DNA of 64,000 nucleotides from an uncultured Methanosarcinaceae archaeon (GTDB lineage Archaea > Halobacteriota > Methanosarcinia > Methanosarcinales > Methanosarcinaceae), in assembly GCA_963847185.1 (NCBI GenBank), contig CAWJYV010000007.1, positions 544,001 to 608,000 on the forward strand, read 5' to 3'. A program made the position numbers and the translations under genes. The stretch's first letter is position 1; each line of letters starts with the position of its first letter. The notes under the pieces were generated by a model. The model was not told the DNA's origin, searched no databases, and saw only the letters and a program-made list of their open reading frames with translations. Below, one piece after another: positions 1 through 64,000 of the stretch.

Positions 1-731
1 GCCTTTACCAGATACTCAACCCCCTGCCAGGGAGCAAGGTTTCCCACAAAACACACATATGGAACTCCAGGGTTAAGATTCAGTTCTTTTCTGCAGGCCT
101 CCTGTTCCAGTGGTTTAAACAGGGAAGTATTTGCCCCATTGGAAACTACAACTATTTTTTCTCCTGGAATATTGTAAAGATTCTCCAGACTTGATTTTAT
201 TCCAGGGGTTACAGCAATTATTCGGTCCGAAAAACTCAAAGCTTTCTTGAGGACAAATAGTTTTAATCTGGCATGTGCAGAGAAGTATTGTTTTGAAAGT
301 ATTCTTGGGAGTGAAATGCCCGTATTTTTTCCTGGATTATAACATTTACCTTCTTCGCACTTTTTCTCGAGGTTTTTTTCATCCTGCGAAATCCCATTTA
401 ATTCATAAACCATCTTTTTGTATCTGCTTTTTCCAAAGATTCCCACAAGGAAGCCAAAGTTAGGATTGCGGGTATATACAACATCAAAAGTTTCTGAGTT
501 CAAAAGACTTATAAGATTTCTAAAATAGTTGACAGTAAGAGTAAATAGGCTTCCAGGTGGGACGTAACGGCAGTGGATATTAGCAATGTTTGAAAGACAG
601 GCCCTATCAGTGGTAAATATATGAATCTCGTTATCCAGTCGGGCCAGGTTGCTTACAAGCTCGTACCTGTGAATAAGAGACCCATCTGCTAGAGAAAGTG
701 GCCATACCATATCCAGAAAAAGCAACTTCAA
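1..731 (-). CDS. Glycosyltransferase family 4 protein (3' part runs off the window)
   Basis: Read manually: TTG start after GGTGA RBS, MKLLFLDMVWPLSLADGSLIHRYELVSNL. Near the window edge it reads VVSNGANTSLFKP...YVCFVGNLAPWQGVEYLVK, which parallels the GT4 at 17275-18459. Confidence 0.8.
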   Translation of the reverse strand, partial: MKLLFLDMVWPLSLADGSLIHRYELVSNLARLDNEIHIFTTDRACLSNIANIHCRYVPPGSLFTLTVNYFRNLISLLNSETFDVVYTRNPNFGFLVGIFGKSRYKKMVYELNGISQDEKNLEKKCEEGKCYNPGKNTGISLPRILSKQYFSAHARLKLFVLKKALSFSDRIIAVTPGIKSSLENLYNIPGEKIVVVSNGANTSLFKPLEQEACRKELNLNPGVPYVCFVGNLAPWQGVEYLVK

Positions 732-776
732 AAATATCACCTTTTAGATACTGTTTTTTAGAATATTTTATAAGTT

Positions 777-1676
777 TCAATGCTCTCTTTTGTGTGCATT
801 TCCTGTATTCCGGCCAAAGGTTCCCGTAATCCTGGAATATATTCCTGAAAGACCCTGATTTTTGTAGTAAGCTCTTATTTCAGGGTCAGAAATTTTTTTC
901 TCCTTTTTGATAGCCGATCCGATATATCCGCAGCAGTATGCAGCTCCTGTATAGAAAGGAGGTTTTACAGTGTAGTAAAGTACATTTCCCAGGGCAACCA
1001 AAGGGTTTTTGCCAAGATAATATGCCATCCATCCATTTTTGATATATCCATGCCAGAGTCCATTAGCTGCACTTGTTTGACGTTTCTGGATCTGGATAGC
1101 ATCGGGATATTGCATGAGTTTCCAGCCTCGAAGTAGGGCCTTTATATTGGAAATGGAATCAGGAGACGGCTCAATCTGGTACCCCCCAGTCTCAATGAAA
1201 CACTCTTTTTTCCAGAGTCTTCCGGTCCCACGAGGAAGGTTTTTATCTGTCATTTCCCTGGAAAGTTTCCCTCCGGTATCATAATAAACTCCTCCGCTTA
1301 CAACTCCGAGGGTATCGTCCTTTTCAAACTCAATTAGAAGTTTTTCGAAGTAGTTTTCTTCCAGCACCGTATCCGCATCAAGAAGGCCTATACATTCGAA
1401 TTCTATTTTATTTTCCCTGCAGTACTCAAGAACATAATCAAATCCCTGTTTGCAGACATAGCTGTAGTGAAAGGTAATGTCTCGTGGCTTGGGAGGGAGT
1501 CTTATACTCTGAATCCATGAGTTACTGGCCTTGAGATTTTCTATGATTTGTGGAGTCTCATCCGTACTCCCATCATCAACTATTATCCATAGAATCGGTT
1601 TTACTTTCTGTCCTGTTACAGACTTTGAAACATCAGGCAGATTCTCTTCTTCGTTTCTTGCAGGCGTAACCAGCAC
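777..1676 (-). CDS. Glycosyltransferase family 2 protein
   Basis: VTPARNEE, VDDGSTD and LLDADT GT-A motifs; start uncertain. Confidence 0.85.
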   Translation of the reverse strand: MLVTPARNEEENLPDVSKSVTGQKVKPILWIIVDDGSTDETPQIIENLKASNSWIQSIRLPPKPRDITFHYSYVCKQGFDYVLEYCRENKIEFECIGLLDADTVLEENYFEKLLIEFEKDDTLGVVSGGVYYDTGGKLSREMTDKNLPRGTGRLWKKECFIETGGYQIEPSPDSISNIKALLRGWKLMQYPDAIQIQKRQTSAANGLWHGYIKNGWMAYYLGKNPLVALGNVLYYTVKPPFYTGAAYCCGYIGSAIKKEKKISDPEIRAYYKNQGLSGIYSRITGTFGRNTGNAHKREH

Positions 1677-1692
1677 GTATTTTCCCTTTAGT

Positions 1693-2745
1693 TCAGGATC
1701 TATCTTCCCACCACCTGTAAATTTCTTCCCCGCTTGTTATCCAGGCCCCTTTCCCGGAACAATATTGCAGCGCCTTTTCATATAGTTTTACCCAATCCTT
1801 TCGGAAACTGCAGCTGAAAACAAAATTATGCCATAGCAGGGTAATGACACCGTTAAGTCTTGATGTTGTATCTATCAGATTTTTTGTGTACTCCCAGGCT
1901 TCCTCAAAAGATTTTGAAGTCGCAAAAAGAGCAACATCCATAATGACAAGTGGAATTTCGAGAATTTCTATCTCTCTATCTTGGTTCAGGTTATATGGTT
2001 TGAAAGGGTGACACATGCCGTTTCTGAATCCAACTGATCTACTGTACCCGAAAGTGGAATCATATTTGAAGCCGGCATTTTCAAGTATTTCCCAGGAGTC
2101 GGGAGTTTTGAATCTCAGGTAATGATTGCGAAAACCCAGAACTTTATTCCCCAGAGCATTCTCCAATCTTTTTTTTTCGTTTTTTATTGCTTCCAGGTTA
2201 TCATATGAATAGTAGCCTCCGTGAAGCCCAACTTCCCATCCTCTGTCTGAAACCTCCCCTAAATTGTGTCCTATATCCTCTACATTGTACCTGAATCTCA
2301 TGGGGTCGGTTTCTGCAGTTATAAAGTAAAAAGAGGACTTTGCTCCATAGTTTGCCTCAAGATCCATAATTTCTGCAAGGTTAATGTAAGGGGAGTGTTC
2401 CTTTCCTCTTAGCTTCCAGAGTAATTGGGCTGCAGAACCCTGGAAATCCAGACCCTTCAGACAATGGGCTGAGGAAAGTAAGCTGTGGGAAAGAGGTGGG
2501 TAAATGTCATCCACATCATGGGTCAAACAAACTGCAAAGGTTTTGTTTTCCGGGAATTCAACCTCCATCCCCTCATGTTCTGTCAGGTATTTGGAAACTG
2601 CGGGTTCAAAGGCTCTTTTGAGGTCGCTGTCAGCACAGAGGAAACGGTCGTGTTCATCCAGCTTTTCAGGTGAATATTCCTCTTTTCGAGTGAATAAATC
2701 CCATATTTCCTGGTTTTGCTTCAAAAGCTCATGCATAAGTCTCAT
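1693..2745 (-). CDS. Polysaccharide deacetylase family protein
   Basis: LTHDVD, EVGLHG, RNHYLRF, YDST and LLWH motifs; paralog of 32829-33875. Confidence 0.85.
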   Translation of the reverse strand: MRLMHELLKQNQEIWDLFTRKEEYSPEKLDEHDRFLCADSDLKRAFEPAVSKYLTEHEGMEVEFPENKTFAVCLTHDVDDIYPPLSHSLLSSAHCLKGLDFQGSAAQLLWKLRGKEHSPYINLAEIMDLEANYGAKSSFYFITAETDPMRFRYNVEDIGHNLGEVSDRGWEVGLHGGYYSYDNLEAIKNEKKRLENALGNKVLGFRNHYLRFKTPDSWEILENAGFKYDSTFGYSRSVGFRNGMCHPFKPYNLNQDREIEILEIPLVIMDVALFATSKSFEEAWEYTKNLIDTTSRLNGVITLLWHNFVFSCSFRKDWVKLYEKALQYCSGKGAWITSGEEIYRWWEDRS

Positions 2746-3802
2746 CCGAAACCAAAGGTAATGAAACTCCAGATTTCTTCTTAGGAAGGCTTTCTATAAG
2801 CTTAACCATAAAGTCCGTCACATCGATCTTGTCCCTGAGAAGAGCAGATCTTTTTAAGCCCCATGTTTTTTTAAGTTCCGGATCTTTGAGAAGTTCTATG
2901 GCTTTTGTGAGGGCAACTTCTGAATCACTGTAATTAAAGAGCAAGCCATATTTATCTTCAAGTTCCGAAAAATTCCCCATAGTTCCTGCAAGACTAGAAA
3001 TATAGATCGAAGGAGTTCCCAGAAGTGCGCTTTCAACAGCCATAGTTGCCCCTTCGCCAACGTACAGGGTAGCATAGTTAAGCACATGGTGAATTTTTTC
3101 AGATGAAATCCGAATTCTATATTTCTCAAATTTTTCTTCCAGTGGCCCTTCTGAAGTGATAAATACTTTTCCGAATTTTTCAAGTTCCTGAACAAGCGCC
3201 AGTTTATTTTCAATTCCATGCTGTCCTACATCATGGTGTGCTCCCCATGAAACAAAGCGCAGGATTACAAAAGGTTCTCCTACGTTTACTCCAAGCTCTT
3301 TGAGAACTTCAGGACGTGGAGTAAAATATGATGGGTGAAGATAAGCCAGCTCATGGTAGCCACTATACCTTATCTGCTTTTTTCCTTCATCCTTTAGATA
3401 ACATGAAGGAGTACATATTATATTACAGAAAGGATAGGTTATTTTCTGAGCTATCACTGCATGTTCGGTGTCGTTAAATATTATTGATTTTTTCCGCAAC
3501 ATCCAGGATATCTGAGCTGCAGTTGGAGAAAGAATACCCATAAGAACATCAGGGTCAAATTGTCTTGCGATTTTAAGAAGTTTGTATTCCCGTATAAACC
3601 ATTCTTCAAACAAATGGATTTTTCCCGGCTTTACTTTGCTTAAAACTGTATGTGGTATTTTATAGGCATCCAGTAGTTCTACAACTACGTCTTTATCCCG
3701 CGAGACCACCATTACTTTATGTCCTTTTTTTTCCAGATTCCAGATAGTGTTTTTAAAAAAATGAACATGGGCTGGATGCCCTATATCAATAAGGACTCTC
3801 AA
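2729..3802 (-). CDS. DUF354 family (GT-B-like) protein
   Basis: IDIGHPAHVHFFK and GEGATMAVESALLGTP motifs; TTG start at 3802 after GGGGAGTGA RBS. Confidence 0.8.
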   Translation of the reverse strand: MRVLIDIGHPAHVHFFKNTIWNLEKKGHKVMVVSRDKDVVVELLDAYKIPHTVLSKVKPGKIHLFEEWFIREYKLLKIARQFDPDVLMGILSPTAAQISWMLRKKSIIFNDTEHAVIAQKITYPFCNIICTPSCYLKDEGKKQIRYSGYHELAYLHPSYFTPRPEVLKELGVNVGEPFVILRFVSWGAHHDVGQHGIENKLALVQELEKFGKVFITSEGPLEEKFEKYRIRISSEKIHHVLNYATLYVGEGATMAVESALLGTPSIYISSLAGTMGNFSELEDKYGLLFNYSDSEVALTKAIELLKDPELKKTWGLKRSALLRDKIDVTDFMVKLIESLPKKKSGVSLPLVSDETYA

Positions 3803-4382
3803 TATATTCACTCCCCTATTTATTCTAATATAATTATAATACATCAAGAGAGATAAACAGTATGCTGATATGAAAATGCTCCAGCCAGCTGAAGGTTAAA
3901 TCCCAGCCTCAAAAGCCTATATGAAGGCTTACGAGAGAAGGTAGTACCAATGAATAGGGAATCTTTCTGCCCTTCTTTTTAGGGTATACAATCGACTCCT
4001 GTTTTTCCTTCAAACTGGTTCCGACCATTAACTTTCAGAAAATCTTTTTTCATCTCCCTCTGACCTACAACAGGCAGTAACTATTCAGGTCCCGCGGCTA
4101 GGCCGCCCCCCATAGTATCATTCTCTTGAAGCTTAAATTTTCACTTCAGATAATGCTACTTACTATTACAATTATGATAAGATGATAAATTATTCAAGAA
4201 TAAATACTTATCGGAATGAAGTTTCTTAATTGATATTTATAATATCTTTTGTATTGTGAATTTACAGGGCATTTTAGGGTTTTAATCTGAAAAATATTCG
4301 TTATTATCTCTTTTATATTTTTTTCGTAACTTAATTAATAATTATATAAAAAAATTTGTAAAATCTAAAAAATTTGCAATTA

Positions 4383-4673
4383 TTATGGAGTCAACTGTGC
4401 TAACATTATACTAAACCCTACCACAAAGAAGTTTGCAATAAAACATATTAATAAAGGATAGATTCCCATATCCATAGAATCTATTGATAGATGATCTTTT
4501 CTCGCAGATACAAGTATCATTTCCTTCATCCCGACTAAAGCGATAAGTCCGATGGCAATAATCTGATAATATACAGGTATTCCATAATCTGTGTAGAGGA
4601 AACATATCCCAGAACCTGGAAAAGAACTTCCTGTCACAAATCCTTCAGCATCTATTGAAAACATTGATAACAT
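4383..4673 (-). CDS. Small two-TM membrane protein (paralog of 27440-27736)
   Basis: GGGGGA RBS; two hydrophobic helices; shares IPV...KE/RD...VS...S(M/L)(D/N)MGIxPLL with 27440-27736. Confidence 0.75.
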   Translation of the reverse strand: MLSMFSIDAEGFVTGSSFPGSGICFLYTDYGIPVYYQIIAIGLIALVGMKEMILVSARKDHLSIDSMDMGIYPLLICFIANFFVVGFSIMLAQLTP

Positions 4674-4931
4674 TACAAATCCCCCAAAATCTCTGTAAAG
4701 GAGTTTGTCAGAACATATACTAAATCCTGATTGTAGTAAGTATTAGCAATTAAACTATTAGTAAATATAGACAGTTAAACTATTTAAATATATAAATTGA
4801 GATGAAAGAGTCAAATATAAGAAACCAGAAGAATTATCAGTTTCATGTTATTAGAGCTTGTAATAACTCATCAAAAAATAAATATAAATTGTATTGATTT
4901 TCTCTGTAAATCCAGAAAAGAGGTTTAATCT

Positions 4932-6215
4932 ATGAAAGTTTCCGTAATAGGTTCAGGATACGTGGGGTCAGTCACAGCGGCATGCTTTGCAGAAATAGGG
5001 CATGAAGTTGTCTGTGTAGATATTGACAGAAAAAAAATGGAGCAGATAAACGCAGGTATTCCTCCTATATATGAAGAAGGACTTGGGGAACTTTTGCTAA
5101 AATATGCGGGAAAGAGGCTTATTGCAACTGATGATTATGAATTTGCAGTTATGGAAACAGATCTTTCTTTTATCTGTGTGGGTACTCCCTCAGCTGAAGA
5201 CGGAAGTATAGATCTCTCAATTGTCCGAGCAGCTGCAACAAGTATTGGGAAAGTCCTTGCAAAGAAAAAAGGGTACCATGTAGTAGTCGTAAAAAGTACA
5301 GTTGTACCCGAAACAACAGAAAAGTTTGTACTTCCTATTCTTGAAGAAGCATCAGGAAAAAAAGCTGGAAAGGATTTCGGAGTTGCAATGAATCCTGAGT
5401 TCCTCAGAGAAGGAAAAGCTGTCCACGATTTCATGCACCCTGACAAAATCGTTGTGGGGGCAATAGACCGAAAATCAGGAGACCTTGTATCAGAACTTTA
5501 TCGGACCTTTGAATGTGAAGTTACCCGTACGAATCCAGCAACAGCAGAAATGATCAAGTATGCAAACAATTCCCTGCTTGCAACCAAGATCTCTTTTGCC
5601 AATGAAATCGGAAATATTTGTAAAAAGCTTGGAATAGACACCTATGAGGTTATGGAAGCCGTAGGTAAGGATTTCAGAATATCTCCAAGGTTTTTAAATT
5701 CCGGAGCAGGCTTTGGAGGGTCCTGTTTCCCAAAAGATGTAAAAGCCCTTATAGGGAAGGCAAAAACGATAGGATATTCGCCTGTGCTTCTGGAATCCGT
5801 AATCGCTGTAAATGAAAAACAACCACTTCTGATGATCGAAATTCTTCAGAGGAAAATAGGAGATCTTAATGGCAAAAAGATTGCAGTCCTCGGCCTTGCC
5901 TTTAAAAATGAGACCGATGATATAAGAGAATCCAGAGCTATCCCTGTCATTGCTGAACTCCTGAGGCTTGGGGCAAAGATTTCAGCCTATGATCCTATGG
6001 CAATAGAGAACATGAAAAGAATCTTTCCGACAATAGAATACTATGGAAAGGCTGAAGATGCACTTAAGGATGCTGATGCCTGCCTTATAATGACAGAATG
6101 GGATGAATTCAGGCGGCTTGAGTCTGAATTTGAGAACATGAAGAAAAAGATTGTAATTGATGGAAGAAGGGTAATTAACGCGAAAAAAATAGATTATGAA
6201 GGGCTCTGCTGGTAA
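4932..6215 (+). CDS. ugd: UDP-glucose 6-dehydrogenase
   Basis: GSGYVG Rossmann motif, NPEFLREG, GFGGSCFPKD, DDIRES. Confidence 0.92.
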   Translation: MKVSVIGSGYVGSVTAACFAEIGHEVVCVDIDRKKMEQINAGIPPIYEEGLGELLLKYAGKRLIATDDYEFAVMETDLSFICVGTPSAEDGSIDLSIVRAAATSIGKVLAKKKGYHVVVVKSTVVPETTEKFVLPILEEASGKKAGKDFGVAMNPEFLREGKAVHDFMHPDKIVVGAIDRKSGDLVSELYRTFECEVTRTNPATAEMIKYANNSLLATKISFANEIGNICKKLGIDTYEVMEAVGKDFRISPRFLNSGAGFGGSCFPKDVKALIGKAKTIGYSPVLLESVIAVNEKQPLLMIEILQRKIGDLNGKKIAVLGLAFKNETDDIRESRAIPVIAELLRLGAKISAYDPMAIENMKRIFPTIEYYGKAEDALKDADACLIMTEWDEFRRLESEFENMKKKIVIDGRRVINAKKIDYEGLCW

Positions 6216-6313
6216 AACCGGCAGAAATTGCCTTCTTTTATGTTCCGTACTATTATGATCTGTAATTCGACTACAAGTCTGATTATAGTCTGATTATCCT
6301 TATTTTCAAGGAT

Positions 6314-7201
6314 TTACTCATCTTTAGTCTTTTTTTCCGTAGCCGTAATTTCTCTCAAGTACTCAAGTACATCTTCCTTCAAGTTTTCATTTTCAAGGGC
6401 AAAGTCTACTATGGCCTTTACATACCCTAGCCTGTCTCCGGTATCAAATCTCTTTCCTTTGAACCTGCAGGCATAGATCATCTGAGATTTGTTGAGAACC
6501 CTGATCCCGTCTGTAAGCTGAATTTCACTTCCAACCCCTGTACCTGCATCCTTTATGCAGTCAAAAATTTCAGGGGTGAAAACATAACGCCCAATTGCCC
6601 CTATATTAGACGGAGCAACTTCAGGTGACGGTTTCTCAACGATATCTTCAAGTACGTAAAGAGAGTCATCAATAGGCCTACCTTTTATTATCCCGTAACT
6701 GCTCAGTTTTTCGTAAGGTACTTCCTCTACTGCGAGAGTAGATCTTCCATATTTTTGAAAGTTCTCAATTAGCTGGGCGGTACAGGGTTTGTCATTTACT
6801 ATTATGTCATCTCCAAGGAGCACGGCAAAAGGCTCGTCTCCAATATGCTTTTCTGCTCTAAGAACTGCGTCCCCAAGTCCATTTGGCTCCTTCTGACGGA
6901 TATAATGAATATCCACAAGAGAAGAAATATCCCGCACCAGTTTAAGAAGTTCGGTGTTGTGCTTTTTTGCGAGATACATCTCAAGTTCAGGGGAATCGTC
7001 AAAATAGTCCTCAATTGCCCTTTTGCCCCGGCCTGTGATAATGATAATATCTTCGATCCCTGAAGCAATAGCCTCTTCTACAACGTACTGGATAACAGGT
7101 GTATCAATGATAGGAAGCATTTCCTTTGGCATTGATTTGGTGGCAGGCAGGAAGCGAGTTCCAAGGCCAGCCGCCGGAATAAGTGCTTTTTTGATGGTCA
7201 A
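6314..7201 (-). CDS. galU: UTP--glucose-1-phosphate uridylyltransferase
   Basis: PAAGLGTRFLPATKSMPKEMLP, VEKP, GSEIQLTD. Confidence 0.95.
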   Translation of the reverse strand: MTIKKALIPAAGLGTRFLPATKSMPKEMLPIIDTPVIQYVVEEAIASGIEDIIIITGRGKRAIEDYFDDSPELEMYLAKKHNTELLKLVRDISSLVDIHYIRQKEPNGLGDAVLRAEKHIGDEPFAVLLGDDIIVNDKPCTAQLIENFQKYGRSTLAVEEVPYEKLSSYGIIKGRPIDDSLYVLEDIVEKPSPEVAPSNIGAIGRYVFTPEIFDCIKDAGTGVGSEIQLTDGIRVLNKSQMIYACRFKGKRFDTGDRLGYVKAIVDFALENENLKEDVLEYLREITATEKKTKDE

Positions 7202-7394
7202 ACTAAACTCTCCGGAAAGGAAATTCTATAAGAACGATTCTTGCAATGACTTTAAGTATTTTTCACTCACGTCTTTAATATTTCCCTTATATTTTTTCCC
7301 AGCCTGACCTGAAGTGGGGCAAAAGTGTTTTTCTAACTACCAGGGAACAGTGTAAGATATTAATAAGGAAAGATAGATTATTGAAGGATTTTCC

Positions 7395-8345
7395 ATGCCT
7401 GCAAAGAATAAAATACTTGTGACAGGGGGAGCCGGCTTTATAGGGAGCCACCTGGTAGACCGGCTTATCTCAAAAGGAAACAGGGTTACCATCTTTGATA
7501 ACCTGAGTTCGGGAAAAATGGAGTTTATAAAGCATCATTTTGAAAATCCTGACTTCACGCTGATAAAAGCAGATCTTCTTGATCAGGATGCAATAGAGAG
7601 AGCTTGCAAAGATATCAACAGCGTTTACCATGTAGCTGCAAATCCGGATGTCAGGCTTGGGACCTCAGATACAAGAGTTCATTTTGATCAGAATATTCTG
7701 GCAACTTATAATCTTCTGGAAGCCATAAGAAAAAACGATGTTAAAGAGATCGTATTCACCTCAACTTCTACAATTTATGGGGAAGCATCAATTATACCTA
7801 CTCCTGAAGATTACGGTCCTCTTATTCCCATATCCCTCTATGGAGCTTCCAAATTGGCCTGTGAAGCTCTTATTACCTCATACTCTCATACCTTTGACAT
7901 AACCGCATGGATTTTCCGTTTTGCAAATATTGTCGGTCCTCGCAGCACTCATGGAATTACTGTAGACTTTATCAACAAGCTGCGGGATAATTCTGCCCAG
8001 CTGGAGATTCTTGGTGACGGTAAGCAGGAAAAGTCCTACCTTCATGTATCGGAATGTGTTGATGCGATACTGTTTACAGTGGAAAATAGCAAAGAAGACG
8101 TAAATATTTTCAATATTGGCTCAGAGGACACTATAAGCGCCACTGGAATAGGAAAAGCTGTCGTGGAAGAGATGATACTTTCTAATGTCAGTTTTGTCTA
8201 TACCGGAGGGAGCAGAGGCTGGAAAGGGGATGTCCCAAAAATGAGGCTAGATGTTGAAAAATTAAAGAAATTAGGTTGGAAGCCTGCCTATACATCAGAG
8301 AGAAGCGTGAGGGAAACAGCTAGATCCTTGCTTGGGAGAAATTAA
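7395..8345 (+). CDS. NAD-dependent nucleotide-sugar epimerase/dehydratase (GalE-like)
   Basis: TGGAGFIGSHL and YGASK extended-SDR motifs. Confidence 0.9.
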   Translation: MPAKNKILVTGGAGFIGSHLVDRLISKGNRVTIFDNLSSGKMEFIKHHFENPDFTLIKADLLDQDAIERACKDINSVYHVAANPDVRLGTSDTRVHFDQNILATYNLLEAIRKNDVKEIVFTSTSTIYGEASIIPTPEDYGPLIPISLYGASKLACEALITSYSHTFDITAWIFRFANIVGPRSTHGITVDFINKLRDNSAQLEILGDGKQEKSYLHVSECVDAILFTVENSKEDVNIFNIGSEDTISATGIGKAVVEEMILSNVSFVYTGGSRGWKGDVPKMRLDVEKLKKLGWKPAYTSERSVRETARSLLGRN

Positions 8346-8402
8346 TTAGAAAACTTCGCTAGATATTATTTCTTTCTCTCACTAATTTAAAAATTCTGAA
8401 AA

Positions 8403-9005
8403 TTATTGATTTTTTTTTAGGGAATTATTTAAGATTTCTGTTGCTCTTGCAACTAATTTTTCAGAACCTTTATCATTTATTTTTTTAGCTGGAATCCCCG
8501 CAATCCCTATATTTGGTTCTGTAAATGACTTATTTACAACTGAATTAGCTCCTATAGCTATTCCATCTGCAATCTCTATATCGCCAAATATTTTAGCTCC
8601 AGGTCCGATGTAAACATTATTTCCTATTCTTGGTGTCACATCTCCATATCCAGCTTTAGTTCCGATGACAGTGCATACATGTATCCTGCAATTCGCACCT
8701 ATTCTTGCACTTCCGTTGACAACAATCGTACCTGGATGACTTATGGATAAGCCCGGGCCAAAAACATTTGGCTTAATATGAAAACCAAGAAATAGACTTA
8801 ATAAATAAAATTTTAGATAAAGGTAGTAATAGTAAGGGCGGTAGAAGACAGAATTTTTACAATTTTTATAGTATTCAACTTTTCTTAATAATCTCTGAAA
8901 TACCCATACTTCATCAAAAAAAAACATCGGTTTTTTACTTTTTTTACCTAAGGCTATTCTGTCTGCTTCTAGATAATACTTATAGTCCTGTTTCGACTTT
9001 ATCAT
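8403..9005 (-). CDS. Hexapeptide-repeat O-acetyltransferase (serine acetyltransferase/WcaB-like)
   Basis: IGNNVYIGPGAKIFGDIEIADGIAIGANSVV left-handed beta-helix repeats. Confidence 0.85.
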   Translation of the reverse strand: MIKSKQDYKYYLEADRIALGKKSKKPMFFFDEVWVFQRLLRKVEYYKNCKNSVFYRPYYYYLYLKFYLLSLFLGFHIKPNVFGPGLSISHPGTIVVNGSARIGANCRIHVCTVIGTKAGYGDVTPRIGNNVYIGPGAKIFGDIEIADGIAIGANSVVNKSFTEPNIGIAGIPAKKINDKGSEKLVARATEILNNSLKKNQ

Positions 9006-9245
9006 AAAATATTCCCAGGTTACAAAATTTTAATTTTTAGTCAATATCAGGTTTAATAATGAATTTTATTGGTCAATTTTTGTAAAAGAAATCTATTTCC
9101 TTAATACATTCAGATTTTTATAACATTTTCTGTTTACTAATTAATTTTTGGAAGTCTTTATCCTTATAAATATAACTTTTAATATGGTTACTTGTTTAAA
9201 TTTTTATTTTAAAAATAGATTCTCATGCAGTATGCTAAATTATAA

Positions 9246-10700
9246 TTATAATCTTGGAGGGGTGTACTTTTTTACAGCAGAAAGTTCGCACTTGCTGAAA
9301 CCGCCTATTATAAACATTAAGGAAATATAAACAAATACTCCCATTGCTGCTATTCCAAAGAGTCCATAGACAGTTGAAATCGAGAAGCGAGAGACAAATA
9401 GATACATCACAAAAGAGGAGAATATACTTTTTGCAATGTCATAATAATAATAATCAAACACAATGTGTTTCATAGATATATGGATACAGAGTACAATCAT
9501 TAAAAAATAGGATATTAGAGTCGATAGTGCTGCTCCGATAATGCCAATCGAAGGTATAAGCAAAATATTAAGCAGCACGTTCGAAACTGCAGCAATCACG
9601 TTGATATAAGTCGCAGATTTCGTTTCTTTTACAAGAAGCATTATATTGACAAAAATTTGAAAGATTCCTACCAATAGACCTGAGAGTGCAATAATTGGAA
9701 TTACAAGCCAGCCTGAAAGGAAATCTTGAGTCGTAAATATTCCAAGAAGAGGTTTTGCAAGAGCGGAAAGCCCAAAGACTGCAGGAATGGTAATAAGAAG
9801 GAAATATCTTAGTGAATGTGACAAGTAGGTCCTTACCTGGTCGGTTTTATTCTCATCAAACAATTTTGAGAGCTCAGGAAGGAGAATTAGCTGGAGAGGG
9901 CTTACAAAAAGCTGGATAAGGCTTCCTATTGAATAAGCTGCTGAATATACACCCATACTTCCCAGGCCGAGAAAATATGTAACCAGATATCTATCGCTTG
10001 ATTCCGTAACCCATCTCACAAGAGCACTGGGGGTTAAGGGAAGAGAAAACTGCAGGTATTCCTTTATGTAAGTAAATCGAGGAATAACAAATCCTATCTG
10101 TGACACGATCAACAGAAGAGATATTAAAATAATGATGCTCTGCACCAATAATGTGGCTGTAATCACGCCAAGAAGCCCGTATCCCATTTTGAGGAGAATT
10201 ACAATTAAGAATAACTTCCCAAAAGTCTCAAAAAGAGTAAAATAAGAGAATTTTTTTATCTGTCTGAATGCTCTGAAATAATAAAGAGATATAGGCTCGA
10301 TTACATTCAAGAGAATCAAAAGGGAGCCTGCCTTGATAAAATAAGTTGCCTCGGGATCCCTGAAGCCGAAAGTTGCAAGAGGCTCTGCAAATGTATACAG
10401 AAATAGAGAAGCCAGAATGCCGGAGATTGTCACAAAGAAAAGAATTGAATAAACGGCTTCTTTTATTGTTTTCTCTTCTGTTTCAGAAGATAGAAACCTG
10501 ACGAAGCCCATTGAAAGACCCATAAGTGCAATAGAAGAGATTAAAGATACCGTAATATTGATCTGTGCCCAGAGCCCGTAATCATAAGTCCCAAGGGTTT
10601 TTGTGATAATTGGAAGTAAAAAAAAAGTGCCCAGACTCGTAAGTATCTGAACTGCTCCAATGAAACCAACATCCCTTGCAAACTTTTGATATGACATCAT
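9246..10700 (-). CDS. Wzx-type oligosaccharide flippase
   Basis: About 14 TM helices, LG...YGLW, DRYLV..FLG...MGVYSAAY, LLIPSIGIIGAALST. Confidence 0.9.
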   Translation of the reverse strand: MMSYQKFARDVGFIGAVQILTSLGTFFLLPIITKTLGTYDYGLWAQINITVSLISSIALMGLSMGFVRFLSSETEEKTIKEAVYSILFFVTISGILASLFLYTFAEPLATFGFRDPEATYFIKAGSLLILLNVIEPISLYYFRAFRQIKKFSYFTLFETFGKLFLIVILLKMGYGLLGVITATLLVQSIIILISLLLIVSQIGFVIPRFTYIKEYLQFSLPLTPSALVRWVTESSDRYLVTYFLGLGSMGVYSAAYSIGSLIQLFVSPLQLILLPELSKLFDENKTDQVRTYLSHSLRYFLLITIPAVFGLSALAKPLLGIFTTQDFLSGWLVIPIIALSGLLVGIFQIFVNIMLLVKETKSATYINVIAAVSNVLLNILLIPSIGIIGAALSTLISYFLMIVLCIHISMKHIVFDYYYYDIAKSIFSSFVMYLFVSRFSISTVYGLFGIAAMGVFVYISLMFIIGGFSKCELSAVKKYTPPRL

Positions 10701-11453
10701 ATCTCCTTAAAAATAATTTTACATTTATGATTCCCTGAAAAATTGCGAAAACAATTTCACGAAAGCTTATTGTGTGAGTTAATTTCATTACAACCCAAAA
10801 ACAGGTGTTTAAGTTTTTTAGGCAATGATTTTTTAATAAGGTTCTTTCTCCTTAGCAGTTCTATTATATACACATTATAAGAGTAGTGTTTTTTTATGTA
10901 AGTAGGCGTAAATTCCTATTCAGGCGGCTCGGAAGTATATACACATATTCAGCGTTAACTTTAAGTTTTTTTCGGTAGCGTTATCTTCAACAAAATTCAT
11001 GATCTGGCTCGGCGCAGTAAGAGATTCATACAAGGGATAAAAGTCTTTGTGTTCAGGTAATTTTTTATAAAAGTTTCTCACGCATGTAAATTCTTCTCTT
11101 GAAAAGGCAAAACAGAGTATGTAAGGAAGAACAGAAATCAAATATAATTGGAAAATTCTACAAAATAGAACGATATAATTAAGAGCTTAACACAAATGAT
11201 TAACATAAAATATGAAATCTATTCTTATTTTGAAATTGGATTTTTCGTAAATGATAAGATGCTTCGTATCTGGAAATAATTAAACTTGAATCGGAAAAGA
11301 GAATAGAAATTGTTAATACATTCATTTTAAAGGATTCCTTTACAAGAAAGTCTTACTATATACCTCCTAAAAATGAGATTTTCCCATAAATCCAGTGAGT
11401 AAAGGTTTGATAATTTTCTGGAATTATGGAAGATCTCTTTTAAAAATCCAATC

Positions 11454-14381
11454 TTATCTGTAAGTTAAACTCAACTTTGGCATTAGACTAGCGTTTCCAC
11501 AATCTGAACTGTAGAATGCGATATAATTGTTGTTTTCATTTCTGGCTTTTATAAGGAAGCCTGTGTTTGCGTACTTTCCGGTTGCATATTCATTTACAAG
11601 ATCAGTTACGTCAAGCTCACAGTATTTTTTGTTTGCTAAAGTACTGGCTTTAAAAGTTAGCGTGGCATACGGAGTACTTCCATGTAAAACTCCGTTTTTA
11701 TCATACCAGTCTCCTCCAGGCTTGTTCCAGGGAATCCCACTGTCTTTTCTGTTCCAGCTCACATAACTGGAATTCCAGGAGGAAGCAGGCCTATAAACCT
11801 CAATAACAGTATCATTTTGCCGGACGCTATTTGGATAATACCAGAAGAGGGAAAGAGCAGCATTGCTCACTTCTGTTGCGCCTTTATATTTGCTGAGGTC
11901 AAACAGTATTAGATCCCTATACTTGCTACTGCCAAGTCCTCCAACATCGAGAAATACCTTACTCGAAAAGATGGTCCCAGGAGACGATTCGCGAATAAGA
12001 TTATCTTTTGCGCCGGTAAGGGTTGCGTTTACAACCGGGTTAGAAGTTACTTTTTTGGTGACATCAAGCTTCGGAACTTTGCTTGAGTTTCCAAAATCTG
12101 AACTGTAGAAAGCAACGTAATTGTTGTTTTCAGTTCTAGCTTTAATCAGGAAACCCGTGTTTGGATATTTCCCGCTAACATACTCCTTTACAAGGTCAGT
12201 TACGTTTAGCTGGTAATATCTGTTACCTGGCAAACTGCTGGCTTTCAGGGTTAAAGTGGCATATGGAGTGCTGCCCTGCAAAATCCTGTTTTTATCATAC
12301 CAGTCTCCGCCGTTTTTATTCCAGGCAATACCGTTATCTCTCTTATTCCAGCTCACATAACCGGGATTCCAGGCTGAAGCGGGTCTATAGATTTCAATAA
12401 CAGTATCATTTAGTCTCGAATTGAGTGGATAATACCACCACAGAGAGAGGGTAACGTTACTGATTTCGTCTTCACTGGTGTATTCGCTCACATTAAACCA
12501 TATCATGTCTCTGAAATTGCCAGAACTGCTCGTTCCTCCTACACCAATGTACGAGTCTTTCTGAAAGATACCAGTAGGGGAATACTCACAAAGGCGGTTG
12601 TCATACACCTTTCCAGAAAGACTCATAGAGTTGTCATTCTCTATCACACTTATGCTTATAATCTCCGAATCACTGGAACTACCATCACTTGCCTTAAAAG
12701 TTACTTCATAAGTTCCTTTTTGTCCGGTAGTAGGAGCCCAGCTGAAGAATCCCGATTTGTTGTTCAGAGATGCACCTGTAGGAAGGCCTGAAGCAGAGTA
12801 AGTAAGGCTGTCTCCATCAGCATCAGAAGCTTTCACCGTAAAATTAAGATTTTCTCCTATTTTTACTGTAGAATTTGAAATGGAAGTAATTACTGGAGCA
12901 TTATTCTTCGATACATTTGATTTTGATGCATAAATTGTATTTCCATATCTTCCGATGTTGATTCTGTTCCCATTGTCTTCAGGTTCATTTGAATAATCAG
13001 AAGAAAGATATCCTGCATCAATGCATGGAGAGCTTACACTGTCCTTTACCCACGTTTTTCCGTTCCAGCGGCCTGCTGCTGACTTCAGATGATAGTCATG
13101 GTTTTTCCGGTTTACAAAAAGTGGGTCTACGTAAATATCTGTTGTCGATGTACAGTTTTTATATTTGCCTGCTGAATTATTGTAAAGGCAGTTATTTTGA
13201 ATCTCAAACTTATGTGTGCTAGGAAGGTTATTAATCACTCCATATCCTCCGCTAGGGTCTGCTTTACACTTAAGAGTGTTTACAATTATGTTGTTGCGAA
13301 TTATAGTTACGTATCCGCCTTTCGGAGAATAAATAGAGGAATAACCAGGCATATACATGTGGATAATGGCAGCATTGTATGCACCGTCAAAGACATTGTT
13401 TTCAATGGTCGTGTTATTGAATCCTCCTGCTAAGATTCCTCCTATCCATGCAATTCCAGAGTTAGTGCCGGTATTGTAGAAAATGTTATGATGGATGTAG
13501 ACATCTTTACCCTGGTCTCTGGTAGTAGAAGAAGTATCATAATTGAAAATCCAGATTCCAGGACCATATGTGTTGTTGAAAGTATTATTGTAGATCTCGA
13601 TATTATCCATAATAGCTGAACTTTTTTCTATCTGAATACCTGGTCCACCAGTACTCATATAGTAGAAAGAATCCATTTCGTTGTCATGGAACTTTACATA
13701 ATTTGAGTTCCAGGCTCTAAGACCACTATTGGTCCTGCAGGTGATGGTATTATTCCAGGCTTCTATATTATTACACTCAATTGCAAACAGACCATCGTGG
13801 CCCAGTTTTGAAATTCTGTTGTTGTAAAACTGAATGTTTTGGCTATTTCTTATTCTTAGTCCGTCCCCATGTCCATCATGCATGTACATATTGTATACTT
13901 TTACGTTATTACAACGTATGAAGTAAATTATGTTGTAGTACCCTTTACCCTTAGAAATTCCGGAGTTCCCATCGTGATTTACATTAACTTCAAAACCCCT
14001 TACTGTGATGTTATTATTTCCTGCGCTGCTCATCTGCTGAATAAGAGGTTTCATAGTAGCCCAGCCCGCATTATTGGCAAGCTTTATCACAGCATTAGAG
14101 TCTCCTTCAAGAATTGTGTTGCTGCCAATTAAAAGAGTATCGTCAATAATATAGGTAAAAGGTCCTTTAAGGTGGACAGTTGTATAACTTGGATTTTCTG
14201 CAACAAACTTTAAAGCCTGGTTAATCTGTAAGTGGTCATCTTTTCCGTCGCAGTTAAAATCCCCACTTCCATCTCCTGCAACATAAACTGTCGGTGCGGG
14301 ACTTCTGCATGAAACAGCAGGAACACTTACAAGAATAAGGCAACCTACTAAAAAGAGGATTCCGAATTCCTTTTTCATCAT
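11454..14381 (-). CDS. Secreted disaggregatase-like protein: right-handed beta-helix + Ig/cadherin-like domain + two DNRLRE (disaggregatase-related) repeats
   Basis: Signal peptide from the ATG at 14381 (CAGGTGA RBS); parallel beta-helix repeats; ASDADGDSLTYSASGLP Ig-like motif; YDNRLCE / KDNLIRE and GGDWYDKN repeats. Confidence 0.85.
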   Translation of the reverse strand: MMKKEFGILFLVGCLILVSVPAVSCRSPAPTVYVAGDGSGDFNCDGKDDHLQINQALKFVAENPSYTTVHLKGPFTYIIDDTLLIGSNTILEGDSNAVIKLANNAGWATMKPLIQQMSSAGNNNITVRGFEVNVNHDGNSGISKGKGYYNIIYFIRCNNVKVYNMYMHDGHGDGLRIRNSQNIQFYNNRISKLGHDGLFAIECNNIEAWNNTITCRTNSGLRAWNSNYVKFHDNEMDSFYYMSTGGPGIQIEKSSAIMDNIEIYNNTFNNTYGPGIWIFNYDTSSTTRDQGKDVYIHHNIFYNTGTNSGIAWIGGILAGGFNNTTIENNVFDGAYNAAIIHMYMPGYSSIYSPKGGYVTIIRNNIIVNTLKCKADPSGGYGVINNLPSTHKFEIQNNCLYNNSAGKYKNCTSTTDIYVDPLFVNRKNHDYHLKSAAGRWNGKTWVKDSVSSPCIDAGYLSSDYSNEPEDNGNRINIGRYGNTIYASKSNVSKNNAPVITSISNSTVKIGENLNFTVKASDADGDSLTYSASGLPTGASLNNKSGFFSWAPTTGQKGTYEVTFKASDGSSSDSEIISISVIENDNSMSLSGKVYDNRLCEYSPTGIFQKDSYIGVGGTSSSGNFRDMIWFNVSEYTSEDEISNVTLSLWWYYPLNSRLNDTVIEIYRPASAWNPGYVSWNKRDNGIAWNKNGGDWYDKNRILQGSTPYATLTLKASSLPGNRYYQLNVTDLVKEYVSGKYPNTGFLIKARTENNNYVAFYSSDFGNSSKVPKLDVTKKVTSNPVVNATLTGAKDNLIRESSPGTIFSSKVFLDVGGLGSSKYRDLILFDLSKYKGATEVSNAALSLFWYYPNSVRQNDTVIEVYRPASSWNSSYVSWNRKDSGIPWNKPGGDWYDKNGVLHGSTPYATLTFKASTLANKKYCELDVTDLVNEYATGKYANTGFLIKARNENNNYIAFYSSDCGNASLMPKLSLTYR

Positions 14382-14756
14382 TGATATCACCTGGAAGTAA
14401 TCAGATAAAAAACAGTTATACTTTTCTTCAGACAGAGTGTGTTGCGGTGATCCTCTTCTGTCTCTAAAAAAATTTACATACATTGTCAAAGATTTTAATT
14501 GATTTGTTAATTTGTTTCCCACAAAACGGATCGAATTTTGCAAATAGTATCCACTCCCCGAAATTGAAGATTATAGATCTAACTACAGAGAAATTCCCAG
14601 TCACAGAGGATATTGATATTACAATTACAACAAAATATTTCAAACAAGTTTTCCCTGTATCTCAGGTCAATTTCTCAAATTTGTACTAATCCCCCTGGAA
14701 GCGTGAGGAATATATGTGTAGTTAATCTCTAATTATATTTCTATAGTCATTACCAT

Positions 14757-14782
14757 ATTAGATCATTATATTATAAAAGTAT
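14757..14782 (-). promoter_or_regulatory. Conserved TATA-containing promoter block (copy 1)
   Basis: 26 bp ATTAGATCATTATATTATAAAAGTAT, identical to 17127-17152; lies ~375 nt upstream of the beta-helix gene start. Confidence 0.6.
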
Positions 14783-15299
14783 TTACGCAATAATCTTAAA
14801 TTTATTTCTAAGTATTTGGAAAATATGGGGGCCACAGTAGATTTTTTGGAATAAAAACTTAAATATGGATAGATTTTATTTAATTTCAGTATAAATTAAT
14901 TTTCAAATAAATATTCAAATTTTCCTAAAGATTATTTATCTGAAAACTGGAGAAAAATCTTAGTATCGCGTCAATCCTGAAGGATTCAACGATTCAGATT
15001 GTCTTAACCGATTTTATATGTCCTTTTACTATTTACGTGACATTAGCCTTTATTTTTGTCTCGATATAGAATCAAATAATTCGAATAGACCTATAATTAT
15101 TAGAATCAGAATACTAGACTAAGTTGAACAAAAAATAGAAGATTAGATCAAGTTGAATAAGAAATATAAAGAGACTCCCAAATCTTCAAAAGTAAAAATC
15201 TATGGAAGTTAAACCTTTGCCTTTGTGTAGGCTACTCCCATATGTGTCACAATTTTGGAAATATGATCTACTGAAGGTACAGACCAGAAATTAGTTGTT

Positions 15300-16775
15300 T
15301 CAACTTTTTGATTTTGATGCATATATAGTATTTCCATATCTCCCTATATTTATCCTATTGCCGTTATTTTCAGGTTCCTTTGAATAATTTGAAGAGGGAT
15401 ACCCTTTATCAATACATGGGGAGCTCACTTTATCTTTAACCCAGGTTTTGCCATTCCAGCGTCCTGCTATCGACTGCAGATGGTAATCGTGGTTTTTCTG
15501 GTTTGCAAATAGAGGATTTACGTAAATATCAGTTGTCGATGTGCAGCTTTTATAGTTGCCTCCTGTGTTATTATAAAGGCAATTATTTTGCAGCACAAAT
15601 TTATGGTTCTTAGTTAGCTCATTGACCGCTCCATTCCCTGTTCCGCTAGGACTTTTTATACGCTTCTTCGTGTTTACAATTATATTGTTACGCAAAATTG
15701 TTGTGTATCCTGTTTTTGATGTATAATTTGGAGAATAACCACTGGGATACGTGTGAACAACTGCAGCGTTGTATACCCCGTCAAAAACATTGTTTTCTAT
15801 TAGAGTGTCGTGGAATCCACTCAATATAATGCCCCCTACCCAGGTAATTCCGGTATTAGTGCCCGTGCCATAGAAAATATTGTGATGAATTTTGATATTT
15901 TTGCCCTGTTCTTTTGTGGTAGAAGAGGTATCATAGTTGAACATCCAGATCCCAGGACCATAAGTATCATAAAGCGTATTATTGTATACTTCTAGAGTAT
16001 CCATAACGCCGCTACTTTTTTCTATTTGTATGGCTGCTCCGCCTGTACACCGGTAGTAAGAAGATTCAATCACATTATCGTGAACTTTTACTTTATTAGA
16101 GTTCCATATCCTTATTCCGCTGTTAGTTCTGCAGGTTATTCTGTTATTCCAAGCCTCTACATTCTTACACTCGCTTGCAAACAGGCCGTCATGTCCAAGT
16201 TTAGAGATTTTATTGTTGTAGAATCGAACGTTTTCACCGTACTTTACTCTCAGCCCATCACCATGCCCATCGTGCATGTACATATTGTATACTTTTATAT
16301 TATTAGAGTGAGTAAAATACATTATATTGTAATACCCTTTACCCAGGGAAATCCCGGGGTTCCCAGCATAGTTTACGTTAACTTCGAAACCCCTTACCGT
16401 GATGTTATTATTTCCTGCGCTGTTCATCTGGCGTATAAGGGGTTTCATCGTAGCCCAGCGTGCATTATTGACAAGCTTTATCACAGCAGTCGAGTCTCCT
16501 TCAAGAATTGTATTGCTTCCGATTAAAAGAGTCTCGTCAATAACATAGGTAAATGGTCCCTTCAGGTGAACGGTTGTGTATGCAGAGTTTGACGCAACAA
16601 ATTTTAAAGCCTGGTTAATCTGTACGTGGTCGTCTTTCCCGTCGCAGTTAAAATCTCCACTCCCATCTCCTGCAACATAAATTGTTGGTGCGGGACTTCT
16701 GCATGAAGCAGCAGGAATACTTGCAAGAATAAGGCAACCTGCCATGAAAAGGATTAGGAACCCTCTTTTTATCAT
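15300..16775 (-). CDS. Secreted beta-helix protein (disaggregatase-like N-terminal domain only)
   Basis: Highly similar to the N-terminal ~490 aa of 11454-14381; ends at RINIGRYGNTIYASKSKS; signal peptide from the ATG at 16775. Confidence 0.85.
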   Translation of the reverse strand: MIKRGFLILFMAGCLILASIPAASCRSPAPTIYVAGDGSGDFNCDGKDDHVQINQALKFVASNSAYTTVHLKGPFTYVIDETLLIGSNTILEGDSTAVIKLVNNARWATMKPLIRQMNSAGNNNITVRGFEVNVNYAGNPGISLGKGYYNIMYFTHSNNIKVYNMYMHDGHGDGLRVKYGENVRFYNNKISKLGHDGLFASECKNVEAWNNRITCRTNSGIRIWNSNKVKVHDNVIESSYYRCTGGAAIQIEKSSGVMDTLEVYNNTLYDTYGPGIWMFNYDTSSTTKEQGKNIKIHHNIFYGTGTNTGITWVGGIILSGFHDTLIENNVFDGVYNAAVVHTYPSGYSPNYTSKTGYTTILRNNIIVNTKKRIKSPSGTGNGAVNELTKNHKFVLQNNCLYNNTGGNYKSCTSTTDIYVNPLFANQKNHDYHLQSIAGRWNGKTWVKDKVSSPCIDKGYPSSNYSKEPENNGNRINIGRYGNTIYASKSKS

Positions 16776-17126
16776 TGATATAATTTGAGAGTTATAATCA
16801 AAAAACTCGCTTTCATATTTCTTAGATAAATATTTATGTGGTAATGTATTCACATCTTCACAAAATTTCAGGTCCGCATTAAAAAGTTTAAATAGGTTTA
16901 TTATTCTGTATCTGGTGTAAATACTATATACTCCCGAATGCAAATCGTATCCACTCTCCGAAGTTCAAGACTATAGAATACCTCTGAGAAATTCTCTGCA
17001 CAAGAGGCTAATGAATCACAAATATGCGACTCAGGTAGCTTCTCGAATTCTCATAATCCCCCCGGCGAAACATGAGAAATTAATTACTTCTCTATTTCTA
17101 ATTTAATTTCTACAGTCTACATTGTA

Positions 17127-17152
17127 ATTAGATCATTATATTATAAAAGTAT
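17127..17152 (-). promoter_or_regulatory. Conserved TATA-containing promoter block (copy 2)
   Basis: Identical to 14757-14782. Confidence 0.6.
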
Positions 17153-17274
17153 ATATGCAGTATTTTTGAACCTGCAAATATTTTATATCCTTAAATGAAA
17201 AAAATAGTAATATAAAGTCCCTTTTAACTGTTATAAAGTCTCTATTAACTGTTTACATTTTTGTTAGAATAATG

Positions 17275-18459
17275 TCAGATTATATCGTTGCATATGTCCA
17301 GAATTTTTCTTGCGACACCATTCCAGCTATGATTTTTAAGGACATATTTGCGACCTTTCTCTCCCATAAGAGTTCTAGTATTTTTATCTGAAATCAATTT
17401 TACTACGGCAGCCGCAAGTTCTTTGGGATTCTCAGGAGTTACTGAGATGCCTCCTCCTGAAGATTCAATCAAATCTTTAACTCCGGGAATACTGCTTGCT
17501 ACTATAGGTTTTCCACAGGCAAGGTATTCATAAGTTTTCAAGGCTGAAAGTCCTATTTTCGAGTTTCTTTCCATAATAAAAGGAGCAACGCAAATATCAG
17601 ATGCGTTAATGTACAGGGGGACACTTTCGTAAGGGACTCTTCCAGTAAAAATGAATTTATCTGAAAGCCCCAATTTGGAAGCCATTTCTATTAATCTGTC
17701 CTTCATAACTCCGTCTCCAACAACAAGAAAACGAACATCGGGACATTTCTCCAGAATTAAAGGTGAAGCATGAATCAAAAACTCAACTCCCTGCCAGCCA
17801 GCAAGATGCCCAACAAAGCATACGTATCTTTTTGAGTCTTCCAGCCCAATTTTGGCTTTTATCTGTTTCTGATCCATAGGCTTGAACAGATCGGTATTTG
17901 CTCCATTATTAATAACAAAGATTTTTTCCTGAGGAACAGAGTAAAACCTTACAAGTTCATCTTTGAGTTTATCCGTGACAGAAACTATCCTGTCGCAATA
18001 TCTGTAATTCAGTTTTTCGGAACTGAGTGCCAGATAAGAAAAAACTCTATATGCAAATGATTTTGAGTCTGGGTTTACCTTTAACTCGTCTAAAACCAGC
18101 CCGTTAACCTCTACAATTGAAGGAATTTTCAAAATCTTGCACAGAATTATTGGAAAGAAAGGAAAGGAATTCTGGCGGAGATAAAGTACGTCAGGTCTCT
18201 TTGTTATACATGAATACAAAAGGTAAAAAGAAAGCATGAATTCATACGAAGGCTGTACAAGATATTTGTTGTCAATTACAGGCACGTATTTTATTCCGGT
18301 AAGAGAACGATTCGCACTCTTCTGGCCAGGTGCGAAAAGAACAATATTTGTATATTTCTTCAAGTTTCCAAGGAGCTCAAGGATGTGTACGTTCGAACCG
18401 GATTTAGTATTGAAAGAGCCGTAATAAACCAGGAAAATATTATTTACTTTTTTAGACAT
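17275..18459 (-). CDS. Glycosyltransferase family 4 protein
   Basis: INNGAN, FVGHLAGWQG, KTYEYLACGKPIVAS. Confidence 0.9.
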   Translation of the reverse strand: MSKKVNNIFLVYYGSFNTKSGSNVHILELLGNLKKYTNIVLFAPGQKSANRSLTGIKYVPVIDNKYLVQPSYEFMLSFYLLYSCITKRPDVLYLRQNSFPFFPIILCKILKIPSIVEVNGLVLDELKVNPDSKSFAYRVFSYLALSSEKLNYRYCDRIVSVTDKLKDELVRFYSVPQEKIFVINNGANTDLFKPMDQKQIKAKIGLEDSKRYVCFVGHLAGWQGVEFLIHASPLILEKCPDVRFLVVGDGVMKDRLIEMASKLGLSDKFIFTGRVPYESVPLYINASDICVAPFIMERNSKIGLSALKTYEYLACGKPIVASSIPGVKDLIESSGGGISVTPENPKELAAAVVKLISDKNTRTLMGEKGRKYVLKNHSWNGVARKILDICNDII

Positions 18460-18660
18460 GATTGTCGTTACCAGAATAGTGAAAGTAGTTAATTAGTTTA
18501 TCCCATAACTCTGGTTATTATTTTCAAAGAGTTATAAATATGCTTTTTAACATTAATCCGATGACTGAAAATTCAATACTTTTTTAGGAGAGGTATTTAT
18601 AGGATTAATTCTCTCCTTTGTCTGTTTTTGAGACCTCAAATTCAAAAAAGGTAAAAAGTT

Positions 18661-19863
18661 ATGAGAGTACTGGAAGTATGTCAGGAATTTCCTAACAGGT
18701 ATTATCCTCAACTCGGGACATTCATAAAACAAAGTATTGATTCAATTGCAGATCAGAGTATAGACGTTACTGTCATTTCTCCAAAGCCTTTCGTGCTCCC
18801 TTTTTCCATGTTTCCATATCACAATTTTTGCAAGTTGCCACATCTTGAGCACACTGAGAAATATGATCTTCATTATCCACGCTATGTTTATACTGTTCCT
18901 AAAAAGTATTTTTATCCAATAACCGGAACTTCCTATTCTCACTTTGTCTCCAAATATGCAATCAAACATATAAACCCAGAACCAGATCTTATCCATGCAC
19001 ACTTTTCATATCCTGATGGTTATGGGATGATGGGATTAGCAAAGAAATGGAAGGTCCCACTAGTTATAAGTGCACTTGGAACAATAGAACGAAAAGTTGC
19101 CTATGAAGGCTCCCATACTTCAAAGAAGATTATAGAAGCTATGAATTTCGCAGATAAGATTCTTTCTGTCAGTGAAGACCTCAAGCTTCACATCATGAAT
19201 TTGGGGGTGCCTGAAAATAAAGTCCATGTGGTTCCAAATGGTGTTGACACTGAGAAGTTCAAGTCTGTCGGCAAGGAATATGCAAGGAACCTGTTAAATC
19301 TGCCTCAGGATAAGAATATTGTTTTATTTGTAGGGGCCCTTAGAAAAATAAAAGGAGTGGACTACCTGATAGAGGCTGCAAAAAACTTTGTGGATATTGA
19401 TACTGAGCTTTATATGGTAGGCAGAGATGACGGATTGGGAAAAAGTCTGGAAAAAAGGGCACGAGAGCTTAAAATCACCAATTCCATTAAATACACTGGA
19501 CCCGTAAATCACGATGATATCCCTCTGTGGATCTCAGCTTCGGATATTCTTGTGTTGCCTTCCCTTTCGGAGGGGAGGCCAAATGTAGTGCTCGAGGCTC
19601 TTTCCTGTGAAGTACCTGTTGTAGCAACAGATGTGGGTGGAATTCCGGAACTAATGGTCGATGGGGAAACAGGCTATCTCGTACCTGCAAAAAACCCTGT
19701 GGAGTTAGCTGAAAAAATTAATAAGCTTTTAGAAGACGAAAGTAAGAGAGAAAAGATGGGGCAGTTTGGGCGTAAAAGCATAATCCAGAGAGGTTTGACA
19801 TGGGAAGCTCATGCAAAAAAAACTGTGGATATATATTCAAAGCTTTTGCAGAAGACAAAGTGA
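18661..19863 (+). CDS. Glycosyltransferase family 4 protein
   Basis: IHAHFSYPDG, VPNGVD, LPSLSEGRPNVVLEALSC, TDVGGIPE. Confidence 0.9.
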   Translation: MRVLEVCQEFPNRYYPQLGTFIKQSIDSIADQSIDVTVISPKPFVLPFSMFPYHNFCKLPHLEHTEKYDLHYPRYVYTVPKKYFYPITGTSYSHFVSKYAIKHINPEPDLIHAHFSYPDGYGMMGLAKKWKVPLVISALGTIERKVAYEGSHTSKKIIEAMNFADKILSVSEDLKLHIMNLGVPENKVHVVPNGVDTEKFKSVGKEYARNLLNLPQDKNIVLFVGALRKIKGVDYLIEAAKNFVDIDTELYMVGRDDGLGKSLEKRARELKITNSIKYTGPVNHDDIPLWISASDILVLPSLSEGRPNVVLEALSCEVPVVATDVGGIPELMVDGETGYLVPAKNPVELAEKINKLLEDESKREKMGQFGRKSIIQRGLTWEAHAKKTVDIYSKLLQKTK

Positions 19864-19890
19864 TTTTATAAATTTTTACTATTTTATTAT

Positions 19891-19955
19891 ATTGGGAGCT
19901 CCGAGGTCATGAATACCTGACCTTTTAGGTCAAGAGTGAGGGAACCCTCGACTCT
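19891..19955. mobile_element. Solo end of an IS200/IS605-like miniature element
   Basis: Diverged reverse-complement copy of 48040-48105 with a retained hairpin (TGACCT-TTT-AGGTCA). Confidence 0.6.
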
Positions 19956-20115
19956 TATTTAGTTTTTTAAACCTTCCTGTCTTTTCTTCTTTGTAAATAG
20001 GCTTGTTATCATCTAATTCGTCTGGAACGCAACATACATTATGAAGATCCTGTTTTTTCGATACTAAACTATTCACAAGAAACCATGCAAGTTGTCCAAA
20101 TAATTATTTCTGGTC

Positions 20116-22167
20116 TTAATAACTCTGGCTTTCAGAACCACCGTTTTGCGTCGTTTTCTCTTGTTTGGCGTTTACTCCAAGCTTTGGAATGAAGATATCT
20201 ATAGACGGACTTGAGTAAATTTTACTAAGAACTGCAAGGTTATCCTCTAATTCTAGTTCATTTTCGGGATTCCTTTCGTAGAAATAGTTGGCAGTATCCT
20301 TGAGAGTACTTTCCTCACTGCCGAAATACAATCCACTTCTTAGAAACTCCCTGGTTCTGAGAACTACATAGCCTCTATATTGTGAGAGTTTGTTTACATC
20401 ACCGATTCTGTAATTATCATAAGATGTAATATTCATCTCTGCAGAACTTGAAGGTATTAGTGGAAGATAAAAGAACCTTGAAGCGTAATAGTCGGTATAA
20501 ACGGAGGAGTTTACAGGAACATAATTGATAACATGTTCAAATCCACTTAATTCATTGGAAGTGAAGTATTCATGCTTAGCGTCCTTTCCAAGGAAATCCG
20601 GGTCTCCAACACTGAAAACCGAAGAAACTAATACAAATCCTGAGAATAGCAAGAGCACTAAAAAGAAGGAATTTACCTTTTTCGAGGTATATTTGTCCAT
20701 ATAATTCCAGAATATATATATTCCATACCCCATTATGAAAGCCATAAATGGACTGACAAAAAGCATAAATCTGTCAGTTCTAAAAAGAACTCTAAATTGC
20801 CAAATAGTATTTACTGGATTTGGAACATAGAAAACGAGGGTCAAAAGGGCAAATAATCCAAATACAGCAGCGTAGTTCTTTTTATAGTTTTTCAGGAGAA
20901 AACCTATTCCTATCAAGGCAAAAAATAAAAAGATGGATTTGTCTAGAAGTCCTACTAAATTAATCAAACTTTCCTGAAGTACTTCTGTACCGCCGGCAGT
21001 TAAAACTATAGACTCCCATAAATGGCTTTGTAAACGGGGAGTCAGACTCCTTTGAACAAAGACGTATGCTACAAAAAACCAGTATGAAGTGAAAGTCACA
21101 TTAAGCAGTAAGAAAAAGGGTTTACTTATATAGCTACCGCTGCCTACTACGTATTCCGAGGCGAAAAGAATGACAAGCAATAGGACTAGCTGAGGAAGAG
21201 AAACATTGTGAACCAGAGTTAAAAAGATTGCTACAAGAACTGAAAGTGCTTTTATAGGCAGTTTTTCCTCTTTGAAATTCACTACGTAAATCAGGTAAAG
21301 CAATATAATGAACATAATGAATGACATTGTGCGAGTGATTACATTTGCTCCATAATAGAGCACAGTGGAACTCACTGAAAACAGGATGCAGGAAATTAAC
21401 GAAATTTGCCTGTTATTTGTTATGTAGTTAAAAAGGTAGTAAAGAAAGATTACGGTTGTTGCATAGAGTGGGGCAGTTACCAGAAAAAGTGAAGTTTTTA
21501 TGCTTATATTAAGAAGTTCAGAAGTTTCTGCAATAAGTACATGGTATAGGGGAAAATATGCATAATCACTTAAGGACGTTGAAATTGTCTGCCCTAAATC
21601 AGCAGTAAGTTGCGAGAGGAAAATATGAGGCAGGATATCTGTGGTTCCTACGTAAAAATCATAATTCAACGTAACACTGTAAATCAAATTAGTCATGATT
21701 AAGAAAGACTCTGCCACAATCAGAGAAGGGCTTGCCTTTTTAGAGAATATTTGCAAAAATACCGAGAGGTAAAGTACTAAAATAAATGCGAAATAGTACC
21801 AGGGCCTGCTTCCCTGGGATAAAAGGAGTGAGACCAGGGAACCGATATAAAATATTCCAAATAGATAGGTAAGGGATTTTATGTTTAGAGATGGTAAAAC
21901 ATCTATGTCATGCAGACTTACATCTTTTTTGTAAACAAAGAGTACAAAAATACAGGAAAGAAGTGCAGGAACTCCTGTAAACAGTCCCCTAAGTGCATAA
22001 CCCAACTTTTCAGTTGCGAACATCCATAAAAACGTAAATATTACTGCGAAAATTATAGCTAAAGGAAACAGAGAATAAATTAACTTCATTAAACGGTTAT
22101 TACCTCGCCTCTGTCCTGTCTCTTCACTTAATTCTAACATACTATCTCCATGATCTTTAATAACCAT
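20116..22167 (-). CDS. Large polytopic membrane protein, GT-C-like (DUF2206/DUF6541-like)
   Basis: Many TM helices; loop motifs GTTDILPH and YAYFPLYH; soluble C-terminal domain with VYTDYY. Confidence 0.65.
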   Translation of the reverse strand: MVIKDHGDSMLELSEETGQRRGNNRLMKLIYSLFPLAIIFAVIFTFLWMFATEKLGYALRGLFTGVPALLSCIFVLFVYKKDVSLHDIDVLPSLNIKSLTYLFGIFYIGSLVSLLLSQGSRPWYYFAFILVLYLSVFLQIFSKKASPSLIVAESFLIMTNLIYSVTLNYDFYVGTTDILPHIFLSQLTADLGQTISTSLSDYAYFPLYHVLIAETSELLNISIKTSLFLVTAPLYATTVIFLYYLFNYITNNRQISLISCILFSVSSTVLYYGANVITRTMSFIMFIILLYLIYVVNFKEEKLPIKALSVLVAIFLTLVHNVSLPQLVLLLVILFASEYVVGSGSYISKPFFLLLNVTFTSYWFFVAYVFVQRSLTPRLQSHLWESIVLTAGGTEVLQESLINLVGLLDKSIFLFFALIGIGFLLKNYKKNYAAVFGLFALLTLVFYVPNPVNTIWQFRVLFRTDRFMLFVSPFMAFIMGYGIYIFWNYMDKYTSKKVNSFFLVLLLFSGFVLVSSVFSVGDPDFLGKDAKHEYFTSNELSGFEHVINYVPVNSSVYTDYYASRFFYLPLIPSSSAEMNITSYDNYRIGDVNKLSQYRGYVVLRTREFLRSGLYFGSEESTLKDTANYFYERNPENELELEDNLAVLSKIYSSPSIDIFIPKLGVNAKQEKTTQNGGSESQSY

Positions 22168-22354
22168 AACTTTATAAATTTATCAAAATATGGTTTTCAA
22201 ATTTTTGTATTTGAAACCAAAAGAGAGTTACAATCAGGACGATATTAATTAAAAATATTTTGCCCCAAAAAGTCTCAGATATCTATTCTAAAGTTTTGGT
22301 CATTTTTTTCAATTACTATCTTTTCTAATATCGTGATCAATAAACTCTTGGTTA

Positions 22355-23365
22355 TTAAATATCCGAACGAGACTTTTTTGAGATAATGAGGGAATTCGCA
22401 AAACTATACAAAAACCCAAGTCCATAGGTAACGTGTTGTATAGGAATTACAAGCAGGGCAAAAAGACCGTATTTAGATCTCATTTTGTAAATTACCTGAA
22501 TTGAGGTGACGAATACCAGAGAAAAATATATTGCCCCAAGTGCAAGTAGAAACAGTATTGGAGTGAAATATATGATAGAAGCGATAAGTAAAGCCACTGC
22601 AAAGATTATTGCAATCGATGGCAAAAATGCATACCAGCGAACGAATTCCCCATGTTTTTTGAAAAGCTCCGCCATCCACATCCCATATTTAAACATTCTT
22701 ACCGAAAAAGACTTGGGAGTTCCTCTTCTATGATGCAAAACCTGTGCTTCAGGGATGTATAAAAACTTACGTCCTCTTTTACCTATTCTATAATTTAAAT
22801 CTCCATCCTGACCTACAATAAATTTCTCGTCAAAGCCTCCCACTTCCTGAATGGCGTATTTTTTATACATGGCATTGCAGTTTGGGAGAGAGCTAACATA
22901 ATGTTTTTTTGTTGAATTTTTGGATTGAGCCGACCCTCCGGAACCCAAAAAGGTTTCCTGAGTATATCCCACTACTCTGCCAAATACAGGATCAGTGTCA
23001 AAAATCAGGTTAGGGCCTCCAACACACACCACATCATCCGGGGCGTTTTGCATTTCGCGGACAAGCACCTTTAACCATTGAGAGTCAACTTTACAGTCTC
23101 CATCAGTAAACGCAACAAGATCTCCTGTGGAGTTCTCTACTCCAAGATTCCTTGCCGCAGCAACATTCTTTCTTTCATTTAAAAGAAGCCTGACAGGATA
23201 TTTTTGTACCAGGTCCCTAGTTTTATCTGTGGACATCCCATCGACAATAGTAATTTCATAAAAATCTTTAGGGTAGTCTAGCTTAAGAAGTGATTCAATA
23301 CATTCTTCAATGAACCTCTCTTCATTACGAATACCTACTACCACTGAAACAAAAGGGCATTCCAT
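22355..23365 (-). CDS. Glycosyltransferase family 2 (ExoA/AglG-like) with C-terminal TMs
   Basis: VVVGIRNEE, VDGMSTD, FTDGDC, GGFDE. Confidence 0.88.
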   Translation of the reverse strand: MECPFVSVVVGIRNEERFIEECIESLLKLDYPKDFYEITIVDGMSTDKTRDLVQKYPVRLLLNERKNVAAARNLGVENSTGDLVAFTDGDCKVDSQWLKVLVREMQNAPDDVVCVGGPNLIFDTDPVFGRVVGYTQETFLGSGGSAQSKNSTKKHYVSSLPNCNAMYKKYAIQEVGGFDEKFIVGQDGDLNYRIGKRGRKFLYIPEAQVLHHRRGTPKSFSVRMFKYGMWMAELFKKHGEFVRWYAFLPSIAIIFAVALLIASIIYFTPILFLLALGAIYFSLVFVTSIQVIYKMRSKYGLFALLVIPIQHVTYGLGFLYSFANSLIISKKSRSDI

Positions 23366-23387
23366 ACAAATTTACCCCATTTTAAAG

Positions 23388-24287
23388 TTATTGTTTTCGA
23401 ATATGCTCATTTAGAAATATCATCCTTGATATGGCATGCAGTATTATTCCTGTAAACACCATGAAGGCTCCTATGATTGTCAGCATCACCATAAGAAGGG
23501 TAGGGCCGAAGCGCAGGTAACCTCCCAAAAGGTAATCCTGCAAAAATTTCAATCCCATAAGAATGCCTGTAGATGCCATAATCAGCCCAGGTACGGCAAA
23601 GTAGTATAGAGGTCTTCTATATTCCATATCCTTCAGAATTCTAAACAGAACCCTGGGCCCATGTATGAAAGGATGTTCACTTGAGCAGTCCTCAAGGTCA
23701 TATCTACAATGAATTTCTACTTCAGTAAACCTCAGGTTGTAATCTTTTGCCTGAATAAGGATTTCGGAGCCTGCAGACATATCTGTGCCATTCAAGTTTA
23801 TATTTTCAATGGCTTTCTTTCCATAAGCCCGAAAACCGCTCTGGGAATCTGTTACCTTCAGACCCCCTGCCATTACAGTTGCGACGTCAAGGACCTTCAT
23901 TCCAAATTTACGATAAATGGGAACATTTTTCCCATTACCGTTGACAAACCTTGAACCTATTACGAGATCAAATCCGTTTTTCAGGGGTTCAAGGAGCTTA
24001 GGGATCTCGGATGGGTCATGTTGACCGTCAGAGTCGATTATGACCATAGCACTTACGTCGAGCTCGCGAGCGGTTTCAAAACAGTCCCGGAGAGCTGCAC
24101 CATATCCTTTGTTGGTCTCGTGGCGGACTACATATGCACCTAGTGATTTAGCGATATCAACAGTGTTGTCAGTGCTTCCGTCGTCCACAACCACTACTTT
24201 ATCGACATATCTTCTGCAGCCTTTAATGACCTCTGCAATGGCATGGGCTTCATTATAGGCAGGCATGGCTGCAATCGTAACGGTCAT
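23388..24287 (-). CDS. GT2, polyprenol-phosphate glycosyltransferase (DPM1-like) with 2 C-terminal TMs
   Basis: PAYNE, VDDGSTD, NKGYG, IDSDGQH, DSQSGFRA. Confidence 0.88.
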   Translation of the reverse strand: MTVTIAAMPAYNEAHAIAEVIKGCRRYVDKVVVVDDGSTDNTVDIAKSLGAYVVRHETNKGYGAALRDCFETARELDVSAMVIIDSDGQHDPSEIPKLLEPLKNGFDLVIGSRFVNGNGKNVPIYRKFGMKVLDVATVMAGGLKVTDSQSGFRAYGKKAIENINLNGTDMSAGSEILIQAKDYNLRFTEVEIHCRYDLEDCSSEHPFIHGPRVLFRILKDMEYRRPLYYFAVPGLIMASTGILMGLKFLQDYLLGGYLRFGPTLLMVMLTIIGAFMVFTGIILHAISRMIFLNEHIRKQ

Positions 24288-25181
24288 GTTTAATCATCTA
24301 CCTCTTCGACAACAAGACTCAATAGTCTCCCGAATAAAGTGATTTGTTATAAAAGAATCGATAAAAAGTTTGAATTCGGTAAACATATTTTTCAGAGTCA
24401 TCGCTCCATAATTTTTAAAGGGTTTCAAAATATCTTCTATAGCTGTATTTACAGAACTTGATTGGGGGATCTTAGTCCTCCTTTTTGACAAAAAGAAGGA
24501 GCATAGATGCTCTGTAAACAAGTCACGGCATATTATCTAAGACGTGTATTTGTTTTAATATACGAGCTATATAAGCATTTAGATACAAAAAATAATTATG
24601 CAGTTTTCTCTATAAAAATTTATTAAGAATTTAGCTAATGTTTTTTTGTATTGGATAGAAGTTGCATTGCATATATTCATATTTTATATAAAGTTATTTA
24701 TTTTGGGAGAATTGTGCTCTATGGGTTTCAAAAAGTTTTCATGATGTCTTTTAACGTTCTAAATGTTACATTCCCAACTTAAACTCAGTTCAAAAAATGG
24801 ATGAGTGAATATTTTAAAGGTCGCAAATCTTCTCAAAAATACTGTAAATAGGGAAAAGTATTTGACATAACAAGCAGGAAATGGGAAAGATATTTTATAC
24901 AACTAAGTAATTAGTAGGTCGGGTTAAGAACATCCCTGGAAAAGGATAAAACCCATGAATATAAGTGCTGCTAAATCCAAAGATGTTTCCTGGATCGAAA
25001 CTAGGATAGTTTACTTTTCGGGATTAATTCTTCACATTCACCGATGAAAGCAGATACATTTGAGAGATAAGGAGATTTTTGGAATGCCTCAGAAGAGGGT
25101 ACAGAAATCGTAAATTAACCCGATAATATGAAAGAAACTGGAAAGCCAGAAAAACATTAAAATCGTTTTATGAGGAGTCAT

Positions 25182-26069
25182 ATGGCCGGAAACCAGAAGT
25201 TTCCATCTGATCTGTTGCTTGTAGCAGGCCTTGTAATTATTACGGATATTTTCGTACTTATTCCTGTACTGAATGAAAGTTTCATCCGTACGGCTCTTGG
25301 TCTACCTATGGTACTTTTCCTTCCAGGGTACGCACTTATAGCCATGTTTTTTCCGAAAAAAAGCGGACTTGAAGGGATGGAGAGAATAGCTCTTTCTGTT
25401 GGGATGAGCGTTGTAATTGTACCTCTTATAGGGCTTGCACTTAATTTTACAACATTGGGAATACGAGAAATTCCTCTTCTTATAAGCCTTTCAGTATTTA
25501 CTCTTATAGTGTGTGGAATGGCCTATATAAGAAGAGTTCGACTTCCAGAAGACAAAACATTTGGTGTTCCTTTAAAAGCTTCTGTTCTCAGTCTGATTGC
25601 TGGAGTCCTTGAAAAACCGGAATCAAAAACTGAGGGCATTCTCAGAATATTTCTAGCCCTTTCTGTCCTTATTTTGATTGGAACTGTAGCTTATGTTGCC
25701 TTAGTACCTCCGGAAAAAGAACCATTTACGGAATTCTATATTCTGGGGGCTGACAGGATAGCTGAGAATTATAAAACAAACTATATACAGGGAGAAAGTG
25801 GGACTTACATTATAGGAATAGCAAATAATGAATATAAAACAATGAACTACACAATGGAAGTAAGGCTTGAAAATAAAACTTTACCGCTTCCTGAAAACCT
25901 GCAAAATATAAAACTTGATCATAACACAACTCTTGAAGAGCCTGTTGAAATCACACCTTCTATTGAAGGAAAGAATATGAAGCTCGAGTTCCTGCTTTTC
26001 AATGAGACTGAAAAGAACATACCTTACAGAGACCTGCGCCTCTGGATAAATGTTACGGAGGAGGTCTGA
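25182..26069 (+). CDS. DUF1616 domain membrane protein
   Basis: LFLPGYAL, ERIALSVGMS, EPFTEFYILG, PYRDLRLWINV; ATG after GAGGAG. Confidence 0.85.
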   Translation: MAGNQKFPSDLLLVAGLVIITDIFVLIPVLNESFIRTALGLPMVLFLPGYALIAMFFPKKSGLEGMERIALSVGMSVVIVPLIGLALNFTTLGIREIPLLISLSVFTLIVCGMAYIRRVRLPEDKTFGVPLKASVLSLIAGVLEKPESKTEGILRIFLALSVLILIGTVAYVALVPPEKEPFTEFYILGADRIAENYKTNYIQGESGTYIIGIANNEYKTMNYTMEVRLENKTLPLPENLQNIKLDHNTTLEEPVEITPSIEGKNMKLEFLLFNETEKNIPYRDLRLWINVTEEV

Positions 26070-26070
26070 G

Positions 26071-26919
26071 ATGGTAACTTCTAAGAGTATAAATATGGAA
26101 ACCATTGAAGCGCCTGAGAATCTGAGGATAGAAACATTTGAAAATTCCAGAAAAAAGTCTGAGGTCAAAAACAAATGGTTTTATCTGGGAATGCCTGCTG
26201 TAGCAGTTGCTTTTGCGGAAATATGTGTTTCTTCGGGAAGATTAGTAGAAGCTGCAATAATATATGCAGTGATCCTGCTTGGACTTTCCTTCTCCATAAT
26301 GTTCATAAAAAATGAAGAAATCCAGAAAACATACCAGGTTCTTATTCTCCTGCCTATCCTGCGTCTGATAAATCTTTCAATGCCAGTTTTCTTTGAGTCT
26401 ACACTTGACTCATTTATTTTTATATATTGTCTCATGTCAATTCCCGTAAGTATTGCAGCTGCTCATCAGGATTTTACTCGCACACAGCTCGGGTTAACTT
26501 TTAATAAGTTAATCCTCTATATCCCACTTTCACTATTTCTGGGTGCAGTATTGGGGGCAGGAGAATACCTGATTATCGGAACTAATAATCTTATCCCAGA
26601 TCTTTCGGTCTTTAATATCGTAAAGCTTAGCATAGTTATGATCTTTTTTGCAGGTCTTGTGGAGGAATTAATTTTCAGGTCAATCCTTCAAACCAGGCTT
26701 CAGATAGTACTCGGGGATAAGAAAGGATTGATATTTACGGCCATTTTGTTTGGACTTATGCATTCAGGATACGGGAGTTTTAGTGAAGTGCTGTACGCAT
26801 CCTTTGTAGGTCTCTTCATAGGATCACTTTTCTACAGAACACGTAGCCTTCCTCTGGTCATGATGATCCATGGCTTCATAAACATCTTTGTTTTCGGGAT
26901 CTTCCCCTTCCTTCTCTAA
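26071..26919 (+). CDS. CPBP (Abi/CAAX type II) intramembrane glutamic endopeptidase
   Basis: EELIFR, FGLMH and HGFIN motifs; ATG after GGAGGAGG, directly after DUF1616. Confidence 0.9.
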   Translation: MVTSKSINMETIEAPENLRIETFENSRKKSEVKNKWFYLGMPAVAVAFAEICVSSGRLVEAAIIYAVILLGLSFSIMFIKNEEIQKTYQVLILLPILRLINLSMPVFFESTLDSFIFIYCLMSIPVSIAAAHQDFTRTQLGLTFNKLILYIPLSLFLGAVLGAGEYLIIGTNNLIPDLSVFNIVKLSIVMIFFAGLVEELIFRSILQTRLQIVLGDKKGLIFTAILFGLMHSGYGSFSEVLYASFVGLFIGSLFYRTRSLPLVMMIHGFINIFVFGIFPFLL

Positions 26920-27053
26920 CTCCTTTCGCAGATCCACAAAAAATAAAAACAAGTTAAAAAGCAGATGCTGAAGATTAGTTGAAAGTGATGTTCCTAACTA
27001 CTTCTTCAAACTTCAAAAATATAATGCATAATCCCGAACGTTAAAAATGTATC

Positions 27054-27186
27054 CATCTGGATTCGGTTAACGAATTTTATGCACAACTTCGGATATCATG
27101 TGTAGTGATTTTCCAAGAGAATTCTCTTAAATGTTGCATAAAAAATAGCATTTTTTGATTTTTTGTTCCTTAACCGAATCCAAATG
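27054..27186. mobile_element. 133-bp MITE with ~21-bp terminal inverted repeats and a 10-bp target-site duplication (IS4/ISH8-like)
   Basis: CATCTGGATTCGGTTAACGAA ... TTCCTTAACCGAATCCAAATG, flanked by AAAATGTATC at 27044-27053 and 27187-27196. Confidence 0.85.
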
Positions 27187-27230
27187 AAAATGTATCCAGT
27201 TTTGGATAAAAGCACAAGAATAAATTCATT

Positions 27231-27345
27231 AATTAATCTGCTTGAGCGAACGAATCGAGTGAAACAGACCCTGCGCTATTGTGATTATATCGTAACTCCC
27301 CGAAAATTTCCTATTTTTCTGTGATCCCTAAGCAGATCTCGGGTG
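27231..27345 (+). repeat. Dispersed hairpin repeat, long variant
   Basis: TTAATCTGCTTGAGCGAA...GAGTGAAACAGAC...GATTATATCGTAACTC matches 35229-35345 and 35354-35427. Confidence 0.7.
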
Positions 27346-27439
27346 GAGAAACAGACGGAGGTTCACGAATCATAATTCGGAAGGCTCAATGGATAAACAA
27401 AAAAACTGAAAAAATATAATAATTTATGATTATTTGCCT

Positions 27440-27736
27440 CTAGAAGAGATCTACAATCTTGTAAAGGACGATTGCACAAAACGAAAACAATAGTGGAATA
27501 ATTCCCATGTTTAATGAAACTTTCACCGTATCTCCCCAATGCTTTGATACAGGAAGGAAATCCCTTAGTAAGAGCAGTAGAAGTAAAGCTACAGTAGCCA
27601 CTGATGCACCTACAGGGATTTCTGGTATGCTGGTAATTGAGGGAATACCTGAAGAAACTGAACTTGACGAAAGTAAACTTATAAGCGTAGTTAGGACTCC
27701 TTGAGTTGATTCGCGTATTTGAGGAACAAATGTCAA
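27440..27736 (-). CDS. Small Ser/Thr-rich two-TM membrane protein (paralog of 4383-4673)
   Basis: GGAGGAGG RBS, TTG start; S/T-rich N-terminus, IPEIPV, two TMs, SLNMGIIPLL. Confidence 0.78.
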   Translation of the reverse strand: MTFVPQIRESTQGVLTTLISLLSSSSVSSGIPSITSIPEIPVGASVATVALLLLLLLRDFLPVSKHWGDTVKVSLNMGIIPLLFSFCAIVLYKIVDLF

Positions 27737-28463
27737 TATGATATAAAAACCCTCCTCCTACTACTGAAAAAGTATAAAAAGATCTAATGTATAACTCATG
27801 CCTTGGATATGAGTCCAGAGGGTCAAACGATTACGAAAATAATACTGAGCTTATCTGGTTTGAACGAAGGATAAATTAAAACTCCATTACAATAAAGGAT
27901 TTAGATATTAAAAAGAGCCGTTTTCTAAACTTATTCGATATCTCAATTTTCCGGAAAGTTGGAAGCAAAAAAGAAGGACATGTTTAAAGACCAATATTTT
28001 ATTTATCATATTTTTTCTATGAAAATTATTTATTCATGAGACATTTGAAACTTCATAAGTTATAAATTTTTTATATAAGTATTGTCTATAATAGTATTGT
28101 AAATATAAGTTTTTAAAACACTTTATAATTATTGATATATGAGTGATGTTATGAATTGAATAACTCCGTTAGAAAACATAAAATAAACAGTCGATAATGA
28201 AATAAACCAAATCACTTAAATAATTATACAGTGTATTCATTTAAAAAATTAAGATAGTTGCTAAAATAGTTACAAAGATCAATGGGAGTGAGCATCGGGA
28301 AGGAATATATCGTAATCGTCTTCGAGTTTACCTCGAAATTATGAGTTGGCCTTATAGGCGGGAACGAAAGAACCGAAAACGACGTAAAAAATGATCCGAA
28401 AATTTTTATGAATCAAAAGAGTGCAGCTATCATGATGAAAATCCAGAAAAAACGGGGGGAACA

Positions 28464-29132
28464 ATGAACTCTACCGAATTTAAAATCCACAATTCTTCTA
28501 AAATATACGGTACCTCTGTAATAGGGAAAGATACGGTAATAATGGAAAATGTGATTATCGGGTATCCTGAACACAGGACCCTGATGGAAATTTTGAAACA
28601 AAATCTTGAAATTGAAGATTTTGATTTTCCAGGTTCTACTATAGGCTCGAATTCGATTGTAAGAGCCGGGTCAACGATTTTCTCCAACGTGAAAACCGGA
28701 AAAAACTTCAAAACCGGGCATAATGTATTGATCAGAGAAAACACTGAAATAGGAGATAATGTTCTTATTGGAACAAACGTCATTATAGACGGGCATGTGA
28801 AGATAGGAAATAACGTCAGTATTCAGGGCAATGTCTACATTCCTACAAACGTCATCATTGAAGATAACGTGTTTATAGGGCCCTGCGCGGTTCTGGCTAA
28901 CGATAAATATCCTATTAGAAAAAAATACGAACTGAAAGGTCCTGTTTTGAGAAAAGGCGCATCTGTCGGTGCAAATGCTACTCTGCTTCCTGATGTTGAA
29001 ATCGGAGAAGGGGCAATGGTTGCCGGAGGGGCACTTGTGACAAAGAACGTGCCCGCATGGAAACTTGCAATTGGTGTGCCTGCAAAGATTCAGGAACTTC
29101 CGAAGGATTTAAAGGAATTGAATAAGATATAA
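28464..29132 (+). CDS. Nucleotide-sugar N-acetyltransferase (WbpD-like)
   Basis: Hexapeptide repeats, [29 protein letters not shown]. Confidence 0.85.
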
Positions 29133-29196
29133 ACTTACTAAAACCAATAGTAAGTTAAAAAAAAGTTTATTGGAATTATTAAAAAGAGGTCCGAAA

Positions 29197-30279
29197 ATGA
29201 TCCCAATCGCCAAGCCCTTATTGGGCAAGGAAGAGATTGATGCCGTAACAGAGGTTCTGAGTTCAGGAATGATTGCACAGGGCCCTAAAGTAGATGAATT
29301 TGAACTTGCTTTTTCCGAGTACACTGGCTGTGAGTATGCAGCAGCTGTAAATTCCGGCACTGCAGCCCTACACATTGCACTTCTCGCCTACGGCATAGGA
29401 AAGGGAGATGAAGTGATTACGACTCCCTTCAGCTTTATTGCTACCGCAAACAGCATCCTTTATACTGGGGCAAAACCTGTTTTTGCAGATATAGAGCCAG
29501 ATACCTTCAATATAGACCCTGAAAAAATTCAGGAAAAAATCACTTCCAAGACTAGAGCAATTATGCCTGTCCATCTCTATGGACACCCTGCAGATATGAA
29601 GGCCATAATGGAAATTGCAGAGGACAAAAAGCTTATTGTGGTTGAAGATGCCTGTCAGTCTCATGGTGCAGCATTACATGGAAAAAAAGTAGGAAGCTTT
29701 GGAACTGGAGCATTTAGCTTTTACCCTACAAAAAATATGACAACTAGTGAAGGTGGAATGCTCACCACAAACGATAAAGAAATCGCAGAGAAAGCAAAAA
29801 TGATCCGGGCCCATGGTTCCAAGATCCGCTACCTGCACGAAATGCTGGGTTTCAACTTGCGTATGACTGATATTGCGGCTGCAATAGGCCTTGTACAGCT
29901 CGGAAAACTAAATGAATTCACCATAGCAAGACAGAAAAACGCAGAAATTCTGTCATCCGGACTCAAAGGCATACCAGGACTCATACCATCAATTACAAAA
30001 GCCGGGTGTACCCATGTATTCCACCAGTATACCATCAGGGCCAAGAAGAGAGATCAACTGGCAGCCTTCCTTAAAGAAAATGATATAGGGACAGGAATTC
30101 ACTACCCGATACCTATCCACAAGCAGCCAGTCTACAAAGATCTTGGATACAAAGACTCTCTTCCAGTCTCGGAAAAGGCAGTAGAAGAAGTTCTCTCCAT
30201 TCCTGTACATCCTGCATTGTCCAGAGCCGACGTACAGGCGGTAGTCAAAGCGATCAAAGAATTTTATGCACAGGCTTAA
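29197..30279 (+). CDS. DegT/DnrJ/EryC1/StrS aminotransferase (WbpE-like)
   Basis: [37 protein letters not shown]. Confidence 0.92.
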
Positions 30280-30317
30280 GTAATTTTTCTAGATGCTGCA
30301 TTTTTCAAAATCAGGAA

Positions 30318-31265
30318 GTGAGATTTTTGATTAGAGTAGGAGTTATAGGTACAGGTGCCATGGGACAGAACCACGTCAGGATCTATAGCGAGATGGAGGG
30401 TGTAAAACTTGCCGGAATCTCAGATGTAGATCAGAGTCGTGTAGATGCCTTGGCTGCACAGTTCAAGACAAAATCTTTTACAGATTATAAGAAAATGTTC
30501 GCCGAAGGACTTGATGCGGTAAGCGTTGTTGTACCCACGAAACTGCACAAACAGGTTGTACTTGACGCTCTTGACGCGGGGATACATGTCCTTGTAGAAA
30601 AACCGATTGCAGATACGACTGAAAATGCTGATCTGATGATTGCAGCTGCAAAAAAAGCTGGGAAAGTCCTTATGGTTGGTCACATTGAGCGTTTTAATCC
30701 TGCAGTCATAAGACTCAAAGAGATAATAAACTCAGGCACTCTGGGCAAGATAGTTTCAATATCGACCAAGCGTGTGGGTCCATATAACCCGAGGATCAGA
30801 GATGTAGGAGTCATTCTGGACATAGGGGTGCATGATATAGATATTATCTCGTATCTTTATGGAAAGAAAATAAAGGGTGTTTATGCCATTGCAGGCGCGG
30901 ATATTCATTCATTTGAGGACCATGCCTCAATTATTCTGCGGATGGACCATAATTTTGCAGGAGTCGTGGAAACAAACTGGCTGACTCCTCATAAAGTAAG
31001 ACAGTTGACAGCTATCGGAATTAAAGGCGTTGCCTATCTGGATTACATTAATCAAACAGTAGAATTGCATGATAACGGATGGATCAGAAAAGCAAAAGTA
31101 GAGCCAAGTGAGCCCCTCAAAAATGAACTATCCTACTTCATAGATTGTGCTGCAACAGGTAAAGACCCTAATCCTTGCGGAGAAGATGGAAAACACGCTC
31201 TGGAAGTGGCAATGGCAGCTATAAAGTCCTACGAAGAAGAAAGATTAATTGAGGTAGGACAATAA
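30318..31265 (+). CDS. Gfo/Idh/MocA oxidoreductase; UDP-GlcNAc(A) 3-dehydrogenase (WbpB/GnnA-like)
   Basis: GTGAMG, VLVEKP, GHIERFNPA, DIGVHDID. Confidence 0.88.
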   Translation: MRFLIRVGVIGTGAMGQNHVRIYSEMEGVKLAGISDVDQSRVDALAAQFKTKSFTDYKKMFAEGLDAVSVVVPTKLHKQVVLDALDAGIHVLVEKPIADTTENADLMIAAAKKAGKVLMVGHIERFNPAVIRLKEIINSGTLGKIVSISTKRVGPYNPRIRDVGVILDIGVHDIDIISYLYGKKIKGVYAIAGADIHSFEDHASIILRMDHNFAGVVETNWLTPHKVRQLTAIGIKGVAYLDYINQTVELHDNGWIRKAKVEPSEPLKNELSYFIDCAATGKDPNPCGEDGKHALEVAMAAIKSYEEERLIEVGQ

Positions 31266-31343
31266 ACCGGAATAAAATCCTGACAAATATTCCAAAATTT
31301 CTGGGAATATAAAATATTTGAAAAACAATTTGGAGTGATGATT

Positions 31344-32771
31344 ATGAGTAAATTAGAAAAGCTTCTCAAGGAACACGGTCCGATTAAAAAAATAGGGGTC
31401 CTTGGAATGGGCTACGTAGGTATTCCTGCAGCTGTCCTTTTTGCAGATTCCTCATGTTTTAATAAAGTTCTCGGTTTTCAACGCAATTCTAAAAGCTCAA
31501 GTTACAAAATCGACATGCTTAACCGTGGAGAAAGCCCTCTCAAGGGAGAAGAGCCAGGGCTTGAGGAACTTATTAGCAAAGTGGTGAAGGCTGGAAAATT
31601 CGAATGTACTCCTGATTTCTCAAGGATTTCCGAGCTTGATGCAGTTACCCTTGCAATTCAAACACCTTTTGCAAATCCTAAGGATTTAGAACCGGACTTT
31701 TCTGCACTCATTGAAGGAATCAGAAACGTAGGAAAATACCTCAAACCAGGAATGCTCGTAGTACTCGAGTCTACAATCACTCCTGGAACAACCGAAGGCA
31801 TGGCAAAACAGATTCTTGAAGAGGAATCAGGCCTGAAAGCAGGAGAAGACTTTGCTCTTGCCCATGCTCCTGAAAGAGTAATGGTCGGCAGACTCTTGAA
31901 AAATATTAGGGAACACGACCGGATCGTAGGAGGTATTAATGAAGCAAGCACTAAGAGAGCAGTTGAACTATATTCCCCTGTATTGACTGTCGGAAAAGTA
32001 ATTCCCATGAGTGCAACTGCAGCTGAGGTTACAAAAACTGCAGAGAATACTTTCCGTGACCTTCAGATTGCAGCGATTAATGAGCTTGCTCTCTACTGTG
32101 AAGCCATGAGGATAAACGTATATGATGTAAGAACAGGAGTGGACAGCTTAAAAGGAGAAGGAATTACAAGAGCCATTCTCTGGCCAGGAGCAGGCGTCGG
32201 AGGCCACTGTCTGACTAAAGACACCTATCATCTGGAAAGAGGGGTCAAGATCGGGAAAGGTAAACTGGACTATCCGAAAGGAGCAGATTCGATCTATGTT
32301 CTCGCAAGAAAGGTTAACGACTTCATGCCTGTGCACATGTATAATCTCACTGCTGAAGCTCTTGAGAGAATTGGAAAGAAAATGGAAGATTCAAAGATTG
32401 CTATGTTAGGCTGGGCTTTTATCCGGGATTCGGATGACGCCAGGAACACACCTTCAGAACCATATAGGGATCTCTGCCTGAAAGCTGGGGCCAGTGTAGC
32501 CGTGCATGACCCGTATGTTGTAAACTCTCCAGAAGTCGAAATTTCGGAGAATTTAGAAAAGATAGTTAAAGATGCGGATGCAGTGGTAATTCTTGCAGGA
32601 CACAGCACATACTTTGATGTAAAGGCTGATTGGGTAAAGAAGCTTACAGGAAAGAAACACCCAGTTATTATAGATGGGAGAAACGTAATTGAGCCTGATG
32701 AGTTCATTGGTAAGGGATTTGTGTATAAGGGAATTGGAAGAGGAGATAAAAACGAACATTTAATAGTATGA
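31344..32771 (+). CDS. UDP-N-acetylhexosamine 6-dehydrogenase (WbpA/WecC-like)
   Basis: GMGYVG, LESTITPGTT, PERV, GAGVGGHCL, DDARNTP. Confidence 0.88.
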   Translation: MSKLEKLLKEHGPIKKIGVLGMGYVGIPAAVLFADSSCFNKVLGFQRNSKSSSYKIDMLNRGESPLKGEEPGLEELISKVVKAGKFECTPDFSRISELDAVTLAIQTPFANPKDLEPDFSALIEGIRNVGKYLKPGMLVVLESTITPGTTEGMAKQILEEESGLKAGEDFALAHAPERVMVGRLLKNIREHDRIVGGINEASTKRAVELYSPVLTVGKVIPMSATAAEVTKTAENTFRDLQIAAINELALYCEAMRINVYDVRTGVDSLKGEGITRAILWPGAGVGGHCLTKDTYHLERGVKIGKGKLDYPKGADSIYVLARKVNDFMPVHMYNLTAEALERIGKKMEDSKIAMLGWAFIRDSDDARNTPSEPYRDLCLKAGASVAVHDPYVVNSPEVEISENLEKIVKDADAVVILAGHSTYFDVKADWVKKLTGKKHPVIIDGRNVIEPDEFIGKGFVYKGIGRGDKNEHLIV

Positions 32772-32828
32772 AATAAACTCTTTCAATAGCTTAATTCCAT
32801 TTTTATCACCTGGAGAAGGGCTAGGACA

Positions 32829-33875
32829 ATGATTGAAAAACTGAAACAAAACGAGGAACTCTGGGACCTTTATACCAAAAAAGAAGAATACAATTTGACT
32901 TTCTCTGATCAGTATGAAAGGTTTCCTTACTATTTAAGTAGTCAGAGAAGCGTTTTTGATCCTAGAGTTTCCAGATTTCTGGTAGAAAACGGATTGAATC
33001 CTGAGTATCCCGAAGGGAAAAAATTTGCTGTCTGTCTTACTCATGATATTGATGTAATCTACCCGGAAAAATTATACCCAATCATCGGAACTGTGAAAGC
33101 ACTTGCTCAAAGGGACTTAACATGTGCTTTGAAAACGCCCTTCTCCAGAGTTAACAAGAAGTGTAACCCTTGCTGGAATTTCAAAGAAATAATGGAACTG
33201 GAGGCTAAATACAATGCAAAATCCAGTTTCTATTTTCTAGCCTTGCATCCTGGGGAGGAAGATTTCAATTATCAAATTGAGGAGCTTGAGGCAGAATTAC
33301 CATTTATATCCGACCATGGATGGGAAGTTGGCCTTCATGGGGGACATGAGTCTTACAAGAGTCTGGAAGATATAAAGGAGAAAAAGCAAAGGATTGAGAA
33401 AGTTTTTGGTAAAAAAATTATTGGGTACAGGAATCATTATTTAAGATTCAAAGTGCCGGATACATGGGAATTCTTGAGTCAAGCAGGCTTCAAATATGAT
33501 ACAACATTCGGATATCCAGACTGTGCAGGCTTTAGAAATGGAGTATGTCATCCCTTCAGGCCCTATAATTTAAATACTGGAAAACAAATCGATATTCTCG
33601 AAATTCCACTTATCATCATGGACCGGACGTTGCTAAGAGATTACATGCGTCTTGATGTTAAAAAGGCATGGGAGCTCGTAAAGAGCCTTATTGACAAGGT
33701 AGAGAAATGTAATGGTGTGGTTACAATTCTCTGGCACAATAATACCTCTATGGAAGGAAAGAACCTTGAATATTACGAAAAATTTCTTAAATACGTTTAC
33801 GAAAAGAAAGCTTGGATTACAAGTGGAGAGGAAGTCTTTAACTGGTGGTCCAAGAATGTTGAAACAGATGTTTAA
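32829..33875 (+). CDS. Polysaccharide deacetylase family protein
   Basis: LTHDID, EVGLHG, RNHYLRF, ILWH; paralog of 1693-2745. Confidence 0.85.
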   Translation: MIEKLKQNEELWDLYTKKEEYNLTFSDQYERFPYYLSSQRSVFDPRVSRFLVENGLNPEYPEGKKFAVCLTHDIDVIYPEKLYPIIGTVKALAQRDLTCALKTPFSRVNKKCNPCWNFKEIMELEAKYNAKSSFYFLALHPGEEDFNYQIEELEAELPFISDHGWEVGLHGGHESYKSLEDIKEKKQRIEKVFGKKIIGYRNHYLRFKVPDTWEFLSQAGFKYDTTFGYPDCAGFRNGVCHPFRPYNLNTGKQIDILEIPLIIMDRTLLRDYMRLDVKKAWELVKSLIDKVEKCNGVVTILWHNNTSMEGKNLEYYEKFLKYVYEKKAWITSGEEVFNWWSKNVETDV

Positions 33876-34533
33876 AAATATTCGCGTTGACCCTTTGTTG
33901 TTCTGAGTGAGTAACTTCCATTCATCTTTTTATGTTAAACTGCATATTTAAAATTTAGAACTAGCGCTATTGGAAAATAGCATCCAATCTTGAGATTTCT
34001 TTTTTTGGCTTGGCTACTTTCTAACTAAGCACTTATTTTCAACTCATATAAAACAGTGAAGAAACGAGAAAATTTCTTGCACTGAATAACTTGAATTCCA
34101 GAAAAAACTTTTCAGGAGGCTTTTCCTCTCTGGAGTTTTCAGTCCTATTTCAACTACTACAACACAAAAAGTTTTGGGATTTACGGGGAGATTCAGTCAT
34201 GAAGGCTTGATAGCTGACAATCTTGCCGATCAGTTAGTTTTAATACTCTCTAATAGTCCGCTTAAGCGGAAATACGGATTTCGTGCTCTGGAACTGAATT
34301 CAGATGCTGAAGTGGGACTTGGATATTGAAGTGGAAATTAGGATATGGAACTCGGATGCCGGAGTGAAATTCGGGAATCGTAGCTTGATTATTTGAATTA
34401 ATTGAAATTTGGTCGTGTACGCGGGTTATTGATCAATTCCGAAAAGCGAGTATATCTTCCGTATTTGAGAGAAATGTAGAGAGATTCTTATGCTTACAGT
34501 TTTCAATAACTCATGCCCACGACCTGAAATTTT

Positions 34534-34878
34534 TCACAGATTATTCGCTTTATACCTGATTAATCCAGTAATCGAATGCAGCAAAATCCCCATAAAAACC
34601 ATTGAAGTCCCTACCAGAGTAAGCAGTATTATTAAAGCTGTAAACTTAAAATCAAAGCCTCCGTCAAGATGAGATGTTTGCACAACATTAAGGCATATGT
34701 ACACTCCGCCTGCTACAAGAATAAAACCTGGCAGTGTAAAGTAGTAAAGAGGTTTATTAAGCTTGATATTGTTAAAAATTTTTGATAATATTGCCGGAAA
34801 ATGCCTTAAAGGGTTTTCTATTGAACGATTCACTTCATACATTTGAAATATATTTTGAAGCGTAAAACCACCTTCCAT
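34534..34878 (-). pseudogene. C-terminal membrane fragment of a DPM1-like GT2
   Basis: NPLRH...NKPLYYFTLPG...GILLHSI aligns to the C-terminus of 44146-45111; no catalytic domain. Confidence 0.65.
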
Positions 34879-35228
34879 ATCCTTATCTAGATTCTTATGA
34901 GCTCATGTAACTGAATTAACTTTCTGGATTAAGAGGTTTCAAAATATAAATACTCATCTAAAAACACAATTGTGAATATCAATGAACATAGTTGAGAAAA
35001 AAGAGGCAAATCAAAAGATAGTAAGTTTGCAAATTACTTCACTTCATAAATCAGTACGATGATTCCAAAATAGATTCACACTAAGAAGCTAATTGCAGTT
35101 CTAAACACAAGTATTTAATTTAGAGACATTTGAGTTAGATGGACAGAGAAAAACAGGTGAATAAGGAATAATTGCCCAATATATTATAACCACGGAAAAC
35201 GCGTAAAGCTCTTAAAAACCGTGTCCAT

Positions 35229-35427
35229 AAGTTAGTCCTCTTGAACGAGCTTAGCGAGTGAAATATACCTCGTGATGTTGCGATTACATCGTAACTCTCA
35301 GAAAATCTCCGATTTCCTGTTATCAAGAAGCGAAATTCTGAATTCTAAACCATAAATTAGTCTGCTTGAGCGAAGCGAAACAGACTGCGTACTCCCGAGG
35401 CGCAATTCGGGAAGCGAAACTCGGGGT
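35229..35427 (+). repeat. Two adjacent copies of the dispersed hairpin repeat
   Basis: AAGTTAGTCCTCTTGAACGAGC... (35229) and AAATTAGTCTGCTTGAGCGAAGCGAAACAGAC...TTCGGGAAGCGAAACTCGGG (35354). Confidence 0.72.
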
Positions 35428-35841
35428 TAAAATAGATGAAAAAACTGTGCTCACGTCTTCCTTATTCCGAATTTTCTGTGCTTTCAGCGGTTTACTGCTT
35501 TTTTTGGATCAGTGAAGAAAATAAGGAATTAACTATAGAATACTACCAAATAACTTAAATAATATTGAGAGTATCTTAATAAAAATTTATATATTTATGT
35601 TTCTTCAATGAAGCGTATTAGATAAAAAATTAAGTGCAGCTTTTAAGATTAAGGCTTGATCTTACTAGCTTTCTAATATAGTAAAGTTGTCTGTGCTTGT
35701 ATATATTCCCTTAATTATTTCCTAATTAATATCTATAAACAGAACTCTATCGTTTAAGTGTTTTCTGTCTATGTTACTTCATTCAGACTACTCTGAGAAG
35801 AAAAGAAGTAGTAATACAAAAATCTATGAGATTGAGTTATC

Positions 35842-37155
35842 ATGTATTTTCAGAAAATAAAAAATAGTTTCAAGTTATTCAGATATATTGCAGATCCTTT
35901 TATTCAAAACTCCCTCTTTATAATGTTTTCTTCTATTTTTGGTGCTGGTTTTGGATTCATTTTCTGGATTTTTGCAGCAAAATTTTATTCTGCAGAAAAT
36001 GTAGGAGTAGCGACAGCGCTTATTTCTTCTATGGGATTTCTCGTTTTATTGTCTAAAGTAGGGCTGGACTTCTCTATTATCCGCTTTTTTTCAGATAGTG
36101 ATAGGGACAAAGTGTTCAACACATCTTTAATCGTTACTACAGTGCTTGCTCTATTATTTGGAATTATATATATCCTGGGAATTGATATTTTCTCGCCAGA
36201 ACTTTATCTTATAAAGTCACCATTTAATGCTGCTCTTTTCATAATAATTCTCATAATTAATTCAATCACTACACTTACGGGAATTTCGTTTATTTCAGAT
36301 AGAAAAGGGAAATATCATTGTCTACAGAGTATAATTACCGGTTCCAGACTTTTGTTTCTAATACCATTTATAAATTTTAAAGCCATAGGAATTTTTAGCG
36401 CAGTGGGAATTTCTTTCTTCTTTTCCATGTTAGTCTCAATATATCTAATTACAAAGTCGGGAATTAAACTCGGATGTGTAATAGACCAAAATTATCTCAA
36501 AAACTCATTTCACTTTTCTGCAGGTAATTATCTTGTAAGTTTGTTTATGCTAGGGCCTACAATGATTTTACCTGTTTTGATATTGAACACTCTTGGAGCT
36601 GAAAGTGCAGCTTATTATTTCATAGCTTATTCGATAGCCTCACTTCTTTATATGATACCAAACTCTATCAGCCTTTCATTGTTTGTAGAAGGAAGCCACG
36701 GAGAGAATATGAAGAAAACCGTTCTCAAATCCCTTTTTTTAATCTATTCTCTATTGATTCCGTCCATAATAATCCTTTGTTTGTTGGGAGGAGAAATACT
36801 TAAAATAATTAGTTCCGAATATGCGGAAAAAGGCTTAGAACTACTGCAACTCTTAGCTATTTCTTATATCTTTTTTGGAATTAGTCAGACATATTTTTCT
36901 ATAAAAAGAATTCAGAACAGCATTCTTAGTATTGTGTATATTAATGGCTTTTCTTTCGTCTCTTTAATTGGTTTAAGCTACGCATTTATGCTCACATATG
37001 GAATAGTTGGGGTTGGTTATGCATCAATCCTGAGTAATGCTTTAATGTGTTTTTTCATTATTGGGTCTATTGTATGGAAAGATGGATGGTTTAAAGATAT
37101 TTCTTTAAGAGAGAATTTTAGAACAGATGTTCATTTTTCAGTTGATCAAGAGTAA
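35842..37155 (+). CDS. Wzx-type flippase / polysaccharide biosynthesis protein
   Basis: GFIFWIFAAKFYSAENVG, about 12 TMs, YGIVGVG. Confidence 0.85.
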   Translation: MYFQKIKNSFKLFRYIADPFIQNSLFIMFSSIFGAGFGFIFWIFAAKFYSAENVGVATALISSMGFLVLLSKVGLDFSIIRFFSDSDRDKVFNTSLIVTTVLALLFGIIYILGIDIFSPELYLIKSPFNAALFIIILIINSITTLTGISFISDRKGKYHCLQSIITGSRLLFLIPFINFKAIGIFSAVGISFFFSMLVSIYLITKSGIKLGCVIDQNYLKNSFHFSAGNYLVSLFMLGPTMILPVLILNTLGAESAAYYFIAYSIASLLYMIPNSISLSLFVEGSHGENMKKTVLKSLFLIYSLLIPSIIILCLLGGEILKIISSEYAEKGLELLQLLAISYIFFGISQTYFSIKRIQNSILSIVYINGFSFVSLIGLSYAFMLTYGIVGVGYASILSNALMCFFIIGSIVWKDGWFKDISLRENFRTDVHFSVDQE

Positions 37156-37181
37156 AGATTCATATTAAAAAAGGAAAAAAC

Positions 37182-38243
37182 ATGCAACAAGTACGAGATA
37201 CTTCGTTCGATGCGCTTAGAGGAGTTGCAATAATAGCTGTCGTTGCAATTCATTCGATAGGGTATAGTTTAATGAATCTAAAAATTGAACCTGATTTCTG
37301 GAGCTACGATCTAGTTATTATTTGTCGACAGTTGCTTAATTTTGCTGTCCCGCTATTTATTTTCATATCAGGATATTGGACGCCAATGAGTATAAGCTCT
37401 AGTAATGAGTACAGAACTTTCCTAAAGAAAAGAGTTCCTAGAGTACTGATCCCTTATGTATTCTGGTCACTTATAATTATATCCATTTTTTCCTTCACAG
37501 GAAGCGAAATTAACTTTCGTGAAATATTGATCACACTTCTAACAGGTGGGGCTATTGGCCCATATTATTTCGTTATATTAATTATCCAGTTATATTTACT
37601 GACACCTTTAATTCAAATAACAGATAGTAAGTTTTATGGGGTAATTTCGATCTTTTTAATAAACTTATTTAGTCTTTTGTCATTGTACGTCTTACGGTTG
37701 TATATGCATATAGACATCCCACTTCAAAACTACGCTTTACCTTTTTATTCATGGATTATTTTTTATGACCTTGGACTGTTAATGCACAAAAGAGATGGGA
37801 AAATCTTTGACAAAGTAGACTCGTATGTAATTATAGCAGGAGTCATAGCAGGATTTATATTTTCAATATTTGAAGCAAAAGTATTAATGCTAAAATATAA
37901 TAATTTAGAATTTGCAGTTTCTGCTTTAAAGTTTTCATCTTTTCTGTACTCTATATCTATAATTTTTGCTTTTATTTATTTAAGAGACATTATTAAGAAA
38001 TGGCCCCAATTTTTAGTTAGACTTGGAGATGTATCGTTTGGCATATATTTAATACATGCACCTTTGATCTATGTCGTAGCCCGAATAGTTAAAAACATTG
38101 ATTTTTTTAATTCACTTCATTCTTTTCAATTTATATATAGTCTTTTTATAGCTGTGGTTTCCCTCTCAATCTCCTATATATCAATAACTGCTTGTCATAG
38201 AGTTTTTTCGAAATCATTTTGTAATAATATATTAGGTTTTTAA
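37182..38243 (+). CDS. Acyltransferase family 3 (membrane O-acyltransferase)
   Basis: FDALRGVAIIAVVAIH, FAVPLFIFISGY, SFGIYLIH. Confidence 0.9.
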   Translation: MQQVRDTSFDALRGVAIIAVVAIHSIGYSLMNLKIEPDFWSYDLVIICRQLLNFAVPLFIFISGYWTPMSISSSNEYRTFLKKRVPRVLIPYVFWSLIIISIFSFTGSEINFREILITLLTGGAIGPYYFVILIIQLYLLTPLIQITDSKFYGVISIFLINLFSLLSLYVLRLYMHIDIPLQNYALPFYSWIIFYDLGLLMHKRDGKIFDKVDSYVIIAGVIAGFIFSIFEAKVLMLKYNNLEFAVSALKFSSFLYSISIIFAFIYLRDIIKKWPQFLVRLGDVSFGIYLIHAPLIYVVARIVKNIDFFNSLHSFQFIYSLFIAVVSLSISYISITACHRVFSKSFCNNILGF

Positions 38244-38374
38244 GATAAAGTGACGGGAAGGAATGAAACTGAGATTAAATGGAATATGCGACTTAGAAAA
38301 AGAGACTGAAAAATATCGCTTGAATCAATAATTGAATCAAAAATCACAGGAAGAATTATAACTCAAAGCCATCC

Positions 38375-39739
38375 ATGGCAAACTATCAATTTAACTTTGA
38401 CATAAAAATCAGGATGATATGTGTGATTAAAGCTCCGAGTACAGTAAATGAAGTTGTAAAACTAAATTTATGCAGTGGATGTGGAACCTGTGCAGCTCTC
38501 TGTCCAAAACAAGCTATATCTATGAAAATTGATGAGAAGAAAGGAGTTTATGCTGCGCAGATAAATGAAGAAAAATGTACACAATGCCACGTATGTTTTG
38601 CAGTTTGTCCAGGGCATGGTGTGGATTATAAAGAACTAAATATGGAAATATTTGGAAAATTTCCCGAAAATATTCTAATTGGAAATTATCTTAATTGCTA
38701 TAGTGGGAACTCAACAAATTATGAAATTCGTTATAATTCCTCCTCTGGAGGGCTTGTTACTCAAACGCTGATATTTGCACTTGAAGAAGGAATAATTGAT
38801 GGTGCAATTGTTACTAGAATGAAAAAGGAAAAACCTCTTGAACCTGAACCTTTTATTGCAAGAACTAAAGAAGAAATTATTGAAGCAAGCGGGTCGAAAT
38901 ACTGCCCTGTACCATTGAATATCGCTTTAGAAGAAGCATTCAAAACAGAAGGCAAATTTGCGATTGTAGGCCTTCCATGTCATATTGATGGACTGAGAAA
39001 AGCCGAACAGGTTAATAAGAAATTAAAGCAGAAAATTGTATTACGGTTAGGTATATTTTGTAATCATTCTCCCAATTTTTATGCTACAAAAACTCTTCTA
39101 AGGAAGCTAAAAATAAAAGAAAATGATGTTAACAAAATAAACTATAGAGGAGAAGGATATCCTGGAAAGCTAAATATTCTTTCTGGAAAGAATAAGATAA
39201 GTCTAGTTCAATCTACTTCCTGGCGCCTTATTGGTTCACACTTCTTTTATCCAGATAGATGCCTCTGCTGCAGTAATGGAATTTGTGAGCTGGCTGATAT
39301 TTCATTTGGAGATGCGTGGCTTCCAGAAATGTCTGATGAAAAAATTGGGATATCTATATTGATTTCAAAAACTGAATTTGGAGATACACTACTCCGTAAA
39401 ATGGAGTCAAAAAATATCATTAGATTAAATCAAATGGATGCCAGAAAAGTAGTACAGTCTCAGGAAGGAATGCTTTATATTAAGAAGAAAAAAACAAAGG
39501 CATACAAATATCTTTTTGGTGCTGCACCTGAGAACAATAACCTTTTAAAATCAGATGGGCTAGACTTTATGCTGAGTCTGTTTCCCTGTTTAACTGTAAG
39601 ATTATTCTCCAGGCCAGTATTCAGAAAAATACTGCTTTGGGTACCAACAAAAGTTATTTGGCTTTATAGTGTCCCTTACTTTTACTTTATATTAAAAAAA
39701 GCAAAAAGTGATTTCAAAAGGAATAAGTGGACAAGTTAA
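38375..39739 (+). CDS. FrhB/FdhB-like (F420 hydrogenase beta-subunit family) Fe-S protein
   Basis: Two CxxCxxCxxxCP motifs, SSSGGLVT, GSKY, VGLPCH, GIFC, ADISFGDAW; true start may lie ~15 codons downstream. Confidence 0.88.
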   Translation: MANYQFNFDIKIRMICVIKAPSTVNEVVKLNLCSGCGTCAALCPKQAISMKIDEKKGVYAAQINEEKCTQCHVCFAVCPGHGVDYKELNMEIFGKFPENILIGNYLNCYSGNSTNYEIRYNSSSGGLVTQTLIFALEEGIIDGAIVTRMKKEKPLEPEPFIARTKEEIIEASGSKYCPVPLNIALEEAFKTEGKFAIVGLPCHIDGLRKAEQVNKKLKQKIVLRLGIFCNHSPNFYATKTLLRKLKIKENDVNKINYRGEGYPGKLNILSGKNKISLVQSTSWRLIGSHFFYPDRCLCCSNGICELADISFGDAWLPEMSDEKIGISILISKTEFGDTLLRKMESKNIIRLNQMDARKVVQSQEGMLYIKKKKTKAYKYLFGAAPENNNLLKSDGLDFMLSLFPCLTVRLFSRPVFRKILLWVPTKVIWLYSVPYFYFILKKAKSDFKRNKWTS

Positions 39740-40986
39740 GCACTTAGCAGCTCCTTGACCAATTTTCCGTTTAGCATTGCCCTTTCTTTGACCTGAGGAA
39801 CTTTTATTTCCAATTGTTTTTTAATTTTTTCTCTATTCTTCCAAACATCGTCTATTCTTGAGATTAAACTTTCGTATGTTAGTTCTTTTACATCGAGAAT
39901 ATATTCTTTTTGCCCAAGCATTTCACCAACAATACCGTAAATTTTGTGACTGTATGCAATTCCTATAGTAGGGACCAGCATTGATGTGGAAGCTATTGTT
40001 GCATGCATTCTTGCTCCAATAAACAAGTCACAATGACCTATTATTCCTTTCAACTCCTCTGGTGTATAATCTTCTTTTATGGAGATTACTTTTGACTTAT
40101 TTGGGACAAGTTTACATACATCATCTGCAACCCATCTGTCATCATTTCTTCTAGGATCTATAACATGAGGAACTATAACTACGGTAGCTCCAAGATTCTC
40201 TGTTATATATTCAATTGTTTTAGCCATTACACTGACATATTGATTATATTTCTCCTCCGGCTTTTCGAAATCTGAAAAGCCATACCTGGAAATGATTTTA
40301 CTGATGGATATTCCCACTAAAGGCCTGTTGTTTTCAGTAATATTTTCTTTTGTCAATAATTCTGTTAATCTTGTTGAGTTTACTGCCTTTAATAAAAATG
40401 CAGAATCGGCAGTAATACATATGTGAGGTTTATTTACGTTTATTTTATTAAGATTCTCTTTAGAAATCTCTTCTCTAATGGTTATCAAATCAACTCTGTT
40501 AAGGACAAAGTTAGCCATTAATCTAGATATTGTACCTTTAAAAGGTCCTATAGATTCTGCGTATACTACAACTGGCTTTTTCAACAAAAGTCCAATTAAT
40601 AAGTAATTCAAATTGAAGGCTAAAGATAGGGTACCATAGTCTTCTGTTAAATTGTCGCCACCAGTATTAATTACAGCATCAGATTCTACATATTCACGTA
40701 AAATTTCATTTCTTGGCTTCAAATGGATTCCAAGTTTATTATATACCATTAATAAAAATGATGCCATCAATAAATTTAATGCTTTCAAGCCTGCCTTAAA
40801 AGATGAGTTATTCCCTACAGTCTCAATAACCTTTATTGGATACTGATTGTAATTTGCCTGATGCGCGAGCGCTGTAAACTTACATTCAGGAATAAAATAT
40901 GTAAGTGTTTCAATCATGGAATTTACTAAGGCTACGCCACCTTTGTTAAATCTGCCTCCAAAATTCACAACTAGTATTTTTGTCAT
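39736..40986 (-). CDS. Polysaccharide pyruvyl transferase (WcaK-like)
   Basis: NKGG, TGGDNLTEDYG, ESIGPF, ITIREEIS, IGARMHATI, IAYSHK. Confidence 0.88.
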   Translation of the reverse strand: MTKILVVNFGGRFNKGGVALVNSMIETLTYFIPECKFTALAHQANYNQYPIKVIETVGNNSSFKAGLKALNLLMASFLLMVYNKLGIHLKPRNEILREYVESDAVINTGGDNLTEDYGTLSLAFNLNYLLIGLLLKKPVVVYAESIGPFKGTISRLMANFVLNRVDLITIREEISKENLNKINVNKPHICITADSAFLLKAVNSTRLTELLTKENITENNRPLVGISISKIISRYGFSDFEKPEEKYNQYVSVMAKTIEYITENLGATVVIVPHVIDPRRNDDRWVADDVCKLVPNKSKVISIKEDYTPEELKGIIGHCDLFIGARMHATIASTSMLVPTIGIAYSHKIYGIVGEMLGQKEYILDVKELTYESLISRIDDVWKNREKIKKQLEIKVPQVKERAMLNGKLVKELLSA

Positions 40987-41019
40987 TTTTATTCTCCTTA
41001 TCTCAAATTTTTAATTTAG

Positions 41020-42943
41020 TCAGTCTTTTCCTGAGTAAGCTTTGACATAATAATTATTATAAATCAAATCATGTCTCGATGTCTGAAATTGTGATAGGAA
41101 ACCATCATCGATTACTTTGACTAAACCTAATTCTCCCCCTTTCCAGTCCATAACCACAGGTTCTTCTGTTATGCATTCCCTCAATAGTATTACATTTTTA
41201 TTTAGCGATTCGTAGTCAGTTTCATTAATGCCTTTAATGTCGCAATTACACGAAAGTTCTCTAAATAATATCGAATAACTTCCGTCAGTGTTTACGGTTC
41301 CACTACAAGTTTCAGCAATAGTTCTGGATGCTTGGATTTCAGAATTCGTAAACGAAGCACGTGGCCATCGCTCCTTACAGTAAAGTGGACTATCTCCATT
41401 GACATAAGGGGTTGTTATCATTGTAAATGTAAAAATAATAAATATTAGAGAAAGTGTTGTTATTTTCTTATTATTTAGTGAATTTACTAGGGAAAATATG
41501 GCTTGTGTTGACATAAAAATTAAAAATAAATATGCAAATGTAAGCCATCTGGTAGAAAGCTGAGCGTTTCCAATTCCAGTAAGTGGGGCTCCATATATGA
41601 AGAAATACAGGGAAACTGTAGCTACAATTATAGTGAACTTCTTAGAGTCTTGAGCTTTTGAAGAGAACCATATCAAGGCTCCAATAATAGCAAGGCCAAT
41701 AAGAATTAAATATCCCAAATGAAATAAGACGTTAGAAATCATGCTATATTGTGCATAATAATCAGCATAGACGTTAGAATCATGAGAAAAAAAGTCTCCG
41801 TATTTTAATACATTGACGATTGGATTAATTGCGAAATAAAAGAAACTTTTCCCACTAGTGAGATCCTTGTCAGCCTGCATCCAGTAATAAACAAGCATAA
41901 CTCCAAAAATTAATAGAGAATTCATGCTTAGAGTTGTACTTAAAGTGCTCATGTTCAAATATCTACGATTTCCATGAATATGAGTAAAAACATGTTCTCC
42001 TATAAATATACTTAATAAAATAATTAGTGAAGCTAAGGTGCTTAATTGGTGAGTAAGTATCAAAACAAAAATTAATAAGACTTTAATAATATTATTAGCG
42101 ACAAAGTTTGAATTAGTAAGTATAATATATAAAAGTATTAAGAGCCAGCAAAAGACTATTGATCCCGGCGTTATACTGGTCAAACTTGCTACAATAAATA
42201 TGTCACTTACGTTTGCAAGTAACATCGCAAATAACCCAAATTTAACTCCTGACTAACTTCTTGCCTATTAAATATATATATATTGTACTGACTGAAAAGA
42301 AAAAAACAGTAGAGAAAAACACCGAATCTTTAATATTAAAAGAAGATACTAGACTTAAACTTGCATTAAGTACATGGTAGATAGGGAAATCGAAATATTT
42401 TGTATAATCCATACTTTCTGGAGTAATAAAACCGGAAGCTACTACTTGATTTATTAATTTTGCATGCTTGAATAAATCATTTCCAATCAAACTATTAAAT
42501 TCATAATATATTCCATACCTTATGTTTAAAGATAAGAAAATTATTTTCAGTATTACAGACAGCTTTGTATCTCTTTCCTTCAGATAAATAATCTCAATAG
42601 CGATCAGTGAACTTAAAAAAGAGACTAATATAAAATAGACAAGAGGTCTGTGATATATATTAAAATAAAGCAGTAATATACTGATAGTATAAATAAATAC
42701 GAACATTATGTCCAGTGAGTGAATTATTGTTTTATTTGCATTATTAAGTCTGTAATCAAAATTGCTAAGCGATTCTTTGAAAAAACGATCTTTAAAAAGA
42801 ACATAGATTAGAGGTGAAATGAAAAATATTAATCCGATATCATATTGAAGCAATTTTGCATACCATGAGATAAATAATATAAGTATACCGAGAATACTGA
42901 TGCCTAAAGCAGCGACTAAGTCTAGTTTTGAAGAAATCTTCAT
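41020..42943 (-). pseudogene. GT-C-like polytopic membrane protein split by a 1-nt frameshift (ORFs 42242-42943 and 41020-42225)
   Basis: Removing one base near 42250 fuses KKLV to GVKFGLFAMLLANV; the ~640-aa product is colinear with 20116-22167. Confidence 0.7.
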
Positions 42944-42995
42944 AAAAACTCGTTCCTTCTAATAAATAAGCCCAATTTCCTTTTCATATCTAGTG

Positions 42996-43475
42996 TCATG
43001 CAGCAGATTTATTATATTGGCTAATATATCGCTTAAGAGATTCTACAAGTTCGTTTTTTATTCGCAGGTGGGAAGCCGTACATTTTAATTCCTGTAAATG
43101 ATTTTCTAATTCATTCAGGGTGTTAGCAACCATTATTCGGTCTTCGTTTTCAAGTTCTTTTGAGATTTCTAATTGATGATCGTCAATAACCTCTCCCAAT
43201 TCTTTATTTCGGGGTACCGCAATCACCAACTTTTCGTTTTCTAATGAAGTCATCAACGAACCGACGCCTGCGTGGCAAACAATTACTCTCGCTTCTGAAT
43301 AAAACTGATCCATTTTTTCCTTGGACTCAAATCTGAAGTAAGATGCGTGCTTGGGTTCATATTCAGTGTTTCCAATTTGCATTATAACTTCTTCATCCGT
43401 TTTTTCTGCAATTGCATCCATCCATCTAATTAGCCTTTCAAATCCATACATCATACCAATAGTAACAAATATCAG
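42996..43475 (-). CDS. PssE/Cps14G (Alg13-like) glycosyltransferase catalytic subunit, probable CTG start
   Basis: CTG-IFVTIG overlaps the upstream TGA; QIG, HAGVGS, VPR, DDHQLEI motifs. Confidence 0.85.
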   Translation of the reverse strand: MIFVTIGMMYGFERLIRWMDAIAEKTDEEVIMQIGNTEYEPKHASYFRFESKEKMDQFYSEARVIVCHAGVGSLMTSLENEKLVIAVPRNKELGEVIDDHQLEISKELENEDRIMVANTLNELENHLQELKCTASHLRIKNELVESLKRYISQYNKSAA

Positions 43476-43927
43476 ATAATTCTCCCCCAGTATTTTGCCT
43501 TATTCCCATATTTTGACAAGAGTGACTCCCATTGAACCAGAAAAACATCAGATATATGATACACTAGCTTTCCTCCTCCTGAGGGTGTTGTTATACGTGC
43601 TAACGTTTCAATGAAAATCACTTTTGAACCCAAAAGTTTACCAATATAACAGAAAGGAACTGCAATTTCTCCTCCTCCTGTAGTTACAATGATATTGGGT
43701 CGCTCTTTAACTAATATATAGAAAATTTTCATAATGTTTTTAATTTGTAAAAGTTTTCCTTTTAGAGTCCAATCTTTAAACTCAAGAAAATAAGCATTTT
43801 TTAAGTTTTTTGTTGCTTCTGAAGAGTAAGTTGCAAAGAAATAATCACAATGTTCAAATGCTCTAACTAACTGCATCATTTCAGTGAAATGACCGCCATG
43901 AGAACAAACTAGACATATTTTAGTCAT
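43472..43927 (-). CDS. PssD/Cps14F (Alg14-like) glycosyltransferase subunit
   Basis: LVCSHGGHF, IVTTGG, FIETLAR, FLVQWE. Confidence 0.9.
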   Translation of the reverse strand: MTKICLVCSHGGHFTEMMQLVRAFEHCDYFFATYSSEATKNLKNAYFLEFKDWTLKGKLLQIKNIMKIFYILVKERPNIIVTTGGGEIAVPFCYIGKLLGSKVIFIETLARITTPSGGGKLVYHISDVFLVQWESLLSKYGNKAKYWGRII

Positions 43928-44145
43928 TCATAAACCCCTAAAGATATAACCGTGAAAATTTCTAGTTGGCCTTCTTAATAGCTGGTAATATACAAAGATC
44001 GTGAATCTAGGAATAATTTCGATATCTTTAAGCAAAAACAAAGAGTTTTAGCTCTTTTAAAGATAGTAGACAACTGAGCAGGTATGTTTACATTTTTTTA
44101 CAAGTACTTCACGATATTTTCGGAATAAAGCCTCGGTTACTCTAT

Positions 44146-45111
44146 TTATGCCACCCTTGCTTCCTTCATAATTGAAGACACCGAATGTAATAATATCCCT
44201 GTCAGAGCCATGAAGGTCCCTATAACAATAAACAGAACCATTAGCATTGTTGGGCCAAACTGAAGGCTTCCTCCCATGGAAAAGGTGCGAATAAAGTGAG
44301 CACCCATATAGAGGCCTCCTATTCCAAGAGATAGGCCAGGAACTGTAAAGTAGTAAAGCGGCTTGTTGAACTCTATATCCTTTAAGACCATGACAAGGAC
44401 GCCGAAACCATGCTCGATTGGATTTTTGGTTGAGCAATCAACGTCGTAGCGAACTCCTATTTCAACTTCTTTTATTCGAATGCCAGATTTTGCCGCATCT
44501 GCAAGCATTTCGCTTTCTATTGCCATACCCTGTGCATTGAAACGAAAATTGTCTTTTGTAGAGGCTGCAAAGGCACGAAAACCGCTCTGAGAATCTGTAA
44601 TTTTGAGTCCAGAATTCAGATTAGTAAACCTGTCCAGAACTCTCTGGCCGACGCGACGGTAGAGAGGTGTGTTCCTGTCCAGACCATTCAAATAACGGCT
44701 ACCATTTACCATATCTGCCTCGCCTTTAAGAATTGGCTGAACAAGTCGTGGAATGTCTTCAGGATTATGCTGGCCGTCAGAGTCCATGGTAACTATAATG
44801 TCTGCACCCTCTGCGGCTGAAAAACCGGTTTTTAGAGCGCCTCCTTTTCCTGTGTTAACCTCATGAACGATCACTTCTGCGCCCGCATTCCTGGCAATTT
44901 CAGCTGTCCTGTCCGAGCTGCCGTCGTCTACAACGATCACATTGTCAGCGTAGTGTTTTGTAAGGAGTACTATGCTTCCTATAGATACTTCTTCATTGTA
45001 AGCTGGAAGAATAACAGTAATGTTTTGGGGAGCTGTGCCCCTCTTGCAGGAATTTTCGCTTTTTTTAATTAGGCATCGGGCGATTTTACCCATAGACGGT
45101 TCATTACTCAC
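44146..45111 (-). CDS. GT2, DPM1-like polyprenol-phosphate glycosyltransferase
   Basis: PAYNEE, VDDGSSD, MDSDGQH, GSRY, DSQSGFRA. Confidence 0.88.
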   Translation of the reverse strand: MSNEPSMGKIARCLIKKSENSCKRGTAPQNITVILPAYNEEVSIGSIVLLTKHYADNVIVVDDGSSDRTAEIARNAGAEVIVHEVNTGKGGALKTGFSAAEGADIIVTMDSDGQHNPEDIPRLVQPILKGEADMVNGSRYLNGLDRNTPLYRRVGQRVLDRFTNLNSGLKITDSQSGFRAFAASTKDNFRFNAQGMAIESEMLADAAKSGIRIKEVEIGVRYDVDCSTKNPIEHGFGVLVMVLKDIEFNKPLYYFTVPGLSLGIGGLYMGAHFIRTFSMGGSLQFGPTMLMVLFIVIGTFMALTGILLHSVSSIMKEARVA

Positions 45112-45726
45112 TTTGGACTATCCCCCAAATTATGTAATTTTTAGAGTATTCTATTATAAGGCTTGAAAGTTGTTTGAGATGAAATCTTTTTGAGATTTTG
45201 AATTAATTATAATAATTGAATTTTTAGAAAGAGATTATCTGAAAAAATATATAAAGTTATTTAAATTACATTCAACTTATAATAATGCGCAAAGATTAAT
45301 GTCATCTAATAAATATTCTTTAATATTTGGATAAATTTAATATTCAACCGATACCTTGTGAAAAGTAAAAATTAAAGTCGAAAAAATAGAGTAATTTTTA
45401 CAAAAGTATCAAATTAATTCTTAAAAACAAAATCAATAGAGGTTAGTCTTATTTCATCCGCGGTCCCGCTAATTTCTGTACCTTCAGGAAAAATACATTT
45501 ATGAAATGATGAATCTTAAGTAATATCATACTCTTAAAGGTACTCGCCTCGTTTACAATAGAAAAATGATAGAAATTGAATATTTAGGTAATTATCAGGA
45601 AGGAGTTATTAAGTTCACTTACAAACTTTTTTTTCTATTCAATTGGGGGGAATTTTACATCTCCAAATATAGTAATTGAGTAAGTTTGGAGCTCTTTTTC
45701 AAGATGAGATATTTAGTAGTTATATG

Positions 45727-45970
45727 TCCCACATTCCGCAGTATTTTTTTGAAAATCACGATTTTTTCCGATAGCGTTTTTGGAACATCTCAAAATAATC
45801 TAAAATCAAAATGAAACTCGATGAAAATTGAGTGCTATCGTTTTTTGGCCTCTAAATTCATACATACCCACCTTTAATTCCTGCACAAAAGTCCAATAAA
45901 TTTACGTTAAATTGAAAATCGATAGCATTAAACACTATTAAAATATGAAATTTTACTGCGGAAAGTGGGA
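45727..45970. mobile_element. 244-bp MITE with 17-bp terminal inverted repeats and long flanking direct repeats (IS1634-like)
   Basis: TCCCACATTCCGCAGTA (45727-45743) / TACTGCGGAAAGTGGGA (45954-45970); AGATATTTAGTAGT at 45707-45720 and 45972-45985. Confidence 0.75.
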
Positions 45971-46117
45971 TAGATATTTAGTAGTAATAAAGAAAAAAAA
46001 TTAACTAAGTATGTACGATTATTTTTAGGAATTTTTATGATTTTTTTAGTATACAGGCACTAGCAAATAGTAAGAGTATTTTTTGAGGTTCAAGCCAAGT
46101 GCCTGAATTAGTAATAA

Positions 46118-47092
46118 TTATATGGCTGGTTCAGTTTGCGTTGTCTCTTCTAGTGAATGGATTACGATTCCTTTTATTGTCATATATGCGCCTGCAAGAG
46201 CAAGAAACACCATCAAGAATGCAGGGCCGAAGTGAAGACTTCTGAATCCGAGAAGAAAAGCTTCAAGGAACCTGAATCCCATATATAGGGCACATGTTGC
46301 AAGGGCAAAACCTGGTACTGAGTAAAAATACAATGGTTTGTTTATTTCTATGTCTTTTACAACAGCCTCCAGGATTCCTAAAGTGTACTTGATCGGATTT
46401 CTTACTGGGTTTTCAAGTTTATGGGAAGTCCCTATTTCAACTTCTTTTATTCGAAGACCGGATTTCTCAGCCTTTGAGAATATATCACTCTCTATTTCAA
46501 GATCCTGTGAAATGAACTGGAAATTGTCTTTTGCAGAAGCAGAAAAAGCGAGGAAACCACTCTGGGGGTCTGTTATCCTGAGGCCTGAATTAAGGTTTGT
46601 GAATTTGTCCAGTATGGTCTGACCAACTCGGCGATAAATTGAAACTTTTTTGCCCAAATCGTTTAAGTAACGGCTACCGTTAACAATATCAGCACTTCCT
46701 TTGGCAACCGGGGCAATTAGTTTTGGAATATCTTCAGGATCGTGCTGTCCCTGTGAGCCCATGGTCACAATTATATCGGCTCCAAGTTTGATTGCAACTT
46801 CGATACCTGTCTCAAGGGATGCACTTTTTCCTTTGCTGGCTACATTGACAATCACTGTAGCTCCGGCTTTTTTAGCTATATCACCTGTCCGATCTGAGCT
46901 TCCGTCATCTACAACGATTACATTGTCTGCATAAAGCCTTGTTAGCAGAATAGTACTGCCAATGGAAGCTTCTTCATTACAAGCAGGAAGAACCACTGTA
47001 GTATTTTGAATGGATTTATCTCTTCTGCAAGGATATTCTTCTTTCTTGGTGGTACTTTTGGCACTTTTGCCTATAAACAATTTATTACTCAT
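46118..47092 (-). CDS. GT2, DPM1-like paralog with a degenerate DxD motif
   Basis: Tandem paralog of 44146-45111; TMGSQGQH replaces TMDSDGQH. Confidence 0.82.
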   Translation of the reverse strand: MSNKLFIGKSAKSTTKKEEYPCRRDKSIQNTTVVLPACNEEASIGSTILLTRLYADNVIVVDDGSSDRTGDIAKKAGATVIVNVASKGKSASLETGIEVAIKLGADIIVTMGSQGQHDPEDIPKLIAPVAKGSADIVNGSRYLNDLGKKVSIYRRVGQTILDKFTNLNSGLRITDPQSGFLAFSASAKDNFQFISQDLEIESDIFSKAEKSGLRIKEVEIGTSHKLENPVRNPIKYTLGILEAVVKDIEINKPLYFYSVPGFALATCALYMGFRFLEAFLLGFRSLHFGPAFLMVFLALAGAYMTIKGIVIHSLEETTQTEPAI

Positions 47093-47849
47093 TTCTGATG
47101 ACCCCCTAGGTATGAAATTAAATATTTTAGAACCAATTTATGTGTGAAAATATTAGAAAAAATTTACAATTGTTTGGTCTGAAGATGTTCTGGATTATTT
47201 ATCAGACCTTAATGGATTAACTCTTAAAAGTTAAATTTTGGAGACGATTATATAAATTTATTGAGAGTAGTCTAATTGTAAAATAATTATAAAAAAATAA
47301 TATCATCGGATGAAACTTTAATCGGATCCATGTAATGATATAAGATTAAACTAACAGACTTTGTAAATAAACTTTGAAATCCCGAACTGACCATAACAAT
47401 AGCTTTTAATTCAAAAACTATTTTTAAAAAAGAGCTCCAGTAAGCTTAATGTATTATGTTTTCCTGGTCCCGCGAATTTCTGAGTTCTCAGGCAAATTTT
47501 CTTCAGCTAAGTTTGAAATCTGAAGTCGTACTCCATCGTAAGTATGACTTGCCGCATTTTATGGGAAAGATTTTTCGATTTAATTACTTAATAGGGAACA
47601 TTGAAAAAACATGTTTTCCAGAATATCAGTCAATGAGAATAAATTTACATAATAAATGAAAGTATTATTAAAAAATGCGTTTATTAATTGGTTTATATAA
47701 TTATTGTCTCTGAATAAAGATTATATATAAATACCTTAAAATCTTAAGTAAGTAGGCGAGAGAAAAAGAACGAAAGACTATCAAAAATTCAGTGGGAAAA
47801 CTTAAAGTAAAGTTGCCCAAAAGTATATTTAAAAACTAAAAATCAAATT

Positions 47850-48105
47850 GCGTGCGGTCACCCCACCCTAAAGGATGGGGTATGCTTCGGGCCGCCCGGT
47901 TACTCGGAAAAGAAGTCACATTGTCCTTTAATATGGTTTCATTGATCTAAGTGATTAAAACTCTGCCACCGAGACTCTGTCCGATTTCCGATCACTTTCC
48001 AAAGAAGAGACGATTAAGATATGTAAAGGGAAAAACGAAGAGGCGAGGGTTCACCTCATCCCCACCCTAAAGGATGGGGTATTCGTGACCCTCTGCGCTC
48101 CCAAT
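47850..48105. mobile_element. Non-autonomous IS200/IS605-like miniature element
   Basis: 23-bp hairpin repeat CCCCACCCTAAAGGATGGGGTAT at 47861-47883 and 48060-48082; no transposase between the copies; ends approximate. Confidence 0.68.
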
Positions 48106-48263
48106 GTAATAAAAAAGAAAGTAGACTAAAAGAAGCATCCTGAATTATTGCATACATTGACAAAAAATAGAGCAAAAGAATAAGAAGGATGAGTAAAAGA
48201 TAGTTAATCTCTTGAAATAAAATGAAGAACGATAATAATTTTTTATAAGGCCAGATGACCTGA

Positions 48264-49187
48264 ATGACCGGAAAAAAAAATTTCTCAGACCTTTTGATCG
48301 TTATGGGGCTTGTGCTCCTTACAGATATCTTTGTACTTACACCAGGATTAAATGAAAATATGCTCAGGAATATTCTTGGGCTACCTCTTGTGCTTTTCTT
48401 TCCAGGATATGCTCTTATTGCTGCTCTTTTTCCTGCAAAATTGGATCTTGACGGAATCGAAAGGACAGCTCTCTCCTTCGGACTAAGCATTGCAGTTGTG
48501 CCTCTGATAGGGTTAGGCCTCAACTACACCCCATGGGGGATAAGGCTTTTGCCAATTCTTATAAGCCTATCAGTTTTTACTCTCATTATGTGTGGGCTTG
48601 CTTACCTAAGGCGAGCAAAACTTCCGGAAACGGATGTTTTCGAAGTGGATTTCAAGGAAATGGTACTGTCATTCAAATCCGAACTCTTGGAAAAGCCGGA
48701 ATCAAAGGTAGATAAAACCCTTAATATCATCCTGATAATTTCTATTCTATTCTCTGTCGCAACTCTTGTTTATGTAGTTGTAACGCCTAAAGAGGGGGAA
48801 CATTTTACAGAATTTTATCTTCTTGGGTCTGAAGGAAAAGCTGACAACTATCCTGCAAAGTATATCCTTGGAGATAACGGAACCTTAATTGTGGAAGTTG
48901 TAAATCATGAATACAGATTTGTAAATTACACAATGGAAGTTAGGCTTGAAAATAGATCTCTCCCTCTTCCGGAAAATCAAAGATATATAAGCCTTGCTCA
49001 TAACGAGACATGGGAAGAACCAGTTACTTTTACGCCTCCTTTTGAAGGCAGGAATCTGAAGCTTGAGTTTCTGCTCTTTAATGAAACTGACAAGAATCTG
49101 CCCTATAGAGATCTACATATCTGGATCGACGTAAACTCAACAATAAAACCTGAGGTTCCAAAAACCTCAGAACCTCAACAGGCATAA
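48264..49187 (+). CDS. DUF1616 domain membrane protein
   Basis: LFFPGYAL, ERTALSFGLS, EHFTEFYLLG, PYRDLHIWIDV; paralog of 25182-26069. Confidence 0.87.
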   Translation: MTGKKNFSDLLIVMGLVLLTDIFVLTPGLNENMLRNILGLPLVLFFPGYALIAALFPAKLDLDGIERTALSFGLSIAVVPLIGLGLNYTPWGIRLLPILISLSVFTLIMCGLAYLRRAKLPETDVFEVDFKEMVLSFKSELLEKPESKVDKTLNIILIISILFSVATLVYVVVTPKEGEHFTEFYLLGSEGKADNYPAKYILGDNGTLIVEVVNHEYRFVNYTMEVRLENRSLPLPENQRYISLAHNETWEEPVTFTPPFEGRNLKLEFLLFNETDKNLPYRDLHIWIDVNSTIKPEVPKTSEPQQA

Positions 49188-49939
49188 GATCTCAAGTCAT
49201 GGATTTTTTACTTTCAGACCAGCAAAATTAACGAGGTCAGATTTTTCAAGTATATTTCATAAGATTTTTGGGTGTGCAGTTTACGAAGATATTCGAGTAT
49301 CCAGGATGAAATTTCTTAATAAATACTCCAAAACTTATTCTCATGAAGGCTTTCCTGCAGCCCGTAAGTGCTCTGAGGATCATCAATTTGGAATATAACA
49401 CCGTGAAAAAAATATCACATACCAGTATTTTCAAATAAGTTATATTCTCCTTCAAGGATAGGCAGCTGGAACGTAAGATGAACATGCACAAACTTTTCTT
49501 GTGAAATTTCAAATTTGTTTTCGGTATTCTGTAAACTAGTTACTGATCTTATGAGAGTACAGAATGTATCTATTATTTTTCAGATCCTGAAGTTCATAAA
49601 ATTAAATATTAGAGTAGATTAAGATGTTTACTGTGGAAGAATAAATAAAGTGTTTTTTGAATCAGTAAAATATCAGTTCAGTATGGTTAAATATTTTAGC
49701 TTCAGCTGTTAGTAAAAATCATCATTTTATCTATGACGAATTTTGAGTTTTTTGAAGATATTATGGGAATAAAAATTGTTGTACGATAATTAGAGCAGAA
49801 AAGATGTTCAGAACTTAGAGGTTGAAACATATGAAGAATAATGAATTGTGTATTGATGAACGGTAGAAGATCGAAGGAAAGACACGGTTGTGTTTAATGA
49901 AATAACGACACAAAAAGAGGGTCAGAGGATAAATGTAGG

Positions 49940-50280
49940 GTATGAGTTGAGGGAGAGGAGACGGATGGAACACAACGTAGAGGACTGTTGAGCCAACAGA
50001 GAGACAGGAGAGAGACAAACAGCGGGGAAAGGGAGAGAGAGAGAAAGAGACGAGAGAGAGAGACGGAGAGAAAAGAGAGGGGAGAAGGGAGAACGAAAGA
50101 AAGGAACGTGGAAGAAAGAGGAATGCGGATAGGTAAGAAAAAGACATGAGATGAAGATTGAAGTGTTTGAGAAAAAGAGAAAGAGATATAGGATGATGAA
50201 AAAGAGAAAATATAGGAACAGAAAGAGGGAGCGAAGCTTGAGAAATAGAGCGAAAAAAGGAAGAGGTGAAGTAGTTTTCA
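49940..50280. repeat. Purine-rich (GA) low-complexity tract
   Basis: GAGAGAGAGAGACGGAGAGAAAAGAGAGGGGAGAAGGGA and similar; nearly all purines on the + strand. Confidence 0.7.
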
Positions 50281-50650
50281 GTTAAACTCTTTTACTATCA
50301 ATAAAAATTTATATGATGTTCTCAATAAGGCTAGATAGCATCATAAATGTATAATGTTCTTCATAATTAGTGTAGAACCCTAATTTGACAGATTCTGCTA
50401 ATCAATACAGTATTTTCTTATACAAAACATATTTCATCGACACATTACATTTTGATTAAATGAAATATGTCAAAAAATCGTAAGATGCGAGACAAAACTT
50501 TGAATTGTATGAAGAAAACAGAAGCATGAAGCCCATTTAAACATTATGCAATATATGCTTCTGTCAAATTTGGGTAAAATTTAGTAAAATATTCGGAAAT
50601 ACTAAAATAATTATATGAGTTTGCCCCTATTTGAAGAAGGAGTCATTCCT

Positions 50651-51835
50651 GTGCAAAAATTAATTAACCCCAATAAAAGGCGAAAAGAACCGAACTTTCT
50701 TCTAATTATTTCAGTTCTGACTTTGACTTTACTTGCAATTTCTCCTGTAGCCGTATCCGCTAGCAAGCTGGAGTTATCCTTTCCTCCAGAGGTGGGGCAT
50801 GTTCTGGGAAATGTATCTTTGGAAGTCCTGGAGAATGCGGGGAACTCAGTAGTTGCTCCTAATCCACAGGAAAGTTTTGGGCCCTCAAAAGAAATAGAGT
50901 TATACACTGATCTAGTTTATGTTGGAGCTGGATTTGGGGCATTAATTTTAATTTTACTAATTTATTTATATATGACTTCGAGGAGTTCTCAGTCTTCAAA
51001 AAAACCTCTTAAATGCTCCGATTCGCTTAAAATATGGCCGACATTACATAAAACAAACAGAGAAAATTCCAGAATGCGGAAACTTAGGATCTTTACCGGA
51101 ATTCCAATTCTGTGCATAATCGGTGCCGAACTCCTTATCTTTTCCGGGAGAATTGGAGTAGCTGTCTGGGTACATATCGGAATCCTGATAGCTCTTTCAC
51201 TTTCCAATATGTTCATAAAAGATCGGGAAATCCACAAAATACATCAGGCCCTAATGCTTCTTCCAGTCCTGAGACTTATAAACCTTTCAATGCCTGTATT
51301 TTTTGAGACCACTCTTTATACGTTTATTTTCATTTATGGTCCGCTGGCAATTCCTGTCGGAGTTATGGTAATCCACCAACGGAATTCCCTTGAGCAGATC
51401 GGAATTTCTATGAAGAATATTGTAGTCTACATGATTCTCTCAATCCCCATAGGTTTTCTGCTGGGACTAGGGGAATATATGACCATTAAGACAGGGTCTC
51501 TGATCCCTGATCTTACTTTCGGAAACCTGCTTAAACTAACTATTGTTATGGTTTTCTTTGTAGGCCTGATTGAAGAACTTATTTTCAGATCAATCCTCCA
51601 AACTACACTTGAAGAAGCCCTGAATGTGCAGGAAGCTCTGTTGATTACAAGTATCATGTTTGGATTAATGCACTCAGGATATGGTACCTTCTACGAAATT
51701 CTCTATACTGGTTTTGTAGGATTTATAATGGGTCTTGCTTTCTACAAAACCAGAAGTCTACCCTTCATCGCAGTTCTGCACGGTTTTGTCAATGTTTTCC
51801 TGTTTGGAATCCTTCCTCATTATTTTGGTGGCTGA
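50651..51835 (+). CDS. CPBP intramembrane glutamic endopeptidase with an N-terminal signal-peptide/TM extension
   Basis: EELIFR, FGLMH, HGFVN; GTG start after AGGAG (alternative ATG at 50615). Confidence 0.88.
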   Translation: MQKLINPNKRRKEPNFLLIISVLTLTLLAISPVAVSASKLELSFPPEVGHVLGNVSLEVLENAGNSVVAPNPQESFGPSKEIELYTDLVYVGAGFGALILILLIYLYMTSRSSQSSKKPLKCSDSLKIWPTLHKTNRENSRMRKLRIFTGIPILCIIGAELLIFSGRIGVAVWVHIGILIALSLSNMFIKDREIHKIHQALMLLPVLRLINLSMPVFFETTLYTFIFIYGPLAIPVGVMVIHQRNSLEQIGISMKNIVVYMILSIPIGFLLGLGEYMTIKTGSLIPDLTFGNLLKLTIVMVFFVGLIEELIFRSILQTTLEEALNVQEALLITSIMFGLMHSGYGTFYEILYTGFVGFIMGLAFYKTRSLPFIAVLHGFVNVFLFGILPHYFGG

Positions 51836-52126
51836 TAACATTAATCCTGACATGCCTGAGAGGAGAATGTGACCTTAAAAGAGAAAAAATATGAATAATG
51901 TTCCAAAATTATTTTTTTCTATGATCTCTTCATGTAGGTGGCTTATGTTGAGTAAGATTATGTTCTGTGGATTTCCATAGAATATCATAGATCTCATCTA
52001 ATTATATAATTCTAACTTTATAATTCAAATATAATATTAGTTTCGTGACAGACTCAAACAGAAATTCGTGCGAATTAAAAGTTCTCTCTAAAATTGATAC
52101 TATAAAAAAGAAAGCCGAATTCGTAA

Positions 52127-53122
52127 TTAAAAATCAATGAAAGGAACCAGATCACAGCCTGTGCATTTAAGGCACATGGTCATTGCAAGTTCAGGATTAA
52201 GTTCATATTTCTTAAGTATTTCAGCTTCAATTTTTGCAAGCTTTAGTAACCTCTCAGGGGAGGGTCGTTCAGTAAAACAATCTCCAGCCCTTAGAGGGTG
52301 TGGGTTCACCGGACGAAGGATAGGAATCACTCCCATTTTTGCAAGTTTTTCAACCCCTTCCTGGACAGATACGTCACTTTCCCCAAGTCCGATTATAAAG
52401 TTACTGAAAACCCTGTTCTTTCCAAAAACTTCTACAGCTTCCTTAAGTTTGTCTAGGATGTAATCAAGTGATAGATCTCCACAAACCTTTTTGAAGATTT
52501 CTCTGTCCATAGTTTCGATGTTGTATTTTACTTCGGAAACGCCTGATTCATAGAATTTTCTGGAACAGCCTGATGTTGGATATACTGAAACTCCAATAGG
52601 GACATTGTATTTTTTAAGGGTAGGAAGCAGTTTGAGCACACGATCTACTTCTCCTTCCACTGAAGTTTCAACTCCAGAAGTAAGGGAAATGGCTTTAAGA
52701 TTTCCTGTTTTTAATACTTCATCAACAATACTCATAACCTCTTTCTCACTTTTTACATGCCCGTGTAATTTGGGTACAGGGCAGTATTTACAGTCAAATA
52801 TGCACCTTTCACAAAGGGTTATGAAAGCCTGCTCAGGGCAGTGAGCAAGGGCAGGTTCAAGTTTTCCCCTAACGAGCTCCTGTCCCTCATAGAGGAGTTC
52901 AACATTCCCTCCACCCTCTGTTTCTTGAATGGAAAGGGGAGATTCCTTATTTATACTAAGCCTTACTCTTTTTCCTCCTGTCTTGAAGAAAACAGAGCCT
53001 GTGCCTGCTCCAGGGCCTGCAGTAGAGCCCCTAGTCCGTGGAACAAGGGAAGAGTCTACGGAAACCGAACCTATCGAAATCAAGAACGCCTTCAATTCCG
53101 GTGTAATTGGTTTGCTTTGCAT
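52127..53122 (-). CDS. Radical SAM protein (biotin-synthase-like fold, function unknown)
   Basis: CIFDCKYC motif; C-terminal CLKCTGC. Confidence 0.88.
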   Translation of the reverse strand: MQSKPITPELKAFLISIGSVSVDSSLVPRTRGSTAGPGAGTGSVFFKTGGKRVRLSINKESPLSIQETEGGGNVELLYEGQELVRGKLEPALAHCPEQAFITLCERCIFDCKYCPVPKLHGHVKSEKEVMSIVDEVLKTGNLKAISLTSGVETSVEGEVDRVLKLLPTLKKYNVPIGVSVYPTSGCSRKFYESGVSEVKYNIETMDREIFKKVCGDLSLDYILDKLKEAVEVFGKNRVFSNFIIGLGESDVSVQEGVEKLAKMGVIPILRPVNPHPLRAGDCFTERPSPERLLKLAKIEAEILKKYELNPELAMTMCLKCTGCDLVPFIDF

Positions 53123-53377
53123 GCAAATGTTCCTCGTATTGTTTTTCTGTAGTTCTAACCTTTTCTTTCATCTTCACTGAGATGTATATAAATTCTTCTG
53201 TTGATATAATTTAAATTGTTGACTGTCAGATTAGAAACAGGGAGAATTTCATTGGCCGTATATTTGTCTGATTCTGCTTGAAAAAAGTGTTATTTTTCAC
53301 TTAAAGTGTAAATCAGCACATATAAATAAATAAAAAACAATTTAAAGTTTCAGATAAATCAAGGAGGAATAGAAATC

Positions 53378-53896
53378 TTGTTTAAAAAGTGGTTTATACT
53401 ACTTATAGTGCTTTCCTGCACTATTTTTGCTGTTTCTTCGGGTTGCAGCGAAAGTGGAGAAGACAAAAATACAGATACAGTCGGAAATAGTGAGGAAAGT
53501 GATTCTGCAAATACAGTTGAAGAGAATAAAGAAGGCTCCTCTGGAAATTCAGTGGAGGATATGAAAGTGGAGTCAAGTGGAAACTCTGATGACTGGTGCC
53601 CTGTAGGCTCTTCCTGGAAAACAAAAAACCCTCAGACAGGGGAAGAGGTCACCATGAAAGTTGTAGGATCCGAAACTATTGACGGAGTAAAGATGTGCAA
53701 AGCCGTTTACGAAACTAATTCCGAAGACGAAGATTTTTCCAAAGTAGAATATCTGTGGTCTGAAGACGGAAATACCTTCTTCTGGACTGCATATAACGAA
53801 TCCGGAGAAAAAGTTTCCGAATTCAGCATGAAAGATGGTAAAATGAAGACTGTCGATCAAGAAGGCAACGTAATGGAATATAGCCAGAATTCATAA
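53378..53896 (+). CDS. Putative acidic lipoprotein
   Basis: GGAGG RBS, TTG start, signal peptide ending SSGC, S/E/N-rich linker, WCPVG domain. Confidence 0.75.
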   Translation: MFKKWFILLIVLSCTIFAVSSGCSESGEDKNTDTVGNSEESDSANTVEENKEGSSGNSVEDMKVESSGNSDDWCPVGSSWKTKNPQTGEEVTMKVVGSETIDGVKMCKAVYETNSEDEDFSKVEYLWSEDGNTFFWTAYNESGEKVSEFSMKDGKMKTVDQEGNVMEYSQNS

Positions 53897-54335
53897 AAAG
53901 AGTGTAAGATCTATCTTTCTTTCTGCTAACTGATAATTTACGATTTTTCCTATTCTGCAAATGTAGAAAAACGGAGTATGTTAAAGGAAATCCAAAAATT
54001 TCCTTGTTTTTTCTTAAAATTGGCTATTTACCTTATTAGCGCCATTTCCTTAATTTTATTTAACCATAATTTTTGTAACTTTTACATTTACTTTATTCCT
54101 TAGATTAACTAACGAATTTTAATGAGATATTTAGATATTTTTTAATAGCTTCTCCAGTTTTCTGCTTTTTTTGAATTTTAACCTGGATCAAGAATTTACT
54201 TATATTTATAAATCTGATATATCTATAATATAAGGTTAAACTAATATATTAAAAATATATGAATATCTTAACACTTTAAAACTAGAATAACATTAAGTGT
54301 TAAAAATATTATATATTTTGAGCACATAGTAGAAC

Positions 54336-54530
54336 TTGCGTTCTCATCCTTTCAACACCCCACTAGTAATATCTACTCCACAAATAAGGGGGCAAAACGG
54401 AAAGTAGAGGATTAAACACAGCTAAACTCGCAGCCCGTAAGCCCAGTATCTCAGTATCTCTTCCCAGACAAAAATAATAAGCATCTCTTTATACCGTTCG
54501 GAACTTCCAGGTTTTTGGATGAGGGCGCAA
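54336..54530 (+). ncRNA. Candidate structured small RNA
   Basis: Terminal 14-bp stem TTGCGTTCTCATCC / GGATGAGGGCGCAA with 2 G-U pairs; upstream TTATATAT box; downstream T-rich tract. Confidence 0.45.
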
Positions 54531-54590
54531 ATTTATTTTCAAGTTTTTACAATAGTTCATAGTCTCTGTTCTTCTTTTCCATCAGCTAGC

Positions 54591-54626
54591 CTTTCAGGAT
54601 AGTCTTAACTTTCAGGATAGTCTTAA
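54591..54626. repeat. Perfect 18-bp tandem duplication
   Basis: CTTTCAGGATAGTCTTAA x2. Confidence 0.85.
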
Positions 54627-54750
54627 TAATGGAAAAATAATCCTGTTTAATTCCTTTCCTAGAATCTTCATAAATTAATCCTGCTGAGGAGTTTTACTGT
54701 CAATTTTTTCGTCCACTCTTGTTAATAAAAACTAATTTTTACTTGCTTAC

Positions 54751-54861
54751 AAGTTAGTCCTCTTGAGCGCAGCGAAAAGGACCTCGTGCTCCCGAAGCGA
54801 AACTCGGGAAGCGAAACTCGGGAAGCAAAATTCGGGAAGCAAAATTCGGGAAGCGAAAAGG
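54751..54861 (+). repeat. Dispersed hairpin repeat with a 14-bp tandem expansion
   Basis: AAGTTAGTCCTCTTGAGCG...AGGAC followed by GAAGC(G/A)AAA(C/T)TCGG x ~4.5 (54794-54861). Confidence 0.8.
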
Positions 54862-54983
54862 ATGTCTAGATCCCTTATGCAGAACTTGGGCAGCGTTGCC
54901 AATTTTATATATCAGGAAATAGATTATATTGATCAAGCTATCTGAAAAGAAATTTTTTGCAAAACAAAAAAGGAAAGAAAAAA

Positions 54984-56045
54984 ATGCAAATAATGATAAT
55001 AGGGGGTTTTCTCGGAAGCGGGAAGACAACTACAATATTGAAAATCAGCAGGCAACTCCGGGACGCAGGAAAACGGGTTGCAATCATTGTGAATGAGATA
55101 GGTGACATAGGACTTGATGGAGATATCCTCGCAAATCCAGGTATTGCAACTGAGGAATTAACGAGCGGATGCATCTGTTGTACACTTAGAATCAGCATGC
55201 AGTATACTCTCCAGACTCTTGAGGAAGAGTTTAAACCTGACGTTGTTATTATTGAGCCAACGGGTATTGCCTTCCCGGGACAGATTCGAGAGGAAATCGA
55301 CACAATGGGGCTTTCCGACCTCTCCTTCTCTCCGATAGTGACTCTTGTAGACCCTGGCCGGTTCGGGACTGAAGCAAAAGAGATTCCTAAATTTGTCGAG
55401 ACGCAGATAAAGGAAGCTGAAATTCTCTGCATAAATAAAATAGATATAACGCCTGTAGAAATTGTAAATTCTACAGAAAAAATGCTTCTTGAGATAAATC
55501 CTGAAGCAAAGACTCTGAAATTTTCGGCAAAACTTGGAGACAAGATATTTGAAAGTTTGCTTCTCTATCTTGCGGTTCCAGGTCTTAAGAAAATTTGTGA
55601 AGAAATTAAAAACTCAATAGAGCTTTCAGAAGTTTCGGCCTACTCAGTTCTGTATTCCTTCAAATCGGGAACTTTTAATCCTGAGAAAGGCATGAACTTC
55701 GTAGAAGAAAACCTGTTAATTATTCAGCAAAGAATTACGGAAATCAACCCTGAATTTGTAGGGCATGTCAAGCTTTCCCTAAAACTTCTTGAGTCTACGG
55801 TAAAAGGCAGTGTGACTTCCTCTAAAGAAGCTCCTCTGGTAGAACTTTTACAGGATAGGAAAAATGAAAAAATCGAACTCAGATTGCTCTCCGCAATTAC
55901 AAGAGTTCCCAAAAATAAACTTACAGAAATTGTAGAGGGCACTCTCGAAGAAAAACTTGGGGAGTCAGGAATCATTTTTGGAAAAAAGATAAAAATGGAT
56001 GCCAACAAGGAGTTAATAACGAACTTCACAGTGAAAACTAAATAG
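54984..56045 (+). CDS. CobW/COG0523-family P-loop metallochaperone GTPase
   Basis: GGFLGSGKTT, VNEIG, GCICC, EPTG, NKID. Confidence 0.88.
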   Translation: MQIMIIGGFLGSGKTTTILKISRQLRDAGKRVAIIVNEIGDIGLDGDILANPGIATEELTSGCICCTLRISMQYTLQTLEEEFKPDVVIIEPTGIAFPGQIREEIDTMGLSDLSFSPIVTLVDPGRFGTEAKEIPKFVETQIKEAEILCINKIDITPVEIVNSTEKMLLEINPEAKTLKFSAKLGDKIFESLLLYLAVPGLKKICEEIKNSIELSEVSAYSVLYSFKSGTFNPEKGMNFVEENLLIIQQRITEINPEFVGHVKLSLKLLESTVKGSVTSSKEAPLVELLQDRKNEKIELRLLSAITRVPKNKLTEIVEGTLEEKLGESGIIFGKKIKMDANKELITNFTVKTK

Positions 56046-56132
56046 GCAGGGGTCATACTGCTTAAAATCGAAAACTAATAATCACATTTAGTCTTTTCGG
56101 AACTTTTAAAAAGTCTGAGTTCAATCATAAAA

Positions 56133-56459
56133 ATGATACGGAGTTTTGACATGAACGAGGAAATAGACGAACTTGACGCTTATTTCAGCAAAAAAGGAGA
56201 GCCAACTGAAGGAGAAGTTGTCAAAATGGAACATGTGATGATGGAAAAAATTTCCATAAATCCCGCAAGAAGAAAGCTTTTAAGAATAGTTGGGGTCTTT
56301 GGGAAGACTGAGAAACAGTTAAAAGAAGAATCAGGATTAAACGATTTCTTCTACAAGTTCAATATGGATTTCCTGCTCAAAGAGGAACTCCTTAAATTCG
56401 AAGACGGGATGTATCGGCTTACAGATGCGGGAATTGCGTTGCACGACTCTGTATGTTGA
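56133..56459 (+). CDS. Hypothetical protein, possible winged-helix fold
   Basis: NPARRKLL...YRLTDAG pattern; start may be the ATG at 56151. Confidence 0.65.
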   Translation: MIRSFDMNEEIDELDAYFSKKGEPTEGEVVKMEHVMMEKISINPARRKLLRIVGVFGKTEKQLKEESGLNDFFYKFNMDFLLKEELLKFEDGMYRLTDAGIALHDSVC

Positions 56460-56697
56460 ATAAAATATTATAATATTTTTTCCTTATTTTATATCCCCTT
56501 CAATAATATATTTTTGACAGTCTGCACCTTACCCACATCCTGTTTTTGAAGTCTTCCTTTTGCTAAAAAGCGATAAGTTTTTATGTTTATCTGGTGAATG
56601 CGTTATGACTAAACTTATCGGTATTCTATGGAAGTTTCAAAACGCTCTATCCAATTTCCAGATACATATCGAGCAACAAAAAGGAGTGTGAAGAAAT

Positions 56698-56880
56698 ATG
56701 CCAGCATTAGTTAATGCAGATGAATGTTCAGGATGTGGAACCTGTATCGATGAATGTCCCTCTGAAGCAATTACCCTTGATGAAGAAAAGGGACTTGCAG
56801 TTGTCGACCAGGATGAATGTGTAGAGTGCGGTGCATGTGAAGAAGCATGCCCGAATCAGGCAATCAAGGTACAAGAGTAA
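56698..56880 (+). CDS. 2x[4Fe-4S] ferredoxin
   Basis: [12 protein letters not shown] and [12 protein letters not shown]; AGGAG RBS. Confidence 0.95.
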
Positions 56881-56893
56881 AACGGGAATTAAT

Positions 56894-56933
56894 ATGGAAT
56901 AATCTTTTTATTCCATTTTTCTTTTTCCTTTTT
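56894..56933 (+). terminator. Hairpin plus T-tract after ferredoxin
   Basis: ATGGAATAA-TCTT-TTATTCCAT followed by TTTCTTTTTCCTTTTT. Confidence 0.55.
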
Positions 56934-56971
56934 ACAAAACATTTCTTATCTCTCCGGAGGTAGCTTTTTAG

Positions 56972-58000
56972 ATGGTAGCAGTTAAAGCGGGTATTTTAGG
57001 CGCCACAGGCGCTGTCGGGCAAAGATTTGTAGAAGCACTGGCAAACCATCCATGGTTTGAGATAACAGCCCTTGCAGCATCAGAAAGGAGCGCCGGCAAA
57101 ACATACAAAGAAGCGGCAGGCTGGCGATTAGATACAGCAATGCCGGAAAGCGTTGAAAATATAGAAGTTGTTCCAGTAGACCCGAGTGCCGTTGATGCGG
57201 ACGTGGTCTTTTCTGCCCTTCCTGCAGATCTTGCCGTCACAGTGGAGCCTGCTTTTGCAAAAGCCGGATTTGCAGTGGCAAGTAATGCTTCATCTTACAG
57301 GATGGAAAAGGATATCCCTCTGGTAATTCCTGAGGTAAATCCCGAACATCTTGGGCTCCTTGATGTTCAGCAGGACACACGGGGCTGGGACGGGTATATT
57401 ATCACAAACCCAAACTGCTCCACAATTGTCATGACCATTACATTAAAGCCTCTTATGAAGTTCGGACTCGAAACCGTGCAGGTAGCCACGATGCAGGCTA
57501 TTTCCGGAGCGGGTTTTTCCGGAGTTCCTGCTATGGCAATATACGACAATATCATTCCTTACATCGGAAGCGAAGAGAATAAAATGGAAACAGAGACTTT
57601 AAAACTCCTTGGGGAATTTAACGGCTCTGAAATCGTGCCTGCAGACTTGGAGGTAAGTGCATCCTGTCACAGAGTCCCTGTCGTTGACGGGCACACAGAA
57701 GCTATCTGGGCTGGGATGAGAGACATGCCAACTCCGGAAGAAGTGAGGGAGGCTTTCCTCAAATTTGACCCTAAATTGGGAGAACTTCCTTCCGAACCTA
57801 AAAAAGCCCTGATAGTCAGAGACGAAGTCGACAGACCTCAGCCACGCCTTGATCGCAACATGGGAAAAGGCATGAGCGTCTCGGTGGGCCGCATAAGAGA
57901 AGGAATTCGTTACATTGCAATGGGGCACAACACTATCCGCGGAGCCGCAGGAGCAAGTGTCCTGAATGCAGAGCTTCTTCATTCCATGGGTAAACTCTGA
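56972..58000 (+). CDS. asd: Aspartate-semialdehyde dehydrogenase
   Basis: [32 protein letters not shown]. Confidence 0.96.
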
Positions 58001-58188
58001 ATCTTTGGTGAATGGAATTGATAGGAATGAAAAATAAAAGTCTAGAGCCCGGTAAAAGGCTGGAAGTTTAGACTTTTACTTCCAATTTCTTTTTTTAAAT
58101 TATTTTTAATCCATTGAACTTTTAGTAATTAAAAAAGCACTATTTTTATAATTATACCTCTAATATTATCTTTTGTTCTTTCTGAGTT

Positions 58189-59379
58189 TCAGGCAAAAAC
58201 CTTTCTTGCCGCTTCCTCTGCTCTTCTGATTACTTCTTTTAGAGGAACGCCGCTATTTTTCGCTACTTTTTTGCAGTCCTCAAATTCGGCTGAGATATTG
58301 AGCAAGACACCTTCAGAATCTCTGGCTATCTTGACTGAGATTTCATAGATCTGCCCTTCTACCTCAAGTTTAATCATTTCGATTTTTCGGGCAGCCATAA
58401 GCCTGTGCCGGGTAGGAATTACCCTTACGCCTAGAGAGCCAGTTTCGGTAATGATTTTCCGGGCAAGTTTCGCACTATCTTCGGGTTTTGCAATAACCTT
58501 AATGATATGGGCAGGTCTTCCTTTTTTCATCGTTGCAGGGATTATTGCAACATCTCTTGCTCCCATAGAGAGAAGCTCTTCAAAAAGATTGCCTAAAACT
58601 TCTCCACTAACATCGTCGGCATTGGTCTCAAGCACTTCAATCATGTCTGGAACCAGGCAGGAATCAAGTTCAGATATTATTCCCTGAAGCACATTGGGTC
58701 CAGCCAGCTCGGCATCTCCTGCTCCGTAGCCTATTGAAATTACTCTGCCCTGAGGAAAAGTTTCCACTGACCTTGCAAAATGGGAGAGGATAGCAGCTCC
58801 TGTAGGAGTAAGGAGTTCTTTTTTTTCACTGCCGCCTCTAAAATAGAGTTTCCCCTTCTTGAGAAGCTCAAGAGTAGCCGGAGCAGGCACAGGCAGAGTT
58901 CCATGTGCACATTCTATTGTTCCACTTCCCACATTGATAGGGGTACAGTAAATAGAGTCGCAGTTGAGAGAGTGGATGGCTGCCGAAGAGCCAATAACAT
59001 CCGCAAGGGCATCACTCTGCCCTACCTCATGGAAATGAAGTTTTTCAAGGTCAGATTGCCCGTGGACTGAAGATTCGGCTTCTGCCATCTTTAAAAAGAT
59101 ATCCAGAGCGCTTGCCTCCACTCTGGGGGGTAATTTCGCCTCCCTCACAAGATCCACGAGTTCCGGATATGTGCGCACATGTTCTTTTTCAGGCAAATTT
59201 ATCCGGATGTCCAGAGCTTTAATTCCTTTTTTCACAACTTCTTTCATTTCTACGGATACTGGTGCGGAAGCTTCTATCAGTTCTTTAACCTCTTTCCTGT
59301 CAGCTCCAAGGTCCAGTGTACATCCGAGAATCATATCCCCTGCTGCCCCTGAAAACGGATTGAATACAAGTGCTTTCAT
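58189..59379 (-). CDS. larC: Nickel pincer cofactor biosynthesis protein LarC
   Basis: SGAAGDM, HFHEVG, HGTLPVPAPAT, TPTGAA, ETNADD, MKKGRP. Confidence 0.9.
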   Translation of the reverse strand: MKALVFNPFSGAAGDMILGCTLDLGADRKEVKELIEASAPVSVEMKEVVKKGIKALDIRINLPEKEHVRTYPELVDLVREAKLPPRVEASALDIFLKMAEAESSVHGQSDLEKLHFHEVGQSDALADVIGSSAAIHSLNCDSIYCTPINVGSGTIECAHGTLPVPAPATLELLKKGKLYFRGGSEKKELLTPTGAAILSHFARSVETFPQGRVISIGYGAGDAELAGPNVLQGIISELDSCLVPDMIEVLETNADDVSGEVLGNLFEELLSMGARDVAIIPATMKKGRPAHIIKVIAKPEDSAKLARKIITETGSLGVRVIPTRHRLMAARKIEMIKLEVEGQIYEISVKIARDSEGVLLNISAEFEDCKKVAKNSGVPLKEVIRRAEEAARKVFA

Positions 59380-59417
59380 AAAGACCCCTTTCTGTTTCGT
59401 TTCCAATTACTTCCAGT

Positions 59418-60224
59418 TTATTCTTCTTCATGCTTCGTTTTTTCATCCTTGCAATGTGCTCTGGCAGCTGCAATCATGTTTGCTATTCTGGCAGCATACG
59501 CTCCTGCAACAAAACCTGCATCAATATTCACTACTGCAAGGGTCGAACAGGATTGGAGCATCGCCAGCAAGGCAGCCTTTCCTCCACCACCTGCTCCGTA
59601 ACCCGTAGATACAGGAAGCCCGATCACAGGTACATCAACAAGTCCCGAAACAATCGTAGGGAGCGTCCCTTCCCTTCCGGCCGCAACAACAACTGCTCCT
59701 GGATTCACGGCTTTTAACTTCTGGATTTCGGGAATGAGTCTGTGGATTCCTGCGACCCCTACGTCATATACAGCAACAGTTTCACATCCCATCTCGGAAG
59801 CTACAACCCTGGCCTCTTCTGCAGCCGGAATGTCTGCCGTGCCTGCAGAAATAATCCCTATAACTCCTCCTGTTTTAGGGGCAGGAGTACCGTCATGGAC
59901 AACAACTGTACGGGCTCGGCTGTTCCACTCAATCTTATCGTCGCCAAATGTTGCCTTCAGGGCTTCTAGGTGCTTTGTAGAGACACGGGTAACCAGGGCT
60001 CTTTTGCTCTGTGAAACCATGACTCTGGCAATTTCCGCCACATCCTCAGGTTCTTTGCAGTCGGCAAGGATAGCTTCGACTACTCCTGTCCTGCTTTTTC
60101 TATGGGAATCAAGTTTTGCAATGTCTGAATAGGAGACAAAACCAAGGCCACGGGCCTGATGTTCCGCAGTCTCAATATCCATTTTTCCGTCTTTAACAGC
60201 TCTTAGTATATCAGTAAGATCCAT
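59418..60224 (-). CDS. larB: Nickel pincer cofactor biosynthesis protein LarB
   Basis: SAGTADIPAAEEA, DVGVAGIHRL, AGREGTLP, STGYG, VVNIDAGF. Confidence 0.92.
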   Translation of the reverse strand: MDLTDILRAVKDGKMDIETAEHQARGLGFVSYSDIAKLDSHRKSRTGVVEAILADCKEPEDVAEIARVMVSQSKRALVTRVSTKHLEALKATFGDDKIEWNSRARTVVVHDGTPAPKTGGVIGIISAGTADIPAAEEARVVASEMGCETVAVYDVGVAGIHRLIPEIQKLKAVNPGAVVVAAGREGTLPTIVSGLVDVPVIGLPVSTGYGAGGGGKAALLAMLQSCSTLAVVNIDAGFVAGAYAARIANMIAAARAHCKDEKTKHEEE

Positions 60225-60529
60225 GTACCACCCTGCACCGAAAAATTACGTGCTTTAGTAATAAACAGGTTAAATATCAAGTTAAACAATAATTATTAGT
60301 TAGAGGCTCTTTAGAGTTTCGCGTATGCTTATATAAGTTTGATTTTCAGATTACTTGGGTTGTTGCTTTGCAATTTGAGGTAGAAATTCAAAATTCTAAA
60401 GCTGGATGACTAAAATTAACTGAATTTGATGAAGCCTCGAAAAGTGGAGATATTGTTTAATCTTTAAATAAAGTTAGCTTAAACAATATCTTTATTTTGT
60501 CTTTTCGGCACTTCGAATCGTTCTCGCTC

Positions 60530-61735
60530 TTAAGTCCGCTTGAATATCTGCTTTGCTATGGTAACTCTCTCCTCCAGATCATGTCCTTCAAGTTCTTCCA
60601 CAGTGGATTCGAGAATCGTTGGTATGTCAAGGTGCTGGGGGCACTTTTCAAGGCACTTTCCACATTGTATGCACTGGGATGCAAATTCGGGCCCTCCGAC
60701 GGATAGGATGCCACCCAACCTTGCAGCATAGAGGAACATTGCCTCGTCTGCATTGCCGGCCAGGTATAGATGGTTGTAAGATTCGAAACATAATGGAATA
60801 TTCACCCCTGCTGGACAGGGCATACAGTATCCGCAGCCTGTACAACTTACTTTCATCAGTTCACGATACTTCTGCTCTACTTCCTTTATTAGCTGCAGTT
60901 CAGCTTCAGTCAGAGAATCTGGGTATGCTTTGTCTGCTACTGCAATGTTTTCCTCAATGTGGGTTTCCTCATTCATCCCGGAGAGGACAACCGTGACCTC
61001 CTGGTGGTTCCATACCCAGCGAAGAGCCCATTCCGCTGGCGTACGTTTTACAGTTGCTTCGTTCCAGATTGTTTCAACAGCAGGAGGCACGGTTTTTGTC
61101 AGGTTCCCTCCGCGGAGTGGCTCCATAATGATTACGCCAAGTCCCTTTGAAGCTGCATATTCCAAACCCTTGGTACCTGCCTGGTTCTTTTCGTCCAGGA
61201 AATTGTACTGAATCTGACAAAAGTCCCAATCATAGGCGTCCACTATCCGATTAAAATCCTCTCCAGAGCCATGGAAGGAAAAACCTGCGTTAATTATACG
61301 GCCGTCAGCTTTGGCTTTGTCAAGGAAATCAGCTACACCCAGCTTTTTAATATTGTCCCACAGTTCGCCAACGAGAGCGTGGATGAGGTAATAGTCGATG
61401 TGGTCTGTTTTGAGTTTCTCCAGCTGAGCATTCAAGAACTTATCCATATCCTTCCGGCTCTCTATAAGCCAGGAAGGCAGTTTTGTTGCGAGTTTTACCT
61501 TTTCTCGATATCCATCAGCAAGAGCACGACCTAAGAAAGGCTCGCTCTGTTCCATGTGATAGGGCCAGGCCGTATCAACATAGTTTACTCCCCGGTCGAT
61601 TGCATAGCGTACCTGGTTAGTGGCTCTTTCTTCATCTATACTACCGTCTTCTTTTACTGGGAGACGCATGCATCCGAACCCAAGTATAGAAAGCTCGTCT
61701 CCGTTCTTAGGCATTTTTCTGTACAGCATTTTCAT
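60530..61735 (-). CDS. Aldo/keto reductase with a C-terminal Fe-S domain
   Basis: LGFGCMRLP, DTAWPYH, LATKLP, CTGCGYCMPCP, CIQCGKCLEKCPQ. Confidence 0.9.
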   Translation of the reverse strand: MKMLYRKMPKNGDELSILGFGCMRLPVKEDGSIDEERATNQVRYAIDRGVNYVDTAWPYHMEQSEPFLGRALADGYREKVKLATKLPSWLIESRKDMDKFLNAQLEKLKTDHIDYYLIHALVGELWDNIKKLGVADFLDKAKADGRIINAGFSFHGSGEDFNRIVDAYDWDFCQIQYNFLDEKNQAGTKGLEYAASKGLGVIIMEPLRGGNLTKTVPPAVETIWNEATVKRTPAEWALRWVWNHQEVTVVLSGMNEETHIEENIAVADKAYPDSLTEAELQLIKEVEQKYRELMKVSCTGCGYCMPCPAGVNIPLCFESYNHLYLAGNADEAMFLYAARLGGILSVGGPEFASQCIQCGKCLEKCPQHLDIPTILESTVEELEGHDLEERVTIAKQIFKRT

Positions 61736-61828
61736 TCACCTGGTTTCTTCAAACTATTTTTTTGTATTTTGGTATGATTTTCTGATTGGCCGGATATTCT
61801 GAGGCAAGTTAGTCTATTAATTACCATA

Positions 61829-61850
61829 TATGAGTGAGCAGTCACTCATA
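61829..61850. promoter_or_regulatory. Putative TetR operator upstream of the aldo/keto reductase
   Basis: TATGAGTGA-GCAG-TCACTCATA, perfect 9-bp inverted repeat. Confidence 0.6.
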
Positions 61851-61866
61851 ATTAGAATGAAAAAAA

Positions 61867-62445
61867 TTAGTTTTTAGCTAGACCTCTCCATATTATCTGG
61901 AATCCGTCCTCTATAATCTTGTTTTCATCCTGAGAGGGGTCAGAATCGAGGATAAGGTTCACTACTGCCCTGCTACCCTGATAAAACATTGAAATGGTCA
62001 GCTCCGCGGAAAAATCTCTGATCTCTCCCGTTTTTATTCCTTCATCCACAAGCTTATGGAGGAAAACATATTCTTTCATTACTTCTTCACGCGTAAATTT
62101 TGTTATGTAAGGGGATGAACAGAATAGACCGACAAAAAGGAATTCCTCCTGATTGTCTACCCCCCATCTGACTAAATTTGACCATATTTTTCTTAATTTT
62201 CCCTGAAATATATTCTCAGCTTCTATATCTTTCCCCATAGCTTGGCTTAATTCTCCTTTTACCTCAAAATACAGGTTATTGATAAGATCTTCTTTTGTAG
62301 GAAAATAGTTGAAAAGGGTACCTGTGGCTACACCTGCTTCTTTTGAAATCTGGGCAGTGGATGTACCGTGGAAGCCTCTTTCAGTGAAAAGCTTCAGGGC
62401 TGCTTCCATAATAGCTGTTTTCTTGTCTTTGACCTGTTCTTTCAT
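61867..62445 (-). CDS. TetR/AcrR family transcriptional regulator
   Basis: AALKLFTERGFHGTSTAQISKEAGVATGTLFNYFPTKEDL. Confidence 0.95.
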   Translation of the reverse strand: MKEQVKDKKTAIMEAALKLFTERGFHGTSTAQISKEAGVATGTLFNYFPTKEDLINNLYFEVKGELSQAMGKDIEAENIFQGKLRKIWSNLVRWGVDNQEEFLFVGLFCSSPYITKFTREEVMKEYVFLHKLVDEGIKTGEIRDFSAELTISMFYQGSRAVVNLILDSDPSQDENKIIEDGFQIIWRGLAKN

Positions 62446-62459
62446 GCGTTATCTCTGTT

Positions 62460-62477
62460 ACTGACTGATTAGTCAGT
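62460..62477. promoter_or_regulatory. Putative TetR autoregulatory operator
   Basis: ACTGACT-GATT-AGTCAGT inverted repeat ~15 nt upstream of the TetR ATG. Confidence 0.6.
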
Positions 62478-62707
62478 TAGGTTGTACTATTACGTTGTTA
62501 AATAAATAGTTTATGATTCTTTTTCTCTATCTCAGGATTTTATCATATTATGCTATAGTTTCTTTAGTCTTGTTATGAGGTAGAACTATGAGTCTAATCT
62601 TGAAAAATATGTAAAGTATATTTAAGAAAAGAATTATATAAAAACACAGCATTCTAAAGAAATATACTAATAAAGGAATTATAAGAGATCAATGGGGGAA
62701 GCGGGAG

Positions 62708-63907
62708 ATGGAAGAAAAAATTGGATATATTGATAGTCTGAGGGGTATTGCAGCTTTAGTTGTCGTAATATGCCACTTTGTAACCAGTTTTTACCCCACT
62801 TTTTATAAGGTTAGTTTTACAGACACTTCTTTTACCAGGCTGGAATTCCTCCTGAGAGAAACACCATTAAATATTTTTTATAATGGGGGTTTTGCAGTAT
62901 ATGTGTTTTTTGTTCTCAGCGGCTATGTATTAACATATAAATATTTTCAGAAAAAGGACGATATGATAATCGTAAGTGGGGCAGTTCGCCGGTATTTCAG
63001 GCTTCTGGGACCAATTCTCATCTCAATTCTCGCATCATATCTACTATTATCTCTTGGTTTAATGTATAATAAGCAAGCTGGATCTATCATAGGTTCGGAC
63101 TGGTTCAGTAATTTTTATCCTTTCAATCCCAATCTAAAGAACGCATTATGGCAGGCTTTCCATGACATACTTTTGGTCGGCGTGTATGGAAATAGTTCTT
63201 ACAATCCTGTACTTTGGACAATGAACGTTGAGTTTATAGGAAGTTTTTTGATATTCTCCCTGGCTCTACTTATTAACAAAGTAAAAAATAGTTATCCTTT
63301 GTATCTTCTTGCCCTTTTTTTCACAATAAACACTTATTATATGTGCTTTATTTTTGGTATGTTCCTTGCAGACACTTATAATAGTGAGAAGAAGGATTCG
63401 TTTCGGATAAGTAATAAAAATGTATCTACATTTATCCTGCTCGCGGGCTTGTTTTTGGGAAGTTATATCCAAAATTCAAATAATCCGGTTTATCAAATAA
63501 TGACTCTTAATATACTGCCTGAAAATAGAAATTTCTATTGTTCAGCCGGTGCCGCCCTCCTGCTCTTAGGGCTGCTCAATCTGAAGAATCTGCAAGAAAT
63601 CCTATCTCACCGTGCACTGGTCTTTGTAGGTTCACTATCTTTTAGTTTGTATGTTGTACACTGGCTCGTTATTACAAGCTATTCAAGCTGGCAATTTATT
63701 CAATTAGCTCCTTATATGCCGTATTTTTCGGCTTTTCTTTTAACTTTTTTACTTTCGATGGTATTAATTTTCTCACTCAGTTATCTGATGTATTATTTTG
63801 TGGATTTAAACAGCATAAAATTGTCAAAGTCCTTCTATAACATGCTCAATCCTAAAGCATCAATAAGTTTGGAACACAAACTTACGAACACTGCAAAAGG
63901 GGAGTGA
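62708..63907 (+). CDS. Acyltransferase family 3 protein
   Basis: IDSLRGIAALVVVICH, FFVLSGYVL, LWTMNVEF, SFSLYVVH. Confidence 0.9.
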   Translation: MEEKIGYIDSLRGIAALVVVICHFVTSFYPTFYKVSFTDTSFTRLEFLLRETPLNIFYNGGFAVYVFFVLSGYVLTYKYFQKKDDMIIVSGAVRRYFRLLGPILISILASYLLLSLGLMYNKQAGSIIGSDWFSNFYPFNPNLKNALWQAFHDILLVGVYGNSSYNPVLWTMNVEFIGSFLIFSLALLINKVKNSYPLYLLALFFTINTYYMCFIFGMFLADTYNSEKKDSFRISNKNVSTFILLAGLFLGSYIQNSNNPVYQIMTLNILPENRNFYCSAGAALLLLGLLNLKNLQEILSHRALVFVGSLSFSLYVVHWLVITSYSSWQFIQLAPYMPYFSAFLLTFLLSMVLIFSLSYLMYYFVDLNSIKLSKSFYNMLNPKASISLEHKLTNTAKGE

Positions 63908-64000
63908 GAAATAAATTGAATGTGAGTTATACGGGCACGAAATTACTAAAGCACTCACTAACAGGGGACGTGTTTGGAATAATATTTTAATTCGGAGTGC

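Follow-up and report, generated by a model that had tools for sequence, protein, structure and literature searches.

Several described systems bear on the locus considered here. The bacterial counterparts of the AglD/AglR/AglS system of Haloferax volcanii are of the GtrB/GtrA/Gtr type, the ArnC/ArnT type, or PpgS with its GT-C partner. In Haloferax itself, a GT2 enzyme charges polyprenyl phosphate, the Dol-P-sugar is flipped, and a polytopic GT-C-type transferase moves the sugar on outside the membrane, as described in PMC3871713. Among membrane proteases, CPBP enzymes can act as sorting enzymes encoded beside their target (PMC11980579), as with the myxosortase MrtX and with MrtJ and its adjacent JDVT-CTERM target. 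Likewise, the exosortase/PEP-CTERM and archaeosortase/PGF-CTERM systems link a membrane endopeptidase to exopolysaccharide or surface-glycoprotein loci. Lastly, the Pfam family DUF1616 (PF07760) includes HVO_2173 of Haloferax, which is reported in PMC8241124 to be N-glycosylated at 4 sites.

The window analysed here, a stretch of 64,000 nucleotides from an uncultured Methanosarcinaceae archaeon, is a Methanosarcina cell-surface sugar island in which a gene pair for lipid-linked sugar transfer occurs in two old copies, both adjoining a tightly conserved pair of genes for a predicted membrane glycoprotein (DUF1616) and a membrane protease (CPBP). A sequence-only reading had proposed a twice-repeated module in which these four families work as one system. 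The ORFs that it named are all present where it placed them, and gene order and divergent orientation are identical in the two copies. The repeat is real, but old and uneven: DUF1616, CPBP and the DPM-like (AglJ/PpgS-like) GT2s are clear paralogues by BLASTP (58.6% identity over 295 aa, E 7e-121; 47.5% over 278 aa, E 4e-89; and 41–57% among the GT2s), whereas the GT-C-like proteins are only distant relatives. In the window, family HMMs detect exactly two genes each for DUF1616 and CPBP, three DPM-like GT2s with one further fragment, and two sites with the GT-C family.

The sugar transfer genes of copy 1 lie on the minus strand. The polytopic 683-aa protein (20116–22167), with about 13–15 predicted TM segments and a C-terminal soluble domain, has no Pfam or NCBIfam match, and its family is without a model in either. 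Its earlier description as GT-C-like agrees with the predicted fold: for the AlphaFold2 model (pLDDT 72.6, pTM 0.77), Foldseek ranks 1–27 against the PDB are all GT-C enzymes (E 4e-5 to 7e-3), including STT3, PglB, AglB, AftA, AftD, DPY19, ArnT and ALG12, with modest TM-scores of 0.27–0.46 on the query. D177 and H181, in a predicted external loop, are invariant in the family. There are 150 homologues, the named ones being "hypothetical protein" of Methanosarcinaceae, and among the 120 matches listed one carries PF13231. The neighbouring GT2 (22355–23365, minus; PF00535, E 1.4e-28) is MftF/EpsD-like, with C-terminal TM segments and NCBIfam matches below cut-offs, and stands beside the GT-C gene in 10/10 evaluable type-a loci. 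It is followed by an AglJ/PpgS/GtrB-like GT2 (23388–24287, minus; PF00535), a putative dolichyl-phosphate sugar synthase with a C-terminal TM anchor and an intact DSD (DxD) motif that is present in 12/12 of its group; its best NCBIfam matches are AglJ (150 bits against a cut-off of 325) and PpgS. For all three DPM-like GT2s the best NCBIfam matches are AglJ/PpgS-like, all under the curated cut-offs, and the GT2s carry C-terminal TM segments, which is consistent with the resemblance to polyprenyl-phosphate sugar synthases suggested before. Gene adjacency, the membrane anchor of the GT2 and a GT-C fold that ends in a soluble domain fit the AglD/AglR/AglS system; the window departs from it in a GT-C protein that no Pfam or NCBIfam model covers, in GT2s far below the AglJ equivalog cut-off, in the absence of a dedicated flippase, and in donor and acceptor roles that are putative only.

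Copy 2 of the module looks partly decayed in this genome, since its GT-C gene is frameshifted and the GT2 beside DUF1616 has lost the DxD motif. What had been taken for one gene at 41020–42943 (minus) is here two ORFs in different frames, 42242–42943 (233 aa) and 41020–42225 (401 aa), split by a frameshift near 42226–42245; the family HMM matches this distant paralogue with E 2.8e-18 and 2e-7, and an intact orthologue in locus L002 matches one frame with residues 6–233 and another with residues 212–641. The two GT-C-like proteins of the window are related only at the profile level: they do not match each other in all-against-all BLASTP, share only 27% identity over 135 aa when compared directly (E 3e-4), and align by hhalign across 444 columns with probability 99.1%, E 6.9e-19 and 23% identity. 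PssE (42996–43454) and PssD (43472–43927), on the same strand, form an Alg13/Alg14-like split glycosyltransferase (NCBIfam E 1.1e-34 and 6.6e-43; Pfam Glyco_tran_28_C and Alg14). Of the two AglJ/PpgS-like GT2s, that at 44146–45111 (minus; Pfam GT2 and NCBIfam) has an intact DxD, and its paralogue adjoining DUF1616 (46118–47092, minus; Pfam GT2) is probably inactive, with GSQ at the position of the paralogues' DSD, a motif kept in only 4/13 of its group. A remnant at 34534–34878 (minus) was considered as a small two-TM paralogue and rejected: it is a two-TM C-terminal piece of a DPM-like GT2, 37.5% identical over 104 aa to residues 187–290 of 23388–24287 (BLASTP) and covering AglJ model positions 202–283 (NCBIfam).

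The DUF1616 genes, on the plus strand at 25170–26069 (probable start 25182) and 48264–49187, encode full-length, multi-TM members of the family (304 and 353 bits; cut-off 31.6) that are rich in N-glycosylation sites, as is HVO_2173. The AlphaFold2 model of the copy-2 paralogue (pLDDT 91.0) has five TM helices and an external CARDB-like Ig domain (TM-score 0.66–0.70 on CARDB targets). Seven N-X-S/T sequons occur in copy 1 and eight in copy 2; DUF1616 proteins carry 6.6 each, compared with 1.6 in composition shuffles, and three sites predicted to face outwards, N92, N235 and N252, are retained in 87, 79 and 84 of the 92 sequences, respectively. The CPBP/Rce1-like glutamic intramembrane proteases (PF02517, cut-off 22.4 bits), also on the plus strand, lie at 26050–26919 (66 bits) and 50615–51835 (65 bits). 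The former, whose database homologues have 282 aa, probably starts at 26071, one base past the DUF1616 stop; the latter has an N-terminal extension of ~120 aa and lies 1.4 kb downstream of DUF1616. Copy 1 has the EExxxR, FxxxH and HxxxN residues, and the catalytic motifs are found in copy 2 too. All 75 CPBP partners of DUF1616 have EExxxR, and 62/75 keep the full set of six catalytic positions; one catalytic His is lost in 12/75, on which ground a non-proteolytic role is possible. The conserved catalytic motifs, the small conserved neighbourhood with membrane-anchored partners and the cell-surface setting recall MrtX and MrtJ. In contrast to these, the window CPBPs score 37–39 bits with the NCBIfam Mrt models, below cut-offs (75 for MrtJ), their neighbours have no tripartite signal with an invariant Cys at the C-terminus, the partners are a polytopic DUF1616 and a mini-protein of two TM helices, the systems are archaeal, and cleavage is putative.

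This mini-protein represents a new family. The member at 27440–27736 (minus), convergent with the CPBP gene of copy 1, has no Pfam or NCBIfam match; a second, divergent member (4389–4673, minus; family HMM E 4.4e-12) is beside neither module, and the family HMM finds none beside the DUF1616-CPBP pair of copy 2. Two paralogous small proteins had been claimed for the repeated region, as had two flippases and two deacetylases (1693–2745 and 32829–33875, 49% identical); all exist, but one of each, namely 4389–4673, 9246–10700 and 1693–2745, lies outside it. The family has 52 ORFs spread over 43 related loci, and 496 database clusters, the named ones all "hypothetical"; across genera its members are 29–72% identical to the window copy, with several copies per genome. 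An S/T/A-rich N-terminal tail is followed by a G-x-P motif, TM1, a conserved loop and TM2, and a basic residue usually follows the motif and TM helix. Such a tail, motif and helix would be appropriate for a carrier or for a sorting signal and resemble the linker and sorting signal of the exosortase and archaeosortase systems, although here the protease belongs to the glutamic CPBP class rather than to the cysteine exosortases, the motif lies inside the protein rather than at its C-terminus, and an NCBIfam search gave no match to the PGF-CTERM or PEP-CTERM models. Downstream of copy 1, five sugar-nucleotide genes (28464–33875, plus; Pfam/NCBIfam) encode a hexapeptide acetyltransferase, a DegT aminotransferase, a Gfo/Idh/MocA oxidoreductase, a UDP-sugar dehydrogenase and a VimE-like deacetylase. 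The first four follow a type-a pair in six loci (L063, L065, L067, L069, L073 and L076), all with the deacetylase as well, and are also seen in different surroundings in L012, L023 and L030. Disaggregatase-related genes adjoin the window.

In 78 related loci, almost all from Methanosarcinales and mostly close relatives, so that counts are of non-independent events, 71/84 evaluable DUF1616 genes have a same-strand CPBP gene no more than 2 kb downstream, an adjacent CPBP being absent for the other 13/84. The gap is ≤4 nt in 55/71 pairs (overlapping or nearly abutting, with longest-ORF starts), and pairwise distances among the DUF1616 proteins are correlated with those among the CPBPs (r 0.81, a value reached by 0/500 permutations). 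In 36/62, a small two-TM protein is encoded no more than 5 kb downstream, mostly on the opposite strand. The triad is also found in several other genera, Methanococcoides, Methanolobus and Methanohalophilus among them, and it is annotated on a Methanohalobium plasmid, where an 86-aa family member adjoins CPBP. In the haloarchaeon DL31, DUF1616 and then an Abi/CPBP gene lie inside a glycosyltransferase and rhamnose cluster; in 8/10 sampled plasmid loci, each of these 8 from haloarchaea, DUF1616 lies beside YdjM-type membrane hydrolases, DUF58/DUF4129 or glycan genes, not CPBP. GT-C and DPM-GT2 genes stand beside DUF1616a in 10/10 evaluable copy-1 orthologues; GT-C adjacency falls to 2/15 copy-2 orthologues and 0/27 other DUF1616 loci, and DPM-like GT2 adjacency is 2/38 outside both Methanosarcina paralogue groups. 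The expected co-occurrence thus holds elsewhere for CPBP, DUF1616 and the small protein, but GT-C does not travel along, and the four families do not recur as one unit. What related archaea conserve is the DUF1616-CPBP pair rather than all four genes.

We favour, tentatively and with not quite half of our credence, two functional units rather than one: an AglD/AglS-like dolichyl-phosphate-sugar pair beside a separate DUF1616-CPBP-small-protein envelope module that is, on the best reading, previously undescribed. By analogy with Haloferax, the AglJ/PpgS/GtrB-like GT2 would, on the cytoplasmic side, charge dolichyl phosphate with a single sugar and, after flipping, the GT-C enzyme would pass it outside the membrane to an acceptor, either a glycan or a protein; the module has no identified dedicated Dol-P-sugar flippase. 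Ordinary sugar addition of the AglD/AglS type outside the membrane accounts for the pair without a protease. In the second unit, whose linkage is conserved and whose mechanism we infer, DUF1616 and CPBP, mostly abutting and often with the small protein just downstream, are co-inherited and presumably co-transcribed. DUF1616 is predicted to display its Ig domain and conserved sequons outside the cell, and CPBP, as a glutamic intramembrane endopeptidase, would cleave a membrane-embedded neighbour, the better candidate being the small protein, cut at the G-x-P/TM1 segment.

The sequence-only reading had combined these parts differently, with a polysaccharide (perhaps methanochondroitin-like) attached to the small protein, whether assembled there or handed over by the GT-C enzyme, CPBP processing this protein and DUF1616 as an accessory, in a proteoglycan-like anchoring or release system. 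The conserved neighbourhood of the triad, a small protein laid out like a sorting signal behind a glycosylatable linker, the adjoining disaggregatase-related genes and the known CPBP sorting enzymes beside their targets (PMC11980579) speak for it, as does the description of the methanochondroitin synthesis genes as unknown in PMC12369344. We nonetheless think it unlikely, given the scarcity of GT-C and DPM-GT2 genes at DUF1616 loci outside the Methanosarcina groups, a copy 2 without the small protein, a sequence without any feature of glycan attachment, and a small family with neither an invariant Cys nor a C-terminal tripartite signal. Moreover, Methanococcoides, Methanolobus and Methanohalophilus are not known to have methanochondroitin, so the triad in these other genera argues weakly against a methanochondroitin-specific role. 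It is also doubtful that CPBP sorts or matures nearby C-terminally anchored surface proteins, with DUF1616 and the small protein as accessories and the glycosylation genes as mere neighbours. A cluster of secreted proteins with a signal peptide, C-terminal TM helix and basic tail does account for 59 ORFs in 29/78 loci, mostly on the same strand as DUF1616, in Methanohalobium the triad is succeeded by TIGR04279 and PGF-pre-PGF proteins, and the myxosortases provide a precedent (PMC11980579); yet such proteins are missing from 49/78 loci and from beside either window copy, a common motif ahead of their C-terminal helix is not established, and the Mrt scores stay below the cut-offs of the models.

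An alternative that we rate as improbable makes DUF1616 the Dol-P-sugar flippase or an acceptor-presenting GT-C partner, and CPBP a scaffold without proteolytic function, a role that has been proposed for certain CPBP proteins of bacteria. Invariant charged or polar residues in the TM domain (R40, a P-G-Y motif, E71, R72, R121 and R122), the lack of a GtrA-like flippase in the module, the repeated presence of DUF1616 where unrelated haloarchaea have glycan clusters (H40, H25, H13 and H32), fusions of some members to LysM, a ConA-like lectin domain or polysaccharide deacetylase, and the CPBP partners without one catalytic His are consistent with this. However, the Glu-Glu-Arg motif of CPBP is invariant, 19/29 DUF1616-CPBP pairs of the "other" group have no glycosyltransferase within 5 kb, and no flippase is known to have an external Ig domain. 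The small hydrophobic ORF adjoining the CPBP gene could also suggest a bacteriocin-like peptide with an Abi-type immunity protein, unrelated to glycans, as bacterial CPBP/Abi proteins serve in bacteriocin immunity or processing (the family name; PMC9263693). This we find very hard to credit: conservation across genera in several copies per genome is, in our judgement, atypical of rapidly varying toxin loci, neither a leader peptide nor an exporter gene is seen, and the invariant partner of CPBP is DUF1616, not the small ORF.

Under the favoured reading of two units, glycosylation genes are linked to the module in Methanosarcina at the level of the neighbourhood and in a lineage-specific way, probably because DUF1616, and perhaps the S/T-rich tail of the small protein, are glycosylated surface components. 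Such a neighbourhood is no demonstration that the protease takes part in polysaccharide synthesis. The DUF1616-CPBP module would, we propose, mature or anchor components of the envelope.

Every reading frame named in the sequence-only reading is present in the window at its place, and the twice-repeated module described there stands, by BLASTP, for the DUF1616 proteins (25170-26069 and 48264-49187, + strand; 58.6% identity, E 7e-121), the CPBP proteins (26050-26919 and 50615-51835, + strand; 47.5% identity, E 4e-89) and the AglJ/PpgS-like (DPM-like) GT2 proteins (23388-24287, 44146-45111 and 46118-47092, − strand; 41–57% identity among the three). For the GT-C-like proteins (20116-22167 and 41020-42943) it stands weakly, at the profile level only: all-against-all BLASTP of the window proteins finds no match between the two, and direct comparison gives just 27% identity over 135 amino acids. 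The profile of the 683-residue copy-1 family nonetheless matches the intact copy-2 orthologue from L002, one of the related DUF1616 loci, with an hhalign probability of 99.1% (E 6.9e-19, 23% identity over 444 columns), and family HMMs built from relatives recover DUF1616 twice, CPBP twice, DPM-like GT2s three times plus one fragment, and the GT-C family at two places. Taken together, the BLASTP paralogy, family HMMs and hhalign match indicate that the duplication of the module is ancient and exclude chance. A third DUF1616–CPBP pair in the window was considered and rejected, as the family HMMs find exactly two of each; several relatives carry a third pair about 9 kb downstream. The glycan toolkit is also largely doubled between 1-10700 and 28464-37155 (UDP-sugar dehydrogenase, hexapeptide transferase, flippase, small two-TM protein and deacetylase), the deacetylases at 1693-2745 and 32829-33875 sharing 49% identity.

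It is informative to examine the module in light of its conservation across genomes. When one genome per species was scanned with an alignment of 45 DUF1616 proteins, at least 589 stretches were found to encode DUF1616 relatives, of which the best 80 were kept, yielding 78 loci in which ORFs were called and searched with the window proteins. These loci are almost all from Methanosarcinales, with a few from Methanoperedens, one from Hydrothermarchaeota, and two short contigs labelled Bacteroidales. The latter (L054 and L057), from a Bacteroidales-labelled bin, have the appearance of archaeal contigs binned with a bacterium. Within these best 80 of at least 589 stretches there are 90 DUF1616 genes, and 71 of the 84 that could be evaluated are followed by a co-oriented CPBP gene at a distance of no more than 2 kb. 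The two genes overlap or are separated by at most 4 nt in 55 of these 71 pairs, although starts are those of the longest ORFs and some overlaps may be overstated. Distances among DUF1616 proteins track those among their CPBP partners (r 0.81, reached by none of 500 permutations), which argues that the pair was inherited and duplicated as a unit.

The other families do not share this constancy, and the proposed co-occurrence of all four families held only in part. Counted by paralogue group, in related genomes that do not represent independent events, the 12 copy-1 orthologues of DUF1616 have a CPBP neighbor in 12/12 cases, a DPM-like GT2 in 10/10, the GT-C protein in 10/10 and the small two-TM protein in 7/10; for the 24 copy-2 orthologues the values are 17/22, 17/22, 2/15 and 14/20, and for the 54 remaining DUF1616 genes 42/50, 2/38, 0/27 and 15/32. 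Hence, co-localization stands for DUF1616 with CPBP and partly for the small protein, whereas outside the copy-1 and copy-2 groups it fails for the GT-C and DPM-like GT2 families. Where the GT-C gene of the copy-1 type occurs, a DPM-like GT2 adjoins it in 10 of 10 orthologous loci, which speaks indirectly for a putative polyprenyl-phosphate-linked donor. In addition, 29 of the 78 loci (L002, L005, L007, L009, L010, L012, L014, L019, L042 and others) have secreted proteins clustered near DUF1616–CPBP, with a signal peptide, a motif of the ‘SPFAIVG’ type, and a C-terminal TM helix followed by a basic tail; some match, weakly, the N-terminal extension of the copy-2 CPBP.

A tblastn search of plasmids with DUF1616 returned 100 records, nearly all haloarchaeal, of which 10 were inspected; because the PLSDB gene tables are incomplete, absences among these loci are soft. 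CPBP follows DUF1616 in two of the 10, from Methanohalobium, whose plasmid locus has the full triad of DUF1616, CPBP and small protein, and from haloarchaeon DL31, in which the pair lies inside a glycosyltransferase and rhamnose cluster. Glycan genes are found within 5 kb of DUF1616 in four of the 10. The DUF1616–CPBP link, strong in Methanosarcinales, is thus seen occasionally outside that order, and the proximity of DUF1616 to glycan genes is recurrent in unrelated lineages. Four of the inspected loci (L082, L083, L086 and L087) encode a YdjM-family (PF04307) membrane hydrolase within about 2 kb of DUF1616, and one of these genes abuts DUF1616 at the position that CPBP occupies in Methanosarcinales. 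A DUF58 gene is near DUF1616 in four of the 10, some of which also have DUF4129 or MoxR genes.

Both members of the pair are clear representatives of their families. The window DUF1616 proteins match PF07760 over profile positions 1–307 of 307 (304.4 and 353.2 bits against a gathering threshold of 31.6), and the family comprises at least 6,482 representative clusters at 50% identity. The predicted structure (pLDDT 91.0) combines five TM helices with an amphipathic helix and, at the C-terminus, a beta-sandwich that matches CARDB and macroglobulin-type Ig domains in the PDB; the TM part has no PDB structure match, and its search against protein clusters with PF07760 excluded gave no usable match. 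DUF1616 proteins carry four times as many sequons as shuffled sequences do (6.6 versus 1.6), and the conserved sequon positions all lie on the predicted outer face. The Haloferax DUF1616 protein HVO_2173 has four N-glycosites (PMC8241124), and the single paper that a full-text literature search retrieved for DUF1616 names it solely as a glycoprotein. Long DUF1616 proteins have extra S-layer, LysM, ConA-like lectin, PKD, CarboxypepD_reg or deacetylase domains; PF02517, which would mark a fusion to CPBP, occurs in none of the 41 long representatives scanned (from 150 listed among 6,482 matches). The window CPBP proteins score 66.2 and 65.4 bits against PF02517 (threshold 22.4), and both show the E-E-R-H-H-N pattern of the EExxxR, FxxxH and HxxxN motifs. 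Among CPBP partners, Glu-Glu-Arg is present in 75/75 and all six catalytic positions in 62/75; 12 keep Glu-Glu-Arg but have Ser, Gly, Asn or Gln in place of one of the two catalytic His (loci L025, L026, L032, L056 and L073; L028, L029, L040, L043, L055 and L070; and L049). Complex prediction for DUF1616 with CPBP scored 0.00 against a mark of 0.32 and, made without controls, speaks neither for nor against binding.

The third member, encoded at 27440-27736 (− strand), matches no Pfam or NCBIfam family and retrieves only unnamed archaeal clusters from the protein cluster database. Its homologous ORFs number 52, spread over 43 of the 78 loci, and there are 496 database clusters, the named ones all ‘hypothetical’ and from Methanosarcinaceae; a RefSeq-annotated member of 86 residues adjoins CPBP in Methanohalobium. 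In family members, which are about 82–88 residues long, an S/T/A-rich N-terminal tail leads to a near-invariant G-x-P (consensus PGLPEYG) and then to TM1, which is separated from TM2 by a loop in which Ser and Trp are conserved. The paralogous small proteins of the sequence-only reading were thus partly borne out, the second member being distant from both modules, at about 4389-4673; 34534-34878 was rejected as a paralogue, being a C-terminal GT2 fragment. A likeness to the eukaryotic DPM2/DPM3 subunits was also considered and rejected, with no Pfam match at E ≤ 0.01.

The first 520 or so residues of the 683-residue protein contain 13–15 hydrophobic segments, and a mixed alpha/beta domain (537–661) follows. 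Neither 20116-22167 nor 41020-42943 matches a curated GT-C family in Pfam or NCBIfam at E ≤ 0.01, the family alignment, used as a profile against PDB sequences, returned nothing at E ≤ 10, and PF13231 is found in one of 120 listed homologues. The GT-C-like call is supported by structure prediction: an AlphaFold2 model built from 25 homologues (pLDDT 72.6, pTM 0.77) retrieves from the PDB, by Foldseek, GT-C enzymes at all of ranks 1–27 (STT3, PglB, AglB, AftA, AftD, DPY19, ArnT and ALG12; probability 0.99–1.00, E 4e-5 to 7e-3), with modest TM-scores of 0.27–0.46 on the query. D177 and H181, invariant in the family, fall in the loop that follows predicted helix five; charge distribution predicts this loop to be external. 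For copy 2 the fold would follow from the hhalign link to the copy-1 family, from which the model was made, and copy 2 keeps the D177/H181 counterparts as G-N-D...H. The window defines a predicted GT-C-fold family missed by current sequence models, for which we infer, and only infer, the donor and acceptor.

The three DPM-like GT2s are relatives of AglJ and PpgS rather than equivalogs, scoring 150, 160 and 115 bits with the AglJ model (cut-off 325) and 125, 130 and 88 with the PpgS model (cut-off 370), and each has a C-terminal hydrophobic segment that qualifies as a membrane anchor (residues 264–282, 279–308 and 286–311). The DxD motif is present as DSD in 23388-24287 and 44146-45111; 46118-47092 (− strand) has GSQ instead. 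This last gene is the GT2 closest to the copy-2 DUF1616, with orthologues in L002, L005, L007, L008, L010 and others. DSD is kept in only 4 of 13 members of its orthologous group, compared with 12/12 and 9/9 for the acidic motif in two sister groups, and it may be a retained pseudo-enzyme. The copy-2 GT-C gene consists of two ORFs (233 and 401 residues), whereas its L002 orthologue is intact (652 residues), with residues 6–233 matching one window frame and 212–641 another; a one-base frameshift near 42226-42245, either a pseudogene or an assembly or sequencing error, appears to have split it. Copy 2 thus looks damaged in this genome, with its GT-C gene split and one GT2 without DSD. It also has a 1.4-kb spacer between DUF1616 and CPBP (49188-50614) containing a low-complexity GA-rich run (50033-50079); copy-2-type pairs in related loci have spacers of 0.3–1.1 kb too, and most other pairs abut.

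How these parts work together can be considered by comparison with known systems. An AglD/AglS-like system (PMC3871713) is the best reading of the GT2/GT-C pair. DUF1616–CPBP and the small protein make up a conserved module of their own, one that has not been described before. For a Wzx/Wzy route, the window has Polysacc_synt flippases at 35842-37155 (32.8 bits against 28.2) and 9246-10700, and no Wzy polymerase model matched any ORF scanned. The closest precedent for DUF1616–CPBP is a CPBP sorting enzyme encoded adjacent to its own target (PMC11980579). However, the window CPBPs fall below the cut-offs of the myxosortase models (MrtX/MrtJ/MrtS; 37–39 bits against 75 for MrtJ and 32–36 against 130 for MrtS), and neither the small family nor DUF1616 has the invariant Cys of the myxosortase-type tripartite signal. 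The sequence-only reading had proposed a proteoglycan-like system in which polysaccharide is attached to a small membrane carrier protein that CPBP processes, with DUF1616 as an accessory; on the evidence as a whole, that model is possible but unsupported.

We hesitate to go further, and the following reading of the new module is one we regard as improbable. The mini-protein of about 85 residues would be little beyond a glycosylatable S/T-rich tail and an internal sorting signal (G-x-P, a TM helix and usually a basic residue), CPBP, partnered in the membrane by the heavily N-glycosylated DUF1616, would cut that signal, and the cut would release or re-anchor a peptide-linked glycan. Two paralogous sets of this archaeal envelope system would, in Methanosarcina, have been recruited beside Dol-P-sugar/GT-C pairs that decorate the product.

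The studied region is part of a long run of surface-glycan genes, in which a search of the whole window at Rfam gathering thresholds gave no match; homologues of the window proteins carry the name Methanosarcina. GT4, GT2, PssD/PssE, pyruvyl transferase, acyltransferase and flippase genes lie inside the region, and upstream are a flippase, sugar-nucleotide enzymes and, just before the glycan genes, two disaggregatase-related genes (11454-14543 and 15300-16943, − strand; Disaggr_assoc, Disaggr_repeat and beta-helix). A five-gene sugar-nucleotide block at 28464-33875 (+ strand) encodes a hexapeptide acetyltransferase, DegT aminotransferase, Gfo/Idh/MocA oxidoreductase, UDP-sugar dehydrogenase and VimE-like deacetylase, a set that we take to fit a 2,3-diacetamido-2,3-dideoxy-uronic acid route; such a block follows a copy-1-type DUF1616–CPBP pair in six related loci, with the deacetylase in all. 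At 38375-40986, the genes for an FrhB/FdhB-like iron-sulfur protein and a polysaccharide pyruvyl transferase converge, and both occur together in L002 and L020.

The disaggregatase-related genes, which also neighbor the GT-C-fold family, could link the region to the matrix polysaccharide of Methanosarcina; according to a 2025 review (PMC12369344), the genes for that polysaccharide are unidentified in the genus. CPBP proteases are common in archaea, their function listed as unknown in a review of archaeal membrane proteases (PMC9263693), and among the papers found on CPBP in archaea or on methanochondroitin gene clusters none points, by its title or the opening lines of its abstract, to a DUF1616–CPBP module. 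The tight DUF1616–CPBP pair and its conserved mini-protein neighbor offer a concrete three-gene hypothesis, testable in genetically tractable Methanosarcina.
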